Below, one piece after another: positions 1-64,000 of a stretch of DNA of 64,000 bases (the first letter of the stretch is position 1; the number at the start of each line of letters is the position of its first letter). The notes beneath the pieces are model-generated. The model searched no databases, was not told where the DNA came from, and worked only from the letters and a program-made list of their open reading frames with translations. The stretch lies in the IMG/VR virus record IMGVR_UViG_3300032313_001582, positions 15,725 through 79,724 of that record, one strand, 5' to 3'. This DNA comes from a virus. A program made the translations under genes and the position numbers.

Positions 1-1
1 G

Positions 2-442
2 AATTTATTGTGCCGTACCATTTTTGGGTTTGGTTACACCCACATTGCAATTTTGAATGACGACATTTTCTGGAACAAGGAAGCAGATGACATCGAACAC
101 TATATTGAACAAAATCCAGCAGATTTTTATGTAGGAATGGGTCAATGGTGTTGCTTTGTTTTGCCTTACGATACTTACGCAAAAGTTGGGTTGTTTGATG
201 ATAAATTCATCAATGCATATTTCGAAGACAATGACTACGAATACCGAATGAAATTGTTAGGATTGAGCGTTCACAGGTCAGAATTTTTTAATCCAGATGA
301 GTATAAACAGAGCCAGTCAATTCGTAAAGAACCAGCCTTAAATAACAATTTCGAGAACAACAAAAACCGATATATTGAAAAATGGGGAGGCTTGCCAAGA
401 GAAGAAAAATTTCAAAATCCCTTCAATAAAGTGTTGGTCTAA
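2..442 (+). CDS. Glycosyltransferase family 2 (5'-partial)
   Basis: ILNDD (DxD-like), VGLFDDKF and YFEDNDY motifs of GT2; frame open from the window start. Confidence 0.8.
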   Translation, partial: NLLCRTIFGFGYTHIAILNDDIFWNKEADDIEHYIEQNPADFYVGMGQWCCFVLPYDTYAKVGLFDDKFINAYFEDNDYEYRMKLLGLSVHRSEFFNPDEYKQSQSIRKEPALNNNFENNKNRYIEKWGGLPREEKFQNPFNKVLV

Positions 443-663
443 TGAAAAAATTTTGGAAAAACGTGTTTCAAGCCTTGGTGATATTGGGTGCTTTGCCCAT
501 GCTTATGTTTGTTTACGCGATTTTTCTAAAAATTCAAAGTGAAGATGGAGTAGACTATCCAAATAGAGAAACTGAAAATTATTTCCACAACGTAATTGTA
601 AAAAAATGCATAATTGTATACTATGTGCTAATCGCCATTTGTCTGATTTGGAAAAGCCTTTGA
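442..663 (+). CDS. Small membrane protein (2 TM)
   Basis: 73 aa with two hydrophobic segments; TAATG coupling to the upstream gene. Confidence 0.6.
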   Translation: MKKFWKNVFQALVILGALPMLMFVYAIFLKIQSEDGVDYPNRETENYFHNVIVKKCIIVYYVLIAICLIWKSL

Positions 664-671
664 ATCCTGTG

Positions 672-932
672 ATGAGAAACCCCAAAATATATATCATCAG
701 TGTTTACCGAAAAAAATCGATTTTACAACTGCGTGAGCCCATGGAATTTATTAGTTATGTGGATGTTGATTCTGTTCTATATCAAGCGAACCTCGATGTC
801 ATGGAAGCCCAAAAATTCACTTTGGAAGAAGCATCTTATGTTGTAACTGCATTAAGTAAGATGTTACCTGAATTTTTTATGATAAATTTGAATCCCAGTT
901 ATCATGTACAAAAAGAATTCGGAAAAGTATAA
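672..932 (+). CDS. Hypothetical protein
   Basis: Fills the gap between coupled genes; start probably MRNPK rather than 606. Confidence 0.45.
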   Translation: MRNPKIYIISVYRKKSILQLREPMEFISYVDVDSVLYQANLDVMEAQKFTLEEASYVVTALSKMLPEFFMINLNPSYHVQKEFGKV

Positions 933-1551
933 GTTGTATTTCTTGCTGATTGTAATCGGTGTTTTGTTTTTTTTGTTGTGGCTTAAAAACAATACAATCG
1001 ATTCGCTGAGAACCATAAATACAGAAATAACTCATGAAGTTACCATGGATGGAAAATACATGGCTACGCAAAGGCAAAACATCATGAATTTAGAAGAAGC
1101 AATAAAATCTGGGTTACTGGAAAAAGAGCGTTATATGAAAAACGTGAAAAGCCAAACCAAGATTGAAACTACAACGATTATCAAAGAAAAATTAATCACT
1201 TTTCACGACACGGTTGAAGTGATTTTTGACACTTTAGATATGCGGTACTGGGTAAAAACACCAGCACCAATTAGATACCAAGATTCGTTTAATTTATTGG
1301 CTGGTAAATTCACAAAAGATGGGTTTGTTTTGGATACTTTGGAAACAAAAAATGAGTTCAGAGTTTCCATATTTGACAAGAAGCAGGGCTTTCTTAAAAA
1401 GTCTGTTCCCGTAGTTGAAATCAAATCTAACAACCCCAATACCAAAACAACGAATATTAAAAATGTTACCATAGAAAAGAAAACTCCATTTTTTACAAAA
1501 TGGTGGTTTGTAGGTTCTGTGGGGATGTTGATTGGTTATTTGGTTCTTTAA
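904..1551 (+). CDS. Membrane-anchored coiled-coil protein, possibly spanin-like
   Basis: N-terminal TM, helical region, C-terminal KWWF + hydrophobic tail. Confidence 0.45.
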   Translation: MYKKNSEKYKLYFLLIVIGVLFFLLWLKNNTIDSLRTINTEITHEVTMDGKYMATQRQNIMNLEEAIKSGLLEKERYMKNVKSQTKIETTTIIKEKLITFHDTVEVIFDTLDMRYWVKTPAPIRYQDSFNLLAGKFTKDGFVLDTLETKNEFRVSIFDKKQGFLKKSVPVVEIKSNNPNTKTTNIKNVTIEKKTPFFTKWWFVGSVGMLIGYLVL

Positions 1552-1568
1552 AAATGTAAATTAAAATA

Positions 1569-2228
1569 ATGACTGCTACATATTCACAAATCAGCCAGTA
1601 TGTTTACTCTACTGCTGAAACGCAAAGACAATCTTATGATGTTGGTGATTACTTGAGAAACAACTCTATCGAAGGCGATGTAGTTGAACTTGGAGTCGCC
1701 GCAGGTGGAAATTTCGCAACTATGCTTCTTGGATGCCGAGAGGCTGGTTTGAACAAAAAAGGCTGGGGTTTTGATAGTTTTCAAGGAATCCAACTTGCTG
1801 GTAAAAAAGATACCAGCCAGCCTGGGATTGGTGATATTACCCATGATGTAAATGTTCCAGACGAAGAACTTCTTGTTTCAAGTGGAATTACGGTGCATCC
1901 AAAACAAAATGTAATCGATAATCTGACAAATTGGGGATTATATAACAATGTAGAGTTGGTTGAAGGATGGGTTCAACACACCTTACCAGAATACGTTAAC
2001 AAAATTGATAAAATTGCCGTTTTGCGATTGGATATGGACATTTATTACCCCACCAAAATTGCCTTAGAGTTTTTGTTTGATAAGGTAGTGGATGGTGGCA
2101 TCGTAATCATTGATGATTGGGCTTTGGATGGTGCAAGATTAGCATGTGAAGAGTATTTTGAAAGTATCAATTATCAGCCCAAGTATATTGGAGTTCCTAA
2201 TTCGACACCAGTTTATTTCTACAAATGA
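1569..2228 (+). CDS. TylF/MycF-family O-methyltransferase
   Basis: GDVVELGV, FDSFQG, EGWVQHTLP, LRLDMDIY, GGIVIIDDW motifs. Confidence 0.88.
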   Translation: MTATYSQISQYVYSTAETQRQSYDVGDYLRNNSIEGDVVELGVAAGGNFATMLLGCREAGLNKKGWGFDSFQGIQLAGKKDTSQPGIGDITHDVNVPDEELLVSSGITVHPKQNVIDNLTNWGLYNNVELVEGWVQHTLPEYVNKIDKIAVLRLDMDIYYPTKIALEFLFDKVVDGGIVIIDDWALDGARLACEEYFESINYQPKYIGVPNSTPVYFYK

Positions 2229-2935
2229 AATTCACTATAATTCACCCCAGCAGGAATCGTCCGAGCATGGCTATGGATACCATTTTAAAATGGACTCAAA
2301 GAGCCAGCAAAGATGCAGATTACGAGTATTTGATTTCATTAGATGATGACGACCCTAAATACAATTTATACCATGACTGGTTATACAAAATTGAAGGCGG
2401 TAAAATAAAGGTTCATGTTAATCAAAATAAGAGTGCTATTGAAGCAATCAACAATGTTGCATATTTTGGTAGGGGTGAAGTATTTATTGTTGTTTCAGAC
2501 GATTTTGAGTGTCCTTTTGAGTGGGACAAATTGTTATCAGCGAATCTTTTTGATAAGACGGATTATGTTGCTAAGGTAAACGATGGAACGCCTTCATGGA
2601 TAGTGACTTTGCCTATTGTTCATAAAGATTTTTACAATCGTTTTGGATACATTTATAATCCAGAATACAAGCACATGTTTTGCGATACGGAAATGACTTG
2701 TGTTGCAGGTTTGTTAGGTAAGTTGGTGTACTTAGACCATCTTGGGTTTGTGTTTAATCACAGGCACTATACAACTGAAAATGGTATGCAGAAAGATGAA
2801 CAAAATGAGAAAAATGATAGCACTTGGGAACATGGAGAAAAAGTGTTCCGCAGAAGGGTAACAGAAAACTTTGGATTAAAAGACGAAGAAGTAGTTTCAA
2901 AGAAAATTCTTGAAAAACTGGCTCACTGGTTATGA
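2225..2935 (+). CDS. GT-A fold glycosyltransferase (GT2-like)
   Basis: IIHPSRNRP, SLDDDD, VVSDDF, HMFCDTE. Confidence 0.75.
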   Translation: MKFTIIHPSRNRPSMAMDTILKWTQRASKDADYEYLISLDDDDPKYNLYHDWLYKIEGGKIKVHVNQNKSAIEAINNVAYFGRGEVFIVVSDDFECPFEWDKLLSANLFDKTDYVAKVNDGTPSWIVTLPIVHKDFYNRFGYIYNPEYKHMFCDTEMTCVAGLLGKLVYLDHLGFVFNHRHYTTENGMQKDEQNEKNDSTWEHGEKVFRRRVTENFGLKDEEVVSKKILEKLAHWL

Positions 2936-3483
2936 AATTGAGTATTCTTATTTGCACGATGCCATCTCGTTCAGAGATGCTGAAAAAACTGACCCAACAA
3001 CTCATGTTGTTATTGGTAAAGTATGATGAATCACAATGGGAAGTATTAATTCAACCAGATGAGAATATAAATGTAGGTCGTAAAAGAAATATTCTCCTTC
3101 AGAAAGCATCAGGTGATTTTGTGGTTTTCATAGATGATGATGATGAAATTCATGATAACTACATTGACGCTTTCATGAATGCTATTGAATCTAATCCAAA
3201 TGCAGATTGCATAGGGTACAGAGGTTATATCACCTTTGATGGGACATCGAGAAAAGATTGGGTAATTTCGATAACATGTAAAACTTGGCACGAAGAGAAC
3301 GGGGTTTATTACAGAACTCCTAATCACATTTCGCCAGTAAAAAGAAGCATCGCTATGCAAGTTATGTTCCCACAAATTGAGTTTGGTGAAGACTACGAGT
3401 ATTCTATGGGCATTTTACCTTTATTGAAAGAAGAAGTGTTTATTGATGAGCAGTTGTACCATTATAAATTTATGGCAAAATGA
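2932..3483 (+). CDS. Glycosyltransferase family 2
   Basis: LSILICT, GRKRN, VFIDDDD, GEDY. Confidence 0.85.
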   Translation: MKLSILICTMPSRSEMLKKLTQQLMLLLVKYDESQWEVLIQPDENINVGRKRNILLQKASGDFVVFIDDDDEIHDNYIDAFMNAIESNPNADCIGYRGYITFDGTSRKDWVISITCKTWHEENGVYYRTPNHISPVKRSIAMQVMFPQIEFGEDYEYSMGILPLLKEEVFIDEQLYHYKFMAK

Positions 3484-4787
3484 CCCAGTTAAGCATTTTA
3501 ATACCATCCATCCCTTCTCGATTTGGCAGAGCAAAAGCATTGTATGAAAAATTACTCACAATGGTTGGTGATAGGGACATTGAAATTTTAATGCTTACCG
3601 ATAACAAGAAGAGGACTATTGGTGAAAAAAGAGAAGCCTTAAAAAATGCATCCAACGGCAAGTATTTCATGTTTGTGGACGATGATGACGACTTGTTGGA
3701 ATTGAATGATTTATACGAGGCTACTTTTGAAGACGTAGATGTAATCACATTCAAGCAATTGTGTTTGAACGAAGATAAAACCACTTTTACAATCACTTTT
3801 GGATTGGGTAATGAAGTTGAACACAAAAATATAAGGGGTAGGTATCTTGATTGCAAAAGACCGCCTTTTCATATTTGTGCGTGGAGCGAAAGATTCCGCG
3901 ACTACGAATATCCACCAGTCAATTATGCCGAAGACTGGGGATGGTTACAACAGGTTTTGCCTTTAGCAAAAACAGAAAAGCACATACCAAAAATTGTACA
4001 TTCCTATAACTTTGACCCCAAGGTTACAGAAGCGTCTACCGAATCAAATATTGTTTGGCAAAATCCAAATACGAATTCTCAAATAGCACTACCCCAAAGA
4101 AATAAAAAATACAAAATGGTTACAAAGACTGGAAAAACCAGAGCAATAGTCAATCTGGTAAATAATAACGCAAACTACATTGATTGTCAAAAAAGGCTTG
4201 AGCAGAGTGCTTTAAATAACGAAGATAAATCGTTCGATTTTTTCTGTTTTCAAAATGAAAGTCAAGTACAAGCACCACCGCATCATGACAACCCCTATGC
4301 GTTCAAAATTTACGCGATAGAAAAGATGCGTGAGATGGGATACAAGCAGATTGTTTGGTTAGATGCGAGTATTGTATTGGTAGATGATTTTTCTCCCATC
4401 TGGGAATGGATTTTTCAAAAGGGATTCTTTTTTGAAGAAGCAGGACACTATGCTGGTTCATGGTGTAACGAATCTACCCTCAGTTATTTTGGTTTGACGA
4501 GAGAAAAGGCGATGACAATGCCGATGTTCGCGGCTGGCTATTGTGGTTTTGATTTTACTCACGGGCTTGCTCAGGAATTTTTTGCTGAGTGGAAGGAAAG
4601 TATGCTTAATGGTTGTTTCAAAGGCTCATGGTCAGACCACAGACATGACATGACATGTGCATCTATCATTGCTAATAAGCACGATATGGTGAAAGATTAT
4701 TCTTCTGGTGGTCAGTACTTCGCCTACATTGGAGAAGTCTATGGAACTCCTTTACCCACGGTTGTAGGTCATTTAATTGGCAGATAA
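3480..4787 (+). CDS. GT2 fused to a second GT-A-like domain
   Basis: N-domain LSILIPS/GEKR/FVDDDD/AEDW; C-domain YAFK, WLDAS, HRHD. Confidence 0.75.
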   Translation: MTQLSILIPSIPSRFGRAKALYEKLLTMVGDRDIEILMLTDNKKRTIGEKREALKNASNGKYFMFVDDDDDLLELNDLYEATFEDVDVITFKQLCLNEDKTTFTITFGLGNEVEHKNIRGRYLDCKRPPFHICAWSERFRDYEYPPVNYAEDWGWLQQVLPLAKTEKHIPKIVHSYNFDPKVTEASTESNIVWQNPNTNSQIALPQRNKKYKMVTKTGKTRAIVNLVNNNANYIDCQKRLEQSALNNEDKSFDFFCFQNESQVQAPPHHDNPYAFKIYAIEKMREMGYKQIVWLDASIVLVDDFSPIWEWIFQKGFFFEEAGHYAGSWCNESTLSYFGLTREKAMTMPMFAAGYCGFDFTHGLAQEFFAEWKESMLNGCFKGSWSDHRHDMTCASIIANKHDMVKDYSSGGQYFAYIGEVYGTPLPTVVGHLIGR

Positions 4788-5386
4788 TGGCAAACGAAGA
4801 ATTGTTTGATATTAATTTGTATAACGATGAGTTTTTCGAATGGCACTTGAAATACGCCAGAGAATATTCAATCGTAACTATGGACTGGCTTTTAAAGTTT
4901 ATACCATTTAAGTCGGTTGTTGATTTTGGTTGTGGAATCGGTAGTTATCTGGAATCTGCTCACGATAAAAATGTAAAAATCAAAGGATATGACATTGGTG
5001 GAGATTTTGCAAAGAAGTACACGCCTGAACACATTCAGCCTTTCATTGAATATTTGGATTGTACCAAGCCCATGGTTACTGAAAAATACGATTGTGTTAT
5101 TTCATTCGAAACGGCAGAACACATTGAACCATTAGGAACAGACCAGTTCTGTGATAATTTGGTCAATGCGTTAGGCGAACACGGATATTTGTTTTTCACT
5201 GGCGCTCCCGAAGGTCAGGATGGTTGTGGTCACATAAATTGTCAAAGTAAAGCATTTTGGATGCTGAAATTTACAGAAAGGAATTTGGAATTTGATGCGG
5301 TTATTACGGCAGTGGTGTTCCAAGAATGGAAAAAACTTGGCGCTCCCAATTATATATGTGAAAACTTGTTAGTTTTTAAAAGATGA
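4787..5386 (+). CDS. Class I SAM-dependent methyltransferase
   Basis: VVDFGCGIG, FETAEHI, GHIN. Confidence 0.85.
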   Translation: MANEELFDINLYNDEFFEWHLKYAREYSIVTMDWLLKFIPFKSVVDFGCGIGSYLESAHDKNVKIKGYDIGGDFAKKYTPEHIQPFIEYLDCTKPMVTEKYDCVISFETAEHIEPLGTDQFCDNLVNALGEHGYLFFTGAPEGQDGCGHINCQSKAFWMLKFTERNLEFDAVITAVVFQEWKKLGAPNYICENLLVFKR

Positions 5387-5946
5387 TACAGACATATAAA
5401 GATATACAGGGTTGGTTTGATTACGCTAACATTTATGACAAACAAGTGGATTTGTTAAAAAATGGTAGCACGATAGTTGAAGTTGGTTGCTGGCTTGGGA
5501 AGTCGAGTTGTTACTTAGCAGAAAAAATCAAGGAATCGGGCAAAAAAATCAATTTGTTCTGTGTGGATATTTGGGAATATACCGATGATGACCCGTACTA
5601 TTTATCTTTTAGGGAAACCCATCCAGATTTGCTCAAAGCATTTCGGTCAAATGTAAATGCTTTAGGTTTTTCAAAAATAATAAAAGCGGTTCAAGGAGAA
5701 TCTGCCATGGTGAGTCAAACTTTTCATGACGAATCAATAGATTTTATTTTTCTCGATGGCAATCATCATAGTCCTTTCATTGATGATGATTTGAAATTGT
5801 GGTATCCAAAGTTGAAATATGGAGGTTGCATCGCTGGTCACGATTATATTGATGCACCCGATGTACGGAACGCGGTTAATAAATTCTTCAATAAGAAAGT
5901 CAGAGTTGATGGTTCTTGTTGGATTTACTATAAGATGGCAAAATGA
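5383..5946 (+). CDS. SAM-dependent methyltransferase (Methyltransf_24-like)
   Basis: VEVGCWLGKS, FIFLDGNH, GGCIAGHDY. Confidence 0.85.
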   Translation: MIQTYKDIQGWFDYANIYDKQVDLLKNGSTIVEVGCWLGKSSCYLAEKIKESGKKINLFCVDIWEYTDDDPYYLSFRETHPDLLKAFRSNVNALGFSKIIKAVQGESAMVSQTFHDESIDFIFLDGNHHSPFIDDDLKLWYPKLKYGGCIAGHDYIDAPDVRNAVNKFFNKKVRVDGSCWIYYKMAK

Positions 5947-6137
5947 TAATTTTTGAACCACAAAACAGGGTAGAAGTAACCACACCAAAAGGTGATGGAT
6001 TTATTTGGTTAGTTACCGAATTTGGTACTGAAACGGATACAATCTACACTATCATAATAAAAGAATCTGGAGAGATGTGGCAGATGACACACAAGGATAT
6101 AAAAGTAAAACCGAATTGGACATTTAATCATAAATAA
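5943..6137 (+). CDS. Small hypothetical protein
   Basis: 64 aa, coupled to neighbours. Confidence 0.6.
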   Translation: MIIFEPQNRVEVTTPKGDGFIWLVTEFGTETDTIYTIIIKESGEMWQMTHKDIKVKPNWTFNHK

Positions 6138-6138
6138 C

Positions 6139-6771
6139 ATGTATACACAAAATGATGAAGAATCAGTAATCAGAGGATACTTTGGTTATCAAGACCCGAA
6201 ATCCTTATTCCTATTAGATATTGGTGCTAATGACGGACAAACTTTCAGTAATTCCAGACAATGTATTTTGGATGGTTTTAATGCAGTTTTGGTAGAGCCA
6301 AGCCCAAAAGCATTTGATAAATTGAAGAAATTGTATGCTCGTAATCCTAAAGTTAAATTGAAGAAATTGGCTATCTCTCAGACCTCTGGAGAAGTTGTTT
6401 TTCATGAATCGGGTTCGTGGAATGAAGATGAAAGCGATGTAGCATTATTGTCTTCGTTAAAAGAATCTGAATTAAAGCGTTGGGGGGATAGGGTGTCGTT
6501 TACGGAAACGAAAGTTCAATCGTTGACTTTCCAAGATTTTTTAAAAAATGAAAACCTTGAAAACATAAAGTTTGACTTCATTTCTATTGATGCTGAAGGA
6601 GTTGATTGGGAAATTCTGGAGCAAATAGATTTGACCAAAATTGGTTGTCAGTGTTTGTGTGTTGAATGGAATGGTATCATAGACCTATACACCAAAATGA
6701 CAAAATATTGTGAAGGTTATGGTATGAAACTCATCTCCAAGAACCCAGAAAACTTGATTTTTATACGATAA
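6139..6771 (+). CDS. FkbM-family methyltransferase
   Basis: LDIGANDG, LVEP, FISIDAEG. Confidence 0.88.
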   Translation: MYTQNDEESVIRGYFGYQDPKSLFLLDIGANDGQTFSNSRQCILDGFNAVLVEPSPKAFDKLKKLYARNPKVKLKKLAISQTSGEVVFHESGSWNEDESDVALLSSLKESELKRWGDRVSFTETKVQSLTFQDFLKNENLENIKFDFISIDAEGVDWEILEQIDLTKIGCQCLCVEWNGIIDLYTKMTKYCEGYGMKLISKNPENLIFIR

Positions 6772-6791
6772 TATACGAATTAATACGAATT

Positions 6792-7421
6792 ATGTACGCA
6801 GACTGGTTATTAGAAGAAAGACTTAATGAATACTTTTCAGGTGAAAACCCTAAGTTCTTGACTGCTTTGGACATCGGGGCGAATGATGGTGTTTATTTGT
6901 CAAACACCAGACAGGTTATTCTGGATGGATGGAATGCAGTTTTGGTTGACCCAGCAGAAAGTGCTTTTAAAAGATTGAAAGCATTGTATCACAATCACCC
7001 TAAAGTTCTATTGTGCAATGTAGGTATTGGTAGTGAATCAAAGAAAGAAACATTTTATGAGAGTGGCAGTTACCAGCAAGATACCGAAGACACCGCATTA
7101 TTTTCAAGTATAAGCGAATCAGAAATTCAAAGATTTCCTAATGTTCCTTTTGAAAAGAAAGAAATTGAAATCATGTCTTGGAGTGATTTTTTAAGTTTTT
7201 ACGGGCTCAAATACTCCAAGTTTGATTTTATCAGTATAGATGCTGAAGGCTTAGACTGGGAAATACTTCGTCAAATTAACTTGAGTTATTACAGATGTCG
7301 TTTTTTGTGCATCGAATGGAATAGAAGACCAGAAGATGAAGTCAGATTTACCAATCATGCCAAATTGTTTGGAATGAAATTATTAGAGAAAAACAATGAC
7401 AACTTGGTTTTTGTAAAATGA
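6792..7421 (+). CDS. FkbM-family methyltransferase (tandem paralog)
   Basis: LDIGANDG, FISIDAEG; collinear with the upstream gene. Confidence 0.88.
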   Translation: MYADWLLEERLNEYFSGENPKFLTALDIGANDGVYLSNTRQVILDGWNAVLVDPAESAFKRLKALYHNHPKVLLCNVGIGSESKKETFYESGSYQQDTEDTALFSSISESEIQRFPNVPFEKKEIEIMSWSDFLSFYGLKYSKFDFISIDAEGLDWEILRQINLSYYRCRFLCIEWNRRPEDEVRFTNHAKLFGMKLLEKNNDNLVFVK

Positions 7422-8185
7422 TAAGCGTAGTCATTTCATATTGCTCAAACGACAAACCTTTTATTCAGCCTTTGCTGAATGAGTGTAAGAAGTTTTCAAA
7501 CGATATTATCATTGTATCTACCAACCATTTTTTGGATGGCAGATACGATGAAGAATTGCAGGATTTAACGCAGGAAGATGTGAAACATATTATTTATCCA
7601 TGGGAAGTAGATAAAAATCCAAAGTTCTGGCATAATCACAATCGTTTTCTTGGATTACAACAGGCTCAAAAAAGTCATGTGCTTTTTTTAGATGCCGATG
7701 AAATACCAGATGGAAAAATTATGCTTGATTTTTTAAATAGTGGTCTACATCTTTCCATGCCAATAATCAGTTTTGAATGCTATTGGTATTTTAGAGAAGC
7801 AACATTCAGAGCATTAACTACTGAGAGATGTGGCGTTTTGTATAATCGAGGTTATCTAACTGAGGAATTAATTTATCATCCCATGGAAAGATGGTCTTAT
7901 GAAATGACTCAGACACCGCGATTGGACAAATACACATTCAGAAATGAAATCATAATGCACCATTTTTCATGGGTTCGTACAAAAGAGCAAATGTTAAAAA
8001 AAGTAAAGTCATGGGCACACCAAGGTGATAAACAATGGGTATCTTTGATTGAAGAAGAATTCAAGTATTCTTTCAAAGGTCGTGACTTTGTTCACAACTA
8101 TAAATTTATTGATGTAGAAAACATATTTAAAATTGACATATATGGAAGACAAGAAACCACAGACACCAGTTCAATATGTACATAA
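7418..8185 (+). CDS. Glycosyltransferase family 2-like
   Basis: ISVVISY, LFLDADE, HHFSWVR. Confidence 0.75.
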   Translation: MISVVISYCSNDKPFIQPLLNECKKFSNDIIIVSTNHFLDGRYDEELQDLTQEDVKHIIYPWEVDKNPKFWHNHNRFLGLQQAQKSHVLFLDADEIPDGKIMLDFLNSGLHLSMPIISFECYWYFREATFRALTTERCGVLYNRGYLTEELIYHPMERWSYEMTQTPRLDKYTFRNEIIMHHFSWVRTKEQMLKKVKSWAHQGDKQWVSLIEEEFKYSFKGRDFVHNYKFIDVENIFKIDIYGRQETTDTSSICT

Positions 8186-8468
8186 GTACGAACTGGCAGA
8201 GTATCCTTTACTAAAAGGCACAAAACAACTCATGAAGGATGGAAATCCTTGCAAATGCCACAGAGCAAATGTGCAAATGATTCCAAACATGGCAAATCAA
8301 TTAGTGCCCGTTTACGAACATTGTACCACTCATTGTAGCCGTGCAATTCTTGGAGTTGAAGGAGAACAATTAGTGTTTGTTCAAAATTGTGAAGTAATCG
8401 CTCAAAAATTCAAAATCGAAAATGCCCAAGCAAAACCAAATCAGTCCAAACTTGAGGTCATCAGGTAA
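8142..8468 (+). CDS. Hypothetical Cys-containing protein
   Basis: CKCH and CTTHC motifs; start MEDKK. Confidence 0.5.
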   Translation: MEDKKPQTPVQYVHKYELAEYPLLKGTKQLMKDGNPCKCHRANVQMIPNMANQLVPVYEHCTTHCSRAILGVEGEQLVFVQNCEVIAQKFKIENAQAKPNQSKLEVIR

Positions 8469-9708
8469 AAGGATTTTGGCTTACATGGACTGGAACTCAC
8501 CTACGGGTTTTGGGAATGTATCAAAAAACATTATTGATAGAATTACCCAGTTTTGTTTAGACAACAAAGTTAAAATAGACATTTGTGCCATAAACTATCG
8601 AGGAGAATCGAACGTTCAGGTTAACGAATGCGTTAAAATTTTTAACTCAAAGGATTACGCGAAAGACCAGAAAGACCCATACTTGAATCGTACAGGTTTT
8701 TTAACTCTTTTGTCGCTAAGACCTTATGACATCGTTTGGATGATGTATGATATAAATGTCATCACTCCTTTGATGCCCATGATTAAGCAACTGAAGGAAA
8801 GACAGAAGAGCGTAACTAAAAAAGGCTTCAAGACTATCGTTTACACACCGATTGATAGCCCCCCAGATTTAAGTTGGTTTGAGGGAATGAATCAATTAGA
8901 TGAATTGATTACTTATACTAATTATGGATTAGAAGAAATTGAGAAGGTATTCAAATTCAAAAAGAAGATTCAGATTATACCACATGGATTAGATACGGAA
9001 ACCTATAAGCAAGTTCCAAAAACTGGATTGAGAAAGAAGTATGGTATTCCAGAGGATGCTTTTGTTTTTGGAACTGTAAATAAGAATCAACCAAGAAAAG
9101 ACATCGGTTGTACATTGATTTCTTTTGCCAAGTTAAAGAAGACGCTTGATTCTTTACCAGATACCTATAAAAACGGGAATAAGGTTGTTCTGTACTTACA
9201 TACTTATCACAACGACCCAACAGGAATAAATATCCATCAAGTTGCCAGTCGGTTGGGATTAAAGTTCAATGAGGATTATTTTTTACCCATAGAACCCAAG
9301 TATAGCAATGCCGAGTTTACACCAGCAGAAATGAATGAGGTTTATAATTGTCTGGATGTTTTCGTTTCTACGAGTTCTGCTGAGGGTTGGGGTTTGACTA
9401 TTACGGAAGCCATGTCTGTTGGATTGCCAATAGTTTGTGGAAACCATACGAGTATTAAAGAAATAACAAGGAATGGAAAAGATGTATTCTCAATTTTTGG
9501 GCAACATGAGCATGTTCAGATTCATGACGGTAACGCAATCAGGTATTGTTTGGACTCAAACCAAGTTTCTCATCAATTATGGCTACTTTTTATCGAGTAC
9601 CTCGAAAAAAAAGAACTTGAGTATCACGATTACGACTATCAGAAAAACAAGTATAACTGGGACAACATAGCGTTGACTTGGACACAAGTTTTAAACAAGC
9701 ACTTGTAA
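8422..9708 (+). CDS. Glycosyltransferase family 4 (GT-B)
   Basis: PTGFGNV, IPHGLD, NQPRK, EGWGLTITEAM. Confidence 0.9.
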   Translation: MPKQNQISPNLRSSGKRILAYMDWNSPTGFGNVSKNIIDRITQFCLDNKVKIDICAINYRGESNVQVNECVKIFNSKDYAKDQKDPYLNRTGFLTLLSLRPYDIVWMMYDINVITPLMPMIKQLKERQKSVTKKGFKTIVYTPIDSPPDLSWFEGMNQLDELITYTNYGLEEIEKVFKFKKKIQIIPHGLDTETYKQVPKTGLRKKYGIPEDAFVFGTVNKNQPRKDIGCTLISFAKLKKTLDSLPDTYKNGNKVVLYLHTYHNDPTGINIHQVASRLGLKFNEDYFLPIEPKYSNAEFTPAEMNEVYNCLDVFVSTSSAEGWGLTITEAMSVGLPIVCGNHTSIKEITRNGKDVFSIFGQHEHVQIHDGNAIRYCLDSNQVSHQLWLLFIEYLEKKELEYHDYDYQKNKYNWDNIALTWTQVLNKHL

Positions 9709-9725
9709 ATTTGAGATTCGGTTGT

Positions 9726-9733
9726 TATTTTTG
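9726..9733 (+). promoter_or_regulatory. Bacteroidota-type -7 promoter element (TATTTTTG)
   Basis: TAnnTTTG match in the intergenic gap just upstream of ATG 9748. Confidence 0.45.
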
Positions 9734-9747
9734 AAAATAACAATATC

Positions 9748-10008
9748 ATGGCTACAAAAGATAACTTGATTAAGACTCATTTGATGGAACACAAGGTGAT
9801 TACATCTTGGGAGGCAATCGAAAATTATGGTGCAACTCGTTTAGCGGCGATTATATTTAATCTCCGAAAAGAAGGCTTTCTAATTGATTCCTATGATTAC
9901 AAAGACCACGATAGACATGGAAATATTTGCATATATTCGAGGTACATTCTGTTGGCAACACCAGAAAAATACGAACAATTACAAAAACTTCAACTAAAAC
10001 TATTCTAA
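9748..10008 (+). CDS. Winged HTH DNA-binding protein (HTH_39-like)
   Basis: ITSWEAI..YGATRLAAIIFNLRKEG pattern. Confidence 0.7.
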   Translation: MATKDNLIKTHLMEHKVITSWEAIENYGATRLAAIIFNLRKEGFLIDSYDYKDHDRHGNICIYSRYILLATPEKYEQLQKLQLKLF

Positions 10009-10009
10009 A

Positions 10010-10210
10010 ATGGCAAACCTAATCGAATGGAAAGACTATGTGGTTATATACCATCTGGGCAAACATGACAGAGAATCTTTTCGGTCATGGTTAAAAAACA
10101 ACAACCGAACACAACCTGTCTGTTCTTGGGAAAACGAAAACGCGAATGATTGTGCTTATTTGCAAGACTATCGAGATTTTTTGGCATGGAGAAGATTACA
10201 AACCCCTTAA
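10010..10210 (+). CDS. Hypothetical protein
   Basis: 66 aa ORF following the HTH gene. Confidence 0.5.
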   Translation: MANLIEWKDYVVIYHLGKHDRESFRSWLKNNNRTQPVCSWENENANDCAYLQDYRDFLAWRRLQTP

Positions 10211-10243
10211 AAAAGAAAGGGTGGAACATTCCGCCCCACCGCT
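10209..10243 (-). terminator. Intrinsic terminator for the minus-strand peptide gene
   Basis: On the minus strand, GGTGGGGC-ggaat-GTTCCACC hairpin followed by CTTTCTTTTTT. Confidence 0.6.
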
Positions 10244-10287
10244 TACTTCAAGCCGAGATACCACAGAGTACCCGTAACAAGTGCTAA

Positions 10288-10398
10288 TTACTTAGCGGTC
10301 TTGTACACGAGGTAAGCGATACCAATCAAAGCCAAGGTGTTGTGTACGTTAGTACCACCCAGCCAGTTGGGGCTTTTGATGTCGAAAAATCCAGTCAT
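10288..10398 (-). CDS. 36-aa membrane peptide (MTGFFDIKSPNWLGGTNVHNTLALIGIAYLVYKTAK), absent from the ORF track
   Basis: A-run before ATG, C-ending codon bias (ttc, atc, aac, tac, cac), hydrophobic segment with basic tail, downstream terminator. Confidence 0.7.
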   Translation of the reverse strand: MTGFFDIKSPNWLGGTNVHNTLALIGIAYLVYKTAK

Positions 10399-10579
10399 TT
10401 TTTTTTGCGTCAAATTGTTTAGTTTTGACATTACAAATATGGCGAATACGATAATCCAAAAACATAAATTTTCAGATAATCAATTCCAGATTTGTAAACA
10501 TGTTATTATTTGTTTTTAAATAGTTGAAAATCAATAGATTAGAAAATTATATTTGTCTATAAGTTTAATTAAAGTAAAT

Positions 10580-10587
10580 TATCTTTG
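10580..10587 (+). promoter_or_regulatory. Bacteroidota-type -7 promoter element (TATCTTTG)
   Basis: TAnnTTTG upstream of 10609; a second match TATATTTG at 10548-10555. Confidence 0.6.
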
Positions 10588-10608
10588 CTAAAATCACACT
10601 AAAATCCA

Positions 10609-13600
10609 ATGAAAAATATATTTAAAGGCGGTATGTCAGCCGATTTGAGTGCTTTTGATGTTGCTAAAAAATGGAAGATTAGCCCAATCGAGTTCATGCC
10701 TATTCTGGAAAAAGGGACGGAACATGAATTGGAACATACAGACGACAAAGACGTTGCCAGAAGAATTGCCCTTGACCACATAGTTGAAAGGTTGGATTAT
10801 TACGAGCAACTGGATAAGATTGAAATGATGAAAAAGGGTGCAATATTAGAGAAGCCCGAAATTTTCAATGACATTACACTTTATTATGAAAAGAAAGGAA
10901 ATTGGCTTTTCGCTAAAGGAAATTTCTATGCGTGGCTTTATGATGAGAAGGGTGCTGGTGCTAAATTGCAAAATCAGGAGTATGATTTTATTATGTTTCC
11001 ACCGATGGGTAAGGGAAATCCATTTAGTGAAAAATATGTACCGCCATTAAGAATGATTTGGGATAAGAGTTATCAAAAGAAGTTTAAAGGTATTAATCAC
11101 TTATTGGGCATCGTAAAAGGGTTTTATGATGAAGACAAAAATCAAATCATTATTGATATGATGACGACTAATCCAAAATTCAGAAGGCAAGGAATCAATG
11201 CTCATATAATTAAAAATTTAAGAGAGGAATTTGGAGTTAGTCAAGATGATGTAATTTTTGATAAACCAACAAAAGAGGGCAAGTTGTTTGAGAGTTCAAA
11301 AAAGTACGAAAATGGTGGTTTAATAGCACCGAATGGCGAGCAAAGTAATCTAACTCCAGAACTATATGAGTTGGTTCGAACTAAAGCGTTCAAAAATTGG
11401 TTTGGGGATTGGGAAAACGACCCAGAAAATGCCAGCAAGGTTATAGATAAAAATGGCGAACCAAAAATAGTATATCATGGAACGAATAATGATTTTACCA
11501 TTTTTGATAAAAATAAATTAGGCGAAAAAAACTTTTTCGCGGAATCAGCATCTTTAGGTTTCTTTTTTGCTGGTAATATTAAAACTTCCGAAGCATACAT
11601 CGGAATGAACTCGATGGATTGGGCAGGAGTTCAATTTGGTGCTTATGATGACATCATCAATAAATACAAACCAGAACTGGATAGTATTAACAAAGATATT
11701 CAACAGATATATGAAAAATATCGAAAACAAGAAAAGGACAATATCAAAAAATTACAAGACGAAATAATTGAAAAGATTCGTCAAACGCACAAGGATTTGT
11801 CCGAAAATGATTTGAAAGGTATTTTTATCAGAGATATGAATTGGGATGAAATTAACAAATTCGCTCAAGAGGAAAACAACTTGAATGGAAATACTCAAAA
11901 ATTGAAAGAGTTAAACGATAAAATTAAATCAGAGATAGAAGCAAAGTGGAAAGTTAAAACTAATGCAAATCCAAGAATCATTTCATTGTTCTTGAATATT
12001 AGGAATCCATACATAATTGATTATGCTAATAATAAACAAACTGACCTTTCTCAAGATATAAAAACGGCTATAAAAAATACAAATGATGGGGTCATATTCA
12101 ATAATTTGAAAGATGGAGATGACGTAGACGATATTTTTGTTGTGTTTGATTCAGAGCAAATCAAACTTGCTGATGGAACAAACACAACTTTTGATATAAA
12201 CAATCCAGACATTCGGTTTGCCAAGGGTGGCGACACAAACAGAAATTTCAATGATAAAGAATTATTGAAAAGATACAATCAAGGAGAAAGCATTGGATTT
12301 ACTGCAATTGCTCACTTAAAAGCACAAGGATTAATCGAGAGGTCAGATGGTACAAAGAGAAAAAGCATAAACAGTTTTAAGCAAGGTGGACTAATCGCAC
12401 CTAATGGTGAACTTAGTAATCTTACGCCTGAACAATACAATTTGGTCAGGACTCCAGAATTTAAAGGTTGGTTTGGTTTTTGGGATTTATATCCTTCTGG
12501 TAAAGCAAATGACTATTATCAGCCAAATGTAAGAACAATCGCAAGAGAGTTGAAGCAAGAAAAATTCTCTGCCATCCAAGAAGTGGTTGATTTTTTGAGC
12601 AAGCAAGTCAATGAAGAAGATGTGTTAATACCCATGCCAAGTAGATATGGTTATGCTACGGACACTCAAAAATTGGTTGAAAAAATATCGGAGAGAACGG
12701 GTGCAAAAGTTTTCGATTGTTTGGTAGGGAAAAAAAGGCAGAGTATTTATGAACTGAAGAAAACAAATCAAGATGTATCTGACTTTGAATTCGACTTCCA
12801 AATAAATTGTGAAATACCCAAAGCCAGAAATTATTTTATTGTAGATAATGTTATTGGAACTGGTATTACTATGAAAAATGCGTTAATGAATGTTATAGCA
12901 AGGGTAGGCAAGAATGTTAGCCCTTTAGTTTATGCCATAGACCTCAATAATATTTCCAAGGTTGTAGATGAAAATGATGAGCCATTGGTAGTTCATCATG
13001 GTAGTATTATTGATACCAAATTTGACATATTTGATTACAAAAAAGCCGATTTAGGTTTTCATTTTGGTACGAAAGAACAAGCAAAAAAAAGAGTGGAAAG
13101 CAAATCCGTTTTACCACCAAGAAAATCAATAGTCAATTCATTTTTCCTGAACATAAGAGTTTTGTTTGAAATGACTGATGTGGGCGAATGGCAGTACCCA
13201 CAACGATACATTGATGAGTTGATGTCGGATAATATTATTGAAGAAAAAGTTGCGAAACAAAAAGGGTTTTTATCATTGTATAGGCGAGAAGACAATGCCA
13301 TCATAAGGGACTACTTAAAGTCAAAATATGGCAGTTTTGTGGGGTTTGTGTACAATAACAAATACGAGGGAAATGGTAAATCATTTATTGCGTTATCTCG
13401 AAATGAAATCAAGTTAGCCGATGGTAGTAATAAGACTTTTGATAGTGACAATCCTGATATTCGGTTTGACAAAGGTGGGGAAATACAAAATTTAATAGAC
13501 CAAGGCGAAATGGAACTTAAAGTATATCCAACCACACCTGAACATGCAAATCTGTATGGGTTTAAATCCAAAAATCCTTTGTACATTCAAAGTATATTTA

Positions 13601-14238
13601 TTTCCGAAAATCAAAGATTAAAAGGTATTGGTAAAAAGGTTTTGAAGTATCTGAATGATTTTGCTATAAAAAATGGACACGATGTTATGTTTGGTCATAT
13701 TACACAAAAAGCATCTTTTTCAAAAGATGATTCAAGACAATCAAATTTGGATGATGTTGCTATGATTAAAAATTGGCTACAAAGTAACGGATATGAAATA
13801 TGTGAGGGCAACAATGATTTTTACAAGGTCGTGAACAATCCCGACATTCGGTTTGCCAAAGGTGGTAAAACCATATCACAAACTCCTGCACCAGCATCAG
13901 ACAGAGTTTCTGGAAGCAAGACAAATCCAAAAGGTAGTGCCAGTGATTCTTCGCTGGCAAGGTCAATAAAATTCAATGATTCTTTGTTAAAAGCGATTGA
14001 AAACAAAGTCAAAGCACATAACGAAGAATATCCATCTAAAAAAGTTACAATACCAACGGCAAAAGCAGTGGTACGAAGAGGTATGGGGGCTTATAGCAAA
14101 TCACATAGACCTTTCATTACTGGTGGAGCGCCAAACTCCAGACAAGCATGGGGGTTGGCAAGGTTAAATAAGTTTTTACTTAAAAAGCGTGGTGTAAAAG
14201 TTAAAAGTGCTTATGTACAAGATGATGACTTACTCTAA
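10609..14238 (+). CDS. Polyvalent protein 1: DUF5661-like, GNAT, ART-PolyVal-like, ART-PolyVal-like with PRTase insert, GNAT, DUF5824-like
   Basis: EHELEH..IALDH..DYY; FRRQGI; two NLTPE..VRT..FK.WFG..[YH]HG[TS]..GF.F..LNIR units; VDNVIGTGIT; RLKGIG; RRGMGAY..SHRP..WGLARLN; modules separated by [FYM]xxGG. Confidence 0.8.
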   Translation: MKNIFKGGMSADLSAFDVAKKWKISPIEFMPILEKGTEHELEHTDDKDVARRIALDHIVERLDYYEQLDKIEMMKKGAILEKPEIFNDITLYYEKKGNWLFAKGNFYAWLYDEKGAGAKLQNQEYDFIMFPPMGKGNPFSEKYVPPLRMIWDKSYQKKFKGINHLLGIVKGFYDEDKNQIIIDMMTTNPKFRRQGINAHIIKNLREEFGVSQDDVIFDKPTKEGKLFESSKKYENGGLIAPNGEQSNLTPELYELVRTKAFKNWFGDWENDPENASKVIDKNGEPKIVYHGTNNDFTIFDKNKLGEKNFFAESASLGFFFAGNIKTSEAYIGMNSMDWAGVQFGAYDDIINKYKPELDSINKDIQQIYEKYRKQEKDNIKKLQDEIIEKIRQTHKDLSENDLKGIFIRDMNWDEINKFAQEENNLNGNTQKLKELNDKIKSEIEAKWKVKTNANPRIISLFLNIRNPYIIDYANNKQTDLSQDIKTAIKNTNDGVIFNNLKDGDDVDDIFVVFDSEQIKLADGTNTTFDINNPDIRFAKGGDTNRNFNDKELLKRYNQGESIGFTAIAHLKAQGLIERSDGTKRKSINSFKQGGLIAPNGELSNLTPEQYNLVRTPEFKGWFGFWDLYPSGKANDYYQPNVRTIARELKQEKFSAIQEVVDFLSKQVNEEDVLIPMPSRYGYATDTQKLVEKISERTGAKVFDCLVGKKRQSIYELKKTNQDVSDFEFDFQINCEIPKARNYFIVDNVIGTGITMKNALMNVIARVGKNVSPLVYAIDLNNISKVVDENDEPLVVHHGSIIDTKFDIFDYKKADLGFHFGTKEQAKKRVESKSVLPPRKSIVNSFFLNIRVLFEMTDVGEWQYPQRYIDELMSDNIIEEKVAKQKGFLSLYRREDNAIIRDYLKSKYGSFVGFVYNNKYEGNGKSFIALSRNEIKLADGSNKTFDSDNPDIRFDKGGEIQNLIDQGEMELKVYPTTPEHANLYGFKSKNPLYIQSIFISENQRLKGIGKKVLKYLNDFAIKNGHDVMFGHITQKASFSKDDSRQSNLDDVAMIKNWLQSNGYEICEGNNDFYKVVNNPDIRFAKGGKTISQTPAPASDRVSGSKTNPKGSASDSSLARSIKFNDSLLKAIENKVKAHNEEYPSKKVTIPTAKAVVRRGMGAYSKSHRPFITGGAPNSRQAWGLARLNKFLLKKRGVKVKSAYVQDDDLL

Positions 14239-14606
14239 TGACTAAAAAACAAAAACTGGGCGATTGCTACGAAGTTGCTGGAAGGATGGCAATTTTAGGG
14301 CTTTCAAAAGCACCGAACGGAGAAAAGTTCTTAGGGAATCCTATGGTAGTCCATGGTGAAGTCGAAGGTCAGGGTAAAATCAAAGGAATACGATATGGGC
14401 ATGCATGGATTGAAGATGATGTTTATGTTTATGATTTTTCAAATGGTAGAAATTTGATGTTATTAAAAGAAGTTTATTATTATTTAGGAAAAATCATCCA
14501 AGACAAGCCAAAACTCTATAAATATACGTTCATACAAGCCAGAGAAAAGATGATTGAAACTGGTGAATACGGTCCTTGGGATTTAATAACGGAATCAGGT
14601 CTTTAA
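14238..14606 (+). CDS. Papain/transglutaminase-like Cys-His-Asp enzyme (candidate protease)
   Basis: GDCYE ... GHAWIE ... VYD, the triad order and context of the transglutaminase-like superfamily. Confidence 0.65.
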   Translation: MTKKQKLGDCYEVAGRMAILGLSKAPNGEKFLGNPMVVHGEVEGQGKIKGIRYGHAWIEDDVYVYDFSNGRNLMLLKEVYYYLGKIIQDKPKLYKYTFIQAREKMIETGEYGPWDLITESGL

Positions 14607-14610
14607 TTTA

Positions 14611-14618
14611 TATCTTTG
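14611..14618 (+). promoter_or_regulatory. Bacteroidota-type -7 promoter element (TATCTTTG)
   Basis: Intergenic TAnnTTTG before ATG 14633. Confidence 0.6.
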
Positions 14619-14632
14619 TTAAGTATTACATT

Positions 14633-17188
14633 ATGAATCAAGTATCTTTTACAAATACAGACGAAATAGGGACACCAAACAAGCCTTTAGACTCTTTTAA
14701 AGAAGGGGGCGAGATTAAACACATTTCGGGTGAAGCAGGTGGTTATTTGGTTGGTAAACGACACTCTGAGGGTGGAATAAAAGCCATCAACAAAAGCACT
14801 GGTCAACCCTTGGAAATGGAGGGAGGTGAAGTCGTTATCACTCGTAATGCAGTGAGTGACACACAGAAATACGAATTTGAAGGAGAGATGCTTACAAATC
14901 GCGAGATTTTAAGCAAGATTAATGAAGGAGGCGGTGGGGTGGCTTTTGCTGATGGTGGCGAAGTTTGTCATGTCTGTGATGCCGAGTATAATTACAAGGG
15001 TAAAAAGATGAAAGATTCAGAAATCTTCCGTGAAATGGCACTTGGTGGAGAGGTTGATGATATTTTAGATGCAGTGGATGATTTGACTTTTGAAGATTTG
15101 GATTCAAAATTTGATGACGAAACAGATGCGACTTTAGAAGCAATAAATACTATCGTTAATCAAAATAGTGGGAAAGATTATTGTTTTAAAGGCAAAAAAA
15201 ATACACCTTATGATGGCAAATATTTCTTTACCAAAGTAATAGATGCAGATATTGATGAGGCATATTTTGAGGAAGTTTTTGTAGAAAACCCAGAATATTT
15301 TACAATTAAAAGTAAAGACATAGTAGATAATTTTACTATCTTACCTAAAGGTTTTGAAATTTATGTGAACTGGTTTGAACACATCGCATATAAACAGATA
15401 GGCAATTTTCAAAGTTTTACTTATGGTAGCCCAACAGGATTAAACGCGACCTTCGATAACCCAAAAGGTTTATTTAATGTTGATACCAATGAGTGTATTG
15501 TAATAACAGAGGAAAACAGGCAATTTTTAACTACAAATAATCCAGAAGTCAGTCCTGAAACTACAAATCAAGAAATTTTGAACTATGTAGAATATTGGAA
15601 AACTTTGTTGCCAAGCACTTTTAATGCTTTTGATAAATTCGAGAATCGTTTTAAGGATGCAAAATTTTTCAGAGCCTACGCAGTAATTCATAGACAAAGT
15701 ATTTCCAGTCCAATACAATTAAAGTATTTCATGGTTTATGGAAAAATGACAGTAAAAGGTAGTGCGTTGGTAAAGATTTACACCTTTAATTTGAGAGATG
15801 ATGAAAAAAGAGTATGGATGGTTGATACTAATACCCCTTTTGACGATTTCTTAAAAAGGTCTGACAATTTTTCTAATTTATACAATTTAGATATTGTTAT
15901 TGGATATAAAGATTGCTACAACAATATTAAACTTAGTTATATCCTAAATTCTGAAATACCCATCAAAATTAAAAATTCAGACTTTAGTAATTCACAATCT
16001 TTTTTGAGTTATCTAAGTACAGGAGATAATGAATTTGCATATAAATTTGTGAATAAAGGAAGTGAAAAGACTATTGTTATTGATGGGTTAGAAGACCCCA
16101 AAATGGACGATTTAATTATCGATTTTAATCAAGTAAATACAGAGCAAGAAAGAAAATACATTGAGAGTAGGATACGAGAATTAGGATTAAAGATAAAATT
16201 GTTTCGTGCATCGATGAGTTTAGAAGAGTTTGGTGCAGTTCAAAGAGAGTTAAGAAAGTATGTAACATATCTTCAAGATTCATATTTAAGAGAAAAAAAT
16301 TCAAATCCCCTTAGTTTTTTTGAACGTATAAAAGATGCTATCAAGGTTGATTTTGGAAATATTGATGCTAAGTATCCACTGACAAAAAATCTTTCTATCA
16401 ATGGTTTATCCAGTCAACTAACCGAGCAAGAATGGTTGACAGTTCGAAGTGAAGATTTCAAAATTTGGTTTGGAGATTGGGAAACTGCATACTACGACCA
16501 AAATTACTCTGGAGTTAGTGTAATCATTGACGATGCAACCAAAGAACCTATGCCCGTTTATCATGGTACAAATGTCAAATTTGTAGACTGGAAAACATAC
16601 GAAAGTAATAACCTTCATTATTTCGCCAAGAAACGAGAAATGAGCGAATGGTTTGCCAAAGCATGGAAGATGGGTCGTGATGACAAGGCAGGTATAGAGA
16701 GTGCCCAAATTAAGCAAGGCAATCCATTTCAAGGAGAGTATTTGTATCGGGTATTTTTAAATATCAAGAACCCGATTGATTTCAGTCCTTTTGGAGTCGA
16801 TAAAGTAAAATTAGCCGATTTAGTTGCCTACCTAAAAATTAAGTATGGTGTGGGGGATTACGATTTATGGTCTAACAACGATTACTTTAAGAAAGGAACT
16901 GTAACCATGGAATCCAAAGTATTTACATGGCAAATTATTCGTTTGTGGCAGAATTTTAATACCTACATAAGAGAATTTACACCTTACGATGGGTTCATTT
17001 TTTATGAGTATATTCCAAGTAAAGCGAATTCTGGAAACATTGAAGATGCATCTTTGTCTTTCTGTGCTTTCAGAACCGAGCAAATTAAGTTTCATGATGC
17101 CGTATCGTTTTCACCTGAAGTAAGTGATAGTCGATTTGCTTTGGGTGGTAAGGTAATTACTAAAAAGAAGAGAAGAAAAACCAAATAA
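14633..17188 (+). CDS. Polyvalent protein 2 with C-terminal ART-PolyVal-like domain
   Basis: N-terminal G.RHSEGG..EMEGGE module; FKEGG/FADGG/MALGG/FALGG linkers; VRSEDFKIWFGDWE..VYHGT..FLNIKNP; start re-called at MNQVS. Confidence 0.75.
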   Translation: MNQVSFTNTDEIGTPNKPLDSFKEGGEIKHISGEAGGYLVGKRHSEGGIKAINKSTGQPLEMEGGEVVITRNAVSDTQKYEFEGEMLTNREILSKINEGGGGVAFADGGEVCHVCDAEYNYKGKKMKDSEIFREMALGGEVDDILDAVDDLTFEDLDSKFDDETDATLEAINTIVNQNSGKDYCFKGKKNTPYDGKYFFTKVIDADIDEAYFEEVFVENPEYFTIKSKDIVDNFTILPKGFEIYVNWFEHIAYKQIGNFQSFTYGSPTGLNATFDNPKGLFNVDTNECIVITEENRQFLTTNNPEVSPETTNQEILNYVEYWKTLLPSTFNAFDKFENRFKDAKFFRAYAVIHRQSISSPIQLKYFMVYGKMTVKGSALVKIYTFNLRDDEKRVWMVDTNTPFDDFLKRSDNFSNLYNLDIVIGYKDCYNNIKLSYILNSEIPIKIKNSDFSNSQSFLSYLSTGDNEFAYKFVNKGSEKTIVIDGLEDPKMDDLIIDFNQVNTEQERKYIESRIRELGLKIKLFRASMSLEEFGAVQRELRKYVTYLQDSYLREKNSNPLSFFERIKDAIKVDFGNIDAKYPLTKNLSINGLSSQLTEQEWLTVRSEDFKIWFGDWETAYYDQNYSGVSVIIDDATKEPMPVYHGTNVKFVDWKTYESNNLHYFAKKREMSEWFAKAWKMGRDDKAGIESAQIKQGNPFQGEYLYRVFLNIKNPIDFSPFGVDKVKLADLVAYLKIKYGVGDYDLWSNNDYFKKGTVTMESKVFTWQIIRLWQNFNTYIREFTPYDGFIFYEYIPSKANSGNIEDASLSFCAFRTEQIKFHDAVSFSPEVSDSRFALGGKVITKKKRRKTK

Positions 17189-17189
17189 T

Positions 17190-17197
17190 TATATTTG
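17190..17197 (+). promoter_or_regulatory. Bacteroidota-type -7 promoter element (TATATTTG)
   Basis: Intergenic TAnnTTTG. Confidence 0.55.
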
Positions 17198-17204
17198 CAT
17201 ATTA

Positions 17205-18836
17205 ATGAAACCACGACCAAAAAATAAAAGAAGTAAGATGAATTTTATCGGTGACTCTGTAAGTAAAGCGGAGTTCCAGAAAATCGCACAATCTCTTCAG
17301 GGAATGGAAGGGGACATTTTTGATAAAGTACAAGAATTTATCAAACAAACCAGTCCTGCAAAAGAATCGTTATTAGAAAAAATTCAATCAAAAATGGAAA
17401 CTGCTGGTTTTGTACCAGCATTTTTAGATGGTAATTTTAAATCTGAGTATGTAGATTTTCAAGTTGAAATTCTAAATCCAGCATCATCAGGAATCATCAT
17501 CAGTGCTAAAAACTTAAAATACAATTTGAGTTTTGTAATTGGACTGACTGGAGATATTCAAATGGATAGTAGTAATCAGGACAATCTAACTTTACGCAGT
17601 ATTGATTGTACGATTGTTTATACGTTCCAGAGTGATAATGAAAATGTTAATGATTCTGAAGTACTTATTAATTTAAATAAATTAGAATTATCAAGAGCAA
17701 TGAATCAGTTAGAGTCGATTTATGAGAAGATGGCAAAATTGTATAATGATTCTTTGTTAAAAGAAATACAAAAAGAAATCAAAGAAGAGAAAGAGCAAGA
17801 AAAACAAAAAGATAAGCCGAAACAAGAAGAGCAAGAAGCAGATGACCAGCGTGATGAAGAGGAAGAAGATGGTAATGACGAAGACGGAGAGGATGGCGAG
17901 GACGGGGAAGATGGAGAAGATGGTGATGGTGAAGACGGAGAAGATGGTGAAGACGGAGAAGATGGTGAGGGCGGAGAAGATGGTGAAGACGGGGAAGATG
18001 GAGAAGACGGAGAAGATGGTGAAGACGGGGAAGATGGAGAAGACGGAGAAGATGGTGAGGACGGAGAAGATGGTGAAGATGGCGATGGTGAAGATGGTGA
18101 AGATGGCGATGGTGAAGATGGAGAAGATGGAGATGGTGATGGCGAAGATGGAGAAGATGGTGATGGCGAAGACGGAGAAGATGGTGAAGACGGAGATGAT
18201 GGAGATGGTGATGGCGAAGACGGAGAAGATGGTGAAGATGGCGATGGTGAAGATGGAGAAGATGGAGATGGTGATGGCGAAGACGGAGAAGATGGTGATG
18301 GCGAAGACGGAGAAGATGGTGATGGCGATGGCGATGGCGAAGATGGAGATGGGGATGGTGATGGTGATGACCTAACCGATGAAGAAATTGACCGACTAAT
18401 CAAAAGTCTAACTCAAAGCGAAGGTCAAAGTCAAACTGAAGGCGGAGATTTTGAAGACTTTTTGGACAAGGTGAACAAAGGTGAACTTGAAAACGATTTT
18501 ACTGAAAATTACAACGACCCAAGTTTGACAAGCCCACAGACAGAAACCGATGATGAAGAGAATCAAGAAGATGAAGATGATTCTGGTGATGAAATGCCTA
18601 AAGAAATTACTGGTACACTACAAGCCCTTGCCATGTTCAGTAAATTTGATAGTCAAGAAAATTTCTTAGAATCGCTTCAAGGAAGTAAAACAACATTGAA
18701 TGCATTAATAAATGGATTAACAAACGAAGAGGTCAGAGCGATTAAAACGCTTTTAGGTAAGCCAGAAATGACTAAATTCGACTTAAAATTTCAAGCAAAT
18801 CAAGATTTTGATATTATAACAACCAATCAGCCATGA
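17205..18836 (+). CDS. Protein with long acidic (D-G-E) low-complexity linker
   Basis: About 165-residue DGE/DG tract between globular ends; true start may be 17238. Confidence 0.75.
   Translation: MKPRPKNKRSKMNFIGDSVSKAEFQKIAQSLQGMEGDIFDKVQEFIKQTSPAKESLLEKIQSKMETAGFVPAFLDGNFKSEYVDFQVEILNPASSGIIISAKNLKYNLSFVIGLTGDIQMDSSNQDNLTLRSIDCTIVYTFQSDNENVNDSEVLINLNKLELSRAMNQLESIYEKMAKLYNDSLLKEIQKEIKEEKEQEKQKDKPKQEEQEADDQRDEEEEDGNDEDGEDGEDGEDGEDGDGEDGEDGEDGEDGEGGEDGEDGEDGEDGEDGEDGEDGEDGEDGEDGEDGEDGDGEDGEDGDGEDGEDGDGDGEDGEDGDGEDGEDGEDGDDGDGDGEDGEDGEDGDGEDGEDGDGDGEDGEDGDGEDGEDGDGDGDGEDGDGDGDGDDLTDEEIDRLIKSLTQSEGQSQTEGGDFEDFLDKVNKGELENDFTENYNDPSLTSPQTETDDEENQEDEDDSGDEMPKEITGTLQALAMFSKFDSQENFLESLQGSKTTLNALINGLTNEEVRAIKTLLGKPEMTKFDLKFQANQDFDIITTNQP
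17870..18370 (+). repeat. Coding tandem repeat of 9-bp/6-bp units (GAT/GAC-GGN-GAA)
   Basis: Directly visible; encodes (DGE)n. Confidence 0.9.
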
Positions 18837-20200
18837 GCAGAAAAACAGATTTATTAGACATCATTAACGACCCAGCAGTGTCTGAGGTTATCAAAGATGA
18901 TGCTCGTCAACAAATTAAAGAATTAGAAATCGCAGAAGCAGGTCAAAACCCAAGCGTTGATGCCGATATTAACTTTGCTATTACGGAATTGAAAAAAGCC
19001 TTAGAGCAAAGTAGAACTGGAGGCGAAGTTGACAAATCAGAAGTAGAAGACATTGTTAACCAAGAATTAAAACGATTCAAGGTAGGGATTAAAAACCTCG
19101 ATACATCTGTAAAAGACTTGATTTCAACTACTCAAACCATTCAAGTGGTAAACTGGCAGGATGTCAAAGTTATGCTTGATGGGAAAGGCAAGCCGAGGAG
19201 AATTTTTGATGTTATATTGTCGGACTTTGAAGCAGGTAACAACGTATACCTTTACGGAGGTGCTGGTACTGGTAAAACATTTATCGTAGGAGAAATCGCT
19301 GATTCTATCAACTATAAACTCATTACAATCAACTGTAACCAATTTACCAGTCCTTTGGATATTTTGGGTGGTCAAACCATTGAAGGGTATCAAGAAGGTC
19401 GACTATCTGAAGCATGGGGTAACTTGTTCATGCCTGAAATCAATCCGAAAAATGGTCAACCATATTCTGGAGCATTGTTGCTTTTGGATGAGTTGCCAAA
19501 AATTGACCCAAATACGGCTGGTTTGCTGAATGATGGTTTGTCTAAAGTAAAAGACCCATTAAAAGAAAAAGATGGTAAGATTTTCGGTCCTACCATTACT
19601 AATGGTCGCGGTAAAGCAATTAGCAAAAAAAACATCTTTATCGTTGCTACTGGTAATAGTAAATTGAATGAAGCAGACAAAGACTACGAAGCCAACTTCA
19701 AGCAGGATTTGTCTTTGCAAGACCGATTTGCAGGTTCGACTTATGAATTGATTATTGACCCAGCATACGAGTTAAAAAACATCATGAGTGGAATTAATGT
19801 TCAAGGTCAAGTGGCTGATTTTGTTTTTATTTTTAATTTCCTTTTCAAATTAAGAACTGCCATTCAAGAGAATAACTATTCTTCCAGAGCGTTTGTTTCA
19901 ACTCGTTCTATGGTGTCTTTTAGAGATACATATATTGCTTTTCGTTTGAATGAAACGATGGGTGAAAAGCAGATTCCAAGACCAAAAACTTTGCAAATCG
20001 CGGTGACATCATTTATGGACTTGTTTACCGAAGACCAAAGAGTTGTTTTGTCCCAAGCAGTTGATTTGCCCCAATTTATGACTTTAATTGATGTCAAAAA
20101 TAAAATGCCCTTGACAGAGTTGACAACAGACATAGATAAACAAGAAGCACAAGCCTTAATTCAAGCGTTTGATTTGAAAAATGCGAATAAGATTCGTTAA
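18833..20200 (+). CDS. MoxR/CobS/CbbQ-like AAA+ ATPase
   Basis: Walker A GGAGTGKT, Walker B LLLLDE, sensor ATGN, arginine finger QDRF. Confidence 0.85.
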   Translation: MSRKTDLLDIINDPAVSEVIKDDARQQIKELEIAEAGQNPSVDADINFAITELKKALEQSRTGGEVDKSEVEDIVNQELKRFKVGIKNLDTSVKDLISTTQTIQVVNWQDVKVMLDGKGKPRRIFDVILSDFEAGNNVYLYGGAGTGKTFIVGEIADSINYKLITINCNQFTSPLDILGGQTIEGYQEGRLSEAWGNLFMPEINPKNGQPYSGALLLLDELPKIDPNTAGLLNDGLSKVKDPLKEKDGKIFGPTITNGRGKAISKKNIFIVATGNSKLNEADKDYEANFKQDLSLQDRFAGSTYELIIDPAYELKNIMSGINVQGQVADFVFIFNFLFKLRTAIQENNYSSRAFVSTRSMVSFRDTYIAFRLNETMGEKQIPRPKTLQIAVTSFMDLFTEDQRVVLSQAVDLPQFMTLIDVKNKMPLTELTTDIDKQEAQALIQAFDLKNANKIR

Positions 20201-21696
20201 TGAGCAAGAAGTACATCATAAGTTATGGTCTTGATGCAAATAAATTCATCAAAGAAGGCACTGAAATAGCCCGAAGGGAAGGGGTATTTCAAGCAGGTGA
20301 TGAAGGACAAGCAAGAAGTGATAGTGATTTAGATGATGTAGGTGCAAACTGGTGGGGTTACAAGCCAAATGATGCAAAAAGTTTTGACGACCAAATGTCT
20401 TTGGACAATGTTCTGGTTTCTTTTTTAAACCAAGGTTTACTTACCAGAGCAGATGAACTTTATGACCAACTTTTAAGCACTATTGATTTAGGTGGTGATT
20501 TGAAACAACAAAGAATCATTTTCACCAGCCAACCCATAGGAATATTTTCATTTGCTCAAGCCAGTAAAGGATTAATAAGGTCTTTAGAGTTTTATTGCCC
20601 ATCTGAAAATAGAATTATACCTCCAGATTTAGTTTTTCAAGGTGATTTAGGCGGTAAAAATTACTATTATTTTGAAGGTAAAGAAGCAGAAGAAATTTTG
20701 GTTGAAAGAAGACAAGAAGGAACAACTGCAATTTTAGCCAAATGTCCTTATGCCAAGGCACAACTTAATTATGATTCTGGGATGGTGTTGCCATACGACA
20801 CAGAAGGTAATATCATAAACTTCTATCAAGATTTGAAATTGAGGTATTCATCTACGACCAAAAAAGTTTATCAAATTAGGGAAAAGAAAGGCGGTGGTTA
20901 TGCACCTTATGTTGATTTGTACACGCCTTTGGGGGCTGACAATCGTTTTGGTACTGAAGCGATGTTGGTTCAAGCACTTCCAATGATTTTATTGGCTCGC
21001 GTTCTGGAAAGAGCAGGGGTAAGAACACGGGTGTTTGCTACAAGTTTTATGAAAAGCAGAACAGATAATTTTATGGTTTCGCCTATTTTAGTAAAAGAGT
21101 ATGGTTCTCCATTGGATTTAAATAAGTTAGCCATTTTTACATCCGATAAACGTCTTTTTAGATTTCATATATTTAATTCGTTATTAGGATGGTTTGTTGA
21201 AAATGGTGATTTAAGAACTACGCATTATCAAACATACGGAGTATATAATAACGATATATATGCATTAATGCCTCGTGTGAAAAATTATTACCAATATCAA
21301 ATGGAAAAAGGTACTATGCCTAAAACAAACATTGATAAAGGGCTTATGATTTTTGGTGGAACTCCAGCCAATCCCAGCGACAAATTAAGTAGTCCAGCAG
21401 TTCAGGAAAAAATCATCAATGAATTTTATCGAATTAGTGATTATGTTTCTTTAATGATGAGTAAAAAACCAGATGGGGTTATAAAAAAAATATTTGAGAG
21501 AGAAGCAGAACGTAAAATTCCCAAATCCGAAGTAATTCAAACTCTCAGAAATACAATTACCCAAATTTTAGCCCCAGTAAGAAGACCTGCAAATCCAACG
21601 GAAGACGATTTGATGCTGACTGACTCGGATAAAGATTTTAAACAACAAGACGAAAAAAGAGCAGAACTCTTGGAATTAATTAACAGATACTCATAG
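20200..21696 (+). CDS. Probable AAA partner (divergent vWA/CobT-like)
   Basis: Coupled to the MoxR ATPase; alpha/beta segment LARVLERAGVRTRV; no clear MIDAS motif. Confidence 0.45.
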   Translation: MSKKYIISYGLDANKFIKEGTEIARREGVFQAGDEGQARSDSDLDDVGANWWGYKPNDAKSFDDQMSLDNVLVSFLNQGLLTRADELYDQLLSTIDLGGDLKQQRIIFTSQPIGIFSFAQASKGLIRSLEFYCPSENRIIPPDLVFQGDLGGKNYYYFEGKEAEEILVERRQEGTTAILAKCPYAKAQLNYDSGMVLPYDTEGNIINFYQDLKLRYSSTTKKVYQIREKKGGGYAPYVDLYTPLGADNRFGTEAMLVQALPMILLARVLERAGVRTRVFATSFMKSRTDNFMVSPILVKEYGSPLDLNKLAIFTSDKRLFRFHIFNSLLGWFVENGDLRTTHYQTYGVYNNDIYALMPRVKNYYQYQMEKGTMPKTNIDKGLMIFGGTPANPSDKLSSPAVQEKIINEFYRISDYVSLMMSKKPDGVIKKIFEREAERKIPKSEVIQTLRNTITQILAPVRRPANPTEDDLMLTDSDKDFKQQDEKRAELLELINRYS

Positions 21697-21698
21697 AC

Positions 21699-24083
21699 AT
21701 GGATTTAACCAGATATATCAATAAACTGAACGGCAAAATAGAAATCGTATTAGGAAAAATATCAGATATTTCAAATCAATATTTGGTGTTGTCATACCGA
21801 TATTCAGAAAAAAAATCCGCTTCTGGAAAATACTATGATGTTTACGACATGACATCCTCAAACCGCTTTTTTTCAGATTCCGATTTGAAAATTATGGGCA
21901 GTAGTGAAATCATCGAAACATTTAAAGGTATCTATCAAGGGGATTTAATAGGAAGCATAGTTCGATATGAGTACGACAAGTATTTGTGTGTGGGAATATG
22001 GTTGAATACCTATGCTCAATTAAATATTCCCAGTCCAATTTTCTACAATGTAGAAAACATCATGAACGACATCCGCATGATGTATTTTGGGAAGCAATCG
22101 GAAGATGAAATTATTGGTTCTATTCGAAAAAATTGGTATGATTCCAAATACCAAAATGACCTTAAAATACCATTGATTGACATTTCAAAAAAATTTACTG
22201 ATGACTTTGTAATAATTCAAGAGGCAAAAGACATCGATAAATTCAGAGATTTAATTATTGGTGCTAAGGAGGAAAAGAAGGCTGAAGCCCCAGTTGGTGA
22301 TTTCAGCAATAATTTTACTTCAGTTAAATTTTCTCGTAATGCCAAAGAAGATTTTTCTCCGAAACCTTATAACTTGTTTCTATGGAAGAGAGAAGCCTAT
22401 GTATACTATGATTATAAAAATAATTGTGAAACCATAAACGATTCGGATTACCATCTTGTAATGGTTAATGAAGGAGATTATATGAAAGGTGCTTTAAAAT
22501 TCTCACTTCCTTTAATCACAAAAAAAGAAGAATTGATTTACCAGAATTATGAGTTAGAAGCATCGGCAGAATATAAAACATTGTTTGCTGGATATTTTTT
22601 TAAGGCAGGTGATTTCATAAGAGAAGATTTAAAATTTAGTACAAATGAAAAATATGAGTATGGAACTATAATTGAGTTTAAAGCGAAATATGTAATAATT
22701 GGTAAATATTATGACGCGGAGAATGATAAATTAGTTTACATGAGCGTAAACATAAATTTGTTCGATAAGGATAAAGTCACTAATAATGCATTTCAAAAAC
22801 TTATTAAAAAATGGTCTGAATCAGAAATTGATGATTTGGCTAAAAAGAAAAAAGTATTCATTAAAGAGCCTTTGAAATCTTCATATAGTCCAAAAGAATA
22901 TTTATCGGGTGACATTTCTTTAGCAAGTCCGTTTCAGCAACAAACCATGGCTAAATTGACCAGTGACTTGGATTTAATCAGAGATAAAAATGTTGTTTTG
23001 TATGATGCTTTTATAAATGTCATAAATGCAATAAATAAAAAAATTGAGTCAAAAGTTGTCAAACCTAAACAATCAAAACAAACGGATTTGTATGGTATAC
23101 GTCTACGAAGCAGTACTTCTTTTATGGAATATCAACAAAATATTTTAGACGAAGCCCTTAGTTTAGGAGAGATAGATAACTTCATTTACAACAGAATTAG
23201 CAACTCTAAAGATGTGGGCAGGATAGAAACCAAATATTTTACAAATACTGATGATTTGATGAAATATTCTGCTAAAATACTCAATGTATTTACTTCTCTT
23301 TTTGTAAAATATTATAAAGACCTACAAAGAGAAACTCGGATGCAATATTTGACAATAACTTTTGACAATTTACCATTATTTAATCAAGAATTAAAATTCT
23401 CTTACAGACCTTCAACTAATAGTTTTGTTCTTCTTTTGGATGGTTATAATCAAATTTCTTTTAGTAGTTATTCTGATTTTGAAAAAATAAATTTTTTGAA
23501 CGAACGCAAAGAAGATTTTTTCCTAAATATTATTCGATTAAGATTAAACGTATCTTATATTCAAAGATTAAAGTTCGAATCAGTATTAGTCTTCAAAGAA
23601 ACAGATGCATGGAAAAAATCATTACTAATGTTGAATCCATACTTCACGTTTGATAGTGAGTTATTGAAAACAATCAGTTGTTCAGCAATCAGATATGGGT
23701 TATCAGGGTTAGAATCTTATAAGTATTCACCATTTTATTGGATAAATGATTTGAAATATAAAAGCATTTGGGACATGCCAGAAGATACACGAAATGCTAT
23801 TGTTGAAAGAAATCAGTATTTTGATATATGGAGATTAAATGGGGGTGGTAATGAAAATGCATTCAAAGATTTTATCAAAAAATATGACCAAGTGAGTCTG
23901 GATGTTTATGAAGGAGCGCCATTACCAAAATTACAAGTAGAAACAACCCCAGTGGAAACAGAAACAGAAGATTTCTTACAAGAATTAGATTCCATGGACT
24001 TCTCAGATGAAAGTCTGTTTGTAGATGCTATCTTGGATGAAGTCGACAATTTGGATTTTGATGACCCAGACCTGTTTAATTAA
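21699..24083 (+). CDS. Large hypothetical protein with acidic C-terminal repeat motif
   Basis: 794 aa; ends DFLQELDSMDF..AILDEVDNLDF. Confidence 0.7.
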   Translation: MDLTRYINKLNGKIEIVLGKISDISNQYLVLSYRYSEKKSASGKYYDVYDMTSSNRFFSDSDLKIMGSSEIIETFKGIYQGDLIGSIVRYEYDKYLCVGIWLNTYAQLNIPSPIFYNVENIMNDIRMMYFGKQSEDEIIGSIRKNWYDSKYQNDLKIPLIDISKKFTDDFVIIQEAKDIDKFRDLIIGAKEEKKAEAPVGDFSNNFTSVKFSRNAKEDFSPKPYNLFLWKREAYVYYDYKNNCETINDSDYHLVMVNEGDYMKGALKFSLPLITKKEELIYQNYELEASAEYKTLFAGYFFKAGDFIREDLKFSTNEKYEYGTIIEFKAKYVIIGKYYDAENDKLVYMSVNINLFDKDKVTNNAFQKLIKKWSESEIDDLAKKKKVFIKEPLKSSYSPKEYLSGDISLASPFQQQTMAKLTSDLDLIRDKNVVLYDAFINVINAINKKIESKVVKPKQSKQTDLYGIRLRSSTSFMEYQQNILDEALSLGEIDNFIYNRISNSKDVGRIETKYFTNTDDLMKYSAKILNVFTSLFVKYYKDLQRETRMQYLTITFDNLPLFNQELKFSYRPSTNSFVLLLDGYNQISFSSYSDFEKINFLNERKEDFFLNIIRLRLNVSYIQRLKFESVLVFKETDAWKKSLLMLNPYFTFDSELLKTISCSAIRYGLSGLESYKYSPFYWINDLKYKSIWDMPEDTRNAIVERNQYFDIWRLNGGGNENAFKDFIKKYDQVSLDVYEGAPLPKLQVETTPVETETEDFLQELDSMDFSDESLFVDAILDEVDNLDFDDPDLFN

Positions 24084-24122
24084 TTAAAAAAGAAATATAT
24101 TAACTTCGCAAAAACTAACACA

Positions 24123-27100
24123 ATGACTACCAAAGAAAAATATGAATTGATTGATAAAACCAAAGTGAGTGCAAAGGTTTTGGAAATCCTTGAAAAGATG
24201 GAAAAAGCCAGTAGCAATTTTACTAACGCGGAAGTCAATTCGAGAGTAGACACTGCATTGGATAAAATTATAGAAGGCTTAAAGGTTAGTAAACCAGAGG
24301 CTTTGCTTTCAGTTTCTGATGCTAAAAAAGAAGTGAAAAAGGAAAAGAAAGAAGCGGAAGAGAAAAACAAGGGAAAAGACCTTTCTAAGAAAAAAGACAC
24401 TGACGATAAAACTGGTTTGCCGAAAAAGGACACGGTAGAAGAGCGTAAGGACATCATTAAAAAAGAGTCTGAGAGCGAAAAGGAAGCCAGAGAAAGAGCC
24501 AAAAAAGAGTTAGAGAAAGAAAATGAAAAAGCCAAGGATGTAATTGAAAGTCAGATAGAAAAATTGAATCGAATCATTCTGGAAGACCCAGCCTTGAGAG
24601 GTTTTAACACAGGAACGTCTGCAACAGGGGGTGGTAAAAGCACGCCTTTAATTGATGCCGAGCGTAAAGCAATTCCTCGTGGAAGAAGAGTGAGTCAAAA
24701 AGGACGTAAAAACCAGTATGGGGCTTCAGCAGGTGGTCGTGTGTATTGGGAAAACCGAGAGAATCGTTCAGATAGAAAAAGTCCAGATTATCCAACTGGT
24801 AAGCCTTACTTGGAAAAAGGAGGAAATGTGTACGCATCTGATGATTTATATGAGGTGAAAATGGTTCAAGATGGGATAGAGTTAGATTCTAAACTTATTC
24901 GTGCCAGAAACAAGGGTGAAGCAAGGATGATTTTTGAAGACATGTATCAAGAAAAATATCAAGATGAATTTGGTGCATTTGACTTAGAAATTGATATAGC
25001 GAAAGACAGAATGGCTGATGGTGGCGGTATTCCTTATAAACCTTATGGAAAAACTAAGGGTCGTTTTACTTTGAAGTATGAAGACGATGGCGTGCAACAA
25101 AGTGAAATCTGGTCGTCTTTAGAAGAAGCGACAAATAGTGCAAGAAGATATGTAAATCCGAAATTGGGATACACTAATGTGCAAATTTATGATGAAAGTG
25201 GCAAAGAGTATTTTTTTGCTGATGGTGGCTCTATGCTTAAAAGTGGCTATGTTGCCTATCCGAGTGGAGATGAAGGCGATGAACTTGGTGTTTTCAACGA
25301 CAAGGAAAGCATGATAAATTTTGCGTTTGCGAACAAGGATAAATATGGGAAATTGATTTTTGAAGGGATAGAAAATGATGACATTCTTGAGGTTAAAAAG
25401 GGTGATAGCAAGGATGTTATTACTTGGGAGTTTTCACGCATAGGAATGGATAGAAAAGAGGCAAATAAAAAAATAAAAATGTGGTTCATTAGTAATTATC
25501 CTGCTGATGAAGAAGAGGCAAAGCAAATTGATGAAAGTGTTACTTTTGATGATATATGGTTTGATTTGAAAGACCAGAGAAATATTTATGATAGGTTAAG
25601 AAATCATTATGTAGTAAGAGAAGTGTTTGAAAAAATAGCATCAATTTACGGGGTAGAATATGATTTTGTTGAGAAAATGTATAAAAGAGAAAGTTACGCC
25701 AAAGGTGGCTACATGGCTGATGGTGGTAAAACTGAGCAGTTGTACAGTTCTATAAAGAGAGATAGATTGAGGGCGTTGGAAGATGAAATTTCAACTTTGA
25801 ATTTAATGTTGAAAAAATTAGAAAATGAAAACAATGAAGAATCATACCAAGAGTCCCAAAATTTAAGAGAGTATAAGACAATTTTAGAAGTGAAAAAATT
25901 GAATCTTGAAGATATTGGATATGATAAAGGTGGAATGATGGCTGATGGTGGTAAAGTGGATAAAAGAATTTTAGAAAAGGTATACGAATATTATGATATT
26001 TATAAAGATGGTACTAATCGAGAACATTATTACGACTTTGACAATATAGAAAAAGTAAAAGAACATATTGAGAAAAGAACTGGGATGGAAGTACTTAAAA
26101 TTAAAGAAATAGAAATAGGTCGAAACTACCCAGACAACATGTCACACCCCTACTATCATGATGATTATGAATTTGAGTTAGTGAAAGGGCAACCTTTGAG
26201 AGTTGAAAGAATGTATGGTAGACCAAATTATAGTGGTAATGTTGCTTACACTAATACGATAGAAGTTAAAAACTTGTGGCAAATGGCTGATGGTGGGATG
26301 CTTGATGATGAAGGCAACTTAATTGATATTAAAATTGGGGATGAGGTAGTGGAATATAAAAAACGCACTCCTAATGCAACCGAGAAAACACCAATAGGTC
26401 CGAAAGGTCGTGTGATAAAAATAATGGACAATTTTGCTAAAGTATCTTTTCCAAATGATTACGAAGAAAATATTTTATTAAGGGATTTAAAAAAAATGTC
26501 CAAAGGTGGCATGATGGCTGATGGTGGTTATATAGAAAGCGGTGAAAAACTTTATGAAATTGCCAACAACATGTCTGATAAAGAATTTCAAGAGGCTTAT
26601 CGCAATTTATCTGAAAAAGAAAAAGATTTATATGACACACTATTGCGGTTAGGTGATGAGGACAAAATTGCTCTTGTAACTGTACTAAACGAATCAAAAA
26701 AACCGAAATATGATAAATCGACTTGGGATTTACATAGATATGCGAAAGGTGGTTTGGTCGAGGAAATAAAAATGTTTGATAAATACAATTATCCAATCCC
26801 AAAAACCAAAGGAGATAAAGTCAGAGCCATTTTTGAACACTTCAAGAAAAAAGGATATTCCACAGAAGAAATAAACACTGCACTTAGCGAAATTAATTAC
26901 GCCAAAGGTGGTGAAATGGCTGATGGTGGTGAAACTGAATCCGAACCTTCGGGTATAAACGAATCTGTTTATTTTGAGGTTTATGATGGTAATCGGAATA
27001 ATGGAATAATCAAATTCCACAAAAGTGGTTCAAGGATTTTTGAAACACTTTTAATTGGAAATGTAAAAGCAGGCAACCGAAAATACATGTCGTATTTTAC

Positions 27101-27944
27101 AAAAAATGATTTAAAATCATCTTTATATAGAGATTTTGATGTGGTAAATGAGGTAGATGAAGATTATGTGCAGGACCGTTTAATATCATACGAAAAAAGT
27201 AAGCCTGCTGATATTCTCGTTGTCAAATATCCCTATCCCGAATTAGCGAAAACTGCCGATACCTTGACAATAATTAAAGGTGGAGAACAAGTTTTTGATT
27301 ATGACTCAATTACAAAAGATTTCAGTCTGGTTTCAATAGGTTTAAGTTACCCTGACCAAATAGAACTGGATGATTTTTTAGAAGATTCTAAAGGTGTTTC
27401 TGAAAGCCAATATACACCTGAATTAATTAAAGTGATTGAAGTAATTAAAGAAAATGAAGACATCAACGAAATTGTTGATGGATTGAAAAGTAAAGGTCTT
27501 ATCAAAAATTACATGATGGCTGAAGGCGGTGAAGTTGATTTCAGTGAGAGAATGGCAAAAATGCGGAGTGCCTATGAAAATTTGCAAATGTCCGTTAAAG
27601 GAAAAATTGCAAGTGCCATTGGGATAGATGAAGCAGTTGCAATTATGGACACAGACTATTCAATACACCCATTTAATTTAATATTCGGTGCAGTTCGTGG
27701 GGGTTTATTAGAACTTGATGAAATCAATAAGGATTTGGTGAATGAAGCAGTTGATGAAGCAGAAAGAGTAACTGACGATTATAGAGATTCTGGACAAGGT
27801 ATTGGCGGTAGTGACATGACTTATTTTACCCAAAACGTGTTGAATAGCGCAGGTTACAAAACTGGATTCATCAATAACACCTTAAAACGAGTTGATGCTG
27901 ATGGTAATGAATTAGTAATTGATAAATACGAAATGAAATTCTGA
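24123..27944 (+). CDS. Polyvalent protein 3 (about 14 xxxGG linkers; KOW/SH3-like and unknown modules)
   Basis: MADGG/YAKGG/YDKGG/MSKGG separate modules of about 40-200 aa; basic N-terminal region. Confidence 0.8.
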   Translation: MTTKEKYELIDKTKVSAKVLEILEKMEKASSNFTNAEVNSRVDTALDKIIEGLKVSKPEALLSVSDAKKEVKKEKKEAEEKNKGKDLSKKKDTDDKTGLPKKDTVEERKDIIKKESESEKEARERAKKELEKENEKAKDVIESQIEKLNRIILEDPALRGFNTGTSATGGGKSTPLIDAERKAIPRGRRVSQKGRKNQYGASAGGRVYWENRENRSDRKSPDYPTGKPYLEKGGNVYASDDLYEVKMVQDGIELDSKLIRARNKGEARMIFEDMYQEKYQDEFGAFDLEIDIAKDRMADGGGIPYKPYGKTKGRFTLKYEDDGVQQSEIWSSLEEATNSARRYVNPKLGYTNVQIYDESGKEYFFADGGSMLKSGYVAYPSGDEGDELGVFNDKESMINFAFANKDKYGKLIFEGIENDDILEVKKGDSKDVITWEFSRIGMDRKEANKKIKMWFISNYPADEEEAKQIDESVTFDDIWFDLKDQRNIYDRLRNHYVVREVFEKIASIYGVEYDFVEKMYKRESYAKGGYMADGGKTEQLYSSIKRDRLRALEDEISTLNLMLKKLENENNEESYQESQNLREYKTILEVKKLNLEDIGYDKGGMMADGGKVDKRILEKVYEYYDIYKDGTNREHYYDFDNIEKVKEHIEKRTGMEVLKIKEIEIGRNYPDNMSHPYYHDDYEFELVKGQPLRVERMYGRPNYSGNVAYTNTIEVKNLWQMADGGMLDDEGNLIDIKIGDEVVEYKKRTPNATEKTPIGPKGRVIKIMDNFAKVSFPNDYEENILLRDLKKMSKGGMMADGGYIESGEKLYEIANNMSDKEFQEAYRNLSEKEKDLYDTLLRLGDEDKIALVTVLNESKKPKYDKSTWDLHRYAKGGLVEEIKMFDKYNYPIPKTKGDKVRAIFEHFKKKGYSTEEINTALSEINYAKGGEMADGGETESEPSGINESVYFEVYDGNRNNGIIKFHKSGSRIFETLLIGNVKAGNRKYMSYFTKNDLKSSLYRDFDVVNEVDEDYVQDRLISYEKSKPADILVVKYPYPELAKTADTLTIIKGGEQVFDYDSITKDFSLVSIGLSYPDQIELDDFLEDSKGVSESQYTPELIKVIEVIKENEDINEIVDGLKSKGLIKNYMMAEGGEVDFSERMAKMRSAYENLQMSVKGKIASAIGIDEAVAIMDTDYSIHPFNLIFGAVRGGLLELDEINKDLVNEAVDEAERVTDDYRDSGQGIGGSDMTYFTQNVLNSAGYKTGFINNTLKRVDADGNELVIDKYEMKF

Positions 27945-30847
27945 TGAACAAGAATATTAGATTTCTAAGCAAAGACCAAGCGTATCGTTATATGCCAAAT
28001 ACATCTATTGAAAATGATGTGTTAGATAAAGTTCGTTACACCATTGATAATCTCAAGTTTGCTGGTAATTTTTATTCAAGTTCATGGCAAGGTGGTGGAG
28101 ATGGATATTTGTACGATTTGGATACTTATGACGAATATTTGGTTGGTGGCAGAAAACTGAAAGAAGGAGAAAAAATATATCGGTATTTCACCAGAATGAG
28201 TGCCATCAGTGGTTCAACCCCATTTATTAAGATTAACATTGATAAGGGATTGTTGTATTTCTTAAAGCCAGATGATGAAGGATTGGATTTAATTGAATTC
28301 GAAACCAAAGGAATCCCTGTTAGATATTTGAATTTGATTGAAAGTGACAATGAATATTTGGCAGAGAGTGGTATTACTGATGATGAGGGTAATTTAATTG
28401 ACATCAAAGTTGGGGATGAGGTTGTTCAATATAAAAAAAGGTACACTCATGAAGAAAAAGAAGCAGTAGGAGGTAAGGGTCGTGTAATTTTAATAAATGG
28501 TGCTATGGCAAAAGTGTCTTATGGCAATGATTATGAACAATGGCTGGGATTAAATGAACTGAAAAAAATGGCAGAGGGTGGTGAATTAAAAAGTTACCTC
28601 AGTTCTCGTTCTGACATGTTTGATGAGAACGCTAAAACTATTGATAAAAAAGACATTCTTGAGGTAATTAGTTTGAGCAAAAACTCGGATAAAAAATATT
28701 GGGTCAAAGACTTAAATACAAAATATTCCTATTACATCTACAAAGGAAATTTAAGAGCGAATGATGGAACTGGAGGGATATTTAGTACCACTATACTTAA
28801 TCCAATGTGGTACTACCTCAAAGATGAACATAGATTTAAGGTACAAGAAGAAGCATTATACGATTGGGAAAAAGAAAAAGACCCAAGTATTGTTAAAGTT
28901 GGATGGGATGCCATAAAGGAAAAATTTGACAATATTTTTTACATGGAGGAAGATGGCGAAGATGAAATATTTGCCAACGAAGTAAAATTGGAGGAATCAA
29001 CATACAATTGGGACGGAAGACCAAGCCCATACAAAAAAAGAGTAAGTTTTTCGGATGCCAAATCTATGTTTCTGCAAAGTCTTACTGATGAAGAAAAAGC
29101 GATGATTGACCTTGAATACGATTATCAAGATGTTCATGAACTTTTTGGTTTAATGTCTGAAAAAAGATTCATCGTTAAGCGGAAAAAAGATGAATCAAAA
29201 GACTTTTTAGATGAATTGGAAAATATGAATTTCGAAGATAGCAGTTTGTATTTGAAAAATGGAGGCAAATTAGCATGGCAAAGCGTAGAGGTTGGTGACA
29301 ATGCTTTGGTAAAATCAGAAAATAAAATGGGTGTTGTTGTCGTGACCTATGGTCGCAGATTCCATTTGCGTTTTCCAGATGGTAGTGAAAAGACATATTC
29401 GGCTGAGGATTTAGAATTTTTACCAAGTGATTCTTACGCGAATGGTGGTAAGATAGACGATTTGGTAGGGCGTACTATCACCATGTACGATATGGGCGTT
29501 CCTGAGCCAAAATATTATACTATTTCAAGAGTAGAGATGTCGCCTCCATATTTTTCTCGTAAAACGCTTCGTGTCTACAACAAATACGGAAATTCCGAAC
29601 TTGTAGATGTCATAGAAGATGAGCAAATTGACAAATTCTTAAATGGTGAACAAGTAGAACTCAGAACAAGTGGGGGAGATTATTATGCAATTAAATTAAT
29701 GAAAGAAATGAAAAAAGGTGGAACTTTAGAAGGCGGTGTTAAAAAGAACATGATTTTCGATGAAAACGGGGAAAGAAGAACAGACCCAGAAGCGTTGGCT
29801 TACATTGAAAACACTGTTGAAATGTTGCCTCAAACCAAATTCGAGCATTCCAATGCCGAAGGCAAATACACGGCAAAAAGGAAAAAATTGCACGAAGAAA
29901 TCATTTCTCATTTTAGGGAGGATAAACCTTGTGTGAACAAAAGACCAGCCGTAGCAATTTTGACTGGTGGAGCGCCAGCATCTGGTAAAACTACATTCAT
30001 CAAGAAATATGTGGATTTAGACCCAGATAAAGTGTACCATGTGGATGCAGATGAAGTCCGTGCAATGCTTCCAGAATACAAAGGATGGAATGCAACTCAG
30101 ACCCATTTGGAAACTGCTGATATTGTTAATCGTTTGATTGACGAAATTGGTAATCCGTGTGAGCATGATTTGATTTACGATGGCACTATGAACAAAGCAA
30201 CGAAGTATGAAAAAATCGTTGACAAACTTCATAAACTTGGCTACAAAGTGTTCGTGGTTTACATCTCTATTCCAGAGCAGGTCAGCAAAGAGCGTGTGAT
30301 TTCTCGTTACAAAAAAGCAGGTCGTTATGTACCCATGAAAGTAATCGAAGAGGTTTACGATAATGGTTTGACTGCTTTTGAAAAAGTCGCTCGTGAAATG
30401 GCTGATGGCTATGTTCGTATTGATGGCATGACTGGAGAAATCATCGAAAAAGGTGGTATGGAAATGCCTAAAAACATTGAATACGCTGAAGGTGGAGAAG
30501 TAGAAAAATCATATTTGAAAAATGCCGATTCGTTGGTTCGTTCAGCAGAAAGGTATGCTCAAGCAACTTACGAAAAACCAGTAAGTAAAGGAAAGGGTAT
30601 GGCTCGTGCTTCCAAGCAGAATGGACAAATGAAATACACCGAAGTTATCGTATTTTTCCAAGATGGTGAGAAGATTACTTTCGATGAAAGCGAGTTCCCT
30701 AAATTTTTTATGAAAGATGGCGGTGAACTTGGTCAAGATTATTACGATGGATTCCAAATGCAGGTGATAACCAAAAAAGGCAATCCAGATAAAGAAGTAC
30801 AAAAACAAGACACAACATTCAAATACCGTAAAGGTGGAAAATTATAA
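27944..30847 (+). CDS. Polyvalent protein 4 with KOW/SH3-like modules and zeta-toxin-like P-loop kinase
   Basis: GGAPASGKT, VDADE, IYDGT, R..GRYVP; about 8 xxxGG linkers. Confidence 0.8.
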   Translation: MNKNIRFLSKDQAYRYMPNTSIENDVLDKVRYTIDNLKFAGNFYSSSWQGGGDGYLYDLDTYDEYLVGGRKLKEGEKIYRYFTRMSAISGSTPFIKINIDKGLLYFLKPDDEGLDLIEFETKGIPVRYLNLIESDNEYLAESGITDDEGNLIDIKVGDEVVQYKKRYTHEEKEAVGGKGRVILINGAMAKVSYGNDYEQWLGLNELKKMAEGGELKSYLSSRSDMFDENAKTIDKKDILEVISLSKNSDKKYWVKDLNTKYSYYIYKGNLRANDGTGGIFSTTILNPMWYYLKDEHRFKVQEEALYDWEKEKDPSIVKVGWDAIKEKFDNIFYMEEDGEDEIFANEVKLEESTYNWDGRPSPYKKRVSFSDAKSMFLQSLTDEEKAMIDLEYDYQDVHELFGLMSEKRFIVKRKKDESKDFLDELENMNFEDSSLYLKNGGKLAWQSVEVGDNALVKSENKMGVVVVTYGRRFHLRFPDGSEKTYSAEDLEFLPSDSYANGGKIDDLVGRTITMYDMGVPEPKYYTISRVEMSPPYFSRKTLRVYNKYGNSELVDVIEDEQIDKFLNGEQVELRTSGGDYYAIKLMKEMKKGGTLEGGVKKNMIFDENGERRTDPEALAYIENTVEMLPQTKFEHSNAEGKYTAKRKKLHEEIISHFREDKPCVNKRPAVAILTGGAPASGKTTFIKKYVDLDPDKVYHVDADEVRAMLPEYKGWNATQTHLETADIVNRLIDEIGNPCEHDLIYDGTMNKATKYEKIVDKLHKLGYKVFVVYISIPEQVSKERVISRYKKAGRYVPMKVIEEVYDNGLTAFEKVAREMADGYVRIDGMTGEIIEKGGMEMPKNIEYAEGGEVEKSYLKNADSLVRSAERYAQATYEKPVSKGKGMARASKQNGQMKYTEVIVFFQDGEKITFDESEFPKFFMKDGGELGQDYYDGFQMQVITKKGNPDKEVQKQDTTFKYRKGGKL

Positions 30848-30850
30848 ATC

Positions 30851-31438
30851 ATGGAAAAAGATAAAGTTGAAATAAAGAACTTTCACAAAAACATCATGGG
30901 AACACTCTCATTCGATATGAAATTGTCCAAGATGAGAAAGCCACAGGAGTTCATAGTTTATCCTGTATCGTCTGCTGATGCCGATAAACCCATAACCATC
31001 CAGAGCGATACGAGAATTGGTGTTATTGATTTGGAAACAGGTAAAGGATTGATGAGTCAGTCGCACACTGGAGGTGCTTATTTTGTGCATTTGAGCGTTG
31101 ACGAAAAGATTCGATTCAAATTGGATGATACCCAGTTAGAATTGTTCCGTGAAAAGATGCGTAGTACCTCTAAAACTGGAGATAGTGTTATCAAAATTGA
31201 TAATGAAGGTGCAAGCAAATTTAAAAAAGGTGGTAGCCTTGAAGATTATACCATCGATATGGTGAAAAGCGATTTAAAAGTGATGGAAGAATATGCATCA
31301 AAAATCGCATCTTTGTTGGACAAATTAGGCTATGTAGAACCTTGGATTGCAAGCAAGATTTACATCGCTGGTGAAAATATAGAAAACATTAAACATTATC
31401 TTGAATACGAAGTTGAAGGCTTCCCTACAAAAAAATAA
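30851..31438 (+). CDS. Two-module protein split by an FKKGG linker
   Basis: Beta-rich N module, FKKGG, helical C module (EPWIASKI). Confidence 0.7.
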   Translation: MEKDKVEIKNFHKNIMGTLSFDMKLSKMRKPQEFIVYPVSSADADKPITIQSDTRIGVIDLETGKGLMSQSHTGGAYFVHLSVDEKIRFKLDDTQLELFREKMRSTSKTGDSVIKIDNEGASKFKKGGSLEDYTIDMVKSDLKVMEEYASKIASLLDKLGYVEPWIASKIYIAGENIENIKHYLEYEVEGFPTKK

Positions 31439-31444
31439 AATCTG

Positions 31445-34400
31445 ATGAATTACGATAACTATTACAAAAATGGCGGTATGACTAAAGAAGAGTCTATTTC
31501 TGCTATCGCTCTTAGAATTGGTGCAAGAAAAGAAGCAGTCGCCAAATTCGTAGAAGAAAACGACATTGATACTAAAAAAATGAACTCTGACTTGAAGTCG
31601 GGAAAAGTTTATTTCATGGACATTATCACTGCCATCGTTGGAAAACCGAACAATAAATACCAAAAGGAAATCATCAAAAAATATGGTTCTAAAATGGCTA
31701 TGGGTGGTAAAACTCAGGGTTATGATGACCGAGAAGATGAGAGAGTAGGCATGGACTATGGTAAAATTGCAGGTAAAGATTTTGTAGGTAGTCATAGTCG
31801 TATGGAGCATTCTCGTAGAGATGATGCCAGATTTGAAGAAAGAATGGCAAAGGGTGGAGAACTTACCGATGATGATTTCATAGTTGGTGATTTTTATTCG
31901 AACTCTTCTGAAGGTGGCAAATTTAAATTTGTAGGAAAAGATGAATCAGGTCGGTTGCGGTTTGAAGATTCAAAAGGAATTAATAGAATTTTTAGTCCAA
32001 AAAGAATGAATAAATATGCTGATGGTGGCATGATGGCAAGAGGTGGATATGTGAGCAAAGGAGAGTTGGTTTGGAAAAAATTAAGGAAAAGTGAAAGGAT
32101 GAAGTTTTTACACGAAAATTTCACACCACAAATAACACCAAGAAGTCAAGAAACATTAGTGGATAAAGATTATAATTTTCTTCCCAAAAATGTCAAAATT
32201 GTTATGGAAAGTAAATACGCGAATGTAGAAGACTATGCTGATGGTGGCATGATGGCAGAGGGAGGTGAAGTGTATTATGTACGCGATTTTTACCCAAACT
32301 ATGATGAGGACAAAATTGTATCAATTTTGAAGTCTAATGGTCTTAGAAAAGTTCGGAAAGCCAAGTTGTATGGAATGTCAAATCTACCACAAGTAGCAGT
32401 TTTTGAGGGTGATAAAAACAAAGCCCAAGAGATTTTGGAAAAAGAATTTCCAGATAACTACATTTCGATTTATGAAAAAGATTGGGGTAGAAAAATGGCT
32501 GATGGTGGCGAAACTGAGCGTGATACAAATGGTATGTTGTACGCTCTTCAGGAGCATGTTTCAAGCGGTGAAATCGCCAGTAAGACAAATGCTTCAAAAT
32601 ATTCAGACATCGATGAAATCAGAAGCAAAGCGATTCAGTACTACATGGAAAATGGTGATAAACCATATTCGTATGCAGAATTGGAATCTGTGTTGAAGAA
32701 ATTTGACCATACCAAATATGCTAAAGGTGGTCGTGTTTACAAAGATTGGACTGGAAGCAATTCAAAAGAAAATTGGGGTCAAGAAAATTTATATCCAAAA
32801 TATAACAACTCTTTAGATTTAATTGCTGATGTATCGGATTATTATAAAGAACTTTCAAAGGATGTTAGTCAAAATTTTTCTGACGAACAGAAAAACGATA
32901 TGATTGAAGTTCTAAAAACTGGCAAAAAAACATTTAATGATGGTGCAACATTGAAATTTGCTAATGGTGGTCGCATTCAAGAAGAAGATGATTATTTATT
33001 AGGATATGAACCTTATTTTGAAAAAAATGTGCCCATCGCATCTATTGATAGAGAGAATAAAATAGTAAGACCAACATCGGGGTATTTTCCTAAGCATCCA
33101 ATGTCAAAAAAAGCAATCAACTGGGCAAAAAAACACGGTTATGATTACATCGCTGACGGCAAAAAATATGATGATGGAGGCGAAACCGAGCGTAAAGCAG
33201 AGGCACTCAAGACCGCAGTTGAAATTGCAACCATGGCTTACAATAATGGAGTTCGAGCGTCTGACATGTCGTTCGAAGATTTTTCAGATAGAATTTTTGG
33301 TTTGTCAAATACCAGTTATCCCATCGTTGATTTGAGATTGGCGTATCAGTCGATGAAGAATGCAAACTACGCTGAAGGTGGATATATTGATGAAGATGGA
33401 CTTCATGAATTGGCACGATTGGTCATGGATAGTATTGACTATACCGTGAACATCTCTTTAGATGAATTCATCAAAGAAGTTAGCATGACTGGTTATCAAA
33501 GAGAACTTTGTATGTATGTCTTAAACATGTTCAATGAATATGAAAATCCAAAACCTCGTCTTGGTGAAGTTGAAGAGTTTCGTCTTGTAAGAGAAGGTAT
33601 GTTTGAGTATATAAAAAATTATTATCTCAATGAATATCCAACTGATGATTTGGGTGCAGATATAAATCCAAAAGCAGATTTTGATGGTTTGCTTATGGTT
33701 TTAAATGAAGGAGATGATGTTTACGAATATCTTGGTGTTACCGATAGTTTGGTGAGAGAAAGGGTTTTTGAAAAATTGGCTAATATCATGGGTGTAGAGT
33801 ACAATGTAATTTATGATATGTGGTTGTCATCCGATGATAAATTTAAGCAAGGTGGCATAATGGCTAATGGAGGGAAGATTGCCAAGGATGACGTAAAGGA
33901 TAAAATTTACTTCATGTACCAAAAATTTAAACTTGGAATGGGAGATGTTTTTGCAACAATTTTGCCTGAAAATCCAAATGGAGGAAAAATAAAATATGGT
34001 CTTCATATTCGTGACGTAGTTAATAACCCTTCAAGAACTCAAAAATATAATACACAAATTTTTGAATTGGATGCACCTTATTATCCAGACTCAAATGGAG
34101 GTATAAGATATGCTCAGAATCATCCTTATGATGTATATAAATTCAAAGCGATAGGTATGGGTAATCACCTTTTGGTTGTGGAATTACCAAGCAAAGGTCG
34201 CAGAGGATTGAGCGATTTAATTTATGATATTCTCTATAAACAAAAGAATTATGATATTAATAATATCAATAATCAAGATAAAAATATTTTGCCGAAAGAC
34301 TATCCTAATTTTTTCTTGAATGACTTATTTGTTTTCAAGGGAGATATGTTCAATTTGATGCGATTAATGGATAGAATAGAATCGGAATTTAAGTATAAAG

Positions 34401-36931
34401 GAAATAAATTGTATAAAGATAAAACCCCTTATAAAATGACGATTATCTGGAACATTCCAGAATTAAGGGATTATAATAACAAAATAACAACTCCTGCCAC
34501 ATACATACCAATAGTAGAAATCGAAAATGAATTAGAAGGCAATTCAAAAAAATTCGAAGTTGGTGGTGCTATCGAAAACCAATACGAAGGTAGAACCCCC
34601 GAAGACATTTGGGATAGCCTTGACCGTGACCAGAGATACCACTTCATTGACGACCATGCACTTCAAATAGAAATGTTGCAAGATAAAAATTATGATTTTA
34701 ATTCGGACAAATTTCCAGAGTCAATAAGCAATGATTTAGTCAAGAAATCCATGCGCTCTGACTGGAAAGACTTGGATGAAACGATACAAAATAGATTTGC
34801 AAATCATGTTAGAACGGGTGAATACGCCAAGGGTGGTGAAATTCGTTCTCAAAAAGAATTTAATAATCTTGTAGAGGAAAAACGAAGGCTTGTAAAAAAT
34901 CTTTCTCCAAAAGAAGTTGCAGAAATGTGGAATCGAAATACTATTGGTAGCCCAAATAGAATGACCGAAGAAGAGGCTAAAATGTCCAAGGCAAAAATTT
35001 ATTTGTCAGATTTATTAGTCGAAAAAGAATTAACAGAAGCAGAATATAATCAATATTTTGCAAAAGGTGGCATGATGGCTGATGGTGGTGCTATCGAAAA
35101 CCAATATGAAGGTAGAACTGCTAAGGACATTTGGGAATCTTGGAATCATGAGCAAAAAATTCATTTTTTTATAGACCATAAAGAACATACATACTATAAC
35201 ATGGGGGGTAAAGAATTTGTCGTATCTAAAAATGATAGAGAAAAGTATGTAGGTATGAGTTATGATGATTTACCAAAAACTGTAAGACTTATGATTTCCG
35301 ACCATGTTGAAGAAGGTCAATACGCAAATGGTGGTGAAATTGGTTCTATGATAACCTATAAAGGCAGAAAAACAAAAATTTTAGATGCTTACAAGGATAA
35401 AGCATTTGGTGATAGGATGGTTTACAAGGTAAATACACCTTTGTATGAAAATATAAAAAATTCTCCCATGACTAAAACTATAATTACGCAAGATGAAAAT
35501 GGTGAATATAGAAAAATAGAAAGAAGTGATTATGTTGATAAAATGGCTAAAGGTGGTGAAATATCTGAACAAAATAAAATTAACAAAAAGGTTCTTGCAT
35601 TAGTTCAGAAAGCAAATATTGATTCAAAATTAGAATTCGGTCAACTTGTTGTGTCTGCTCTCACTGATGCTAATGCTCATTCTGAAGTTAGGAAGTTCAT
35701 TTCTATCATTGAGAAAAAACCAGAATGGGCAGAAAAGCCAAAAGAGATTGACATGAAATTGCCTCGTGAAGAATATGAAAAACAAAGGGCAAAAACAGTT
35801 TATAGTTCTAAATATTATGATGCAAATGAAGAAATAAATGATTTGGGAATAAAAATCGCCAACATGTTTGGATGGGATTTCGAAGGCATTTTGGATTCAT
35901 TAATTTTTGCTTCAAAAATGTCAGGTCGTAATGATGTTGCAGAAGTTTTAGAAAAACTGAACACTGATGATGATAAACAAGATGCAACAAAAAACAAATG
36001 GGATTACACCGATGTGGATGACATTGAATATGTTGTTGTTAAAGACAAAAGCGGAAAAGAACTCAGGTTTGCTGGAAAGCACGTTTTAAGTGGTGTTCAT
36101 GACCTTCTGGAAAAAGGCGGTAAACTATCTGAAAAAGGTAAATACTATTCAAAAGACAATGTAGTGTCAGTAGTAGTTGGAGGCAAAAACATCATCGATA
36201 AAAACACTGTTTCTGGTGTTTGGATTATGAAAGATGCAAAACCCATCGCGGATGATGTTGCCGACATGAAAATTGGAAAAACTACCATTAGAAAAGGTTT
36301 TAATGGATGGGTTGGTAAAACCATGGTTGACAACTTCAAAGGTTTTGATTGGGATATAACCACAATTAAAACCTCAAGGGGCGATTTGGTGACTACTGCT
36401 CAAGGTGGTAAATCCCAAGATAATAATGGATATAAGTCATTCTCTTTTATGTTGTTCCAAGACCCTAACATTCGTTTGAAAGTTTCCCGTCCAGCCCGTG
36501 TGACTGATAAAGTTGTGTCTGCACAACATGAAGAGGCTTTGAAAGAATTCAAAGAAAGACAGGAAGAAATTGCCGAAATGGTAGACCAGATTCAAGCCAA
36601 GAAAAAAATGGCTGATGGCGGTGCAATCGGATTTGATGCATTGGCAAAAAAGGTTGCCAAAAACTATGAGGGCGATAAAGTAAAGAAGCAATACCAAGAT
36701 GAGTATGGTAAAACATACGACAAGAAAGAAGCCGAAGAAGTTGGTAAAAAAGTAGCCGCGAAAGTGTATCGTCAGCAAAAAGCAAAAGGCAAAATGGCAA
36801 AAGGTGGTGAAACATCCAATTACCGAACTAATAGTAAATTAGCAAGAATTTCCGCAAAAGCCAAAGAGATTCGTAAGGCAAACGAACCATGGAGAGATGC
36901 TTTCAAAAGAGCGAAAGCAATGATTGGCTAA
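31445..36931 (+). CDS. Polyvalent protein 5 (about 23 xxxGG linkers)
   Basis: 1828 aa; repeated [YFML]xxGG, duplicated AIENQYEGRT modules, basic C-terminus. Confidence 0.8.
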   Translation: MNYDNYYKNGGMTKEESISAIALRIGARKEAVAKFVEENDIDTKKMNSDLKSGKVYFMDIITAIVGKPNNKYQKEIIKKYGSKMAMGGKTQGYDDREDERVGMDYGKIAGKDFVGSHSRMEHSRRDDARFEERMAKGGELTDDDFIVGDFYSNSSEGGKFKFVGKDESGRLRFEDSKGINRIFSPKRMNKYADGGMMARGGYVSKGELVWKKLRKSERMKFLHENFTPQITPRSQETLVDKDYNFLPKNVKIVMESKYANVEDYADGGMMAEGGEVYYVRDFYPNYDEDKIVSILKSNGLRKVRKAKLYGMSNLPQVAVFEGDKNKAQEILEKEFPDNYISIYEKDWGRKMADGGETERDTNGMLYALQEHVSSGEIASKTNASKYSDIDEIRSKAIQYYMENGDKPYSYAELESVLKKFDHTKYAKGGRVYKDWTGSNSKENWGQENLYPKYNNSLDLIADVSDYYKELSKDVSQNFSDEQKNDMIEVLKTGKKTFNDGATLKFANGGRIQEEDDYLLGYEPYFEKNVPIASIDRENKIVRPTSGYFPKHPMSKKAINWAKKHGYDYIADGKKYDDGGETERKAEALKTAVEIATMAYNNGVRASDMSFEDFSDRIFGLSNTSYPIVDLRLAYQSMKNANYAEGGYIDEDGLHELARLVMDSIDYTVNISLDEFIKEVSMTGYQRELCMYVLNMFNEYENPKPRLGEVEEFRLVREGMFEYIKNYYLNEYPTDDLGADINPKADFDGLLMVLNEGDDVYEYLGVTDSLVRERVFEKLANIMGVEYNVIYDMWLSSDDKFKQGGIMANGGKIAKDDVKDKIYFMYQKFKLGMGDVFATILPENPNGGKIKYGLHIRDVVNNPSRTQKYNTQIFELDAPYYPDSNGGIRYAQNHPYDVYKFKAIGMGNHLLVVELPSKGRRGLSDLIYDILYKQKNYDINNINNQDKNILPKDYPNFFLNDLFVFKGDMFNLMRLMDRIESEFKYKGNKLYKDKTPYKMTIIWNIPELRDYNNKITTPATYIPIVEIENELEGNSKKFEVGGAIENQYEGRTPEDIWDSLDRDQRYHFIDDHALQIEMLQDKNYDFNSDKFPESISNDLVKKSMRSDWKDLDETIQNRFANHVRTGEYAKGGEIRSQKEFNNLVEEKRRLVKNLSPKEVAEMWNRNTIGSPNRMTEEEAKMSKAKIYLSDLLVEKELTEAEYNQYFAKGGMMADGGAIENQYEGRTAKDIWESWNHEQKIHFFIDHKEHTYYNMGGKEFVVSKNDREKYVGMSYDDLPKTVRLMISDHVEEGQYANGGEIGSMITYKGRKTKILDAYKDKAFGDRMVYKVNTPLYENIKNSPMTKTIITQDENGEYRKIERSDYVDKMAKGGEISEQNKINKKVLALVQKANIDSKLEFGQLVVSALTDANAHSEVRKFISIIEKKPEWAEKPKEIDMKLPREEYEKQRAKTVYSSKYYDANEEINDLGIKIANMFGWDFEGILDSLIFASKMSGRNDVAEVLEKLNTDDDKQDATKNKWDYTDVDDIEYVVVKDKSGKELRFAGKHVLSGVHDLLEKGGKLSEKGKYYSKDNVVSVVVGGKNIIDKNTVSGVWIMKDAKPIADDVADMKIGKTTIRKGFNGWVGKTMVDNFKGFDWDITTIKTSRGDLVTTAQGGKSQDNNGYKSFSFMLFQDPNIRLKVSRPARVTDKVVSAQHEEALKEFKERQEEIAEMVDQIQAKKKMADGGAIGFDALAKKVAKNYEGDKVKKQYQDEYGKTYDKKEAEEVGKKVAAKVYRQQKAKGKMAKGGETSNYRTNSKLARISAKAKEIRKANEPWRDAFKRAKAMIG

Positions 36932-36969
36932 AAAAAAATAAGTAAATTGCAAACTCAAAAATAGACAAC

Positions 36970-37584
36970 ATGAAAAAAATTCAAGATGTATTGGACGAAG
37001 TGGACTTGGACTTGGAAGCACTTCCAGCCCCCACACAAAAACGGGTTCAGACCTACGCACTTTTAGAGAAGCAGTTGATTTCTGCTAAACTCGAATTAGA
37101 AGCATTGGAAGAACCAGACGTTGAAAAACATGAGCAGTATGAAGATTCTGTAAATTATTTCAATGATTACGAAGAAGATGTAATTCAATCAATTCGGGCT
37201 TATGCAGTGCGTTTAGAACAAGAATTGCAAGCAAAAGCAATGAAGGAAAGACGCGATGCTGAATTGAAAGAAAAACAAAATCAAGAAAAAATCAGAGCCA
37301 GAAGAGAACAAGAGGAAAAAGAAAGAAACGCACAGAACAAAGCCAAGGCTGAAGCAGAGGAAAGAGCAAGAAAATCAAAGGCTCAAATGGAATCGGCTCA
37401 AGCCAAAGCAGACGAAGAAGCAAGAAAAGCCAAAGAGGAAGCGGAAGAAAATGCCAGAAAAGAAGCAGAAGAACAAGAAAAATTAAATCAACCGAAGAAA
37501 AAATCGGGTGGATTAGGTTGGCTTCTCGCTGGACTCGGCATTGTAGCCGCGGTTGTAACCTTGGGAGCGACTAAAGACAAGTAA
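36970..37584 (+). CDS. Coiled-coil protein with C-terminal membrane anchor
   Basis: E/K/A-rich helix followed by GLGWLLAGLGIVAAVVTLG. Confidence 0.7.
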   Translation: MKKIQDVLDEVDLDLEALPAPTQKRVQTYALLEKQLISAKLELEALEEPDVEKHEQYEDSVNYFNDYEEDVIQSIRAYAVRLEQELQAKAMKERRDAELKEKQNQEKIRARREQEEKERNAQNKAKAEAEERARKSKAQMESAQAKADEEARKAKEEAEENARKEAEEQEKLNQPKKKSGGLGWLLAGLGIVAAVVTLGATKDK

Positions 37585-37587
37585 ACT

Positions 37588-37779
37588 ATGAAGGTGCAGG
37601 AACAGAAATTTTTGATAGACCCACAACCAGTGAGATTATTGGATGTTTTTGTTGTTGCACCTTTTTTATTTTACACTGCTTACAAATTTGACTTACCAAA
37701 GCCCGTTAAAATGGGTCTTTATGTATTGTCAGTATCAACACTGGTGTATAATGGATACAATTATTTGAAGAACTCATGA
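37588..37779 (+). CDS. Small 2-TM membrane protein
   Basis: 63 aa with two hydrophobic segments. Confidence 0.65.
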   Translation: MKVQEQKFLIDPQPVRLLDVFVVAPFLFYTAYKFDLPKPVKMGLYVLSVSTLVYNGYNYLKNS

Positions 37780-38081
37780 GTTACAAAATAACCCCATATA
37801 CACTTGCTCAAGCAGACAAACTTGGAGTTGTAGTAAAGCCATCAAAGGTTAACGGCAAAAAAATAGATGTTTTTAAAAATGTAAAAGGTCAAATGGTCAA
37901 AGTAGCAAGTGTTGGTGCTTTGGGATATAATGACTATCCTACTTTTATGGAACTGGAAAAAAAGGGAAAATTCCCAACTGGTACTGCTGAAAAAAGAAGG
38001 AGAGCATATAAAAATAGACATCAAAAAGATAGAACCATTCGTGGTAGCAATGGATGGTACGCTGATAAACTTTTATGGTAA
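37776..38081 (+). CDS. Basic protein, DUF5754-like
   Basis: KK.DV..GALGYNDY..RR.AY..RH..GWYA..LLW pattern, recalled from a viral DUF family. Confidence 0.55.
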   Translation: MSYKITPYTLAQADKLGVVVKPSKVNGKKIDVFKNVKGQMVKVASVGALGYNDYPTFMELEKKGKFPTGTAEKRRRAYKNRHQKDRTIRGSNGWYADKLLW

Positions 38082-38086
38082 ATACT

Positions 38087-38665
38087 ATGAATATAACAAG
38101 ACAAAACATCGAAAAAGCAATGAAGGCAAAAGGTTTTGCCTACTTTGAAAACGGAGAATTTAATGTTAACATTATAGGTATCCGAAATGGCTCAACTGGA
38201 AAAAGAGTAACCAATCAATTTGATGATTGGATGACGCTTTCTTATAAAGTAAATGGTGAATGGAAATTTGCTATTTGGAATTGTACCGTCGATAACGGAG
38301 ATGGCTCTGCAAGACTTGTAGAAGGTCAATATAGAGGTAGTTTCACTATTGGTAAACATCAGGGTAAATATGATGCTTTAAAGCAATGTAAACCATTGAA
38401 AGTATATCGTGACTGGAACTTAAAAGATGGTACTTACGATGAGAGTAAGATTTACAACGATGTCGCTGGATTAAACATTCACAAGGCAGGTGCGGATAGC
38501 ATAAATGTAAATAACTGGTCAGAAGGGTGTCAAGTATTCAAAAGAGAAAAAGAATTTTTGGCATTTATGGAAATCATTTTCAAAGCGGAAAAAATCCATG
38601 GGAAATTTTTTACCTATACTTTGATTAACTCGAACGATTTAGACCAAACTTCTAAATTAGATTAA
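38087..38665 (+). CDS. Putative endolysin with L,D-transpeptidase-like His/Cys site
   Basis: GLNIH ... WSEGCQV (H..SxGC motif); followed by holin/spanin-like membrane genes. Confidence 0.6.
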   Translation: MNITRQNIEKAMKAKGFAYFENGEFNVNIIGIRNGSTGKRVTNQFDDWMTLSYKVNGEWKFAIWNCTVDNGDGSARLVEGQYRGSFTIGKHQGKYDALKQCKPLKVYRDWNLKDGTYDESKIYNDVAGLNIHKAGADSINVNNWSEGCQVFKREKEFLAFMEIIFKAEKIHGKFFTYTLINSNDLDQTSKLD

Positions 38666-38666
38666 T

Positions 38667-38945
38667 ATGGCAACTGTTAAAAAACCAACGGCACTACCAG
38701 TTTCGTTTGAACAATTCAAAAAGAACCCCGTAGCCGCGGTTGCATTTTGCATGTTAGCCGCGGTGAGTTATTTGTATTTAGACTTAAAATCTGGATATAA
38801 AGACCAAATAGAAAACCTTAACAAAAAATTAGATTTGTACGATGCAAAAGTTGACAAAATGAACTACGCTCTTAAAAGGAGTGATTCAACTCTCGCTTCT
38901 GCAATTACTGAATTACGAATCATAACCACAGTGAAAAAATTATGA
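38667..38945 (+). CDS. TM + coiled-coil protein (lysis accessory)
   Basis: One TM then a heptad helix. Confidence 0.5.
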   Translation: MATVKKPTALPVSFEQFKKNPVAAVAFCMLAAVSYLYLDLKSGYKDQIENLNKKLDLYDAKVDKMNYALKRSDSTLASAITELRIITTVKKL

Positions 38946-39364
38946 AAAAAGAACTTATTATTTTAATGTTGGCAATTATCGCATTAGATAATATCATGCC
39001 ACTCCAAGCGATACAACAAAAGCCAATAGACGATGTAGAAGCGATGCTAAAAAACATTGAAAACAATTTGAAAATGGCATCACAAGTTACTTCAGTTGCA
39101 AAATCTGCTGGTGAAAAATTAGTAACTGCTAAAGTTCAAGAAAAAGCAGATTTAAAACAGGCAGTTGAAGATGCAAAAGCAGAGGTTTCTAATTTGAAAA
39201 AGCAAAACGATGTATTTGCTAATAAAATGTTAGAAGCAGGAATTGATACTTCGCAAAAAGTAGACAATTTTCAGTTTTACGGTCCTTTGTGGGACGAGTA
39301 CCAATTGTACATCAAGGATGGCGGAACATCCGATTTTGAATATTATAGACTTTATAAAAAATAA
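38942..39364 (+). CDS. Signal-peptide coiled-coil protein (spanin-like?)
   Basis: N-terminal hydrophobic signal, helical body. Confidence 0.45.
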   Translation: MKKELIILMLAIIALDNIMPLQAIQQKPIDDVEAMLKNIENNLKMASQVTSVAKSAGEKLVTAKVQEKADLKQAVEDAKAEVSNLKKQNDVFANKMLEAGIDTSQKVDNFQFYGPLWDEYQLYIKDGGTSDFEYYRLYKK

Positions 39365-39367
39365 AAT

Positions 39368-39607
39368 ATGAATTTAGACTCTTTTTCAAGAAATAGTCGC
39401 TCATTGGTAGCGTTTTTCATCATCATTTGTGGATTTGGAATTCTATTCTCAATCATTTTTTGGGACTTTCCATCAGACCAAAAAGACATTTATTACTCAA
39501 TTGCAGGCGTAGTCGGTACTTTACTTGGATTAGTAGTTTCGTATTATTTTGGAGCAAGTAAAACAGAAACAAATCATGAATCAAATAATTCAAATACTAA
39601 TAAATAA
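39368..39607 (+). CDS. Putative holin (2 TM)
   Basis: Two TMs ending VVSYYFGAS, a common small-holin pattern. Confidence 0.55.
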   Translation: MNLDSFSRNSRSLVAFFIIICGFGILFSIIFWDFPSDQKDIYYSIAGVVGTLLGLVVSYYFGASKTETNHESNNSNTNK

Positions 39608-39678
39608 GATACGACCTTTGTGTAATCCATCTAATTTGAAAAAATTTATTAATTTTGTTTTAAGTAAAAAAAAGAATC

Positions 39679-39792
39679 ATGAATAACAAAATGAATTTCG
39701 GAACTGCAATCATTGGTTTAGCAATCACTTTGGGCACTATCTATGTAGTTGCTTACGTTGCTGGCAAAGGATGGGAAAAAGGAAGTAAATAA
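39679..39792 (+). CDS. 37-aa membrane peptide, absent from the ORF track
   Basis: MNNKMNFGTAIIGLAITLGTIYVVAYVAGKGWEKGSK; TAATG coupling; TAATTTTG element at 39650. Confidence 0.65.
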   Translation: MNNKMNFGTAIIGLAITLGTIYVVAYVAGKGWEKGSK

Positions 39793-40298
39793 TGAAGAAA
39801 GTTTTTGAGGAAATATTGAATGCCTCAAAAGGGGAATATGGTGCTGGTGTTTTGTACGCTGGTGCGGTAGGACTTATACTTTCGGATATAATTCCGACAC
39901 CTGCGAATGCTATTTACTATTACACCGAAAAAAGACTTCGCGAGAAATGGAAAAATGGCGAAATAACTCCAGAAAAGTATTGGAAGAAAACTGCAATGGC
40001 ACATTATCTTTATAGTCCAATGTGGTGGATTTTGGTACTTGCAGTCATTTACAATGTCGAAGGAGATTTGGTTAAAAAAGCCAAAATAGGTTTAGCAGTG
40101 ACTGGTGCTGGTGCATTAGTTGGAATAATTTATAAAACACGTTCTCAGGACATTAATCAAATAAGGGAAGAGGTTTTAGCAACTCAAGAGCCAAAAGTAG
40201 AGTTTGCTGGAACTGAAAAGCCAAATTTAAAAGACCACATGAAATCGGGTCAATATAGACAAGTGATTAGAAGGGGTCAACACATAAAATTCGTATAG
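39792..40298 (+). CDS. Multi-TM membrane protein
   Basis: Three hydrophobic Gly-rich segments. Confidence 0.65.
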   Translation: MKKVFEEILNASKGEYGAGVLYAGAVGLILSDIIPTPANAIYYYTEKRLREKWKNGEITPEKYWKKTAMAHYLYSPMWWILVLAVIYNVEGDLVKKAKIGLAVTGAGALVGIIYKTRSQDINQIREEVLATQEPKVEFAGTEKPNLKDHMKSGQYRQVIRRGQHIKFV

Positions 40299-40299
40299 T

Positions 40300-40659
40300 A
40301 TGGAAAACACACAAAATACAGGAGCGCCATCCACACCAAATTTATCGGCATCCGTAAATGCTACAAAATTATCAAACTCAGCGACTGTTGGAGATGCACT
40401 TGAATCTCCCCCGAACATGGAAAGCGGAGAATCTGCATCTACCCAATCAAGTTCAAATGGTATTGATTTGGCTCAATGGATAACAATAGGACTTGTAGCC
40501 TTGACAGTTGTTTCTTTAATTACTCAGATAGTGGTGAATAGAAGAACTTTAGTCAAATTAAATGAAGAGGATAAGCAACTGAGAGAGGACGTGACCGAGT
40601 TAAAGTTAGAATTTAAAAACTTTAAAGAAAGTCAAACACCAACTCGCCGCGCCGCCTAA
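40300..40659 (+). CDS. Single-TM protein with coiled coil
   Basis: S/T-rich N-terminus, TM, heptad C-terminus. Confidence 0.65.
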   Translation: MENTQNTGAPSTPNLSASVNATKLSNSATVGDALESPPNMESGESASTQSSSNGIDLAQWITIGLVALTVVSLITQIVVNRRTLVKLNEEDKQLREDVTELKLEFKNFKESQTPTRRAA

Positions 40660-40669
40660 TTAAAAACAA

Positions 40670-41317
40670 ATGGAAAAGTGGTTAGATAATGTCACCTACG
40701 GGAATCCAGTAGACAAACTATTGCCTTTTATGAGAGCAGGGGTTTATGACTTCCTGTTGCCAGAATTGAAGCAATATCCTTTTCCAAGCAATTCTTGTGA
40801 AATGACACAAGACGAACTACGCATGCTTATTGAGTTACAAAACTCTGAAGAGCAAAAAAATACAACGATTACCAGTAGATATTTGGACTATGACAATGAC
40901 ATCGCAACCATATTCAAGTCATTTTGTAAAAAAAGATTAAACCAAGACTATGATGAAGAAATTGATGAGTTGATACAAGATTTAGCGGTGTTAATTACCA
41001 AGTTAAAATTTGCTTATCAGCGACCAAGACCTTTTCAAATAGCACAATATTATAAAGCAAGATTATTCCCAGTATTATCACTGGTTGCAATATCTCCTTC
41101 CTATCCCAGTGGTCACACCATTGAGGCAAAAGTAATGGCAGAACTTATAGGAAGTAGACATCCAGACCAGTACGAGTTTTTATCTCGATTAGCAGACGAC
41201 ATCGCCCAAAGTAGATTGTTTTTAGGACTCCATTTCCCAAGTGATAATGACTTTGGATTAATGGTAGCAAAAGCAGTTTATACATCCAAACAATTTACAA
41301 CGAAATATGGACTATGA
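40670..41317 (+). CDS. PAP2-superfamily phosphatase
   Basis: KxxxxRPRP, PSYPSGH, SRxxxGxHxxSD. Confidence 0.88.
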   Translation: MEKWLDNVTYGNPVDKLLPFMRAGVYDFLLPELKQYPFPSNSCEMTQDELRMLIELQNSEEQKNTTITSRYLDYDNDIATIFKSFCKKRLNQDYDEEIDELIQDLAVLITKLKFAYQRPRPFQIAQYYKARLFPVLSLVAISPSYPSGHTIEAKVMAELIGSRHPDQYEFLSRLADDIAQSRLFLGLHFPSDNDFGLMVAKAVYTSKQFTTKYGL

Positions 41318-41723
41318 ATTCAATCTAATACCAATAGGTAAGCCCAGAATGACGCAACGGGATAAGTGGTTAAATCCACCACGTCCCGAAATATTAAAAT
41401 ATCGTCTTTCTCGACACGCGATTCAGGATTATGCAATGATGGAAGGTTTCGTTTTAGGCGAAATTTTAGAAGGTACTTTTATATTGCCTATGCCCAAATC
41501 ATGGAGCAAAAAGAAACAAAAATTAATGGATGGTAAACCGCATTTAAATAAACCAGATTTGGATAATATTATTAAATTCGTACAAGATTCATTAAAACCA
41601 GAAGGCGACCAAATGATTCACACCATAGTGGCAAACAAAATATGGGGTGAAGAAGGTAAAATCATACTTAGACAACATGAAAAAACAACAACAGACTCAT
41701 CGACAAATACAGGCTCTATTTAG
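41307..41723 (+). CDS. rusA: RusA-family Holliday junction resolvase
   Basis: GKPR, PMPKSWSKKK, KPDLDN..K...D. Confidence 0.82.
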   Translation: MDYEFNLIPIGKPRMTQRDKWLNPPRPEILKYRLSRHAIQDYAMMEGFVLGEILEGTFILPMPKSWSKKKQKLMDGKPHLNKPDLDNIIKFVQDSLKPEGDQMIHTIVANKIWGEEGKIILRQHEKTTTDSSTNTGSI

Positions 41724-42120
41724 TGTTTTATCGGATTCACTCAATGACATAGGTGTAATTCAAACCATAAACATTATTAATAAAGGCAGAAAATCAACTC
41801 TTATGCAAAGCGATATTCATTTGACTGCTCAGGCGGTTTCTGAATGTTTTGCTATTCCAATAACAGTCCTATTTGGTAAAAGTAGAAAGTATCCCAGAAA
41901 ATATGCTTTTGCAATTTGGGTTTACATTTGCTATTCGGATTGTAATTATAGTTTAAAAGACTTGAGTGACTATTTACATTGTAGTATGTCAACAATTTCA
42001 AAAGCAAAGATTTTCATGGAAAACTATCCTGAAGACTCGGCATTTAATCAAAAAATACACGAAAAACTGGCTCAAACCAGAGAACGACTTAAACAAATCA
42101 CCACAACTAACACCTTATAA
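41677..42120 (+). CDS. DnaA C-terminal-like HTH protein
   Basis: VSECFAI...LFGKSR....YSLKDLSDYL..SMSTI pattern. Confidence 0.6.
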   Translation: MKKQQQTHRQIQALFSVLSDSLNDIGVIQTINIINKGRKSTLMQSDIHLTAQAVSECFAIPITVLFGKSRKYPRKYAFAIWVYICYSDCNYSLKDLSDYLHCSMSTISKAKIFMENYPEDSAFNQKIHEKLAQTRERLKQITTTNTL

Positions 42121-42131
42121 ATATTTCACAA

Positions 42132-43187
42132 ATGGCAGACAATAATCCACCAGTAGGATTCGGAATTGAATCTCAAAACAACGAATCTTTCTCTCCTTTA
42201 ATGGAGAGCGTTAACCAAAAATCATACACTCGTCCGAACGTAGAGGTTTCGGATGCAACTCCTATTGAAGAACCTGTAATTGTTCCACCATCATTTGAGC
42301 AATTAGAAAGTGGTTTTCAAGCGAGTATGAATGAAAATGAAGTACCTGCTGACGATAGGAAAGTTTGGGGAGGAGATTCTGAACCATCGAGTGCAAATCC
42401 TTATGTAGAAAATTTGGATAAGAAAGACCAAAGAGTTGCAAGTTCAGCCATGGCTGATGCATTTATTGATGGTTATAGTCAACTAATGTCTTTTGCAAAT
42501 AAAATGATTCAGTTCAATATTTCAAAAGTTCAAAAAATGATTAGGGATGGTGAAATCGACCCTAATTTATTAATACCCGTTTCTGGAACTCCAATGACCA
42601 TATTGGAGTACATGCAGGAATTTAACAACCAGACAAAAGATGTAATTACGGTTACTGACGAGTTTAAGGATAAAGTAAGACCTGTGATGATTCGCGTGTT
42701 CATGAAGCGTAATATCGGCATGACTGACGAACAATTGCTTGGTTACTATTTTATAGTTGATATTGTTACGAAGGCGAGCATAGTATTTAGTATCAAGAGC
42801 CAGAATGCAGAGTTAATAAGGAGCATGAAGGAAATGAGTGCAGGTTATACCCAACCTCCTCAAGCGGTCAATACTCAAATAGAAAATCCAGCACCTGCTT
42901 CACAAACCCAAGAAAGAGTTTATGAAGAACCCAAGAAAGAACCTGAGCCCGTAGTGAATACACCCAAAAGGGAGTTTGTTGAACCAGAAGAAATTAAAAT
43001 GACGGAGGAATTCCAAGATGCAACTGTTGTAAATTCAGTAGTGAGCGAAGAACCAATAGTTCGTTCAAAAGCATCAGCAAAAATGCCAAAATTTGGAAAC
43101 GCATCTATTTTAAATCAAATGGAAGAAATTGCATCTAAAACCAATAATACTAAATCAACCCGTGGACGTAAGCGTAAAACATCATGA
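42132..43187 (+). CDS. Hypothetical protein coupled to the packaging ATPase
   Basis: 351 aa; ATGA overlap with the ATPase; acidic/Pro-rich ends, basic tail. Confidence 0.65.
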   Translation: MADNNPPVGFGIESQNNESFSPLMESVNQKSYTRPNVEVSDATPIEEPVIVPPSFEQLESGFQASMNENEVPADDRKVWGGDSEPSSANPYVENLDKKDQRVASSAMADAFIDGYSQLMSFANKMIQFNISKVQKMIRDGEIDPNLLIPVSGTPMTILEYMQEFNNQTKDVITVTDEFKDKVRPVMIRVFMKRNIGMTDEQLLGYYFIVDIVTKASIVFSIKSQNAELIRSMKEMSAGYTQPPQAVNTQIENPAPASQTQERVYEEPKKEPEPVVNTPKREFVEPEEIKMTEEFQDATVVNSVVSEEPIVRSKASAKMPKFGNASILNQMEEIASKTNNTKSTRGRKRKTS

Positions 43188-43996
43188 GAGAACCATTATT
43201 AGGTGTTGCCGTAGGGCGAAAAGGAGTTGGAAAATCATTTACAACCAATAAATTAATCGAGCAATACGTTGTTGGTAATTTGGCTTCTGGCATATTGCCA
43301 AGAAAAGCCTTGATTCTTGATGTAAACGATGAATACGAACACATCAAGGGAATTGCAGTAAAAGATTTGATTCGATTTTCTGTTCATCCCCATGTAGAAG
43401 CAAGAAGAATAAGACCTTTTCATCCAGATGGTAAGAAAATGCGATTGGATGATTTGGCTTCAACATTGAATCTTGTTCTTGAAACTTTTACTGGTGGATT
43501 ATTACTTATCGAAGATATTAATCGATTTGTTTCAGATATGATGCCACAAGATTTAATGGGGGCGATTGCTACGAATCGCCACAGGGATTTGGACATCATA
43601 CTGCATTACCAAGGTATTGGGCGTATAGGACCGAAAGTATGGCAGAATATTAACTGGCTTCGTTTTCATAAAATTACCGAAAGTGCCCAAAGACACCAAC
43701 GTAAATATGAAGATAAATACGAACTAATTAGGATTACTGAATTAATGGTTAATAAAGAATTTTTTCAAGGGAATGATAGATTCTATCAGTATGTTGATTG
43801 TGAGAACATGCGTTTAATGGGGCATGTAGATTTGGACAAGTTTGAGGAGGCGTGTAAGCAATATTTAGAAGAAAATTATCGCAAAACAATTACTCCATTA
43901 TTACAAATTCGTTCAGAAGGTAATAAAAAGAAGTGGACACACGAATCTGCTATGAAGCATGAATTGGAAAGATTGAAAAAAATGTATTTAAAGTAA
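43184..43996 (+). CDS. FtsK/HerA-superfamily genome-packaging ATPase (A32/P9-like)
   Basis: Walker A GRKGVGKS at the N-terminus, Walker B LLLIED, NRHRDLDIILHYQ (R-finger plus Q motif); 270 aa, no nuclease domain. Confidence 0.78.
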   Translation: MREPLLGVAVGRKGVGKSFTTNKLIEQYVVGNLASGILPRKALILDVNDEYEHIKGIAVKDLIRFSVHPHVEARRIRPFHPDGKKMRLDDLASTLNLVLETFTGGLLLIEDINRFVSDMMPQDLMGAIATNRHRDLDIILHYQGIGRIGPKVWQNINWLRFHKITESAQRHQRKYEDKYELIRITELMVNKEFFQGNDRFYQYVDCENMRLMGHVDLDKFEEACKQYLEENYRKTITPLLQIRSEGNKKKWTHESAMKHELERLKKMYLK

Positions 43997-44109
43997 ATAC
44001 ATCACAAAGCCAGTAAATACCATTACTGCACTAAGTAATTTCAAGTAAATTACTAATTTCCATTTTCATTTAAAAATTTAGGTGTAATTAATTAACTATT
44101 AATGCAAGG

Positions 44110-44117
44110 TATTTTTG
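44110..44117 (+). promoter_or_regulatory. Promoter -7 element for the capsid operon (TATTTTTG)
   Basis: TAnnTTTG in the 170-bp intergenic region, downstream of AGTAA[A/T]T repeats. Confidence 0.5.
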
Positions 44118-44167
44118 AATCACTTGCAAATCTGTATTTGTAAGGAACAGAAAAACACACCAAAAAA

Positions 44168-44290
44168 ATGGAACAACTAACTCCTATCGTTAAACAAATT
44201 GGAATTTTTGTAGTCGCTTTTTTGATTGCCAATCAAATTCAAAAGGCAATCGACAAAGCCAGAACTTCAGCACCAGAAATTAAACCTTAA
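44168..44290 (+). CDS. 40-aa membrane peptide upstream of the capsid candidate, absent from the ORF track
   Basis: MEQLTPIVKQIGIFVVAFLIANQIQKAIDKARTSAPEIKP; A-rich leader. Confidence 0.65.
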   Translation: MEQLTPIVKQIGIFVVAFLIANQIQKAIDKARTSAPEIKP

Positions 44291-44318
44291 ACCTTAAAAA
44301 ACTTAAAAACTTAATACT

Positions 44319-45011
44319 ATGAGTATTCGTAAATATCTAATGGATGCACAAGCGAACGCAAACGAAGGCTTCCTTGGTGCTGATGGCTTCTTTGACGATG
44401 GATACAATTTCACCGCCAATGATGATTTCATGGGAGCAGATGGCGACACTATGCCCGCCGCTGCGCCTACCTCTCAACCTTACATCATCCAAGTGGCTAA
44501 CACTGGCTCTGCCGTAAGTTCTTTCCAAATCTTGAACTCGTTCACGTTCATCAACAATGCTGGTTTCTCTAACGGAAGTTTGTCAATTGGTGACGTAACT
44601 ATTTCAAGTGCTATTCCAAACGTAACTTACCAACAGATGTTGTATCAGTTCATGAACAACCCTTATAGCGTAGGTTTGACGTACATCCAATCGGCTTCTC
44701 AGAACCAGTTATTGCAAACCATCAGCGTTTCTACGCAAGATGCGAATGGTAACTTGGCTCAAAAGCCGTTAGTGCCGACTATCGACCCATACCAGTTGCA
44801 GACTACCGTGTTAGCGATGCGTTATGGATACAAAATCGACGGTTTCACTGGTTTGATTCTTAATCAAATCTTGGCATCTACCACCGTAACCATCTACTTG
44901 TACCCAAGTGATAACATCAACTTGGCTCGTGGATTGGCAGGTCGTCCTGTTTCTCGTGAATACGGAAGCCCAGGAATCGTGCGTAGTCAACCCGTTAAGT
45001 TGGTAGGTTAA
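44319..45011 (+). CDS. Candidate major capsid protein (jelly-roll-like, beta-rich) with acidic N-terminal arm
   Basis: Downstream of the packaging ATPase; strong C-ending codon bias; alternating beta pattern; own terminator; fold not verified. Confidence 0.62.
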   Translation: MSIRKYLMDAQANANEGFLGADGFFDDGYNFTANDDFMGADGDTMPAAAPTSQPYIIQVANTGSAVSSFQILNSFTFINNAGFSNGSLSIGDVTISSAIPNVTYQQMLYQFMNNPYSVGLTYIQSASQNQLLQTISVSTQDANGNLAQKPLVPTIDPYQLQTTVLAMRYGYKIDGFTGLILNQILASTTVTIYLYPSDNINLARGLAGRPVSREYGSPGIVRSQPVKLVG

Positions 45012-45030
45012 TCCAATCCAATCAAACACG

Positions 45031-45067
45031 AAAAAGGGCGAGGCGAGTTTCGTCTTGCCCTTTTTTT
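45031..45067 (+). terminator. Rho-independent terminator
   Basis: AAAAAGGGCGAGGCGA-gtt-TCGTCTTGCCC-TTTTTTT. Confidence 0.9.
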
Positions 45068-45084
45068 ATTAAAACAAAAAATTA

Positions 45085-45495
45085 ATGAACATCTACGAAT
45101 ATATCGCACGCTCCAATCCTCAAGGGGCACGAATGGTAATTCAGCAATTCGGTTACAGAATTACTGACAATAAAAAAATGGGCGATAACCTTCGTATGTT
45201 GGTCGCACAGGAAGGTGAACCAGCATTAAGAGAAATTGCCAAATTACATCCAGATAGGGATTTGATTCTTGAAGTTTTTAACGAACCTAAAGAAGAAAAA
45301 CCATGTACTTGCAAGGATAAAAAGAAGGAAGAAAATTTCTATGGTGCTGATGCAACACTTTCAAGTGCAGTTTTAGCGAACAACCAACAACAAAATCAAG
45401 CATCAGATAGTACAAAACTCGCGATGCAAACAAATTCAATGCTATTTTTAGCAACAACTTTAATTGTAGTAGCATTAATCGTAAACAAAAAATAA
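45085..45495 (+). CDS. Tail-anchored membrane protein
   Basis: C-terminal TM + KK; FYGADA motif. Confidence 0.7.
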   Translation: MNIYEYIARSNPQGARMVIQQFGYRITDNKKMGDNLRMLVAQEGEPALREIAKLHPDRDLILEVFNEPKEEKPCTCKDKKKEENFYGADATLSSAVLANNQQQNQASDSTKLAMQTNSMLFLATTLIVVALIVNKK

Positions 45496-46478
45496 TGGCA
45501 CAAATACAATCCTCAAGTTTATACGCCATCACTGCGAAGACCATTGACACTCGTCCTAATGAAGTAATCGCTTTGATTCGTAAAAATGGTGTTATGATTC
45601 CCGATGGGGCTTCGTCACAGACCATTGACAAAGCATTTGCAACTTTAATCACTAAAAGCAAACCATTTCAACAACAATTTGCTCAATTGGCAACTAAAAC
45701 CGTAATTGAAGGAAACGCAACAATTTCTTTTGATGGTTCAGTTGGTCAAGATGGGGCATTTAAAAAATCAAATTTGATGTTTGATGGCTCAGTTGGTAAA
45801 GATGGGGCATTTAGAAATTCAAACCTCATGTTTGATGGTTCAGTTGGTCAAGATGGAGCATTTAAAAATTCAAGTTTGATGTTCGATGGTTCAGTTGCCA
45901 GAGATGGTGCATTTAAGAATTCAAATTTGTCATTTGATTCTTCGGTGGCTCAAGATGGTGCTTTCGATAATTCTAACTTGTCATTTCACGGTTCTTTGGC
46001 AAAAGATGGTGCGATGCCCATGAGTAATTTCAAGGACGTTTCAAACGAAGTAAACTTTGAAGGTTCATTCCCTATGAGTAGGTTTGATGACGTTTCAACT
46101 GAAGTTAATTTCTCTGGTGCAGGTATTGGAACTACAAGTTCTGCTCCAAAAGCACCAGCACCAATTACCTCTCCTTCAAAAAGTACTCCAACTTCAAGTG
46201 GTTCATCAAAAAAATCTGGTGCTGGATTCGGTTCATATTTTACCCCAGAGTTTGTTCAAAGTCTTTTAACAACAGGACTTGGAGTTTGGGCTTATAGCAA
46301 GACTGGTCAGACACCACAACAAGTTCAAAACAACTTGGAAGAAGGTAGAAATGACCCTGCATATAACCAGAACAATCCCCCACCAGCAAAGGGTTTAAGC
46401 ACTACTGGTGTAGTTTTAATTTCTTTGGGAGTTATTACTGCAATTGGTGTTGCCGTTTACTTCATGCGTAAAAAATAA
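45495..46478 (+). CDS. Tail-anchored membrane protein with 17-aa FDGSV repeats
   Basis: Six FDGSVxxDGAFxxSxLx units; C-terminal TM + RKK. Confidence 0.75.
   Translation: MAQIQSSSLYAITAKTIDTRPNEVIALIRKNGVMIPDGASSQTIDKAFATLITKSKPFQQQFAQLATKTVIEGNATISFDGSVGQDGAFKKSNLMFDGSVGKDGAFRNSNLMFDGSVGQDGAFKNSSLMFDGSVARDGAFKNSNLSFDSSVAQDGAFDNSNLSFHGSLAKDGAMPMSNFKDVSNEVNFEGSFPMSRFDDVSTEVNFSGAGIGTTSSAPKAPAPITSPSKSTPTSSGSSKKSGAGFGSYFTPEFVQSLLTTGLGVWAYSKTGQTPQQVQNNLEEGRNDPAYNQNNPPPAKGLSTTGVVLISLGVITAIGVAVYFMRKK
45729..46020 (+). repeat. 51-bp coding tandem repeat (about 6 units)
   Basis: Units start at 45729, 45780, 45831, 45882, 45933, 45984. Confidence 0.85.
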
Positions 46479-46481
46479 ACC

Positions 46482-46709
46482 ATGGAGAACCAGTTTCAAG
46501 AAGCCTTGGACAACATAAAGAAATTGAGCAATCAAGATGCTCACGATACTTTTGTTGAAAAATTTCGCACTTCGATTAAAGGAAGTGCGGTAGGCTTAGT
46601 TACTGGCTTACTTTATGGATGGTATTCCAAAAGGAATTTATATGTTACTGGTATTCTGGGTGCAATAGCAGGTGGAGCAATCAATTATTTCGTATTTCAA
46701 AGAGATTAA
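46482..46709 (+). CDS. Small Gly-zipper membrane protein
   Basis: Two GxxxG hydrophobic segments. Confidence 0.7.
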   Translation: MENQFQEALDNIKKLSNQDAHDTFVEKFRTSIKGSAVGLVTGLLYGWYSKRNLYVTGILGAIAGGAINYFVFQRD

Positions 46710-46710
46710 G

Positions 46711-47019
46711 ATGAAAGTAGTAGCATTAAAAGATTTAAACTTAGGTGGTATTGGAATCGTTGCAGTAACCAAAAAAAAGGGTGATGTATTTGAATTGTCA
46801 GATACACAACCCGTTGGTGGTAAAATACTATTTTACGATGAGTTCGGTACTGGTAAAAAACTTCCTTTAGTTTTAGGTACAGACATTAGTATCGTTGAAG
46901 AAAATAAAGATTCTGTTATGGATGAAGACTCGAAGCGTAAGAAACAGGGCAAATTAATTTTTTTAGGGGGTGCTTTATTATTAACCTATCTCGTATATAA
47001 AATCATAAAATCAAAATGA
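46711..47019 (+). CDS. Tail-anchored membrane protein
   Basis: Start MKVVAL; C-terminal TM + KIIKSK. Confidence 0.7.
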   Translation: MKVVALKDLNLGGIGIVAVTKKKGDVFELSDTQPVGGKILFYDEFGTGKKLPLVLGTDISIVEENKDSVMDEDSKRKKQGKLIFLGGALLLTYLVYKIIKSK

Positions 47020-47306
47020 AAATCTCAGCAGAATTTTGGATGGCAGGTATAGTTTTTTTGGTTGTGGGTTTAAAACTCGCAAACCATGAAGACAAAAAGC
47101 AGACGATTGTGGCTCAGAAAATGGGCGATGACTTGGATTTTATGGGTCGTGATGACTATTTTGCTGACATGGCAGGAGGGATAAACGTATTTAAGAAAGG
47201 CTCTAATATTACAAATGAAGATTTTGTTATTGGCAGAAATACACCACCACCCTCAATTACTTTACCACGAAAAGTTAGAATTACAAATAGAACTGAAGCC
47301 ATTTAA
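47016..47306 (+). CDS. N-anchored membrane protein
   Basis: N-terminal TM. Confidence 0.65.
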   Translation: MKISAEFWMAGIVFLVVGLKLANHEDKKQTIVAQKMGDDLDFMGRDDYFADMAGGINVFKKGSNITNEDFVIGRNTPPPSITLPRKVRITNRTEAI

Positions 47307-47317
47307 TCGATACAAAA

Positions 47318-47407
47318 ATGACAAAAACTCAAAAAGCACTGGCAACAATTTTTTTAGTTAGTGGCATTTTGTACTTTATGTTCAAAACGCCAAAAGATGA
47401 CAAATAA
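47318..47407 (+). CDS. 29-aa membrane peptide, absent from the ORF track
   Basis: MTKTQKALATIFLVSGILYFMFKTPKDDK; TAATG coupling. Confidence 0.6.
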   Translation: MTKTQKALATIFLVSGILYFMFKTPKDDK

Positions 47408-47913
47408 TGGAAAAAAACACTAAAACCATATTAATAGTGGGTGGGGCGGTAGCCGTTCTCTATTTGCTATTACGCAACAGGAAAGATACCACTCTCATTA
47501 TTGAAAAACAGGGAGAAACTGTGTTTGTGCCGACACCATCTGTGTCTACACAACCTGCAAGCACTTCTGTGACTACTTCTGGTAGTACTACTGGTTCTGG
47601 TACTGGTGCTTCTGTTAGTCAGAATTCTGGTGGATTAACAACAGATAATTTAATAAAAAATACAACAACCAATACTGGTGCTGGTGCTTCTACTGGTGTT
47701 TCAGTTGGTGCTGGAAAACAAGACCAATCGAGTGCAAGCATTCCATCTGGTGGAATCACTGGTGTAGATACGCCTACTGGTGGAGGTCAAGTTCAAGACT
47801 ATGCTCGTCCTATGACTGGAACTGCTGGTGGAAATGTAGTTGTTGCATTTGATGGGTTTATGTACTCATCCAATGGAAAAAAATTAACCTTGAATGATTT
47901 AATAAGAAACTGA
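47407..47913 (+). CDS. N-anchored Gly/Ser/Thr-rich membrane protein
   Basis: TM, low-complexity stalk, MTGTAGG..FDG C-terminus. Confidence 0.7.
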   Translation: MEKNTKTILIVGGAVAVLYLLLRNRKDTTLIIEKQGETVFVPTPSVSTQPASTSVTTSGSTTGSGTGASVSQNSGGLTTDNLIKNTTTNTGAGASTGVSVGAGKQDQSSASIPSGGITGVDTPTGGGQVQDYARPMTGTAGGNVVVAFDGFMYSSNGKKLTLNDLIRN

Positions 47914-48470
47914 TGGAAAAGAAATATATCATAGGTGCTGGTCTTGTAGCATTAGGCTTGTTCGCGTATAGCAGATACGCTAAGAAAGACGAATCTGGGC
48001 AACAAGAAGAACAAGGTGGTGGCGGTGGCGGTATTGGTGGTGGCGGTTTTGGAGGTGCTTTTGTAAATCCAATTACAAATCAACCAACAACACCTTCAGC
48101 CCCTTCAACTCCTGCAAAAGTTGGTATTACTCCAGTGACGATTAAAAATCCAACGATTCTGAAGAATTTAGGTGCTGGTACACCAACCGCGGCTACGACA
48201 TCATCAACTGGTGCTGGGGCACAATCTGGCGTTACGATGCCAACTGGTGGTATTAAACCAGTTGTTAGAACTGGAAGTTCAAGTACATCTTCTTCTGGTA
48301 TTGGAAATACGGGTGTTGGTGTAACTAACACTGGTAATATTTCAGGCGTAGGTTCAACCATGACTGGAACTGCTGGTGGAACTGTATTTAAACCTTTCGA
48401 TGGATGCGAGCCAAACAGAAGAAGAACTCTCTTTCTTAGTGACCTTGTAAGGTCTTGGAATAGACCATAA
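47913..48470 (+). CDS. N-anchored Gly/Ser/Thr-rich membrane protein (paralog of the upstream gene)
   Basis: Same layout and shared MTGTAGG..FDG..L.DL.R C-terminus. Confidence 0.7.
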   Translation: MEKKYIIGAGLVALGLFAYSRYAKKDESGQQEEQGGGGGGIGGGGFGGAFVNPITNQPTTPSAPSTPAKVGITPVTIKNPTILKNLGAGTPTAATTSSTGAGAQSGVTMPTGGIKPVVRTGSSSTSSSGIGNTGVGVTNTGNISGVGSTMTGTAGGTVFKPFDGCEPNRRRTLFLSDLVRSWNRP

Positions 48471-48481
48471 AAAATAACAAT

Positions 48482-48655
48482 ATGCCATACAAAGTAAAAA
48501 TTCGTAATAAGGATATTTTTGATGAAACCTTTACAACAGAAACATCCGCAAAGCAAGCGAAATATTTCGCGATAATTGGTGCAAAAAACAATAGAGGTGC
48601 TTTTCGTGTCATGGATGCAAAAATTGTAAAAGTGGCTAAAGCCAAAAAGAAATAA
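48482..48655 (+). CDS. 57-aa basic protein, absent from the ORF track
   Basis: MPYKVKIRNK...KVAKAKKK fills the gap; A-rich leader. Confidence 0.55.
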   Translation: MPYKVKIRNKDIFDETFTTETSAKQAKYFAIIGAKNNRGAFRVMDAKIVKVAKAKKK

Positions 48656-48676
48656 TCAACTTAAATTTTCAAATAT

Positions 48677-48946
48677 ATGTTAAGCGCAAACGCAATGTAC
48701 AAGCAATCGGGTTCAACCTTATCATTTAAGGACTGGCTTGAAAGAGAAAAAAACAAAGGACAATTCATACCTAACATTCAAGCACAAATGGAATTTGAAA
48801 ACGCTGATGGGTCACAAACTGCCCAAGAAGATATTAAGGGTGCTGGTCAATTAGAAATTGGCAGTATCATTGGTAAAAACCTTTTAATAACTCTTGCTAT
48901 TGTTGCTGGAGGTGTTCTAATTTATCGATATTACAAGAATAAATGA
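48677..48946 (+). CDS. Tail-anchored membrane protein
   Basis: FENADG motif; C-terminal TM + YRYYKNK. Confidence 0.7.
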   Translation: MLSANAMYKQSGSTLSFKDWLEREKNKGQFIPNIQAQMEFENADGSQTAQEDIKGAGQLEIGSIIGKNLLITLAIVAGGVLIYRYYKNK

Positions 48947-49155
48947 CGCTGACTAAAAAGCAAATAACGAATGGTTTTATTGCGTTGGGTGTAATCATGT
49001 TGATTTACGCTAACAGAGGTTCTTTGCATCCAAACAAAAAGCCTTTAAACGCAAAAGAAGATTCTGACGATGCTATTGATAGAGCCATTAGTAAATTAAA
49101 GTCGGGTGGTGTTGCCGTAAAATCAACTCCAGAAGAGGTAAAAGAGAGCGTATGA
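48943..49155 (+). CDS. N-anchored membrane protein
   Basis: N-terminal TM. Confidence 0.65.
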   Translation: MTLTKKQITNGFIALGVIMLIYANRGSLHPNKKPLNAKEDSDDAIDRAISKLKSGGVAVKSTPEEVKESV

Positions 49156-49940
49156 AGTACAGGATAACAATTGATTATGCACCGATTACCCTCAACGTCA
49201 AGGTAAAAACCGATACTCCAGAAAAACTTCATCTGGTTGTTTACGATGCGTGTTGCCCAGACATCAAATTCACAGAGAGATACAAGACTATCACTGGAGA
49301 TGAAACATTCTATGTAAGAATGCCGATTTCACCAGAGGTTGCCATCGTTGAAGTTTATGGCGACAAGACAGGTAGAGGTGTTAAAAACGCAGATGAGAAG
49401 AATTTCAAAATAGTTTCAGTGGAGAAAACCCCTTTGGAGCGTAGAATCGATATGGATGATATTGGAAATGCTCAAATTCGTTCTTTTGTTGATTTTGCAC
49501 AAAGGTTTTCATATAATGTTTCGAATCTGAAGCCAGATACTACTTACTCCAGCGATGACAATCAGTATTTTATCTTGCTGAGTGAAACCATTCGCGGAAA
49601 CAACGGACAAGAGTTAACAACTCCAGCCAGAGTAGGTCGTAACACGGGAATAATTCAAGTTTCAAAACAAGCGTTTACCAAAATGACCGTACCGATGCGT
49701 ATGGCTATTTTGTTGCACGAATTCAGTCACTTCTATTTAAACGAAAAGATTGATGATGAAATGGAAGCGGATTTGAATGGTCTTCTAATTTATCTTTCTT
49801 TGGGATACCCAAGGATTGAAGCATATCAAGCATTTTTGGAAACCTTTAAAGAAAGACCAAATAACCTGAATAAAGCCAGATACGATTTGATAAACAAATT
49901 TATCAATGATTTTGAAAAAATGAACATGGTAATCAAGTAA
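49152..49940 (+). CDS. Zinc metallopeptidase (HExxH, gluzincin-like)
   Basis: ILLHEFSH followed by EMEAD. Confidence 0.7.
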   Translation: MKYRITIDYAPITLNVKVKTDTPEKLHLVVYDACCPDIKFTERYKTITGDETFYVRMPISPEVAIVEVYGDKTGRGVKNADEKNFKIVSVEKTPLERRIDMDDIGNAQIRSFVDFAQRFSYNVSNLKPDTTYSSDDNQYFILLSETIRGNNGQELTTPARVGRNTGIIQVSKQAFTKMTVPMRMAILLHEFSHFYLNEKIDDEMEADLNGLLIYLSLGYPRIEAYQAFLETFKERPNNLNKARYDLINKFINDFEKMNMVIK

Positions 49941-50308
49941 TGGATAAAAGAATCGAAATAGCAGGAAAAGTTTTGCTCGTAGGCTCGGTTGCTTATTTGA
50001 TAGCAAAGATTTACAAACAGGTTAATGATGGTGTAGGTTTGTTTTTGTCCCAAGCAAAGATGGGTGAATATGTCATGACGAGTCAGTACGGAATGAATAA
50101 GCCAATGACTAAAGAGAAATACTATGAAATAACCAAAAATGCTGAAGGTAAAAACGTAAGTTTTGTAAATGCTTGGAAACAATTGGACAAAGAATATGCA
50201 AACGCATATTACAAAGCAGTATGGAGAGCAACCAAGGGAAAAGGTTCAGATACGTTTAAGGTGGGAGATGTTGAATATCTCACCAAGGGTGGACGGAAAA
50301 AGACTTAA
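49940..50308 (+). CDS. N-anchored membrane protein
   Basis: N-terminal TM; ends LTKGGRKKT. Confidence 0.65.
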   Translation: MDKRIEIAGKVLLVGSVAYLIAKIYKQVNDGVGLFLSQAKMGEYVMTSQYGMNKPMTKEKYYEITKNAEGKNVSFVNAWKQLDKEYANAYYKAVWRATKGKGSDTFKVGDVEYLTKGGRKKT

Positions 50309-50319
50309 CTAAGAGAAGT

Positions 50320-50478
50320 ATGACTAACAATTCCAGAAATATTGCAATAATAGTAGGCACTTTAGTAGTTGCTGGTGGACTTGCTTATTGGTTTTACAAT
50401 TATCAAGTTAAATTGTTGAATTTGAATACTTTGAGTCCAGAGTATACAAAAGAACTTGAAAACATAACGATGGAATGA
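50320..50478 (+). CDS. 52-aa membrane protein, absent from the ORF track
   Basis: MTNNSRNIAIIVGTLVVAGGLAYWFY... Confidence 0.65.
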   Translation: MTNNSRNIAIIVGTLVVAGGLAYWFYNYQVKLLNLNTLSPEYTKELENITME

Positions 50479-50479
50479 T

Positions 50480-51259
50480 ATGGCAAATTGGAAAATCAAA
50501 GTGCCACAAGGTACTTATAAATCGGACAGAACAATATCTCAAAGCATCGCTGAATTACAAAAAGCGAAAACTGCCTCTGGTAAAGAGTTAAAAGAAATTT
50601 CGGAGTTTTATAGTTTACCATTTTACTTGGTGTTTGCGGTTGCAACTTTGGAAAGTGGTGGTCAGTCGATAAGGTCTTTTGATGGCTTGTCTTATGGGGT
50701 AATGCAAACAAATGCTGAAACAATGGATGGAGTCATTAAAGAAGTTTTTAAGCAAGGAATGACTATGGGTAAATTCTATCCATTGTACTTAGATATAAAG
50801 CCATTATTCACTTTGAAAAAACCTATACCTGCAAATTTTTGGGATAATAGTAATATTGCTTTAAGACAAGAGCCAGCAAGTAATTTTTTAAGATATAAAG
50901 GTTGGGAGGCTTGGAAAAATACCAAATCTACTTACAATCAAAAAATGATGACTAATAAGCCTTTTGCAATTCGAGTTGGTGTTTTGTTTTTAAGACAATT
51001 GATAGGTGATTCATTAGAAAAAGTTGGACAAGATGTTTATTTAAGAATGGACTGGGTAATCAAAGGATATAACATGGGGTATTATTCATTGAAGTTCGGA
51101 ATTTTGAATAAGCCACAAAATAGAGCCTTGGATTCTAATGCTTTGATTATCAGACCAGATTTAATAAATCAAAGATACACGAAGCCATATATACAAAGAA
51201 TTGGAGGTATAAATGGTTACTTAGATTTAATCAAGCAGGGTAAATTTAAATTGTCATAA
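50480..51259 (+). CDS. Lytic transglycosylase (SLT-like)
   Basis: AVATLESGG (catalytic E-S), GVMQ, GYNMG (AYNxG-like). Confidence 0.78.
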   Translation: MANWKIKVPQGTYKSDRTISQSIAELQKAKTASGKELKEISEFYSLPFYLVFAVATLESGGQSIRSFDGLSYGVMQTNAETMDGVIKEVFKQGMTMGKFYPLYLDIKPLFTLKKPIPANFWDNSNIALRQEPASNFLRYKGWEAWKNTKSTYNQKMMTNKPFAIRVGVLFLRQLIGDSLEKVGQDVYLRMDWVIKGYNMGYYSLKFGILNKPQNRALDSNALIIRPDLINQRYTKPYIQRIGGINGYLDLIKQGKFKLS

Positions 51260-51282
51260 AAATTAATTAAATTTGATAGCAA

Positions 51283-51741
51283 ATGGCAGTAACAACTTGG
51301 AATACCGTACCTAATTATGACGAATGGGGAAGTGATACCTATTGGTCATGTGAAGATTGGATTCAATACCATAAATTATTAAAACAACATTTCGGTGAGG
51401 AAAGGGCAAAATACATCTGGGAATTTGCTTATGGTCAAGGAACAGATGGTGCTTCTCACTGGGATTGCCGTACATCTAATAATGCATTCAGAAAATACGC
51501 AAGTTCAGAGAAATTAAACATGTATTCCAGTGCTGGGTTGTTCTCAATCATTTTGAAACCAGTAGGCGTTGGTTTTGACATAGTGAATGACACATCTGAT
51601 GCAATCAGTGGAATATCAAGTGACATAGCGGATTTTTTTAATTCAGACAATGTAAGCCCAATTAAAGTTCTTCTTTGGGGAACAACTTTCATTGCTCTGG
51701 GTTTTGTAGGGTACAAAGCATATCAGTACACGAAAAAATGA
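51283..51741 (+). CDS. Tail-anchored membrane protein
   Basis: Trp/Cys N-domain; C-terminal TM + KK; TAAATTTG element at 51268. Confidence 0.7.
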   Translation: MAVTTWNTVPNYDEWGSDTYWSCEDWIQYHKLLKQHFGEERAKYIWEFAYGQGTDGASHWDCRTSNNAFRKYASSEKLNMYSSAGLFSIILKPVGVGFDIVNDTSDAISGISSDIADFFNSDNVSPIKVLLWGTTFIALGFVGYKAYQYTKK

Positions 51742-51932
51742 TGCCTAAAATACAAATATCGGAAAACACTCAGAAAGTCCTTTTATGGGGTTCTGTGGCT
51801 CTGCTTGTAGGTATCACTATCGTTGTGGTGAAAAACAAGAGAGATAAGAAAGTTCGCCTTGAAAATGAAAGCAAAGGTCTTCAAAAAGAATATGAAAATT
51901 TGTTAACAAGAATAGATAAAGCACCAAAATAA
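51738..51932 (+). CDS. Small N-anchored membrane protein
   Basis: Start MMPKIQ; TM then coiled coil. Confidence 0.65.
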   Translation: MMPKIQISENTQKVLLWGSVALLVGITIVVVKNKRDKKVRLENESKGLQKEYENLLTRIDKAPK

Positions 51933-52534
51933 TGAGCAATAAATGGATATATCCCGTTTTAGGTATCGGAATTGCTTCCGCTATTGTTTATGTGTTTGTA
52001 TTTAAGAAAGACAAGTCTTACGAACCACCTCCAGCACCAAATCCAGAAGATATTGACCCAGATTCTGGTTTGACTTATGCTCAAGCAACTATTGACCCTA
52101 CAATATTGATTTACTTGCAACCATCTCAAAATCAACAAAACGCGAGTAATATCTATGAATCTGGTCCAGCAAAAGGAAAAAGGATTTTTACTAACAACAG
52201 AATTAAGGGCAAAAAAATATCCACCAAAGTTGATGCCGTAAAATTACGCTCTTATGCTCATGTAAATAATGGGTTTATTAATAATATCGTTGCAGAAGTA
52301 GGACAAGACGTTGTTTTGGGGGATGCACAATTCGTAACGAGTGAAGTTGATTTAATTAATGGGGCAAAAGGAATTACCATGAATCCAAAGACAAAAGAAC
52401 CATATAAGTGGGTAAATATTACTCTGTCCGATTCGACAACTGATTTAATAAACAAAGGTAAAAGTTGGTATCAACCAGATTTGCCAAAAGGCAAAACAGT
52501 GTATGCAAGGGAGGACACTATAAAAATCGTTTAA
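51932..52534 (+). CDS. N-anchored protein with SH3b-like domain
   Basis: TM, Pro linker, VKLRS...WVNI...YAREDTI pattern. Confidence 0.55.
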   Translation: MSNKWIYPVLGIGIASAIVYVFVFKKDKSYEPPPAPNPEDIDPDSGLTYAQATIDPTILIYLQPSQNQQNASNIYESGPAKGKRIFTNNRIKGKKISTKVDAVKLRSYAHVNNGFINNIVAEVGQDVVLGDAQFVTSEVDLINGAKGITMNPKTKEPYKWVNITLSDSTTDLINKGKSWYQPDLPKGKTVYAREDTIKIV

Positions 52535-52535
52535 A

Positions 52536-53096
52536 ATGAAAAAGTTAACTGATATAAAACTGACTCAGAACCAAAAGTACGCTTTATACTTTGGTGGTGC
52601 AGTAGTAGGTACATACATAATTATTCAAATCATCAAAGCCATTCAAAAAGGTGGCGATAAAGGTGAAAATAAAGGTGCAGGTATTAAGACACAAGTTGTC
52701 TTTACCGATAAGTATTTGTCTGGTCTTCCTTTGGGGGTAGATAATTTGACATGGGCTTCTAAAGTTCCCACAAAGTATTTACCAAGTTTTGATGCAATAG
52801 GATTATCAAAAACAGATTCTGTTTTTAAAGCAAAAGCCGAAAGAATTCAAAAACTTTTGAATCAAAGGATGGAGGCATCTTATGATGGTTATCCAGCGTT
52901 AGTAGTTGATGGACAAATTGGTGCAGAAACTACAAAAGCCATGATTAAAATTGCCAAAGACTATGGCAAACTCGATGAACTTGTACCTCTTAAAACCAAA
53001 GATGACCTTGAAAAATGGGCAGTCTTTTTTGGTATTAAAAATGATTCCACAACAAATGAAGAAACAAATCCTTTCCCTTGGATGGGCTTAAAATAA
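52536..53096 (+). CDS. N-anchored protein with peptidoglycan-binding domain
   Basis: IQKLLN...VDGQIGAETTKAM (PG_binding_1-like). Confidence 0.65.
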   Translation: MKKLTDIKLTQNQKYALYFGGAVVGTYIIIQIIKAIQKGGDKGENKGAGIKTQVVFTDKYLSGLPLGVDNLTWASKVPTKYLPSFDAIGLSKTDSVFKAKAERIQKLLNQRMEASYDGYPALVVDGQIGAETTKAMIKIAKDYGKLDELVPLKTKDDLEKWAVFFGIKNDSTTNEETNPFPWMGLK

Positions 53097-53102
53097 AAAG
53101 AA

Positions 53103-53669
53103 ATGGAAATTGATATTTTTTACACAAACGATGATATGAGTTTTGGCTTTGATGGCAAAGAAAATAAGTTTGCTTCAAAAGTCCAAGGTGGATTTTGCGA
53201 TACCGATTATTCGTATTTAAGTGGTGGTTTTCCAGCAAGCGGATTTGATACCACATCAGACAATGTGAATGCACTTGGTCGCGAAGCCCAAGTCGAAAGT
53301 TGGTTTTCTTTGGATGAAAAAGAAAAAACTAATTGTGCGATTTTGGAAAGCAAAATTGAAGGTCTTAAAAAGGCAATCAAAGAAAATCAAACTAAACTTT
53401 TAACTGTAAAAGGTGGAGAGAAAAGAGTCACCGAAGACTATTTGAATCTTTACCAACGCAGATTAAATTTTTTCGAAGGATTGTATGCTGACGCGAAATG
53501 TGAAGAAAGTAAAATCGCAGAAGAAGAATCAAAACTTCAAGGGTTGTTATCTCAATTAACTTCTGGGGAAGAAAAAGACAAAATGGGTAAAATCGTTCTT
53601 ATTGGCGGAGTTGCCGTTGTTTTGGGAGTAATAGGTTTAATCATTTATAAAAAAAGTAAAGCATCATGA
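53103..53669 (+). CDS. Tail-anchored coiled-coil protein
   Basis: FGFDG N-terminus, helical body, C-terminal TM + KKSK. Confidence 0.7.
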   Translation: MEIDIFYTNDDMSFGFDGKENKFASKVQGGFCDTDYSYLSGGFPASGFDTTSDNVNALGREAQVESWFSLDEKEKTNCAILESKIEGLKKAIKENQTKLLTVKGGEKRVTEDYLNLYQRRLNFFEGLYADAKCEESKIAEEESKLQGLLSQLTSGEEKDKMGKIVLIGGVAVVLGVIGLIIYKKSKAS

Positions 53670-54607
53670 ACATAAATAATCAATTAGGATTGGCAACGCA
53701 TCCAATTCCTGTTTACAATAAAAGTATTGACCAACAACTTGGATTTATCGGTACGGATGGTCAGGGTATCATGTTTAATGCCGATGGTGGCGAGTATTGG
53801 GCTTCAAAGGCAACACCTAACTATTCAGATGATAATCTAATTATGTTAAACGAGGATAGCACATTCTTAAACGCAGGTGGTCAAGATGGTAATTGGCGTA
53901 ATGATAGAAGATATTATGTTGGCGATGAAAGTAGTGTTGATTTTGAGTTAGACACTCTCCGCATCAGAGATAAATCAACGGGTAAAATTATTACTAACGA
54001 TTTGAAATATGTCCAATCTAAAATTGAAAAATACGCATTAGAATCCGATAATTTGAAAAATAGGTTGGAAGGAACAGAATTAGATGTCACGACAACTCAG
54101 TATACTACTAATTCACAAAAGAATCAAAACCGAGCGCTTGCAAACCAACAAAAATGGGTTAAAGATAGACTCGTAAGCAGATTAAGGGATATTTTAAAAG
54201 ATTTGGAAATTGCTCAAGAAAAAGCCTTAGCGTTAAAAGCCAAAGCGGATTCAGATGCAAAAATTAAAGCAGACAATGATGCGTTTGCAAAAGCAAAATC
54301 TTCAAATACAATAGTTGCTTACACTGAATATTTGAAGAACTTTCCCGAAGGTTTGTCAGTAGACAAGGCAAATAAATCTATTGATGACATCAGAAAAGCC
54401 GAAAAAATCAAGGCTCTGGAAAATCAAAAAGCCAATGCTACTCCCGAAGAGAAAAAGCGTATTGACGCTGAAATAGATGCAATTTTGGGTGTTGATTCAG
54501 GAACTACGGGTACTGTGGCAACCAGAATGTTTCTTTACGGAGGAATTGCTTTGGTAGCGGTGTATGGTCTTTACAAAGTATTTAAAGGAAACTCCGCTTC
54601 AGCCTAA
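53666..54607 (+). CDS. Tail-anchored coiled-coil protein
   Basis: FNADGG/FLNAGG N-terminus, long helix, C-terminal TM. Confidence 0.7.
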   Translation: MNINNQLGLATHPIPVYNKSIDQQLGFIGTDGQGIMFNADGGEYWASKATPNYSDDNLIMLNEDSTFLNAGGQDGNWRNDRRYYVGDESSVDFELDTLRIRDKSTGKIITNDLKYVQSKIEKYALESDNLKNRLEGTELDVTTTQYTTNSQKNQNRALANQQKWVKDRLVSRLRDILKDLEIAQEKALALKAKADSDAKIKADNDAFAKAKSSNTIVAYTEYLKNFPEGLSVDKANKSIDDIRKAEKIKALENQKANATPEEKKRIDAEIDAILGVDSGTTGTVATRMFLYGGIALVAVYGLYKVFKGNSASA

Positions 54608-54867
54608 TGGAAAACTTTGATTCCTTTTTTCAAGACACAAACTTTGATACCGACAGGATTCAAGGTGATTTAAACAATGCTGAATTGTTCGGAGATAAGT
54701 TTGCTGAAACTTTTTCTCCAGAAGCCTCTGTAAACTTGGAAGAAGCAAAAAAAAGAATTGAAAGACTTAATGCAAAACCAGAAGTAATAACGGGTGTTCC
54801 AAACGCCTTGCTTTATTATGGAGTGATTGCCTTGGGTATTTATGGAATCTATAAAATTTTGTCATAA
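54607..54867 (+). CDS. Tail-anchored membrane protein
   Basis: C-terminal TM. Confidence 0.65.
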   Translation: MENFDSFFQDTNFDTDRIQGDLNNAELFGDKFAETFSPEASVNLEEAKKRIERLNAKPEVITGVPNALLYYGVIALGIYGIYKILS

Positions 54868-55370
54868 TGAACGCAAAAAAAGTTTTACTCGTAACTGGTG
54901 CTTCGCTATTTGCAGTTGCTCTGGGACGATATGTCTATCGTAATATCCTATTGGCTAACAAGTGGGATTTCTTTTATAAGGGATTTGAAATTAATCAAAT
55001 TTATCCAAGCCCAATAGTTACAACGATTATTGAATTTAAAAACGTGAGTGACTTGACGGTAACAATCAAGGATATTGATATTGCAGTATTCACGGAAGAT
55101 GTACAAATAGGAAAAGTTTTTCAGCCAGATACAATTACAATTGCTCCAAATGGTTCTACAAATGTTAAATTTAAGTTAGAATTTAGTGCAGGTAATGCCA
55201 TTAAGGGATGGAGTACTTTGATTGCTAATGCATTGCAAAAGAAAGATTTACCTATGGACTTCATAGGTACATTTAAAACGAAGACTTTATTCGGATTTTT
55301 GAGCGTTCCAGTAAGATATTCTACAAGTGGCAAAAACTTGTATCAACTCTGGAAAACTTACTATGGATAA
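54867..55370 (+). CDS. LEA_2/WHy-like membrane-anchored protein
   Basis: N-terminal TM; EFKNVSDLTVTIKDID..IG....TIAPNG pattern. Confidence 0.65.
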   Translation: MNAKKVLLVTGASLFAVALGRYVYRNILLANKWDFFYKGFEINQIYPSPIVTTIIEFKNVSDLTVTIKDIDIAVFTEDVQIGKVFQPDTITIAPNGSTNVKFKLEFSAGNAIKGWSTLIANALQKKDLPMDFIGTFKTKTLFGFLSVPVRYSTSGKNLYQLWKTYYG

Positions 55371-55372
55371 AC

Positions 55373-55380
55373 TATCTTTG
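55373..55380 (+). promoter_or_regulatory. Bacteroidota-type -7 promoter element (TATCTTTG)
   Basis: Intergenic TAnnTTTG before ATG 55403. Confidence 0.6.
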
Positions 55381-55402
55381 TTTTACAAATAAATAGTTTA
55401 AC

Positions 55403-55810
55403 ATGTTACAAGAAATGTTCGGTACAAAAATCGCCAATGACTTTCTGAAAGGGATTCAGCGATTTGCACACGCTCTGGAAACGGATGATGAAAAAGTACA
55501 AATTAGATTGACTTTGACTCAAAATGAAAACCAACCCATAGTTTATGAGTTGGTAAAAGAATGGAGAGTCATAAAGGAAACTGATTTTAAAGAAGTTATG
55601 GGAATAAAAATGGACCTCCTTAACCAAGAGGGAATGATAACACCCGTAATTATTCAAATGATGGTTTTCCATGGTCAAAACTTATCGATAACGATGGAGG
55701 CTCTCTCTGCATACCTTTTCAAAAAAGGAAATCAAGTTGGGGTTGCCATATATGATGGTTCTAATTGTTCTAAAGTTTGTCCAATTCAAGAGATGCTAAA
55801 AATGGAATAA
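55403..55810 (+). CDS. Hypothetical protein
   Basis: 135 aa ORF after a promoter element. Confidence 0.6.
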   Translation: MLQEMFGTKIANDFLKGIQRFAHALETDDEKVQIRLTLTQNENQPIVYELVKEWRVIKETDFKEVMGIKMDLLNQEGMITPVIIQMMVFHGQNLSITMEALSAYLFKKGNQVGVAIYDGSNCSKVCPIQEMLKME

Positions 55811-55825
55811 AAAAAAACTTAAACG

Positions 55826-56572
55826 ATGCCAGTTGTCAGTAGAAGTACACCAAACAATATACTTGTAGTAGCCCCAAACGGCTTGGCGATATTCGTAAAT
55901 GACAACAACGGAGTTCTTTCATTAAAAGATTGGGCAGGAAATGTACAACCTGTTTCCGATTATATTAGTGGTGGTGGTGGAAGTGGTATAACGAGCATTA
56001 ACGCTTTGAATGCGGTAGCCCAGTTCATGGTAACTGGTTCTGCTGGAAACGATTTTAATATTGTTTCTGCTGGTGCAACTCATACTTTTAACATCCCTTC
56101 AGCAAGTACATCAGCGAGAGGTCTTGTTACCACAGGGGCTCAAACTTTCGCTGGGATAAAGACATTTAATGAAAACGCGAATTTTAATGCCGATGTAGAC
56201 GTGGTTGGTACTTTGACCGCGACTGCAAAATCATTTTTGATTCCACACCCAGACACAAGTAAGTTTGGATGGATGCTTCAACATGGTAACTTAGAAGGAC
56301 CTGAACATGCAGTTTATTTCCGTGGAAAACTGGATGATTCAAATTCAATTAATTTGCCACCCTACTGGAAGTTTCTTGTAGATGAAGACACTATTTCAGT
56401 AACTTTGACTCCAATTGGTTCATACCAACAATTATATATTACAGATGTTAACGCCCAATATGTTGAAATTAAAGAAAATAGCGATAAGAAGATTAGTTGC
56501 TATTACATGGTTTATGCGGAGCGCAAAGACATCGACAAATTGTTGGTCGAACATGCTCCCATAGAATCATGA
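55826..56572 (+). CDS. Fibre/spike protein with C-terminal chaperone-like domain
   Basis: GAQTFAGIKTF fibre motif; KSFLIPHP..LEGPE..YFRG..AERKD C-domain typical of phage fibres. Confidence 0.6.
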   Translation: MPVVSRSTPNNILVVAPNGLAIFVNDNNGVLSLKDWAGNVQPVSDYISGGGGSGITSINALNAVAQFMVTGSAGNDFNIVSAGATHTFNIPSASTSARGLVTTGAQTFAGIKTFNENANFNADVDVVGTLTATAKSFLIPHPDTSKFGWMLQHGNLEGPEHAVYFRGKLDDSNSINLPPYWKFLVDEDTISVTLTPIGSYQQLYITDVNAQYVEIKENSDKKISCYYMVYAERKDIDKLLVEHAPIES

Positions 56573-58557
56573 AAAAGGTATTACACATAACCCCCCATCT
56601 TAGCACTGGCGGATTGCCCCAGTTTTTGTTATCACTCTTACGTTCAACAAATGATTTGTCTGAAAATTATTGTGTTGAATATGCATGCCATTCACATGAT
56701 TTTGTCGTTCAAAGGAATCAGGTTATTGACTTGATGCAAGACAGGTTTCATGCATTGCCAGACGATAAATTTCATCTGCTACAATTGATTAAAGACATCA
56801 AACCAGATGTCATCCATTTTCAAGAGTTCCCAGAGTACTTCATGGACTCCAGTTTGACAAAAGAAATCTATGACGTTGACAGAGAGTATGTAATCATTGA
56901 AACATCTCATGATTCATCTTTTTCCCATAAAAATAAAGTGTGGTTTCCCGATAGGTTGGCTCTCATTTCTCAGTTTCAAATCAATGAGTTTGAGCCCTTG
57001 GGAATTCCAATCACTTTGCTTGAGGCTGATATAATTTACAAAGACAGACCAAACAGAAGAGAAGGTCTTGCAAAACTTGGATTAGACCCACAGAAAATAC
57101 ATATTCTGAATGTAGGATTGTGGACTTCAAGAAAAAATCAAAAGGAGGTTCTTTTTTACGCAAAGAAGTTTTACGAAACTTTTGGTGAAGACAGAGTGCA
57201 ATTTCATTGTGTTGGAAACATGGCGGATAACTTCTATGACTATTGGAGTCCTTTGGTTAAAACGGCAACTCCAAACGTAAAAGTATGGGGTGAAAGAAGT
57301 GATGTAGAGAAATTTTATTCCTGCATGGACATTTTTCTATTTACCAGTCGCGGTCACGCGAATGATAAAGAAACATCACCATTGGTTTTAAAGGAAGCAA
57401 TCGGTTGGAAGATGCCAATTTTTATGTACAACTTACCAGTTTACTTGGACTACTATAATAAATTCTCAAATATTAAATATATGCAAACAGATGAAAATGT
57501 AAATGCTTCAGAACTATTGGCTCATTCGAGGTCTTTGTTAAATGACATTCCCAAAGAGTTTGAAGTGAATTTTGAAGAGGCTGAAAACAAAATATGGGTA
57601 AAGCACATCATTGAAAAAGATGTTAAGGTATCAATAGCGGTATCGGACATCGACCATCACCATTCGATTTATTGCTTTGACCATGAATTTTTGGCGAAAG
57701 ATAATTTTTGGATTTGGACTATTCCTATTCCCAAGCACGTCTTGGAAAATATTGACACCAAAGGTTTCTTTAGGGGTTACAAAGTCGAAATTTATAATGA
57801 CAAAAAGAACTTGCTTCTGGAAGAACATGATTTATGGATTCACCCAGAAAGACCAAAGATGGAAGCAAAATTTGTCATCCCGAATGTTTGGAATTTGTCT
57901 TGGATGAATTACGTTGAAATGTTCATTGATAGGTACTATGATGTTTATGACCTTAGCGATGTAAAAGTGGCTTTGGACATGGGTGCTAATGATGGATTAT
58001 TCACAGAATATTTATTGAGCATTGGAATCCCAAGGGTTTATTGCTTTGAGCCAGACCCAAGATGTATTAAATTCTTGAATAGCAAGTACTACAACAAATC
58101 AAATGTGATTGTGGTAGATAAAGCAGTGTATTACGAAGATGCAGTTGATTTGGATTTCTTTTGTACAACCCAAGCCAGCACCACCAGTGCGTTGGTAGAC
58201 AAAAAAAATAATACAAGTTTTTACGGAGCGTTCAATCAAAAAGTGTTGGTTGATGGTATCACCTTGAATACTTTCAGACAGAAATTTAATTGCCAACCCG
58301 ATTTCATTAAAATGGACATTGAAGGTGCAGAATATGGTGTTTTGACCTCCTTACAAGACTATGAAATTCAAGATGTAAATAAGTGGTTGATTGAATTCCA
58401 CGAGAACAAAAATGGTGAATTCATGAAACTGGTTGAAAGATTTTTGCAGTTGGGATTTGAAATAAGGGTTCACAATCATACAGACCAGAACAAGGTGGTT
58501 TTCCCAGACGAGTGGAACAACACCATCACAGGTACGATGTTCGCTAAAAAGATGTAA
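56569..58557 (+). CDS. GT4 glycosyltransferase fused to FkbM methyltransferase
   Basis: PHLSTGG, RKNQ, ETSPLVLKEA; C-terminal LDMGANDG, KMDIEGAE; start re-called at MKKVLH. Confidence 0.85.
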   Translation: MKKVLHITPHLSTGGLPQFLLSLLRSTNDLSENYCVEYACHSHDFVVQRNQVIDLMQDRFHALPDDKFHLLQLIKDIKPDVIHFQEFPEYFMDSSLTKEIYDVDREYVIIETSHDSSFSHKNKVWFPDRLALISQFQINEFEPLGIPITLLEADIIYKDRPNRREGLAKLGLDPQKIHILNVGLWTSRKNQKEVLFYAKKFYETFGEDRVQFHCVGNMADNFYDYWSPLVKTATPNVKVWGERSDVEKFYSCMDIFLFTSRGHANDKETSPLVLKEAIGWKMPIFMYNLPVYLDYYNKFSNIKYMQTDENVNASELLAHSRSLLNDIPKEFEVNFEEAENKIWVKHIIEKDVKVSIAVSDIDHHHSIYCFDHEFLAKDNFWIWTIPIPKHVLENIDTKGFFRGYKVEIYNDKKNLLLEEHDLWIHPERPKMEAKFVIPNVWNLSWMNYVEMFIDRYYDVYDLSDVKVALDMGANDGLFTEYLLSIGIPRVYCFEPDPRCIKFLNSKYYNKSNVIVVDKAVYYEDAVDLDFFCTTQASTTSALVDKKNNTSFYGAFNQKVLVDGITLNTFRQKFNCQPDFIKMDIEGAEYGVLTSLQDYEIQDVNKWLIEFHENKNGEFMKLVERFLQLGFEIRVHNHTDQNKVVFPDEWNNTITGTMFAKKM

Positions 58558-58558
58558 G

Positions 58559-60688
58559 ATGAAAATATTACAAGTTAAACTGTCTACAATGCCGATACCA
58601 CCGAACGGCTGGGGTGCGGTTGAAAAAATCATCTGGGAGTATACATTGGCTCTGAAAGAAATGGGTCACGAAGTTGATATTGCCTACATCAACGAGGTGA
58701 ATTTAGACGCTTATGACATCATTCATTGTCATGCTTGGAATCATGCTAAGGAATTAGCAGAACGTGGATACAAGCCATTCTATTCGCATCACGACCATCA
58801 TTCTTTTGTTTACGGAAATGAAAGCGAAAACTATGCTTACAATTTAGAAGCGATGAAAATGGCTCAATGTTCGTTTGTTCATGGGGAATTTTTGGTGGAG
58901 TATTTTCAGAATGTGCCAAAATATTTATCTCATGGGGTGAATACTCAATTCTTTTATCCTAAAGGAGTCAGGAATCTCCAAGCACCGCCAAAACTATTGT
59001 GTGTTGGGCACAATGGTCTATTGGGTACTTCGCAAGTATTCGATAGAAAAGGATTTAGTTTCGCGATAAAAAGTGCGAAGTGGTTGGGGTATGAAATCAC
59101 AATCTTGGGGGCAAGCCCGAATAATAAAAAGTATTTCGAAGAAAATCCTGATTTGCTCGAATATGATAAATTGAACATCATCTATGATGCTACTGAACTG
59201 GAATTAAGGGAAGCCTATCACTCTCATGACATTTTAATTCATGCTTCGATGATAGAGGCAGGTCATCCGCCTTTGACACCTTTAGAAGCCATGTCAGTGG
59301 GTTTGCCAGTGATAGGTACTGCCATGGGCTTGGATGTGCCATCAGTAGTGGTAGAAAGAGATGTTGATGAAATTGTAAATGCAATCAATCAAGTATGTGC
59401 AGATTATGCTTCATATAGTGCTTCTGCTATCGCAACTGCTCAAAAATATGATTGGAGTTTGGTGGTAAAAAACCAAATAGTTCCCATGTATGAAAAGTCG
59501 CTAATGCCAAAAGGAATGGGGGATGTGGCTTCAAACATGTATAACAAAACATCAAAAAGAATCACTGAAAATAAAATAAACATTAATTTTATTGATGGAG
59601 CAATTTGCGAAATTGTTGGTAATAAAAAGACTAAATATTTAATTAAATTTTATGATTCAAAAACCAATATTTTGTTGCATGAAAGTAATATTAGCAACTG
59701 CATGTGGACGAAATGCAATCACGCCTATTATGTTGATTACAGAGTCGAGGTTTGGGAAAACGACACATTGGTTCATGAAGAAGCAATAAATTTACAAAAC
59801 CAAAGAGTTTACATTCCTATTGAAAGTAAAGCACTTGGCGACACTTTGGCTTGGATTTCTTACTGCGATGAGTTTAGAAAAAAACATGATTGTAAAGTCA
59901 TCGTTTCTTGCTGGAACAGAGAGATATTTGAGAGTGAATACCCAGAAATAGAGTTTGTAAACCCAGGCGTTGCAGTTCCAAATATTAAGGCTCTTTACAG
60001 GATTGGATGGTATTATAACGAAGATGGTTCTCATAACACCATGCGGAATAAAAACGACTTTAAAAATTATCCGTTACAACAGACTGCGAGCGACATTTTG
60101 GGCATAGATTTTACAGAAATTATGCCTAAATTAGACCCCAATATACCAGCCATGAAATGGGAGAAAAAATATGTTTGTATTGCACCGCACGCATCAGCGA
60201 GCAGTAAGTACTGGCATCACCCAGAAGGCTGGAAAACAATCGTTAAATATCTGATTGAAAAAGGATACGATGTAATCAATATTTCTCAAGAATCTGCAAC
60301 AGATGAATATCATAATTCTAAGTTGCCACAAGGTTCTTTAGATGGAGTAATAAATTTGAATAATGATTATTCATTAAAAGATAGAATTCATCAATTAAAA
60401 GGGGCTGAATTTTTTATTGGTTTAGGCAGTGGTTTATCTTGGCTTGCTTGGGCTTCTAAAATTCCAGTCGTTTTAATAAGCGGTTTTTCTAAAAAATATG
60501 CGGAATTTGATAATTCTTACCGAATTTTGAATGAAAATGTTTGCCACGGATGTTTCAATGAGTTCCGACTTGATGCTGGAAACTGGAATTGGTGTCCTAA
60601 ATGTGAAAATACAGATAGACAATTTGAGTGTACAAAACACATTACACCTGACCAAGTACTACAAATCATCAAACCACTCCTTGAATAA
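58559..60688 (+). CDS. GT4 fused to TibC/AAH-like protein O-heptosyltransferase
   Basis: PPNGWGAVE, LEAMSVG; SKALGDTLAW, FIGLGSGLSWLAW, four-Cys CHGC..WCP..FEC finger. Confidence 0.8.
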   Translation: MKILQVKLSTMPIPPNGWGAVEKIIWEYTLALKEMGHEVDIAYINEVNLDAYDIIHCHAWNHAKELAERGYKPFYSHHDHHSFVYGNESENYAYNLEAMKMAQCSFVHGEFLVEYFQNVPKYLSHGVNTQFFYPKGVRNLQAPPKLLCVGHNGLLGTSQVFDRKGFSFAIKSAKWLGYEITILGASPNNKKYFEENPDLLEYDKLNIIYDATELELREAYHSHDILIHASMIEAGHPPLTPLEAMSVGLPVIGTAMGLDVPSVVVERDVDEIVNAINQVCADYASYSASAIATAQKYDWSLVVKNQIVPMYEKSLMPKGMGDVASNMYNKTSKRITENKININFIDGAICEIVGNKKTKYLIKFYDSKTNILLHESNISNCMWTKCNHAYYVDYRVEVWENDTLVHEEAINLQNQRVYIPIESKALGDTLAWISYCDEFRKKHDCKVIVSCWNREIFESEYPEIEFVNPGVAVPNIKALYRIGWYYNEDGSHNTMRNKNDFKNYPLQQTASDILGIDFTEIMPKLDPNIPAMKWEKKYVCIAPHASASSKYWHHPEGWKTIVKYLIEKGYDVINISQESATDEYHNSKLPQGSLDGVINLNNDYSLKDRIHQLKGAEFFIGLGSGLSWLAWASKIPVVLISGFSKKYAEFDNSYRILNENVCHGCFNEFRLDAGNWNWCPKCENTDRQFECTKHITPDQVLQIIKPLLE

Positions 60689-60697
60689 CATACCGCG

Positions 60698-62902
60698 ATG
60701 GCAAAAGACATCATAATTATACCAAATAAAACAAACGCCAATCCACCCACGATACAATTTCGTGGGTCTTTAGGCGGTTCAATAAATATTGAAGTTCAAA
60801 CCGATGGCACAGTCAAATGGGTTGGGGCTTCTGGGGATTTATTGACAATCTCAGATAGTCTTGCAGGTAACACTCTGGAAACGACTGGAGGGATTTCTGC
60901 TGGTACACTGAAATCTACTGGAATAACCAACAACAATCTAAACGACTATGTTGTAGTCGATACGGCTACTGGTCAATTTTATTATCGGACTTTATCGGCA
61001 GGAACAAACGGGACATCTGGTTCTTCTGGAATTAGCGGTAGTTCTGGAACATCAGGAGTTGGCGGTAGTTCTGGTACTTCTGGTGTTGGGGGTTCTTCGG
61101 GAACATCTGGTATAAATGGTTCTTCTGGCACAAGTGGTGTAAGCGGAGTTTCTGGTAGTTCGGGAACTTCTGGCATTTCGGGAACAGACGGCACAAGTGG
61201 TGTAAGCGGAGTTTCTGGTACGGATGGTACTTCTGGAATTAGCGGTAGTTCTGGAACATCTGGTATCGGTGGTTCATCTGGAACGTCTGGCATAAATGGG
61301 TCTTCTGGTACAAGTGGTGTAAGCGGAGTTTCTGGTACTGATGGAACTTCTGGGATTTCTGGTACGGATGGAACGAGTGGAATTTCTGGCACAGATGGAA
61401 CGTCTGGAACATCTGGATTAGATGGTTCATCTGGTACGTCTGGAATCGGTGGGTCATCTGGAACATCTGGAATCAATGGTTCTTCTGGTACAAGTGGGAT
61501 TTCTGGTACGGATGGAACTTCTGGGATTTCTGGTACGGATGGAACGAGTGGAATTTCTGGTACAGATGGAACGTCTGGAACATCTGGAATAGATGGTACA
61601 TCAGGGACATCTGGAATTAATGGTTCTTCTGGTACAAGTGGAATAAATGGTTCTTCTGGTACAAGTGGAATTTCTGGTACTGATGGTACAAGTGGAATTT
61701 CTGGTACGGATGGTACTTCTGGAATTTCTGGTACAGATGGTACATCTGGAACTTCTGGAATTGGTGGGTCATCTGGAACATCTGGAATAAATGGGTCTTC
61801 TGGTACTTCGGGGATTTCTGGTACGGATGGTACTTCTGGAATTTCTGGTACGGATGGTACTTCTGGAATTTCTGGTACAGATGGTACATCTGGAATTAGC
61901 GGTAGTTCTGGAACATCTGGTATTTCTGGTACATCTGGTACTTCTGGAGGAAGTGGTGCTTTAATTACAGATGCTTGGGATTGGGGAACGCCCGTAATCG
62001 CGACAAAAATATATTCAAGCAATGGAGTACTGGATTCGTCCACAATTCTTTTAAACATCGCTGAGGATTCATTGACGTTGACAAATTATTCTTCTCAATT
62101 TGCAACGATTGGTGTTGGAAGTAGAATTACAACACGAGGTGGTATCGGGGGTTCGAATGTCACAAATTGGGTTGTGACATCTGTGAACGATGCTGGTATC
62201 TATTGGGAATTTGGAGTTACATACCAATCAGGAACACAATGGATTCCAACTGCTGGTGATGATATTATTTGTGAGTTTGCAGTAATACCAAATTCTGGTT
62301 CATCTGGAACGTCTGGAACGTCTGGAACATCTGGAATAGGCGGTTCATCTGGAACGTCTGGTGTTTCTGGTGCTGATGGTTCATCTGGAACATCTGGTAT
62401 TTCTGGTGCTGATGGTTCATCTGGGACAAGCGGAATTTCTGGAACGGATGGTACTTCTGGTACTTCTGGTAGCGGAACATCAGGTACTTCTGGAACATCA
62501 GGTACATCGGCATCTATACCAACAGGTATTGAATATGCTTACTCTATTGTGGTAGGTGTTGTTGGTGGGCTTATCAATGCTATTACGTCAGCAACCGCAC
62601 CAAGTGGTGCTAACTTGGTTGGCGCTCCAGGATGGAATTTCTCAGTGAGTGGTGTAAATATCATCATGAATCACCCTTTGGGTAATACAATTTTCCAAGG
62701 TTTCAGTAAAGGTGTAAATGGTGCAAATACTTTAATCAGACCTTATAGTGGTACAACATCTGCTCAATTTTCTATGTTCGCAAGCAATAGTTATGGCACT
62801 ATGACATTCTTCTCTAATTCAGCCGCGAGTGCTGGTTTTACAAGTTCGGGCACAGATGCAACGGCATTAACAATAACTTTCACATCTACTGTATATTCAT
62901 AA
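60698..62902 (+). CDS. Collagen-like (Gly-X-Y, Ser/Thr-rich) fibre protein
   Basis: About 100 consecutive [12 protein letters not shown] triplets plus a second shorter tract. Confidence 0.8.
61000..61955 (+). repeat. Coding 9-bp triplet repeat (Gly-X-Y)
   Basis: Directly visible; further tracts at about 62293-62510 and 63775-64000. Confidence 0.9.
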
Positions 62903-62903
62903 A

Positions 62904-64000
62904 ATGGCTAATCTTATATTACCACCAAAAAATATTGTTGCAAGTATAGACTTCGGTTCTACATCTGTAAATTCTACATATAACAATGTTGCATCAGTCT
63001 GGGATGGTTATCCATTTTCGTTTCAAGTTACCATAACCATAACCCCCCAAACAAACTCATCAGAAGATACCACCCCAACTCCATATCAGTGGAATGGGGA
63101 TGACATTGTGGTAGGGATGTGGTTAGGTCAGACTAATGGAAATACTTATCAAATAACTTCTATTATATCACAAAGTACTACTCAAGTAGTTTGTATTATT
63201 GAAGATACAGATTTGTATTGTTTATTAGTTGATAATACGAGTTCTGGAAACAATTATCCAATCGAAGACCAAAATGGATTAATTTTTGAAATTAGTGAGG
63301 ACGGAATGCCAGTGGTTACTCCAGTGGCACAAATTATAGGTCAAATAGGCGTTTTAGCACAATGGTTAGATGACTTACATGACAGATTTAGGTATCGTAA
63401 TTACTTAACTAAATTTTTCTCCTTAGACCCTAATTCAACAATTTATGCAAGTTTCAATATTGGTGATTTTGTTAAATTATTAAGCACTGGGGATTTTCAA
63501 GTAGTAACAGGTAATACTCAGTCCGATATTGAAAGCATTATTGGTATAGTAACTTCAGTTAATACACCAACTCAAGGTAATTTAAGAATACGTCCTTTAG
63601 GAAAAGTTGTTTATGATGTCAATCTAACTGGAATTGGTGCAGTTGGTGATGTTATCTACTTAGACTCTTCTGGTGGCTTGACTGCAACTCAACCTACTGC
63701 TCCTTATTTTGCAGTTTACATCAAGATGTCAAACACTTCTGCCGTGTTGCTTCCAAGGGTTGCAACTGGTGGAGGAGGTGGTTCTGGTAGTTCTGGAACA
63801 TCTGGTATTTCTGGTACATCTGGTACTTCTGGTGTTTCTGGCACAGATGGAACATCTGGCACATCTGGTGAATCTGGAACTTCGGGCGTAAGCGGTACAG
63901 ATGGCACATCGGGAACTTCTGGTGAAAGCGGAACTTCGGGTATTTCTGGTACAGATGGTACATCGGGAACTTCTGGCGAATCTGGAACATCGGGCGTAAG
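62904..64000 (+). CDS. Second collagen-like fibre protein (3'-partial), absent from the ORF track
   Basis: ATG at 62904 ([10 protein letters not shown]...); beta-rich N-domain then G-T-S repeats running off the window end. Confidence 0.75.

Follow-up and report, generated by a model that had tools for sequence, protein, structure and literature searches.

A recurrent Gly-Gly junction peptide marks module borders in the polyvalent proteins of an uncultured bacterial virus family and may be a site of proteolytic processing

The window analysed here is a stretch of 64,000 nucleotides (positions 15,725 to 79,724) of IMG/VR record IMGVR_UViG_3300032313_001582, which belongs to an uncultured bacterial virus of about 80 kb (79.7-kb record). 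Six genes on the plus strand, named A, C, H, I, J, and K here, encode proteins that carry a short peptide ending in Gly-Gly. Polyvalent protein A (10609..14238, 1209 aa) contains DUF5661, GNAT, and three ART-PolyVal stretches by Pfam. Its order is DUF5661 (residues 17-72), a degenerate junction MKKGA, GNAT, ART-PolyVal (from residue 280), a small module (542-594), a second ART, GNAT (958-1086), and a C-terminal module; an IFKGG also lies near its N-terminus. The preliminary description of this DNA had given largely the same order, but its labels 'PRTase' and 'DUF5824' had no Pfam support. Polyvalent protein C (14633..17188) has ART-PolyVal at its C-terminal end and terminates in FALGG-KVITKKKRRKTK; the ATG at 14633 is a likelier start than the TTG at 14576 of the ORF listing. 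Between A and C lies the free-standing gene ORF 14238 (14238..14606, plus strand, 122 aa). A MoxR-like AAA+ ATPase (18833-20200) and its DUF7192-like partner (20200-21696), both on the plus strand, are located between the polyprotein genes and kept in all relatives. We treat this pair as context for the polyproteins and as a candidate link at most.

Polyprotein H (24123..27944, 1273 aa) begins with a conserved, basic, K/E-rich 'carrier' module of 234 aa, which is followed by about 12 small modules. Polyprotein I (27944..30847, 967 aa) contains a Zeta-toxin kinase module (594-851) and terminates in YRKGG-KL-stop. The zeta kinase had been placed between MKKGG and YAEGG, and Pfam located Zeta_toxin at residues 657-821, between these motifs (589-593 and 847-851). 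J (30851..31438, 195 aa) is a two-module protein with one junction, FKKGG (124-128). Polyprotein K (31445..36931, 1828 aa) starts with an 11-aa stub, MNYDNYYKNGG, and has about 22 modules. No Pfam family matched H or K. The six proteins comprise about 52 modules with a median of 76 aa, and most of them are 50-90 aa long and without a known family. Only five paralogous pairs were found among the 52. The modules are thus mostly unrelated to each other, which rules out a tandem repeat of one domain as the setting of the motif. The matches to ART-PolyVal, Zeta toxin, GNAT, and DUF5661 agree with the effector-polyprotein reading of the preliminary description and support the view that the six ORFs encode polyvalent effector proteins, that is, strings of autonomous modules.

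The regular expression [FYML]xxGG occurred 6 times in A, 4 times in C (14576/14633), 14 times in H (four doublets included), 8 times in I, once in J, and 24 times in K (four doublets included). The earlier count holds except for K, for which 23 had been given. Shuffling of each protein gave expectations of 0.98, 0.73, 1.33, 1.38, 0.15, and 2.0 for A, C, H, I, J, and K, respectively. The observed count was reached in 0 of 500 shuffles for each of A, H, I, and K and in 3 of 500 for C; J alone, with its single motif, was not significant (65 of 500). When the six ORFs were pooled, 57 motifs stood against 6.6 expected, and none of 300 shuffles exceeded 17. The strict form [FYM]A.GG was present 37 times in the six ORFs (0.23 expected) and 0 times in the remaining 90 ORFs (19,845 residues of the genome). 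The shuffles rule out compositional chance as the source of the motif. FITGG at 1169 in A and YLVGG at 65 in I are probably chance matches inside domains, because they are lost in relatives.

A single logo described 147 sites of five genomes and the 1,426 sites found in 150 representatives that share <=50% identity. The consensus, K-[MYF]-A-[KDN]-G-G-x-[VIMLT], is fuller than that of the preliminary description. M, Y, or F stands at P5 and K or D at P3, while Ala occupies P4 in 105 of the 147 and 960 of the 1,426 sites. The P2' position is informative too, with an aliphatic residue preferred (V, I, L, M, or T). GG was retained in 85-90% of aligned sites, compared with a background identity of 60%. 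P5 alternates between M, Y, and F, the codons of which differ at two bases, and all four codons are in use for the second Gly. This interchange and the synonymous Gly codons indicate selection on the peptide rather than on the DNA, and we conclude from the alignments that the motif is conserved at the protein level. The codons of the motif are also biased: GGT was used in 33 of 37 cases (47% elsewhere) and GCT in 22 of 37 (25% elsewhere), so part of the conservation may be at the DNA level. In IMG/VR, the DNA pattern of the doublets was confined to this virus family. Our literature search found no relevant report of junction peptide strings or of Gly-Gly sites in polyvalent proteins.

The preliminary description had placed the motif at domain borders, and structure prediction, homology breakpoints, and free-standing counterparts in relatives agree on this point. 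In the AlphaFold (AF2) model of K 1-440, 7 of 9 motifs were located in segments with pLDDT<50 between folded modules (binomial P = 0.02). The short low-confidence segments 187-199 and 265-273 are centred on doublets and lie between modules with pLDDT of 89-97, and the following module begins 1-3 residues past GG. Among related polyproteins, 41% of homology breakpoints fell <=5 aa from a motif, compared with 10% at random. Alignments extend across the shared motif from either side, so the start and end offsets of homology do not assign it to the upstream or the downstream module. In the relatives designated G001, G003-G006, and G011, modules change from one polyprotein to another and from fused to free-standing form or back. 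Depending on the genome, ORF 14238, the C-terminal module of A, the zeta module, and J occur either as genes of their own or flanked by motifs, and the ends of the free-standing genes match the junction to within 3 residues. For example, modules of A form a 250-aa three-module protein in G005 and free-standing genes in G003, G004, and G011. G006 and G011 each carry the zeta module as a separate gene of 315 aa, and J residues 5-133 match a module of a 1731-aa polyprotein of G006 that is bounded by the motif at both ends.

Modules are thus gained, lost, and reordered exactly at the motif. This would also be expected if the junction were a passive Gly-Gly hinge that is not cut, with its uniformity resulting from common descent and recombination and the proteins working as intact multi-enzyme strings. 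The narrow codon choice in the motif fits such a hinge, and the N4 virion RNA polymerase, ArdC, and TraC1 are precedents for transfer without processing (PMC5512222). However, a hinge needs no hydrophobic residue at P5, no Ala at P4, and no aliphatic residue at P2', yet these are kept over approximately 1,400 sites. The substitutions at P5 and in the Gly codons point to selection on the peptide, and motifs at protein ends have no domain to hinge. We consider an uncut hinge improbable.

The motif at protein ends deserves separate attention. At least 12 proteins end in the motif followed by 2-3 residues and a stop, such as I (YRKGGKL), the C-like proteins of G003 and G004 (FLKSGGTI), and proteins of G006 and G011 (...KGGKVN). 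A non-modular basic protein of 347 aa, kept in four relatives, ends in KFKRGG[QTE][VI] in G001, G003, and G004 and in LKDGGEI in G011. Motifs also terminate short N-terminal stubs, as in K (MNYDNYYKNGG) and in the zeta protein of G011 (...DYYENGG), and these stubs look like propeptides. Cutting at the C-termini described above would remove almost nothing, so a docking tag fits better there, which lends weight to the alternative raised in the preliminary description, a repeated packaging tag. The junction could then be a docking or loading signal instead of a cut site, bound many times by a component of the virion or of its assembly, and whole polyproteins and single-copy proteins would be recruited into the particle. 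Possible partners are the beta-sandwich of ORF 49152, the MoxR-like AAA+/DUF7192 pair, or a capsid-interior or membrane protein. The N-terminal stubs fit this explanation, and so does the conservation up to P2', which implies that a surface of 7-8 residues is read. A second shared C-terminal peptide, PDYL[KR]MFLGK, which lies behind the motif in the free-standing effectors of G006 and G011, looks like a tag as well. On the other hand, the free-standing ORF 14238 and the 128-aa gene of G003 and G004 have no motif at all, and modules can evidently do without it. Why a tag should recur at almost all module borders, and sometimes twice in direct succession, is not obvious, and the binding partner is still hypothetical. 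Docking in place of cutting therefore seems unlikely to us, though it merits serious consideration; docking followed by cutting, like that of the T4 capsid-targeting sequence, would be a hybrid of this explanation and the one that we prefer.

The preferred explanation is that the junction is the site of a viral processing protease, for which ORF 49152 (49152..49940, plus strand, 262 aa) is the best candidate. ORF 49152 had been named as a protease candidate before, and it is indeed a predicted M48-like zinc metalloprotease, found in all relatives of adequate length. It consists of an N-terminal beta-sandwich (1-96) and a C-terminal zincin domain (107-257) and has 1270 homologues. In an alignment of 41 sequences (51-72% identity), H189, E190, and H193 of the HExxH motif are invariant, as are the acidic residues E203, E205, and D207 downstream of it, which are candidate third zinc ligands. 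The AF2 model had a pLDDT of 91. Its top structural match was the M48 protein BepA of E. coli, with a Z score of 8.7 over 120 aligned residues, a value only just above the range that the comparison tool calls uninformative; further matches were 3c37 (Z 7.0), Ste24 (6.5), ZMPSTE24 (6.4), and abylysin (5.9). Foldseek with the two-domain model matched only the beta-sandwich. The match to Pfam PhageMetallopep was weak (E = 0.12), and a sequence search against PDB chains gave no match. The gene was present in 13 of 13 relatives longer than 40 kb that cover its region (G001, G003, G004, G006-G009, G011, G016, G018, G019, G021, and G022), including all long contigs found via the doublet DNA pattern. 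All carriers are relatives, so finding the protease together with the motif does not count as independent evidence. A complex prediction of ORF 49152 with K 185-285 scored 0.14 against a mark of 0.32, an outcome that weighs on neither side. Gly-Gly specificity is not a known property of M48 or other zincin peptidases.

The sites might instead be cut by another enzyme, either a cysteine peptidase of the ORF 14238 type, embedded or accessory, which resembles McjB, or a host protease. ORF 14238 is a putative small cysteine peptidase with a Cys..His..Asp pattern (GDC, GHAW/F, and YDF) that is conserved in G000, G005, and G006. It had no Pfam match; its language-model look-alikes, at 0.95, are viral clusters automatically named McjB C-terminal domain. 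McjB, the leader peptidase of a lasso peptide, cuts K|GG in pre-microcin J25. The position of the gene between two polyprotein genes and of its counterpart within a polyprotein of G006 also suggests such a role. The same counterpart (residues 448-564 of a polyprotein of 769 aa, between YAKGG and YEKGG) has the form of a cargo module, and the gene was not found in G001, G003 (a complete genome with terminal repeats), G004, and G008, all of which keep the motif. ORF 14238 was consequently rejected as a general protease. No embedded peptidase family was found in the six proteins or in the 49,000 residues of 33 long related polyproteins. The confinement of the doublet pattern to this family in IMG/VR and the lack of enrichment in the cargo proteins of crAss001 (see below) also speak against another enzyme, and we regard this explanation as very doubtful. 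The preliminary description had further compared the motif with the sites of adenain, pS273R, and Ulp1. This analogy was not borne out at the level of enzyme or register: C5 (PF00770) and C48 (PF02902) had no match at E<=10 in a six-frame search of the 79.7-kb record, and the hydrophobic residue stands at P5 here (M-A-x-G-G) instead of P4 (M-x-G-G). Remote structural homologues of the C5 and C48 enzymes are beyond the reach of such a sequence search. MPTase-PolyVal (PF18818) likewise had no match in the genome at E<=10.

All motif-bearing contigs that we traced belong to one undescribed virus family. Its genomes are linear and 63-132 kb long, and inverted terminal repeats were found in two records (G003 and G016). 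A gene for a HerA/FtsK-like P-loop ATPase (43184..43996, plus strand) is better conserved than any other in the family (76-82% identity) and serves as context for the type of virion; its match to DUF87/HerA (E = 1.8e-4) reached 22.1 bits, below the cut-off of 23.2 bits. The profiles Terminase_6N and TerL_ATPase had no match in six family records, four of which are >=90% complete, and the protein-primed DNA polymerase PF03175 was not found in the six records searched. The best look-alikes of the capsid candidate ORF 44319 were Hcp-like clusters at 0.87, under the tool's line of 0.9, and sequence searches of Pfam, PHROG, and PDB chains gave no match for it. Neither K 1-1200 (tblastn), the HerA/FtsK-like ATPase, nor ORF 49152 showed similarity to any of 50,697 GenBank phage records, and megablast of 20000-32000 had no match. 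The carrier is thus of interest in itself, as an abundant uncultured virus family without a relative among these records.

Taken together, we propose that the six proteins are polyproteins built like beads on a string, and we hold this proposal at close to even confidence. A virus-encoded protease, most plausibly the conserved ORF 49152, would recognise the junction peptide K-[M/Y/F]-A-[K/D/N]-G-G-x-[V/I/L/M/T] and separate the modules. The bond cut may be the one after GG or one before a hydrophobic residue, as zincins prefer. Cutting would probably accompany or follow the loading of the particle, or else take place once the proteins are delivered. The shared DNA that encodes the junction could serve in addition as microhomology for the gain, loss, and reshuffling of module cassettes. 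Cutting itself, the scissile bond, the enzyme, and the transport of the proteins in the virion are what we infer from the observations above. More tentatively, a wider picture is possible. The family would consist of large, terminase-less viruses with linear genomes of 63-132 kb and terminal repeats, about a quarter of the genome encoding at least 50 anti-host modules, many of them sized like known small phage inhibitors. A viral zinc protease dedicated to the task would read their punctuated polyproteins, in a bacterial-virus parallel to the maturation of adenovirus and ASFV, and the junction would double as a recombination grammar for cassette swaps. Should the junction prove to be a code for processing or loading, a sequence rule would be at hand for splitting thousands of residues of viral 'dark matter' into functional units, approximately 52 in this genome, with approximately 1,400 junctions in 150 database proteins related to it. 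Every such unit would be a candidate anti-defence or host-takeover factor that can be cloned alone. The protease and its site would also be a natural, compact pair for multi-protein expression from one gene in bacteria.

Several known systems resemble this arrangement in part. The adenovirus protease AVP cuts at (M/I/L)xGG|x, and pS273R of ASFV cuts GG|x in pp220 and pp62. The present family shares with these systems a hydrophobic residue with Gly-Gly behind it at the unit borders of polyproteins or precursors, and a linear genome with inverted terminal repeats (here in G003 and G016). In contrast, the hydrophobic residue here is at P5 with Ala at P4, P2' is constrained too, and the candidate is a metalloprotease, not a cysteine protease, so the likeness is one of working principle only. 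Among the head proteases of tailed phages, which act on internal and ejection proteins, T4 gp21 cuts L/I-x-E| and the phiKZ-like gp175 cuts S/A/G-x-E|. A short code common to many proteins, packaged ones in those phages, is shared with our virus; the motif, the protease class, and apparently the virus type are different, as no terminase was found here, and the code is repeated up to 24 times in one protein. The T4 capsid-targeting peptide directs loading and is also cut, and as a model it would reconcile the cleavage and tag readings. Polyubiquitin precursors bear a resemblance too: their units, of about 76 aa, follow one another head to tail and end in Gly-Gly, and the last unit has one or a few residues added, comparable to the ...GG-x-x-stop ends here. 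Unlike those units, the modules are unrelated to each other and to ubiquitin, the register of which is L-R-G-G. The Bacteroides phage crAss001 encodes large cargo proteins, gp44-gp47, that are thought to be packed and ejected. A shared seam with them was rejected, since gp44, gp45, gp46, and gp47 (first 1293 aa) contained 1, 3, 0, and 2 loose motifs compared with 0.9, 1.9, 0.4, and 1.2 expected, respectively.

The closest comparison is with the polyvalent proteins of phages and conjugative elements described by Iyer, Burroughs, Anand, de Souza, and Aravind (2017, PMC5512222), which were predicted to be proteolytically processed into units. Both are giant, mosaic, multi-domain proteins that combine ART-PolyVal, Zeta toxin, acetyltransferases, and DUF5661 with many unknown modules. 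The 2017 paper ascribed processing to an embedded MPTase domain, and the words 'linker' and 'glycine' are absent from it. The proteins described here differ in their explicit junction peptide and in their mostly 50-90-aa modules without a family; no MPTase-PolyVal was found, and the candidate protease, which is M48-like, is encoded by a gene of its own. If our proposal is correct, the 2017 prediction of processing gains a named site and a named candidate enzyme.

The motif [FYML]xxGG was counted by regular expression in the six polyproteins of the window, named here as A (ORF 10609), C (14576/14633), H (24123), I (27944), J (30851), and K (31445). The counts were 6, 4, 14, 8, 1, and 24, respectively, and the numbers expected from shuffled sequences were 0.98, 0.73, 1.33, 1.38, 0.15, and 2.0. 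In total, 57 copies were observed against 6.6 expected, which bears out the repetition reported in the preliminary description. The strict form [FYM]A.GG occurred 37 times against 0.23 expected and was absent from the remaining 90 ORFs (19,845 residues). The full logo was K-[MYF]-A-[KDN]-G-G-x-[VIMLT] (147 sites). Syntenic polyproteins of six relatives (G001, G003, G004, G005, G006, and G011) carry 9-29 copies each. The junction motif is real; it is both specific and conserved, and it lies where one autonomous module gives way to the next. When residues 1-1200 of K were searched against 1.84 billion representatives (E <= 0.001), 1,780 matches were obtained in proteins 92-2,271 aa long; a match typically covered a single module, whose position varied. 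In the best 150 of these 1,780 matches, the loose motif was present 1,469 times (1.26 per 100 aa), with an identical logo and a median spacing of 67 aa. Each traceable contig carrying K-like matches belonged to the family of the carrier virus. No enrichment of the motif was seen in the cargo proteins of phage crAss001. The words "linker" and "glycine" are absent from the text of PMC5512222 on polyvalent proteins, and our literature search did not find the junction peptides in this context.

Recognised Pfam domains sit between the motifs. The motif delimits 52 segments of at least 30 aa (median 76 aa), which are nearly all mutually unrelated, with only five paralogous pairs. The motif is a junction and does not itself belong to a domain. 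When related polyproteins were compared, 41% of internal homology breakpoints had a motif no more than 5 residues away, against 10% of random positions (1000 random trials, maximum 17%); the 41% is somewhat inflated because alignments extend to the motif through the shared motif itself. Residues 1-440 of K were modelled by AlphaFold2 from a 67-row alignment. Confident modules were obtained at 12-65, 157-186, 202-262, 275-347, and 384-420, and low-confidence stretches at 67-127, 131-156, 187-199, 265-273, 348-383, and 422-440. Of the nine motifs in this segment, seven lay within low-confidence stretches (P = 0.02). Two of these stretches are short (187-199 and 265-273) and have doublets, two motifs back to back, at their centre, and the following module starts 1-3 residues past the GG. 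The placement at domain borders and linkers that had been proposed thus held in this model, where it could be tested, and motifs buried within folded domains were not the pattern found. Residues 1-234 of H (window 24123-24824), a "carrier" rich in lysine and glutamate and net basic in charge, end ...GGRVYWENRENRSDRKSPDYPTGKPYLEKGG. Polyproteins of G001, G003, G004, and G005 keep this carrier at the N-terminus, and an alignment of 33 database homologues shows it in its consensus.

In the window record and G005, ORF 14238 stands alone as a gene of 122 aa, and its counterpart in G006 is residues 448-564 of a 769-aa polyprotein, with YAKGG before and YEKGG after. G003 and G004 encode the C-terminal module of A (past FAKGG 1082-1086) as a separate gene of 128 aa, and in G001 and G006 the module has a motif on either side. 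The free gene begins MRNGPKSLSQTPAP, in register with the embedded YKRGGRTISQTPAP, and its initiator Met therefore stands at P5, the first position of the motif. At the other end, the free gene has DDDLL-stop and the embedded form DDDLLK-YANGG. For the zeta module of I (594-851), G006 and G011 have a separate gene of 315 aa, and J matches a G006 polyprotein module with a motif at either end. Modules occur both free-standing and motif-flanked across genomes and are therefore autonomous. The motif is missing from ORF 14238 and from the free 128-aa genes and is thus a property of the joint. Of 27 doublets, 23 had a Met-type second member. This bias, along with the Met-at-P5 register of the free genes, suggests an origin of "MA.GG" junctions from the N-termini of formerly separate genes.

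The source record (79,724 bp, CheckV completeness 94%) contains the window as bases 15725-79724. The window has a G+C content of 35%, and nearly every gene lies on one strand. The most conserved gene of the virus encodes a HerA/FtsK-like ATPase of 270 aa, with which syntenic relatives of 72-85 kb were reached. Inverted terminal repeats were seen in two records, G003 (84,420 bp; perfect, 127 bp) and G016, and the record with terminal repeats other than G003 is 63 kb. Remoter members of 76.7, 101, and 132 kb have an ATPase with about 51% identity. Terminase_6N, TerL_ATPase, and the protein-primed DNA polymerase family had no match in six records (four at least 90% complete), and homologues of the ATPase, ORF 49152, and K 1-1200 were not found among 50,697 GenBank phage records. 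The carrier is apparently an undescribed family of linear viruses of 63-132 kb with a HerA/FtsK-like ATPase. Just upstream of the ATPase gene lie genes for a PAP2-family phosphatase (40670-41317), a RusA resolvase (41307-41723), and a DnaA-C-like helix-turn-helix protein (41647-42120). A candidate capsid gene (44319-45011, 230 aa, conserved 72-75%) encodes an invariant doubled N-terminal element, EGF[LV]xADGFFDD ... DFMxA[DN]G, followed by a beta-rich body; searches of it against Pfam, PHROG, and PDB sequences gave no match, and an Hcp-like look-alike was weak (0.87). A conserved 196-aa gene (38075-38665) matched PHROG 3000 (E = 8e-26) and nothing in Pfam, and on our reading of the sequence its H...S-x-G-C pattern is similar to the catalytic sites of L,D-transpeptidases. 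Between the polyprotein genes, every relative keeps a MoxR-like AAA+ ATPase and a DUF7192-like gene (18833-21696), which might act together as a chaperone pair for remodelling or loading. Collagen-triple-helix repeat proteins (60698-63998; 734 aa and an open-ended ORF) correspond to one 5,338-aa ORF in G003 (51961-67977) and 4,183 aa in G004, and several glycosyltransferase and FkbM-methyltransferase fusion genes (56497-60688) lie upstream of them. Two adjoining N6/N4 DNA methyltransferase genes (locus L041:645-3262), situated upstream of the window at the record's left end, lie on the opposite strand and have no homologues in the relatives examined.

The preliminary description had compared processing with that by the adenovirus protease, ASFV pS273R, and ubiquitin/SUMO proteases. 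Searches of the virus record with family profiles found no adenain, Ulp1, or MPTase-PolyVal domain, and 33 long related polyproteins (49,000 residues) had Pfam matches only to DUF7659, Zeta_toxin, AAA_33, DUF5661, and DUF903, with no peptidase found. ORF 14238 may be a small cysteine peptidase; as the general protease it was rejected because it is dispensable in motif-bearing relatives. ORF 49152 (262 aa) has 1,270 homologues with invariant H189, E190, H193, E203, E205, and D207. The protein was modelled at pLDDT 91 as an N-terminal beta-sandwich followed by a C-terminal domain, whose best structural matches are M48-type zinc peptidases (BepA, Z 8.7, then 3c37, Ste24, ZMPSTE24, and abylysin). 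It lies within the conserved morphogenesis block and was found in every relative covering that block. Because of these residues, matches, and conservation together, we call it a predicted metalloprotease. A degenerate doublet DNA pattern gave 12 stretches in IMG/VR against about 0.2 estimated by chance, and the pattern-bearing contigs over 40 kb that span the morphogenesis region all came from genomes with an ORF 49152 homologue. We infer that ORF 49152 would read the junction motif. That the motif is a cleavage code read by it is the most economical reading, and we hold it about evenly balanced between right and wrong. Homologues of ORF 49152 were also on contigs of 10 metagenome-assembled genomes, five of them binned as Bacteroidota, which weakly hints at a Bacteroidota host.

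In alignments between genomes, the two glycines were identical in 85-90% of sites against a 60% background, and 39 of 48 motifs persisted. P5 alternates among Met, Tyr, and Phe, and all four codons are used for the second Gly, which points to selection at the peptide level. The codon GGT was overused for the first Gly (33/37 vs 47% elsewhere) and GCT for Ala (22/37 vs 25%). Such a bias would be expected if the junction DNA had been copied or recombined repeatedly, which agrees with the observed cassette shuffling. Judged from these sequences, junction conservation appears to act at both the protein and DNA levels. A passive recombination seam ranks third among the readings of the motif and seems improbable to us. 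A hinge would be purposeless at the end of a protein.

Many proteins do finish with the motif plus 2-3 residues. The C-terminus is YRKGGKL in I and its G005 homologue, FLKSGGTI in the C-like proteins of G003 and G004, and ...KGGKVN in the giant proteins of G006 and G011. A basic, non-modular 347-aa protein with a single motif ends KFKRGG[QTE][VI]-stop in G001, G003, and G004 and LKDGGEI in G011; in G003 its gene (L028:17622-18662) lies close to the right end of the genome, on the opposite strand, and the truncated window record does not include the matching region. Free-standing effectors in G006 and G011 share a tail, PDYL[KR]MFLGK, behind the motif. Three adjoining genes (zeta kinase, DUF5824-like module, and ART; G011:C9 98557-100766, loci L071-L072, and G006 reverse-complement coordinates 20090-23351) each end in the motif, 5-6 residues, and this tail, which may represent either a further shared tag or, at the DNA level, a conserved cassette boundary. 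A terminal motif with 2-3 residues would fit a docking signal, and a cut there would remove almost nothing. A capped Gly-Gly end, such as that of polyubiquitin, would likewise fit. The motif as a loading tag, with or without later cutting, ranks second, and we regard it as rather unlikely.

Follow-up and report, generated by a model that had tools for sequence, protein, structure and literature searches.

What kind of particle does a virus build when its late genes comprise a small packaging-type ATPase, a beta-rich protein and a long row of membrane proteins? The locus in question occupies positions 42132–55370 of the window, by which we mean the whole 64,000-nucleotide stretch analysed, and comes from an uncultured lake-water virus known from an incomplete contig of 79.7 kb (CheckV 94%). 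We consider it likely that these genes make up the late morphogenesis operon of a large dsDNA virus of freshwater bacteria, probably Bacteroidota, with a tailless icosahedral particle in which a protein shell would cover an internal lipid membrane; the virus is known from its genes alone. Our literature search found no publication on this virus group. Module synteny is kept in relatives whose ATPase is 46–76% identical; two of these relatives, G1 and G6, are used below for comparison.

The packaging ATPase and the genes upstream of it are arranged as follows:

40670–41317, + strand: PAP2-family (lipid) phosphatase (Pfam PAP2, E 3.9e-10; identity 54% in G1, 41% in G6)
41307–41723, + strand: RusA-type Holliday-junction resolvase (Pfam RusA, E 5.8e-12), two genes upstream of the packaging ATPase
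41647–42120, + strand: small helix-turn-helix protein (weak Pfam Bac_DnaA_C, E 0.0015; 49% identity in G1; start codon uncertain)
42132–43187, + strand: conserved protein of 351 aa, the last 4 nt of its gene overlapping the start of the ATPase gene (in syntenic position in G1 and G6, at 44% and 29%)
43184–43996, + strand: stand-alone FtsK/HerA-superfamily P-loop ATPase of 270 aa, a B204/A32-like candidate genome-packaging motor

The earlier note, made from the sequence alone, had recognised FtsK/HerA packaging motifs in the ATPase, and they are indeed present: GRKGVGKS at residues 11–18, LLLIED at 106–111, NRH at 131–133 and Q143. Across 30 homologues, the Walker A and Walker B motifs, NRH and Q143 vary little or not at all. 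Searched with Foldseek, the AlphaFold model (pLDDT 89.6) retrieves STIV2/STIV B204 at the top (E 7e-10), ahead of Zot (4e-6) and HerA (3e-5). VIA agrees, aligning B204 with a Z score of 18.3 (187 of 204 residues, rmsd 2.8, 19% identity) against 16.8 for HerA, a margin of only 1.5 Z units. B204, the structural match that the note had anticipated, thus ranks first, before Zot, HerA and VirB4. For B204 itself, a role as packaging NTPase in a membrane-containing virus is proven. At the sequence level, Pfam finds a weak DUF87/HerA match (E 1.8e-4), and a comparison with B204 and PRD1 P9 found no match.

Like the B204 of STIV and STIV2 (Turriviridae) and the P9/A32-like ATPases of viruses of the PRD1-adenovirus lineage, the protein is small and stands alone; it lacks the additional domains seen in HerA or VirB4, and its gene neighbours the coat-type gene. 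It is longer, at 270 aa versus about 204–227 aa, and its model has an extra helical part at the C-terminus (residues ~217–268). Compared with STIV, the virus has a bacterial host and a genome 5 times larger. In translation, the coupled 351-aa protein is acidic at its N-terminus and ends in a basic tail; it has no match in Pfam or PHROGs and, by its position, is a candidate packaging or assembly accessory factor. RusA could resolve branched or concatemeric DNA ahead of packaging, and the PAP2 phosphatase may act in membrane lipid handling.

Downstream lies the coat-type unit:

44168–44290, + strand: single-pass membrane peptide of 40 aa, with one hydrophobic segment
44319–45011, + strand: single-jelly-roll protein of 230 aa, candidate for the major capsid protein
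45035–45067, + strand: intrinsic-terminator-like hairpin and T-run, 24 nt past the stop of the coat-type gene

All three elements had been pointed out before, the middle one as a beta-rich gene with high-expression codons. It is the clear codon-bias outlier of the window: its fraction of C-ending pyrimidine codons is 0.68, for a median of 0.31 and a next-highest value of 0.40, and its GC3 is 0.48 versus 0.31. Homologues are abundant in metagenomes (more than 1323, forming 572 clusters at 50% identity). With 61% identity to its G6 counterpart, versus 46% for the ATPase, it is the best-conserved protein of the structural module against that relative. A peptide of the 40-aa type sits directly 5' of the coat-type gene in G1, G6, L003 and L005, so that the two form a conserved unit. 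Contigs from RNA libraries of four studies cover the 230-aa gene; in two studies they start at 44163 and span the 40-aa peptide, and in three they end at 45022–45036, by the terminator, which is a weak hint only.

The jelly roll predicted for this gene is borne out by its model (pLDDT 86): a helix (residues 1–16) and an acidic leader with two F-x-G-A-D-G motifs (17–49) precede an eight-stranded jelly-roll core (~50–215). Its structural matches are generic and mixed, including plant and animal RNA-virus capsids, carbohydrate-binding modules, TNF-like proteins and PRD1-type pentons, the best with a Z score of 6.7, under the tool's noise guide of about 8. Without a specific structural relative, membership of the PRD1-type lineages and kinship with the capsid proteins of PRD1, PM2 and SH1 are unproven. 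The fold also turns up in fibres, lectins and chaperones. Whereas the canonical 230-aa protein is found throughout the lineage, extra jelly-roll paralogues are scattered and variable: small, penton-sized ones of 149 aa in G1 and 165–178 aa in G6, and a tandem double version in G6.

The remainder of the module is rich in membrane proteins:

45085–46478, + strand: two tail-anchored membrane proteins of 136 and 327 aa (C-terminal hydrophobic segments)
46482–49155, + strand: eight small ORFs of 57–185 aa, mostly single-pass membrane proteins
49152–49940, + strand: soluble HExxH protein of 262 aa, candidate zinc metallopeptidase (maturation protease?)
49940–50478, + strand: two small single-pass membrane proteins of 122 and 52 aa (hydrophobic segments)
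50480–51259, + strand: SLT-type lytic transglycosylase (for its own sequence, Pfam SLT E 0.11, across the region of the catalytic Glu)
51283–54867, + strand: seven single-pass membrane proteins of 85–313 aa (F-x-x-DG motifs in several; partial conservation in G1 and G6)
54867–55370, + strand: LEA_2 beta-sandwich protein, N-terminally anchored (Pfam LEA_2 E 1.9e-8; hydrophobic segment; conserved in G1 and G6)
55403–56572, + strand: two soluble conserved proteins of 135 and 248 aa (56% identity in G1)

Between 44168 and 55370, 17 ORFs reach a Kyte-Doolittle mean of at least 1.6 over 19 residues, and the translations of three further ones (46482, 47913 and 48943) contain shorter hydrophobic stretches; the previous estimate of about 20 single-TM proteins was therefore fair. 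The 136-aa tail-anchored protein is conserved in G1 and G6, and the 327-aa protein carries tandem FDGSV-x-x-DGAF repeats. The eight small ORFs are candidate virion membrane proteins. In the HExxH protein, which has 1270 homologues (identity 67% in G1, 52% in G6), the residues H189, E190, H193, E203, E205 and D207 are invariant across 25 homologues; leads to a peptidase family are weak (Pfam PhageMetallopep, E 0.12; Atlas DUF4344/M48, at most 0.86). The lytic transglycosylase, also noticed earlier, scores weakly by itself, but the orthologues from two relatives exceed the curated SLT threshold of 21.3 bits, with 27.4 and 45.9 bits (E 2.7e-6 in G1, 5e-12 in G6). Downstream, Pfam yields only a weak BppL_N match (E 0.027) for the two soluble proteins, the longer of which (248 aa) may be a spike or receptor-binding protein.

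We now propose how these parts could work together. The 230-aa protein would be the major shell protein, produced abundantly from its own short transcript along with the 40-aa membrane peptide, and some 20 single-pass proteins would populate the virus membrane. The B204/A32-like ATPase would then pump a linear genome into the preformed membrane-lined shell at one vertex, probably assisted by the coupled 351-aa protein and small membrane proteins, after RusA may have cleared branched DNA. The HExxH protein may trim proteins sharing an F/Y-x-N/G-A-D/N-G motif, while the SLT enzyme would open peptidoglycan at entry or exit.

This layout has a close counterpart in the late operon of PRD1 (Tectiviridae), where an assembly protein, the packaging ATPase, a tiny membrane protein, the major capsid protein, small membrane proteins and a transglycosylase follow in the same order; the 42-aa P20 of PRD1 occupies the position of our 40-aa peptide. 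The relative G1/G2 appears to be linear, with inverted repeats at its ends seen in two independent assemblies, probably a further likeness to the linear PRD1 genome with its inverted terminal repeats. PRD1 differs in having a genome of 14.9 kb rather than about 85 kb, a 395-aa double-jelly-roll P3 rather than a 230-aa single jelly roll, and a protein-primed polymerase, for which PF03175 finds no match here or in two relatives rated 100% complete by CheckV. Unlike PRD1, the virus also encodes polyvalent proteins (ART, Zeta-toxin), huge collagen-like proteins and a glycan gene cluster with many glycosyltransferases. Halopanivirales (Helvetiavirae; P23-77, SH1 and HHIV-2-type) combine single-jelly-roll major capsid proteins with an A32-like ATPase and an internal membrane. 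They have two different single-jelly-roll capsid proteins side by side and genomes of 16–31 kb, in contrast to the one canonical protein here, and structural searches with our jelly roll gave no specific match to theirs. To our knowledge, no membrane-containing dsDNA phage has been described whose shell is made of just one type of single-jelly-roll protein.

The earlier inference of a much larger bacterial virus of the tailless membrane type is supported, with the genome at about 85 kb and the two complete relatives at 84.7 and 102 kb. The size range of 10–30 kb then given for known members was too low, as the tailless membrane phage SSIP-1 (Salisaeta icosahedral phage 1) has 43.8 kb; measured against this largest cultured one compared, the virus is about twice the size, and not three to eight times that of the largest known. 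SSIP-1, reportedly tailless, membrane-containing and with a Bacteroidetes-related host, shares with this lineage one very large structural protein gene. It is circular with 57% GC, as opposed to probably linear with about 35%, and neither profiles of the ATPase, jelly-roll and HExxH families nor BLASTP of all ORFs detected similarity to it.

Could the particle instead follow a plan unlike that of PRD1, for instance enveloped, pleomorphic or otherwise novel? In that case the jelly roll would coat the nucleoid or serve as a matrix or surface protein, with the membrane proteins residing in an outer envelope. The jelly roll without specific relatives, the single abundant jelly-roll type in the window and the collagen-like, glycosyltransferase and polyvalent genes, which suggest a complex particle, would all suit such a plan. 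We nevertheless hold it to be unlikely: stand-alone B204/A32-type ATPases are a known feature of viruses whose DNA enters an icosahedral shell formed beforehand, the gene order is that of PRD1, and relatives possess penton-sized paralogues.

A tailed phage with HK97-fold capsid, portal, terminase and tail genes that have diverged too far for detection or lie off the contig, the ATPase and jelly roll serving elsewhere (decoration, fibre head), is less probable still. The contig is incomplete, large ORFs of 794, 1273 and 1828 aa without assigned domains could conceal unrecognised structural parts, and the ATPase weakly matches phrog_2666 'terminase large subunit' (E 1.4e-4). PHROGs 'tail fiber' families also match a collagen-repeat protein, but cover only the collagen repeat. 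Against this, the lack of terminase, portal, HK97 capsid and tail genes noticed at the outset was upheld: Pfam and PHROGs identified no terminase, portal, HK97 capsid, tail-tube or sheath family among the large ORFs, and PF03237, PF05065 and PF04860 gave no match when run against all six frames of the entire contig. The two complete relatives show no match at E ≤1 to Terminase_6N, Phage_portal or Phage_capsid, and a scan of all their ORFs of at least 300 aa returned no head or tail match except collagen repeats. Moreover, the most expressed-looking gene encodes a jelly roll and not an HK97 fold. We regard a conjugative or other mobile element as very improbable. In it, the ATPase would drive secretion or transfer, as its structural matches to VirB4, TrwB and Zot might suggest, and the membrane proteins would form a transfer channel. 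Polyvalent ART and Zeta-toxin proteins do occur on conjugative elements, and a transglycosylase with many membrane proteins fits a type IV system. However, the large ORFs of the contig and of the complete relatives yielded neither a relaxase nor a coupling protein nor a full-length VirB4, the 270-aa ATPase is nearest to B204, and so biased and conserved a jelly-roll gene is atypical of conjugation systems; the genomes of 85–102 kb, probably linear with defined ends, are classed as viral by IMG/VR and CheckV.

Returning to the tailless membrane virus, several features point to a bacterial host: SLT, RusA, RecT and DNA methylases, overlapping operon genes, and terminator-like sites, which number 24 versus 9 expected. 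Since a Shine-Dalgarno-like site precedes just 2 of 60 genes, the host is probably a member of the Bacteroidota, as had been suspected; leaders contain 49% A.

The earlier note's observation of a morphogenesis module in the window is confirmed, and the module is syntenic across the window's own contig and two relatives in IMG/VR, G001 and G006. The genes of the window are nearly all on the plus strand, and in many of them the stop codon overlaps the next start; GC content is about 35%, and no tRNA was found in the window. PAP2, RusA and a small HTH protein are encoded upstream of the ATPase. The layout of the module is the same as the annotated order of PRD1, which runs P10 assembly, P9 ATPase, gpi, P20, P3 capsid, P22, small membrane proteins and P7 transglycosylase. 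Its main elements, in window positions, are:

43184-43996, P-loop ATPase, 270 aa, candidate packaging motor
44110-44117, TAnnTTTG copy upstream of the coat unit, candidate promoter box
44168-44290, membrane peptide, 40 aa
44319-45011, coat-type jelly-roll protein, 230 aa, candidate major capsid protein
44319-44470, leader of the coat-type gene with two motif copies
45035-45067, terminator-like hairpin 3' of the coat-type gene
45495-46478, tail-anchored repeat protein, 327 aa
44168-55370, stretch with single-pass membrane proteins

The promoter box is only a candidate, since the window has no excess of TAnnTTTG, the Bacteroidota -7 box (83 copies against 87 expected).

The ATPase is a small stand-alone protein without extra domains, and it has 686 metagenomic homologues. 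Across 30 of these, Walker A (G11...GK17S/T) and Walker B (LLLIED, with E110 and D111) are invariant, as are T130-N131-x-H133, Q143 and R147. The FtsK/HerA-type P-loop fold, both Walker motifs and the conserved polar sensor residue are all present. The earlier note had expected a fold of the B204 type, and this was borne out: with an AlphaFold model (pLDDT 89.6), the packaging NTPase B204 of STIV2/STIV comes first in Foldseek (E 7e-10 to 1e-7), followed by the Zot (4e-6) and HerA (3e-5) families, and it is also the best match in the VIA structural alignment (Z 18.3 over 187 residues, rmsd 2.8). VIA places HerA (16.8), DndH (16.6) and VirB4 (15.6) behind it, the gap between B204 and HerA being small; the 11 highest matches are all FtsK/HerA-superfamily ATPases (Z 12.5-18.3). 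On the motifs, the model and these two sets of matches, the protein is by its predicted structure a member of the FtsK/HerA superfamily whose nearest relative among solved structures is B204, a viral packaging enzyme that is likewise small and stand-alone.

Sequence searches gave weak matches to DUF87/HerA in Pfam (E 1.8e-4) and to a PHROGs family labelled terminase (E 1.4e-4). Against PDB sequences, protein and profile yielded noise apart from a P-loop match to ClpB; tblastn brought up no genuine match in 50,697 phage records, and hhalign of the profile against PRD1 P9 gave nothing. The ATPase gene stands beside the coat-type gene in the window and in G001, and the two are less than 3 kb apart in G006. 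There, a 175-aa ORF between them (57595-58122) is by eye an NlpC/P60- or CHAP-like candidate cell-wall hydrolase.

For the coat-type gene, the fold stood as the earlier note had predicted, but kinship with known capsids is not proven by the generic matches obtained. In the model (pLDDT 86), an N-terminal helix (residues 3-16) is followed by an acidic leader that is disordered (17-49), and residues from about 50 to 215 form a jelly roll of eight strands. Foldseek returned generic jelly rolls only, at E of about 1e-3 to 1e-4: capsids of picornaviruses and comoviruses, TNF/C1q, and giant-virus C1q domains linked to collagen. In VIA the best Z is 6.7; the penton P31 of PR772/PRD1, capsid proteins of FLiP, PBCV-1 and EhV, PM2 P1 and STIV A223 score 4.8-6.2, and these matches are interspersed with RNA-virus capsids and carbohydrate-binding modules. 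Halopanivirales capsid proteins (P23-77 and SH1 type) are absent from the best 50 VIA rows, an absence that is compatible with kinship. Pfam, PHROGs and PDB sequences offer no match to the protein; searches with protein and profile against PDB sequences gave noise only, tblastn against the 50,697 phage records no real match, and hhalign against PRD1 P31 nothing. An ESM Atlas lead to the T6SS protein Hcp (0.87, under the reliable range) was rejected because PF05638 had no match at E <=10 and the structural searches returned no Hcp.

Several features lead us to read this protein as a candidate for the major shell protein. Its gene is the codon-usage outlier of the window, with a fraction of C-ending pyrimidine codons of 0.68 against a median of 0.31, and the terminator-like hairpin follows it. 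Between the window and the distant relative G006 it is 61% identical, above the ATPase (46%), and even in G006 its immediate upstream neighbour is the gene for the 40-aa membrane peptide, though other genes part the peptide gene from the ATPase there. Contigs assembled from RNA libraries of four separate studies span 44163-45036, that is, the peptide gene plus the coat-type gene, and those of three studies stop at 45022-45036, beside the hairpin; such contigs cannot rank expression, and this coverage is a hint only. The ATPase and a 351-aa gene lie outside the RNA-library contigs compared, an absence that carries no evidence. The coat-type family comprises more than 1323 proteins in 572 clusters at 50% identity, and contigs carrying its members reach 92-99 kb.

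The relatives encode further copies of the jelly roll. G001 has a second, penton-sized one of 149 aa (70618-71067, E 4e-6). G006 has the canonical coat-type gene, three small copies and a 397-aa protein in which two full jelly-roll domains stand in tandem; penton-sized paralogues in G006 have 165-178 aa (E 1e-13 to 1e-25). The family members of G006 are at these positions:

G006, 6650-7165, jelly-roll family gene
G006, 14615-15106, jelly-roll family gene
G006, 17384-18406, jelly-roll family gene
G006, 59233-59922, jelly-roll family gene
G006, 97322-97660, jelly-roll family gene

PRD1-type viruses use small jelly rolls as pentons, and by this analogy the small paralogues, as candidate pentons, would fit a PRD1-type reading. 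No penton-sized paralogue was found on the window's contig, which is itself truncated.

Downstream of the ATPase, a strict hydropathy test recognises one membrane segment in each of 17 ORFs, with three further ORFs at the borderline; 17-20 predicted single-pass proteins in a late operon are consistent with an internal virus membrane with its own proteins. A 262-aa protein is highly conserved; the HExxH motif is invariant, and so are three acidic residues downstream of it. It is a candidate metallopeptidase with weak ties to named families: ESM Atlas leads to DUF4344/M48 peptidases are all below 0.9, and protein and profile gave noise only against PDB sequences. A 259-aa protein matches the Pfam SLT model (PF01464) around the catalytic Glu under the cut-off (E 0.11), and its orthologues in G001 and G006 reach 27.4 and 45.9 bits against a cut-off of 21.3; by orthology we assign it as a predicted SLT transglycosylase.

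A short motif is shared across the block. The module contains 17 copies of F-x(0-3)-D-G against 3.0 +/- 1.8 in shuffles, or 4.64 per 1000 residues against 1.35 elsewhere in the window. Membrane-protein genes up to 54607 show an enrichment of F-x-x-DG motifs, and the conserved HExxH protein is encoded in the same block. The coat-type leader keeps two [FY]-x-[NSG]-A-[DN]-G copies across 85 family members, just before the jelly roll, which begins at a conserved TSQPY. The shared motif may be regarded as a candidate processing or docking signal. The tail-anchored protein of 327 aa carries about six tandem 17-residue repeats (N-L-M-F-D-G-S-V-G-x-D-G-A-F-x-N-S) with the FDG motif.

The window's contig (79,724 bp, of which the window is 15725-79724; CheckV 94% complete) has no terminal repeats and stops inside a collagen-like gene; we therefore take it as truncated. 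In G001 (84,705 bp) and G002 (84,420 bp) the same virus was recovered from two samples; each of them has a completeness rating of 100%, as does G006 (102,228 bp). The ends of G002 are exact 127-nt inverted copies (1-127 and 84294-84420), 127 nt being, we infer, the assembler's word size. In G001 the left end is 362 nt longer and the right end stops 50 nt into the inverted copy (1-489 and 84655-84705). These inverted copies, at nearly the same ends in two independent assemblies, suggest that the genome is linear and that its inverted terminal repeat, at least 489 nt long, was collapsed in assembly.

A tailed phage would carry an HK97-fold capsid, a portal and a large terminase, the markers of Caudoviricetes. 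Six-frame searches of the window's contig, G001 and G006 gave no match at E <=1 to PF03237 (terminase), PF04860 (portal) or PF05065 (HK97 capsid). Pfam and PHROGs searches on the large ORFs of the window's contig and G001 found no terminase, portal or HK97 capsid either, although very divergent forms could escape them. Tectiviridae are defined by a linear genome of about 15 kb, a protein-primed family B polymerase and a double-jelly-roll capsid protein; this lineage falls outside that definition, with 80-102 kb, no match to the polymerase model PF03175 at E <=1 in six-frame searches of the same three genomes, and a single-jelly-roll coat candidate. Varidnaviria-type viruses have a major capsid protein with a vertical jelly roll, double or single; the coat-type model shows a jelly roll, with structural matches that are generic (best Z 6.7). 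Of known systems, PRD1 comes nearest in layout, and B204 is the nearest counterpart of a single part. In size and presumed morphology the nearest known virus is Salisaeta icosahedral phage 1 (SSIP-1, 43.8 kb); profiles and BLASTP found no similarity between SSIP-1 and this lineage.

With the ATPase and the jelly roll as predicted and the tailed-phage models without a match, the earlier note's interpretation as a tailless, membrane-lined virus is supported. We consider it probable, with a candidate coat protein for which the searches found no specific structural relative. Tailless membrane-lined bacterial viruses are commonly thought small; the largest cultured one compared here has 43.8 kb. 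Prokaryotic double-jelly-roll virus genomes in a metagenomic census span 7-18 kb (PMC5894146). A wider picture, which we put forward tentatively and hold to be somewhat doubtful, would be a deep new lineage of bacterial viruses combining a PRD1/STIV-type motor, an internal membrane and a new single-jelly-roll shell family, grown to 85-130 kb and to a complexity like that of large eukaryotic viruses, with packaged multi-domain proteins, collagen-like fibres with a virus-encoded glycan pathway, and a motif-directed maturation protease.

If true, tailless membrane-lined bacterial viruses would reach 85-130 kb, and a major group of lake phages would have escaped notice, as tools search by the markers of tailed phages. 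The coat-type proteins would then offer a new capsid family for the study of jelly-roll shell scaling and the single-to-double transition. As the family includes a natural tandem fusion, one lineage could show the origin of double-jelly-roll capsids from single ones. No publication on this virus group was found in the full-text literature, in which most subscription journals are not covered.

The peptidoglycan enzymes, together with RusA and RecT, indicate a bacterial host, as judged from gene content. Shine-Dalgarno-like words precede 2 of 60 genes (background 9%), and leaders are 49% A; near-absence of such sites with A-rich leaders is a pattern linked to Bacteroidota. The host search in genomes returned only two short coat-type contigs (L030 and L031, 69% identity), in MAGs labelled Bathyarchaeia and Planktophila; these placements are probably binning errors and no host evidence. 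Metagenomes of eight further studies, the possible source sample excluded, contain at least 70% of sampled words of the window, seven being labelled freshwater and one marine plankton. Given these and the many coat-type clusters, the lineage is widespread.

Many glycosyltransferases, FkbM methyltransferases and a DegT-type aminotransferase fragment adjoin collagen-repeat genes:

Window, 1-9708 and 56497-64000, glycan and collagen-repeat genes
L001 (the window's own contig), 1-16200, glycan and collagen-repeat genes
G001, 52323-68339, glycan and collagen-repeat genes

This arrangement suggests glycosylated particle fibres, as in some giant viruses; in G001 a single collagen-like ORF has 5338 aa. 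G001 also encodes RecT and a PD-(D/E)XK exonuclease. Six very large ORFs (870-1828 aa) occupy 10609-36931 of the window, some with ART-PolyVal, Zeta-toxin, GNAT and DUF5661 domains, which are typical of the 'polyvalent' proteins of phages and conjugative elements. At 18833-21696, the gene for a MoxR-type AAA+ ATPase (455 aa) precedes that for a 498-aa protein that matches DUF7192 weakly; the two are kept in G006 (49% and 33% identity) and may form an assembly chaperone pair. A basic protein of 101 aa (37776-38081) belongs to the most strongly conserved in this genome (74% identity in G001, 64% in G006); its sole match, to DUF5754, is weak. Finally, two adjoining N6/N4 DNA methyltransferases lie upstream of the window on the minus strand (L001 642-3262), in a leftward, early-looking block.

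What the first reader, a model, noticed from the sequence alone, without database searches (positions are those of the whole stretch)
44319..53900. Related F-x(0-3)-D-G / ADG motif recurs across the capsid candidate and membrane proteins
Seen: the capsid candidate's N-arm has FLGADG and FMGADG just before the beta domain. Other instances are FYGADA (45085), repeated FDG (45495), AFDG (47407), PFDG (47913), FENADG (48677), FGFDG (53103), and FNADGG and FLNAGG (53666). FNADGG bridges to the polyprotein MADGG linker. Inference: one recognition code (maturation cleavage site or capsid-lattice docking peptide) is shared by structural proteins and cargo, and the first ~41 aa of the capsid protein may be a propeptide.
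Basis: partly seen in the sequence, partly recalled or inferred. Interest (0 to 1): 0.7.

Follow-up and report, generated by a model that had tools for sequence, protein, structure and literature searches.

The report
Shared peptide motif in virion proteins
A six-residue motif (aromatic-x-N/G/S-A-D/N-G) recurs in the flexible parts of the jelly-roll coat protein and of at least seven small membrane proteins of an uncultivated, apparently tailless virus. It is conserved across a very large family that always encodes a zinc protease in the same gene block, so it is most likely a particle-maturation or particle-targeting signal.

Summary
All listed instances are present, and the motif is enriched well beyond chance. 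F-x(0-3)-D-G sites number 14 in 8 of 22 block proteins, against 2.7 expected. A matrix trained only on distant coat-protein homologs hits the block about 10 times more densely than the rest of the genome. In 35 related viral loci the density is 1.37 per 1000 residues downstream of the coat gene and 0.10 upstream.

Both motifs in the coat protein's N-terminal arm are conserved across 111 homologs at about 26-79% identity. They lie in a disordered segment ahead of a confidently modelled jelly roll.

A soluble HExxH protein (49152-49940) is present in every related locus that reaches that far, and in one distant locus. Its predicted catalytic domain resembles M48 metallopeptidases.

The proposed bridge to the polyprotein linkers fails. 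The strict linker [FYM]-A-x-G-G occurs 37 times in the polyvalent proteins and never in the structural block. These are two separate codes.

Best reading (0.45): cleavage or recognition sites for the module's zincin, including removal of the coat protein's N-arm. Main rival (0.3): a docking peptide that is not cut. Neither cleavage nor binding is shown.

First-stage readers noted the same motif on related genomes earlier in this scan.

The parts
44319..45011 (+). 230-aa probable coat (capsid) protein. N-arm residues 1-48, single jelly roll about residues 50-215, then a C-terminal arm.
   Evidence: AF2 model has pLDDT 87.7, with the jelly roll above 90. VIA Z is 5-6.5 to viral jelly rolls: GFLV, the PR772 chain 6q5u_O, FLiP, PBCV-1 and PM2. 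There are 1323 homologs and 572 clusters at 50% identity.
44370..44387 (+). Motif copy 1 in the coat N-arm (FLGADG, residues 18-23).
   Evidence: In 111 homologs the columns read [FY] 82, [NSG] 92, [AF] 74, [DN] 74 and G 87. pLDDT is below 50 at residues 19-26.
44427..44444 (+). Motif copy 2 in the coat N-arm (FMGADG, residues 37-42), about 10 residues before the first strand of the jelly roll.
   Evidence: In 111 homologs the columns read A 89, [DN] 64 and [GA] 87.
45337..45354 (+). Motif (FYGADA) in the tail-anchored 136-aa protein 45085-45495. It lies between the helical N-domain with its Cys-rich linker and the C-terminal TM helix.
   Evidence: The motif is present at the same position in all 34 distinct orthologs examined. 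The TM helix is at residues 115-133.
45726..46124 (+). Tandem motif-bearing units (…FDGSVGxDGAF…) in the tail-anchored 327-aa protein 45495-46478.
   Evidence: A 51-bp tandem repeat spans 45729-46012. Orthologs carry one canonical copy here, for example FSNANG, FVGANADG, FLGMSG or FFNAGG. The distant locus L049 has LLSADG at the same relative position.
47139..47177 (+). Weaker, degenerate copies (FMGRDD, FADMAG) in the N-anchored 96-aa protein 47016-47306.
   Evidence: This protein ranks second among non-coat hits of an HMM built from the coat N-arm, but the hit is not significant (E 0.37).
47842..47859 (+). AFDG near the C-terminus of the N-anchored, low-complexity 168-aa protein 47407-47913.
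   Evidence: Its paralog or ortholog family keeps F-[DSA]-G at this position.
48390..48407 (+). KPFDG near the C-terminus of the 185-aa protein 47913-48470.
   Evidence: Orthologs carry KPFDG, KPFSG or DFAG.
48794..48811 (+). FENADG in the tail-anchored 89-aa protein 48677-48946, between the conserved N-domain and the TM helix.
   Evidence: The motif is kept as F-x-N-A-D-G in the closest clade. It is variable or lost in several other lineages.
49152..49940 (+). Soluble 262-aa HExxH protein: an N-terminal beta-sandwich plus an M48-like catalytic domain. It is the candidate protease.
   Evidence: H189, E190, H193, E203, E205 and D207 are invariant in 29 sequences. The AF2 model has pLDDT 89. The top VIA hit is BepA/YfgC with Z 8.5, followed by 3c37, Ste24 and ZMPSTE24 at Z 6.2-6.8. 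The gene is present in 33 of 33 related loci that reach it and in the distant locus L049 (E 1e-65).
53139..53156 (+). SFGFDG at residues 13-18 of the tail-anchored protein 53103-53669, which looks helical or coiled-coil from its sequence (not modelled).
   Evidence: Orthologs carry SFGFTG, SFGMDG or FYSLDG at the same N-terminal position.
53771..53881 (+). MFNADG (16.6 bits) and FLNAGG (14.3 bits) in the N-terminal part of the tail-anchored 313-aa protein 53666-54607.
   Evidence: Orthologs carry FLSADG, YFNASG or YFDATG.
43184..43996 (+). P-loop ATPase next to the coat gene. It is the probable packaging ATPase and is given for context.
   Evidence: Similarity is weak and below threshold: DUF87/HerA E 1.8e-4 and phrog_2666 E 1.4e-4. 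It is conserved at 46-84% identity in all related loci.

Best explanation
The motif [FYW]-x-[NGS]-[A or hydrophobic]-[DNST]-G is a short linear recognition signal of the particle-assembly module. Most likely it marks sites where the co-encoded soluble M48-like zinc metallopeptidase (49152-49940) recognises and cuts virion precursors during maturation.

Under this reading, the two copies in the coat protein's disordered N-arm would allow removal of about 23-42 N-terminal residues, comprising a conserved helix and an acidic, aromatic peptide. The copies in tail-anchored and N-anchored membrane proteins would trim these proteins or release their soluble parts. The tandem copies in the 45495 protein would chop it into small fragments. 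The peptide may also serve first as a targeting signal, so that proteins dock and are then cut.

Shown here: the motif exists, it is specific to the module, it is conserved and it lies in flexible segments. The zincin has conserved catalytic-type residues and always accompanies the motif.

Inferred: that the zincin is active, that it recognises this motif, and that cleavage happens at all.
For: 1. The motif is specific to the module and conserved across protein families that have no other detected similarity (pairwise check).
2. Both N-arm copies are about as conserved as many core positions across 111 homologs at roughly 26-79% identity. They sit in a low-pLDDT segment just ahead of the jelly roll.
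3. The HExxH protein has invariant H, E, H plus E203, E205 and D207. Its best structural match is an M48 peptidase, with Z 8.5 to BepA and Z 6.2-6.8 to three further M48 entries.
4. No other protease family was detected in the genome.
5. The zincin occurs in all 33 related loci that reach it. It also occurs in the distant locus L049, where the coat protein (WLSADG) and the next tail-anchored gene (WHNASG, LLSADG) still carry the motif.
6. Precedent: in T4 and the SPN3US/phiKZ phages a short consensus recurs in many head proteins and is the prohead-protease site. Multiple sites within one propeptide are normal there, and the T4 targeting peptides (CTS) are cut off after they have acted (PMC5694885). 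From my own knowledge, adenovirus protease sites behave the same way.
7. The hydrophobic residues at motif positions 1 and 4 fit the hydrophobic P1' preference common among zincins. This rests on established knowledge and was not tested here.
Against: There is no direct evidence of cleavage, such as mature N-termini or proteomics. The zincin has no Pfam, PHROG or PDB sequence match, and its fold match is only middling (Z 8.5). The motif comes and goes in the 48677 family, which is unexpected for an essential processing site. Some copies lie within about 10-20 residues of a terminus, for example in the 53103 family and at L012:12712, where cutting would remove very little. The zincin could instead serve the polyvalent proteins or another role. 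Aromatic and acidic flanks and tandem amplification fit a multivalent binding peptide equally well.
Confidence: 0.45

Rival explanations
1. The motif is a docking peptide that is not cut. It would be a short linear motif that tethers membrane proteins, and the coat protein's own arm, to a common hub. The hub could be the underside of the jelly-roll lattice or an assembly factor such as the conserved 351-aa protein 42132-43187. This would link the internal membrane to the shell and recruit proteins into the particle.
For: The motif always lies in the non-membrane parts of tail-anchored or N-anchored proteins. It is often at the tip far from the membrane (53103 family, residues 13-18) or shortly after the TM helix. 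In L012:12712 it sits at residues 4-9 of a Gly/Ser/Thr-rich repetitive protein without a TM helix, which looks like an anchoring peptide. Copies are tandemly amplified, both in the 51-bp repeat and as 3-5 W/F-x-x-A-D units in some coat N-arms, which suits avidity. Gain and loss in the 48677 family is typical of linear binding motifs. Flanks are acidic and aromatic.
Against: If the shell were the receptor, the coat protein's own two copies would compete with the cargo. No receptor has been identified. This reading leaves the ever-present zincin in the module without a role. Precedent for the same motif on both the shell protein and many other virion proteins points to protease sites.
Confidence: 0.3
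2. One protease code is shared by structural proteins and the polyvalent cargo proteins.
For: A subset of linkers reads M/F/Y-A-D-G-G, which contains ADG. Both motif classes start with a large hydrophobic residue and are rich in small residues. Only one recognisable protease candidate was seen by fold.
Against: The strict linker [FYM]-A-x-G-G occurs 37 times in polyproteins, 0 times in the block and 0 times elsewhere. The block motif matrix hits polyproteins at background rate, 0.16 against 1.55 per 1000 aa. The linkers need G-G and have the hydrophobic residue directly before A, and the middle residue is K as often as D. The block motif rarely has G after its final G (7 of 111).
Confidence: 0.1
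3. The motif is a structural, metal-binding or modification element, for example a turn, a Ca-binding loop, an N-glycosylation sequon or an Asn/Asp-Gly succinimide site, and not a protein-recognition signal.
For: Many relatives read N-A-S/T-G, which contains the N-x-S/T sequon, and the genome carries a large glycosyltransferase set. D-G and N-G are chemically labile. N-A-D-G resembles part of an EF-hand loop.
Against: Position 3 is G or S in many copies and position 5 is D in most. Copies such as FLGADG therefore have no sequon. S, T, G or A at position 5 rule out a general succinimide mechanism. Position 1 of an EF-hand loop must be a ligand residue, but here it is aromatic. What is invariant is aromatic, small, Ala or hydrophobic, and Gly, which describes a recognition shape.
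Confidence: 0.1
4. The recurrence is a chance or compositional effect of low-complexity, Gly/Asp-rich membrane-protein linkers.
For: Four of the hits come from a single tandem repeat.
Against: Within-protein shuffles never reach the observed counts. DG alone is not enriched between gene groups. A matrix trained on other genomes' coat proteins recovers the block proteins. The pattern repeats in 35 loci and in a distant one. The motif is positionally conserved in orthologs.
Confidence: 0.03

Closest known systems
Prohead-protease consensus sites of T4 (gp21, L/I-x-E) and of the giant phages phiKZ and SPN3US (A/S/G-x-E), together with the T4 capsid targeting sequences
   Same: A short consensus recurs in the major capsid protein's N-terminal propeptide and in many unrelated head proteins. 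Several sites can occur within one propeptide. Targeting peptides are removed after use. The protease gene lies in the head module (PMC5694885).
   Different: Those are tailed phages with HK97-fold capsids and serine proteases, and the motif ends in Glu. Here the coat protein is a jelly roll, the virus has no detected tailed-phage genes, the motif is aromatic-x-N-A-D-G, and the candidate enzyme is an M48-like zincin. Cleavage is not shown.
Adenovirus protease (adenain) sites (M/I/L)-X-G-G|X and (M/I/L)-X-G-X|G, and the ASFV/poxvirus G-G-X and A-G-X sites
   Same: These are jelly-roll-lineage viruses in which one consensus marks several virion precursor proteins for maturation cleavage, often near termini. 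This comparison rests on my own knowledge.
   Different: The enzymes there are clan CE cysteine proteases and the sites need Gly at P2/P1. The block motif has no G-G. It is the polyvalent-protein linkers of this genome, not the block motif, that resemble G-G sites.
M48 zinc metallopeptidases (BepA/YfgC, HtpX, Ste24/ZMPSTE24)
   Same: The 262-aa protein has an HExxH helix with a downstream acidic ligand candidate. The predicted fold of residues ~107-256 matches BepA at Z 8.5 and Ste24 and ZMPSTE24 at Z 6.2-6.7. M48 enzymes typically act on membrane-associated substrates.
   Different: There is no sequence-level match to Pfam Peptidase_M48 or to any PDB chain. The protein is soluble, is much shorter than Ste24, and has an extra N-terminal beta-sandwich.
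Encapsulin cargo-loading peptides and similar encapsulation peptides
   Same: A short conserved peptide in a disordered terminus or linker of unrelated proteins directs them to the inside of a protein shell. This comparison rests on my own knowledge.
   Different: In encapsulins the shell protein does not itself carry the peptide, and the peptide is not cut. Here the shell candidate carries two copies, and no binding site is known.

Membership tests
Virion maturation-protease site systems (T4 gp21, phiKZ/SPN3US, adenain type) | One short consensus recurs in several unrelated virion or morphogenesis proteins and is rare elsewhere in the genome. | tested here: met
   Density is 10-14 times higher in the block, and 8 of 22 block proteins carry the motif.
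Virion maturation-protease site systems (T4 gp21, phiKZ/SPN3US, adenain type) | A protease gene lies within the morphogenesis module and co-occurs with the motif. | tested here: met
   An HExxH protein with invariant catalytic-type residues and an M48-like predicted fold. It is present in 33 of 33 loci that reach it and in the distant locus L049. Enzyme activity was not tested.
Virion maturation-protease site systems (T4 gp21, phiKZ/SPN3US, adenain type) | Sites lie in propeptides or linkers outside the folded domains. | tested here: met
   The coat N-arm has pLDDT 47-61 over residues 11-40, ahead of a jelly roll at pLDDT above 90. Other copies lie between a domain and a TM helix or near termini. 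Disorder was modelled only for the coat protein.
Virion maturation-protease site systems (T4 gp21, phiKZ/SPN3US, adenain type) | Mature virion proteins begin or end at the motif, demonstrating cleavage. | not testable with these tools
   This needs virion proteomics or N-terminal sequencing. No isolate is known, and there is no match among 50,697 GenBank phage records.
M48 / minigluzincin metallopeptidases (for the protein at 49152-49940) | An HExxH zinc-binding helix. | tested here: met
   HEFSH at residues 189-193 is invariant in 29 sequences and is kept as HEFSH in L049.
M48 / minigluzincin metallopeptidases (for the protein at 49152-49940) | A third zinc ligand (Glu) on a downstream helix. 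| tested here: inconclusive
   E203, E205 and D207 are invariant and lie at the start of helix 203-216. Which residue, if any, is the ligand was not resolved.
M48 / minigluzincin metallopeptidases (for the protein at 49152-49940) | A sequence-profile match to the family. | tested here: not met
   No Pfam or PHROG family matched at E <= 0.1, and there is no PDB sequence match. It is therefore filed as 'M48-like fold' and not as a family member.
M48 / minigluzincin metallopeptidases (for the protein at 49152-49940) | The catalytic-domain fold. | tested here: inconclusive
   The top VIA hit is BepA, with Z 8.5, rmsd 3.9 and 114 aligned residues. Three more M48 entries score Z 6.2-6.8. Foldseek found nothing at E <= 0.001.
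G-G-type polyprotein linker sites of this genome's polyvalent proteins ([FYM]-A-x-G-G) | A hydrophobic residue directly before Ala, and G-G at the end. | tested here: not met
   There are 0 matches in the structural block against 37 in the polyproteins. The block motif is a different class.
Cargo-loading or capsid-targeting peptides | A short conserved peptide in disordered parts of unrelated proteins destined for the particle. | tested here: met
Cargo-loading or capsid-targeting peptides | The peptide binds a defined site on the shell or scaffold. | not testable with these tools
   This needs binding assays or structures.
Single jelly-roll viral capsid proteins (for the protein at 44319-45011) | A jelly-roll beta-sandwich fold. 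| tested here: met
   The AF2 model is strand-rich over residues 50-215 at pLDDT above 90. Best matches are viral jelly rolls at Z 5-6.5. Which capsid family it belongs to, and whether it is the major capsid protein or a vertex protein, remains inconclusive.

The most novel reading that the evidence does not exclude
The motif is the core of a 'dock, then cut' code specific to a vast uncultivated lineage of jelly-roll viruses that appear to contain a membrane. An acidic, aromatic peptide ending in aromatic-x-N-A-D-G first recruits the coat protein and a set of membrane proteins to the assembling particle. It is then removed by a dedicated M48-like metalloprotease. To my knowledge this would be the first maturation-protease system of this type described for tailless prokaryotic jelly-roll viruses. 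It would act alongside a second, separate G-G linker code for the packaged polyvalent proteins.
Probability: 0.25. Interest if true: 0.8.

Novelty: new variant of a known kind. Interest (0 to 1): 0.6.

Why it matters
To my knowledge, no maturation protease or shared processing or targeting code has been described for tailless, membrane-containing prokaryotic viruses. The coat protein here belongs to a very large, unnamed family. It has 1323 close homologs and 572 clusters at 50% identity, on contigs up to about 100 kb, and no match among 50,697 GenBank phage records.

A six-residue signal conserved across that family gives three things:
- a concrete handle on how these particles assemble
- a prediction of which small membrane proteins belong to the virion
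- simple experiments, such as zincin plus reporter substrate, motif mutants, or searching lake metaproteomes for semi-tryptic peptides at the motif

The work also separates two codes in one genome, the structural motif and the G-G linkers of the polyvalent proteins. That corrects the unified model and sharpens the question of which enzyme serves which code.

Tried and rejected
- **Complex prediction**. Chains were the zincin, the coat jelly roll (residues 46-230) and residues 62-112 of the 45085 protein as partner. The verdict was 'no answer' (score 0.00, controls not run). It is not evidence either way.
The planned test, whether motif-less coat paralogs come from genomes without the zincin, could not be run that way.
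- **The search for related loci failures.** The alignment of the motif-less subgroup had no usable conserved stretch. P0201, P0212 and P0200 found nothing in viral contigs. The P0132 search returned ordinary family loci.
- **Motif-less subgroup.** It turned out to consist of extra paralogs in genomes that also hold the normal coat gene. It does not give a clean presence/absence contrast.
- **Other motif readings considered and rejected**, because the variable positions do not fit: N-glycosylation sequon, EF-hand-like Ca loop and Asn/Asp-Gly succinimide chemistry.
- **DNA-level repeat or cassette origin** rejected, because the codons differ. The 51-bp array is the exception.
- **The 351-aa protein 42132-43187 as a double jelly-roll capsid protein.** It has no family hit. 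Its conserved consensus looks helical by eye. No secondary-structure prediction or model was made, so this stays an inference.
- **HMM of the whole coat N-arm against the window's proteins.** Block proteins rank at the top, but none is individually significant (E 0.36-2.9).
- **Sequence searches with no match.** The coat family and the ATPase against the PDB gave nothing meaningful. The phage collection gave no match. Foldseek on the zincin model found nothing at E <= 0.001.
- **Host assignment.** Only two short contigs turned up in MAG bins (Bathyarchaeia, Planktophila), plus a Woesebacteria-labelled MAG contig. These are probably binning artefacts. The host stays unknown.
- **Literature searches** found no description of this virus group or of the motif.

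Full report
**Setting**

The window is bases 15725-79724 of a 79,724-bp IMG/VR virus record estimated at 94% complete. All long ORFs are on the + strand and GC is about 35%. No HK97-type capsid, portal or terminase family was detected among the proteins scanned with Pfam and, for a subset, PHROGs.

The block at 42-56 kb holds the following genes:
- a conserved 351-aa protein with no family match
- a P-loop ATPase with weak, sub-threshold HerA/DUF87 similarity
- a 230-aa protein at 44319-45011
- about twenty small proteins, most with a single N- or C-terminal membrane helix
- a soluble HExxH protein at 49152-49940

Upstream lie large polyvalent proteins with ART-PolyVal, zeta-toxin and GNAT domains. 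Glycosyltransferase and methyltransferase genes sit near both ends of the window.

**The coat candidate**

The 230-aa protein has 1323 homologs at E <= 0.001 in the 90% database. It has 572 clusters in the 50% database. There is no match in 50,697 GenBank phage records.

An AlphaFold2 model built on 111 diverse homologs has mean pLDDT 87.7. It shows a helix at residues 3-16, a low-confidence segment up to about residue 48, and then a beta-sandwich at pLDDT above 90. The best structural matches are viral jelly rolls at Z 5-6.5, including grapevine fanleaf virus, the PR772 chain 6q5u_O, FLiP, PBCV-1 and PM2. Scores at this level show the fold but not a specific family.

I treat it as the probable major coat protein. 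The grounds are its fold, its position next to the ATPase, its conservation and its abundance. A vertex role is not excluded.

Yes.

Counting DG preceded by F within four residues gives 14 sites in 8 of 22 block proteins. Within-protein shuffles give a mean of 2.7, and 0 of 1000 reach 14. Density is 4.05 per 1000 aa, against 0.65 in non-polyprotein genes.

The pattern was defined after looking at the data, so I built an independent test. A six-column matrix was trained only on the two N-arm motifs of coat homologs, leaving out the query and its six closest relatives. At 10 bits or more it finds 5 sites in the 3,223 aa of block proteins other than the coat protein. It finds 1 in 6,147 aa of polyproteins and 2 in 15,328 aa of everything else. 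Shuffles give a mean of 0.45, and 0 of 500 reach 5.

In 35 related viral loci the same matrix gives 118 hits in 86,335 aa downstream of the coat gene and 10 hits in 104,992 aa upstream. The loci are related, so this is replication across a family and not 35 independent trials.

The codons differ among the window's instances. The exception is a 51-bp tandem repeat at 45729-46012, which multiplies the unit in the 45495 protein.

**Conservation**

In the 111-sequence coat alignment (about 26-79% identity to the query), the columns are as follows:

| Motif | Column counts out of 111 |
|---|---|
| Motif 1 | [FY] 82, x, [NSG] 92, [AF] 74, [DN] 74, G 87 |
| Motif 2 | A 89, [DN] 64, [GA] 87, preceded by aromatic or hydrophobic residues |

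This is comparable to many positions inside the jelly roll.

Other families behave as follows:
- 45085 family: the motif sits at the same place in all 34 distinct orthologs, after a helical N-domain and a Cys-rich linker and 20-30 residues before the C-terminal membrane helix.
- 45495 family: orthologs have one canonical copy where the window has the tandem array.
- 53103, 53666 and 47913 families: the motif is kept in position.
- 48677 family: the motif is kept in the nearest clade but is variable or lost elsewhere.

Related genomes carry further copies just after N-terminal membrane helices. One copy sits at residues 4-9 of a Gly/Ser/Thr-rich repetitive protein.

In a distant locus (L049, coat protein about 35% identical) the coat arm reads WLSADG followed by W-Q-G-A-D repeats. 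The next tail-anchored gene there carries WHNASG and LLSADG.

The consensus is [FYW]-x-[NGS]-[A, less often F/M/L/V]-[D, less often N/S/T/G]-G, usually with acidic residues just before it.

**The protease candidate**

The 262-aa protein at 49152-49940 has HEFSH at residues 189-193, plus E203, E205 and D207. All of these are invariant in 29 sequences. It has no Pfam, PHROG or PDB sequence match.

Its model has pLDDT 89. It shows an N-terminal beta-sandwich at residues 1-96 and a helical domain. The best structural match of the helical domain is the M48 peptidase BepA/YfgC, with Z 8.5 and 114 aligned residues. Three further M48 entries follow at Z 6.2-6.8. Foldseek found nothing at E <= 0.001. 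I call it an M48-like zincin and not a family member.

The gene is present in all 33 related loci that extend far enough and in L049 (E 1e-65). No other protease family was detected in the genome. A first-stage note proposes a small Cys-His-Asp enzyme at 14238-14606. That protein has no Pfam hit, and I did not test it further.

**The bridge to the polyprotein linkers fails**

The polyvalent proteins are punctuated by [FYM]-A-x-G-G, often in doublets. The strict pattern occurs 37 times in them and never in the structural block or elsewhere. The middle residue is K as often as D.

Conversely, the block matrix hits polyproteins only at background rate. The residue after the block motif's final Gly is Gly in only 7 of 111 coat sequences.

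These are two codes with mutually exclusive distributions. If the G-G linkers are cleavage sites, they may have their own enzyme. G-G specificity is typical of cysteine proteases, which I state from my own knowledge. Which enzyme serves which code is open.

**Mechanism**

Three facts need explaining:
- a six-residue shape motif in flexible parts of the coat protein and of many unrelated membrane proteins
- strict confinement of that motif to the morphogenesis block
- an ever-present zincin in the block

In well-characterised systems known to me where a short consensus recurs in the capsid protein's N-terminal extension and in many other virion proteins, the consensus is the maturation-protease site. 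Examples are T4 and phiKZ/SPN3US (PMC5694885) and, from my own knowledge, adenovirus. That paper also notes that multiple sites within one propeptide are normal and help clear fragments. It further notes that T4 targeting peptides act first and are then cut off.

I therefore rank 'recognition and cleavage site for the module's zincin, possibly after a targeting role' first, at 0.45. A docking peptide that is never cut is the main rival, at 0.30. It is favoured by motif copies at the membrane-distal tips of tail-anchored proteins, by the N-terminal copy on the Gly/Ser/Thr-rich repetitive protein, by acidic and aromatic flanks, and by evolutionary gain and loss. It is disfavoured because the shell candidate itself carries two copies and because it leaves the zincin unexplained.

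Sequon, Ca-loop and succinimide readings do not fit the variable positions. Chance is excluded by the conservation data. Nothing here shows cleavage or binding.

**Novelty and standing**

A consensus site shared across virion proteins is a known kind of system. The setting is what is new:
- a jelly-roll coat protein in an uncultivated, apparently tailless virus family
- a motif not described in the papers I could search
- a metallopeptidase of M48-like fold as the candidate enzyme

First-stage readers of this scan saw the same motif next to an HExxH gene in related genomes (e1-6048726, e1-6048734). A follow-up agent described a relative as a large tailless-type lake virus (e1-6055695). My tests agree with these notes and extend them, but the notes were not used as evidence.

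The host is unknown. Coat-gene contigs appear in MAG bins of unrelated phyla, which looks like mis-binning.

Noticed in passing
window 10609-36931 (polyvalent proteins): The strict linker [FYM]-A-x-G-G occurs 37 times in these proteins and nowhere else in the genome. It often forms six-residue doublets such as Y-A-K-G-G followed by x-M-A-D-G-G. It is a separate code from the structural-block motif.
   Followed up: partly
L023:6634-7287 and L028:7580-8161: Two related genomes carry a second paralog of the jelly-roll protein close to the ATPase gene. In L023 it lies directly upstream and overlaps the ATPase start. The paralog has a basic amphipathic N-terminus in place of the acidic motif-bearing arm, and a different C-terminus. 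The window's genome has only one copy.
   Followed up: partly
proteins P0129 (397 aa) and P0174 (411 aa); L049:1659-3242 (527 aa): Some family members are natural tandem fusions. In P0129 and P0174 the family HMM matches its jelly-roll region twice in one polypeptide, giving double-jelly-roll-like proteins without the N-arm motif. The 527-aa protein next to the coat gene in a distant locus also matches the coat-family HMM (E 5.8e-24).
   Followed up: partly
window 44168-44290: A 40-aa single-TM ORF lies directly upstream of the coat gene. It is conserved in 10 of the 11 first-round related loci (38-95% identity), which suggests a two-gene unit.
   Followed up: no
window 45085-45495 and orthologs: In most relatives the 45085 family has a Cys cluster (C-G-C-x-x-C or similar) in the linker just before the motif. 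The window's copy has only C-T-C.
   Followed up: no
window 49152-49439 (zincin residues 1-96): The zincin has an N-terminal beta-sandwich that resembles carbohydrate-binding, GOLD and pre-peptidase C-terminal domains (Z 7-8). It may bind substrate or the particle.
   Followed up: no
window 55826-56572: A 248-aa protein has strong matches to two PHROG families of unknown function (E 4e-38 and 3e-37) and a Gly-rich N-terminal part. It may be a spike or fibre component at the end of the block.
   Followed up: no
L047, L048 (genome contigs) and P0212: Contigs carrying the coat gene sit in MAG bins labelled Bathyarchaeia, Planktophila and Woesebacteria. These are short contigs in unrelated phyla, probably binning artefacts. 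They give no host assignment.
   Followed up: no
window 47407-48470: Two adjacent N-anchored paralogs have long Gly/Ser/Thr-rich low-complexity regions, one including a Gly run with a 15-bp repeat at 48020-48057. Each ends in F-D-G about 20 residues from the C-terminus.
   Followed up: partly
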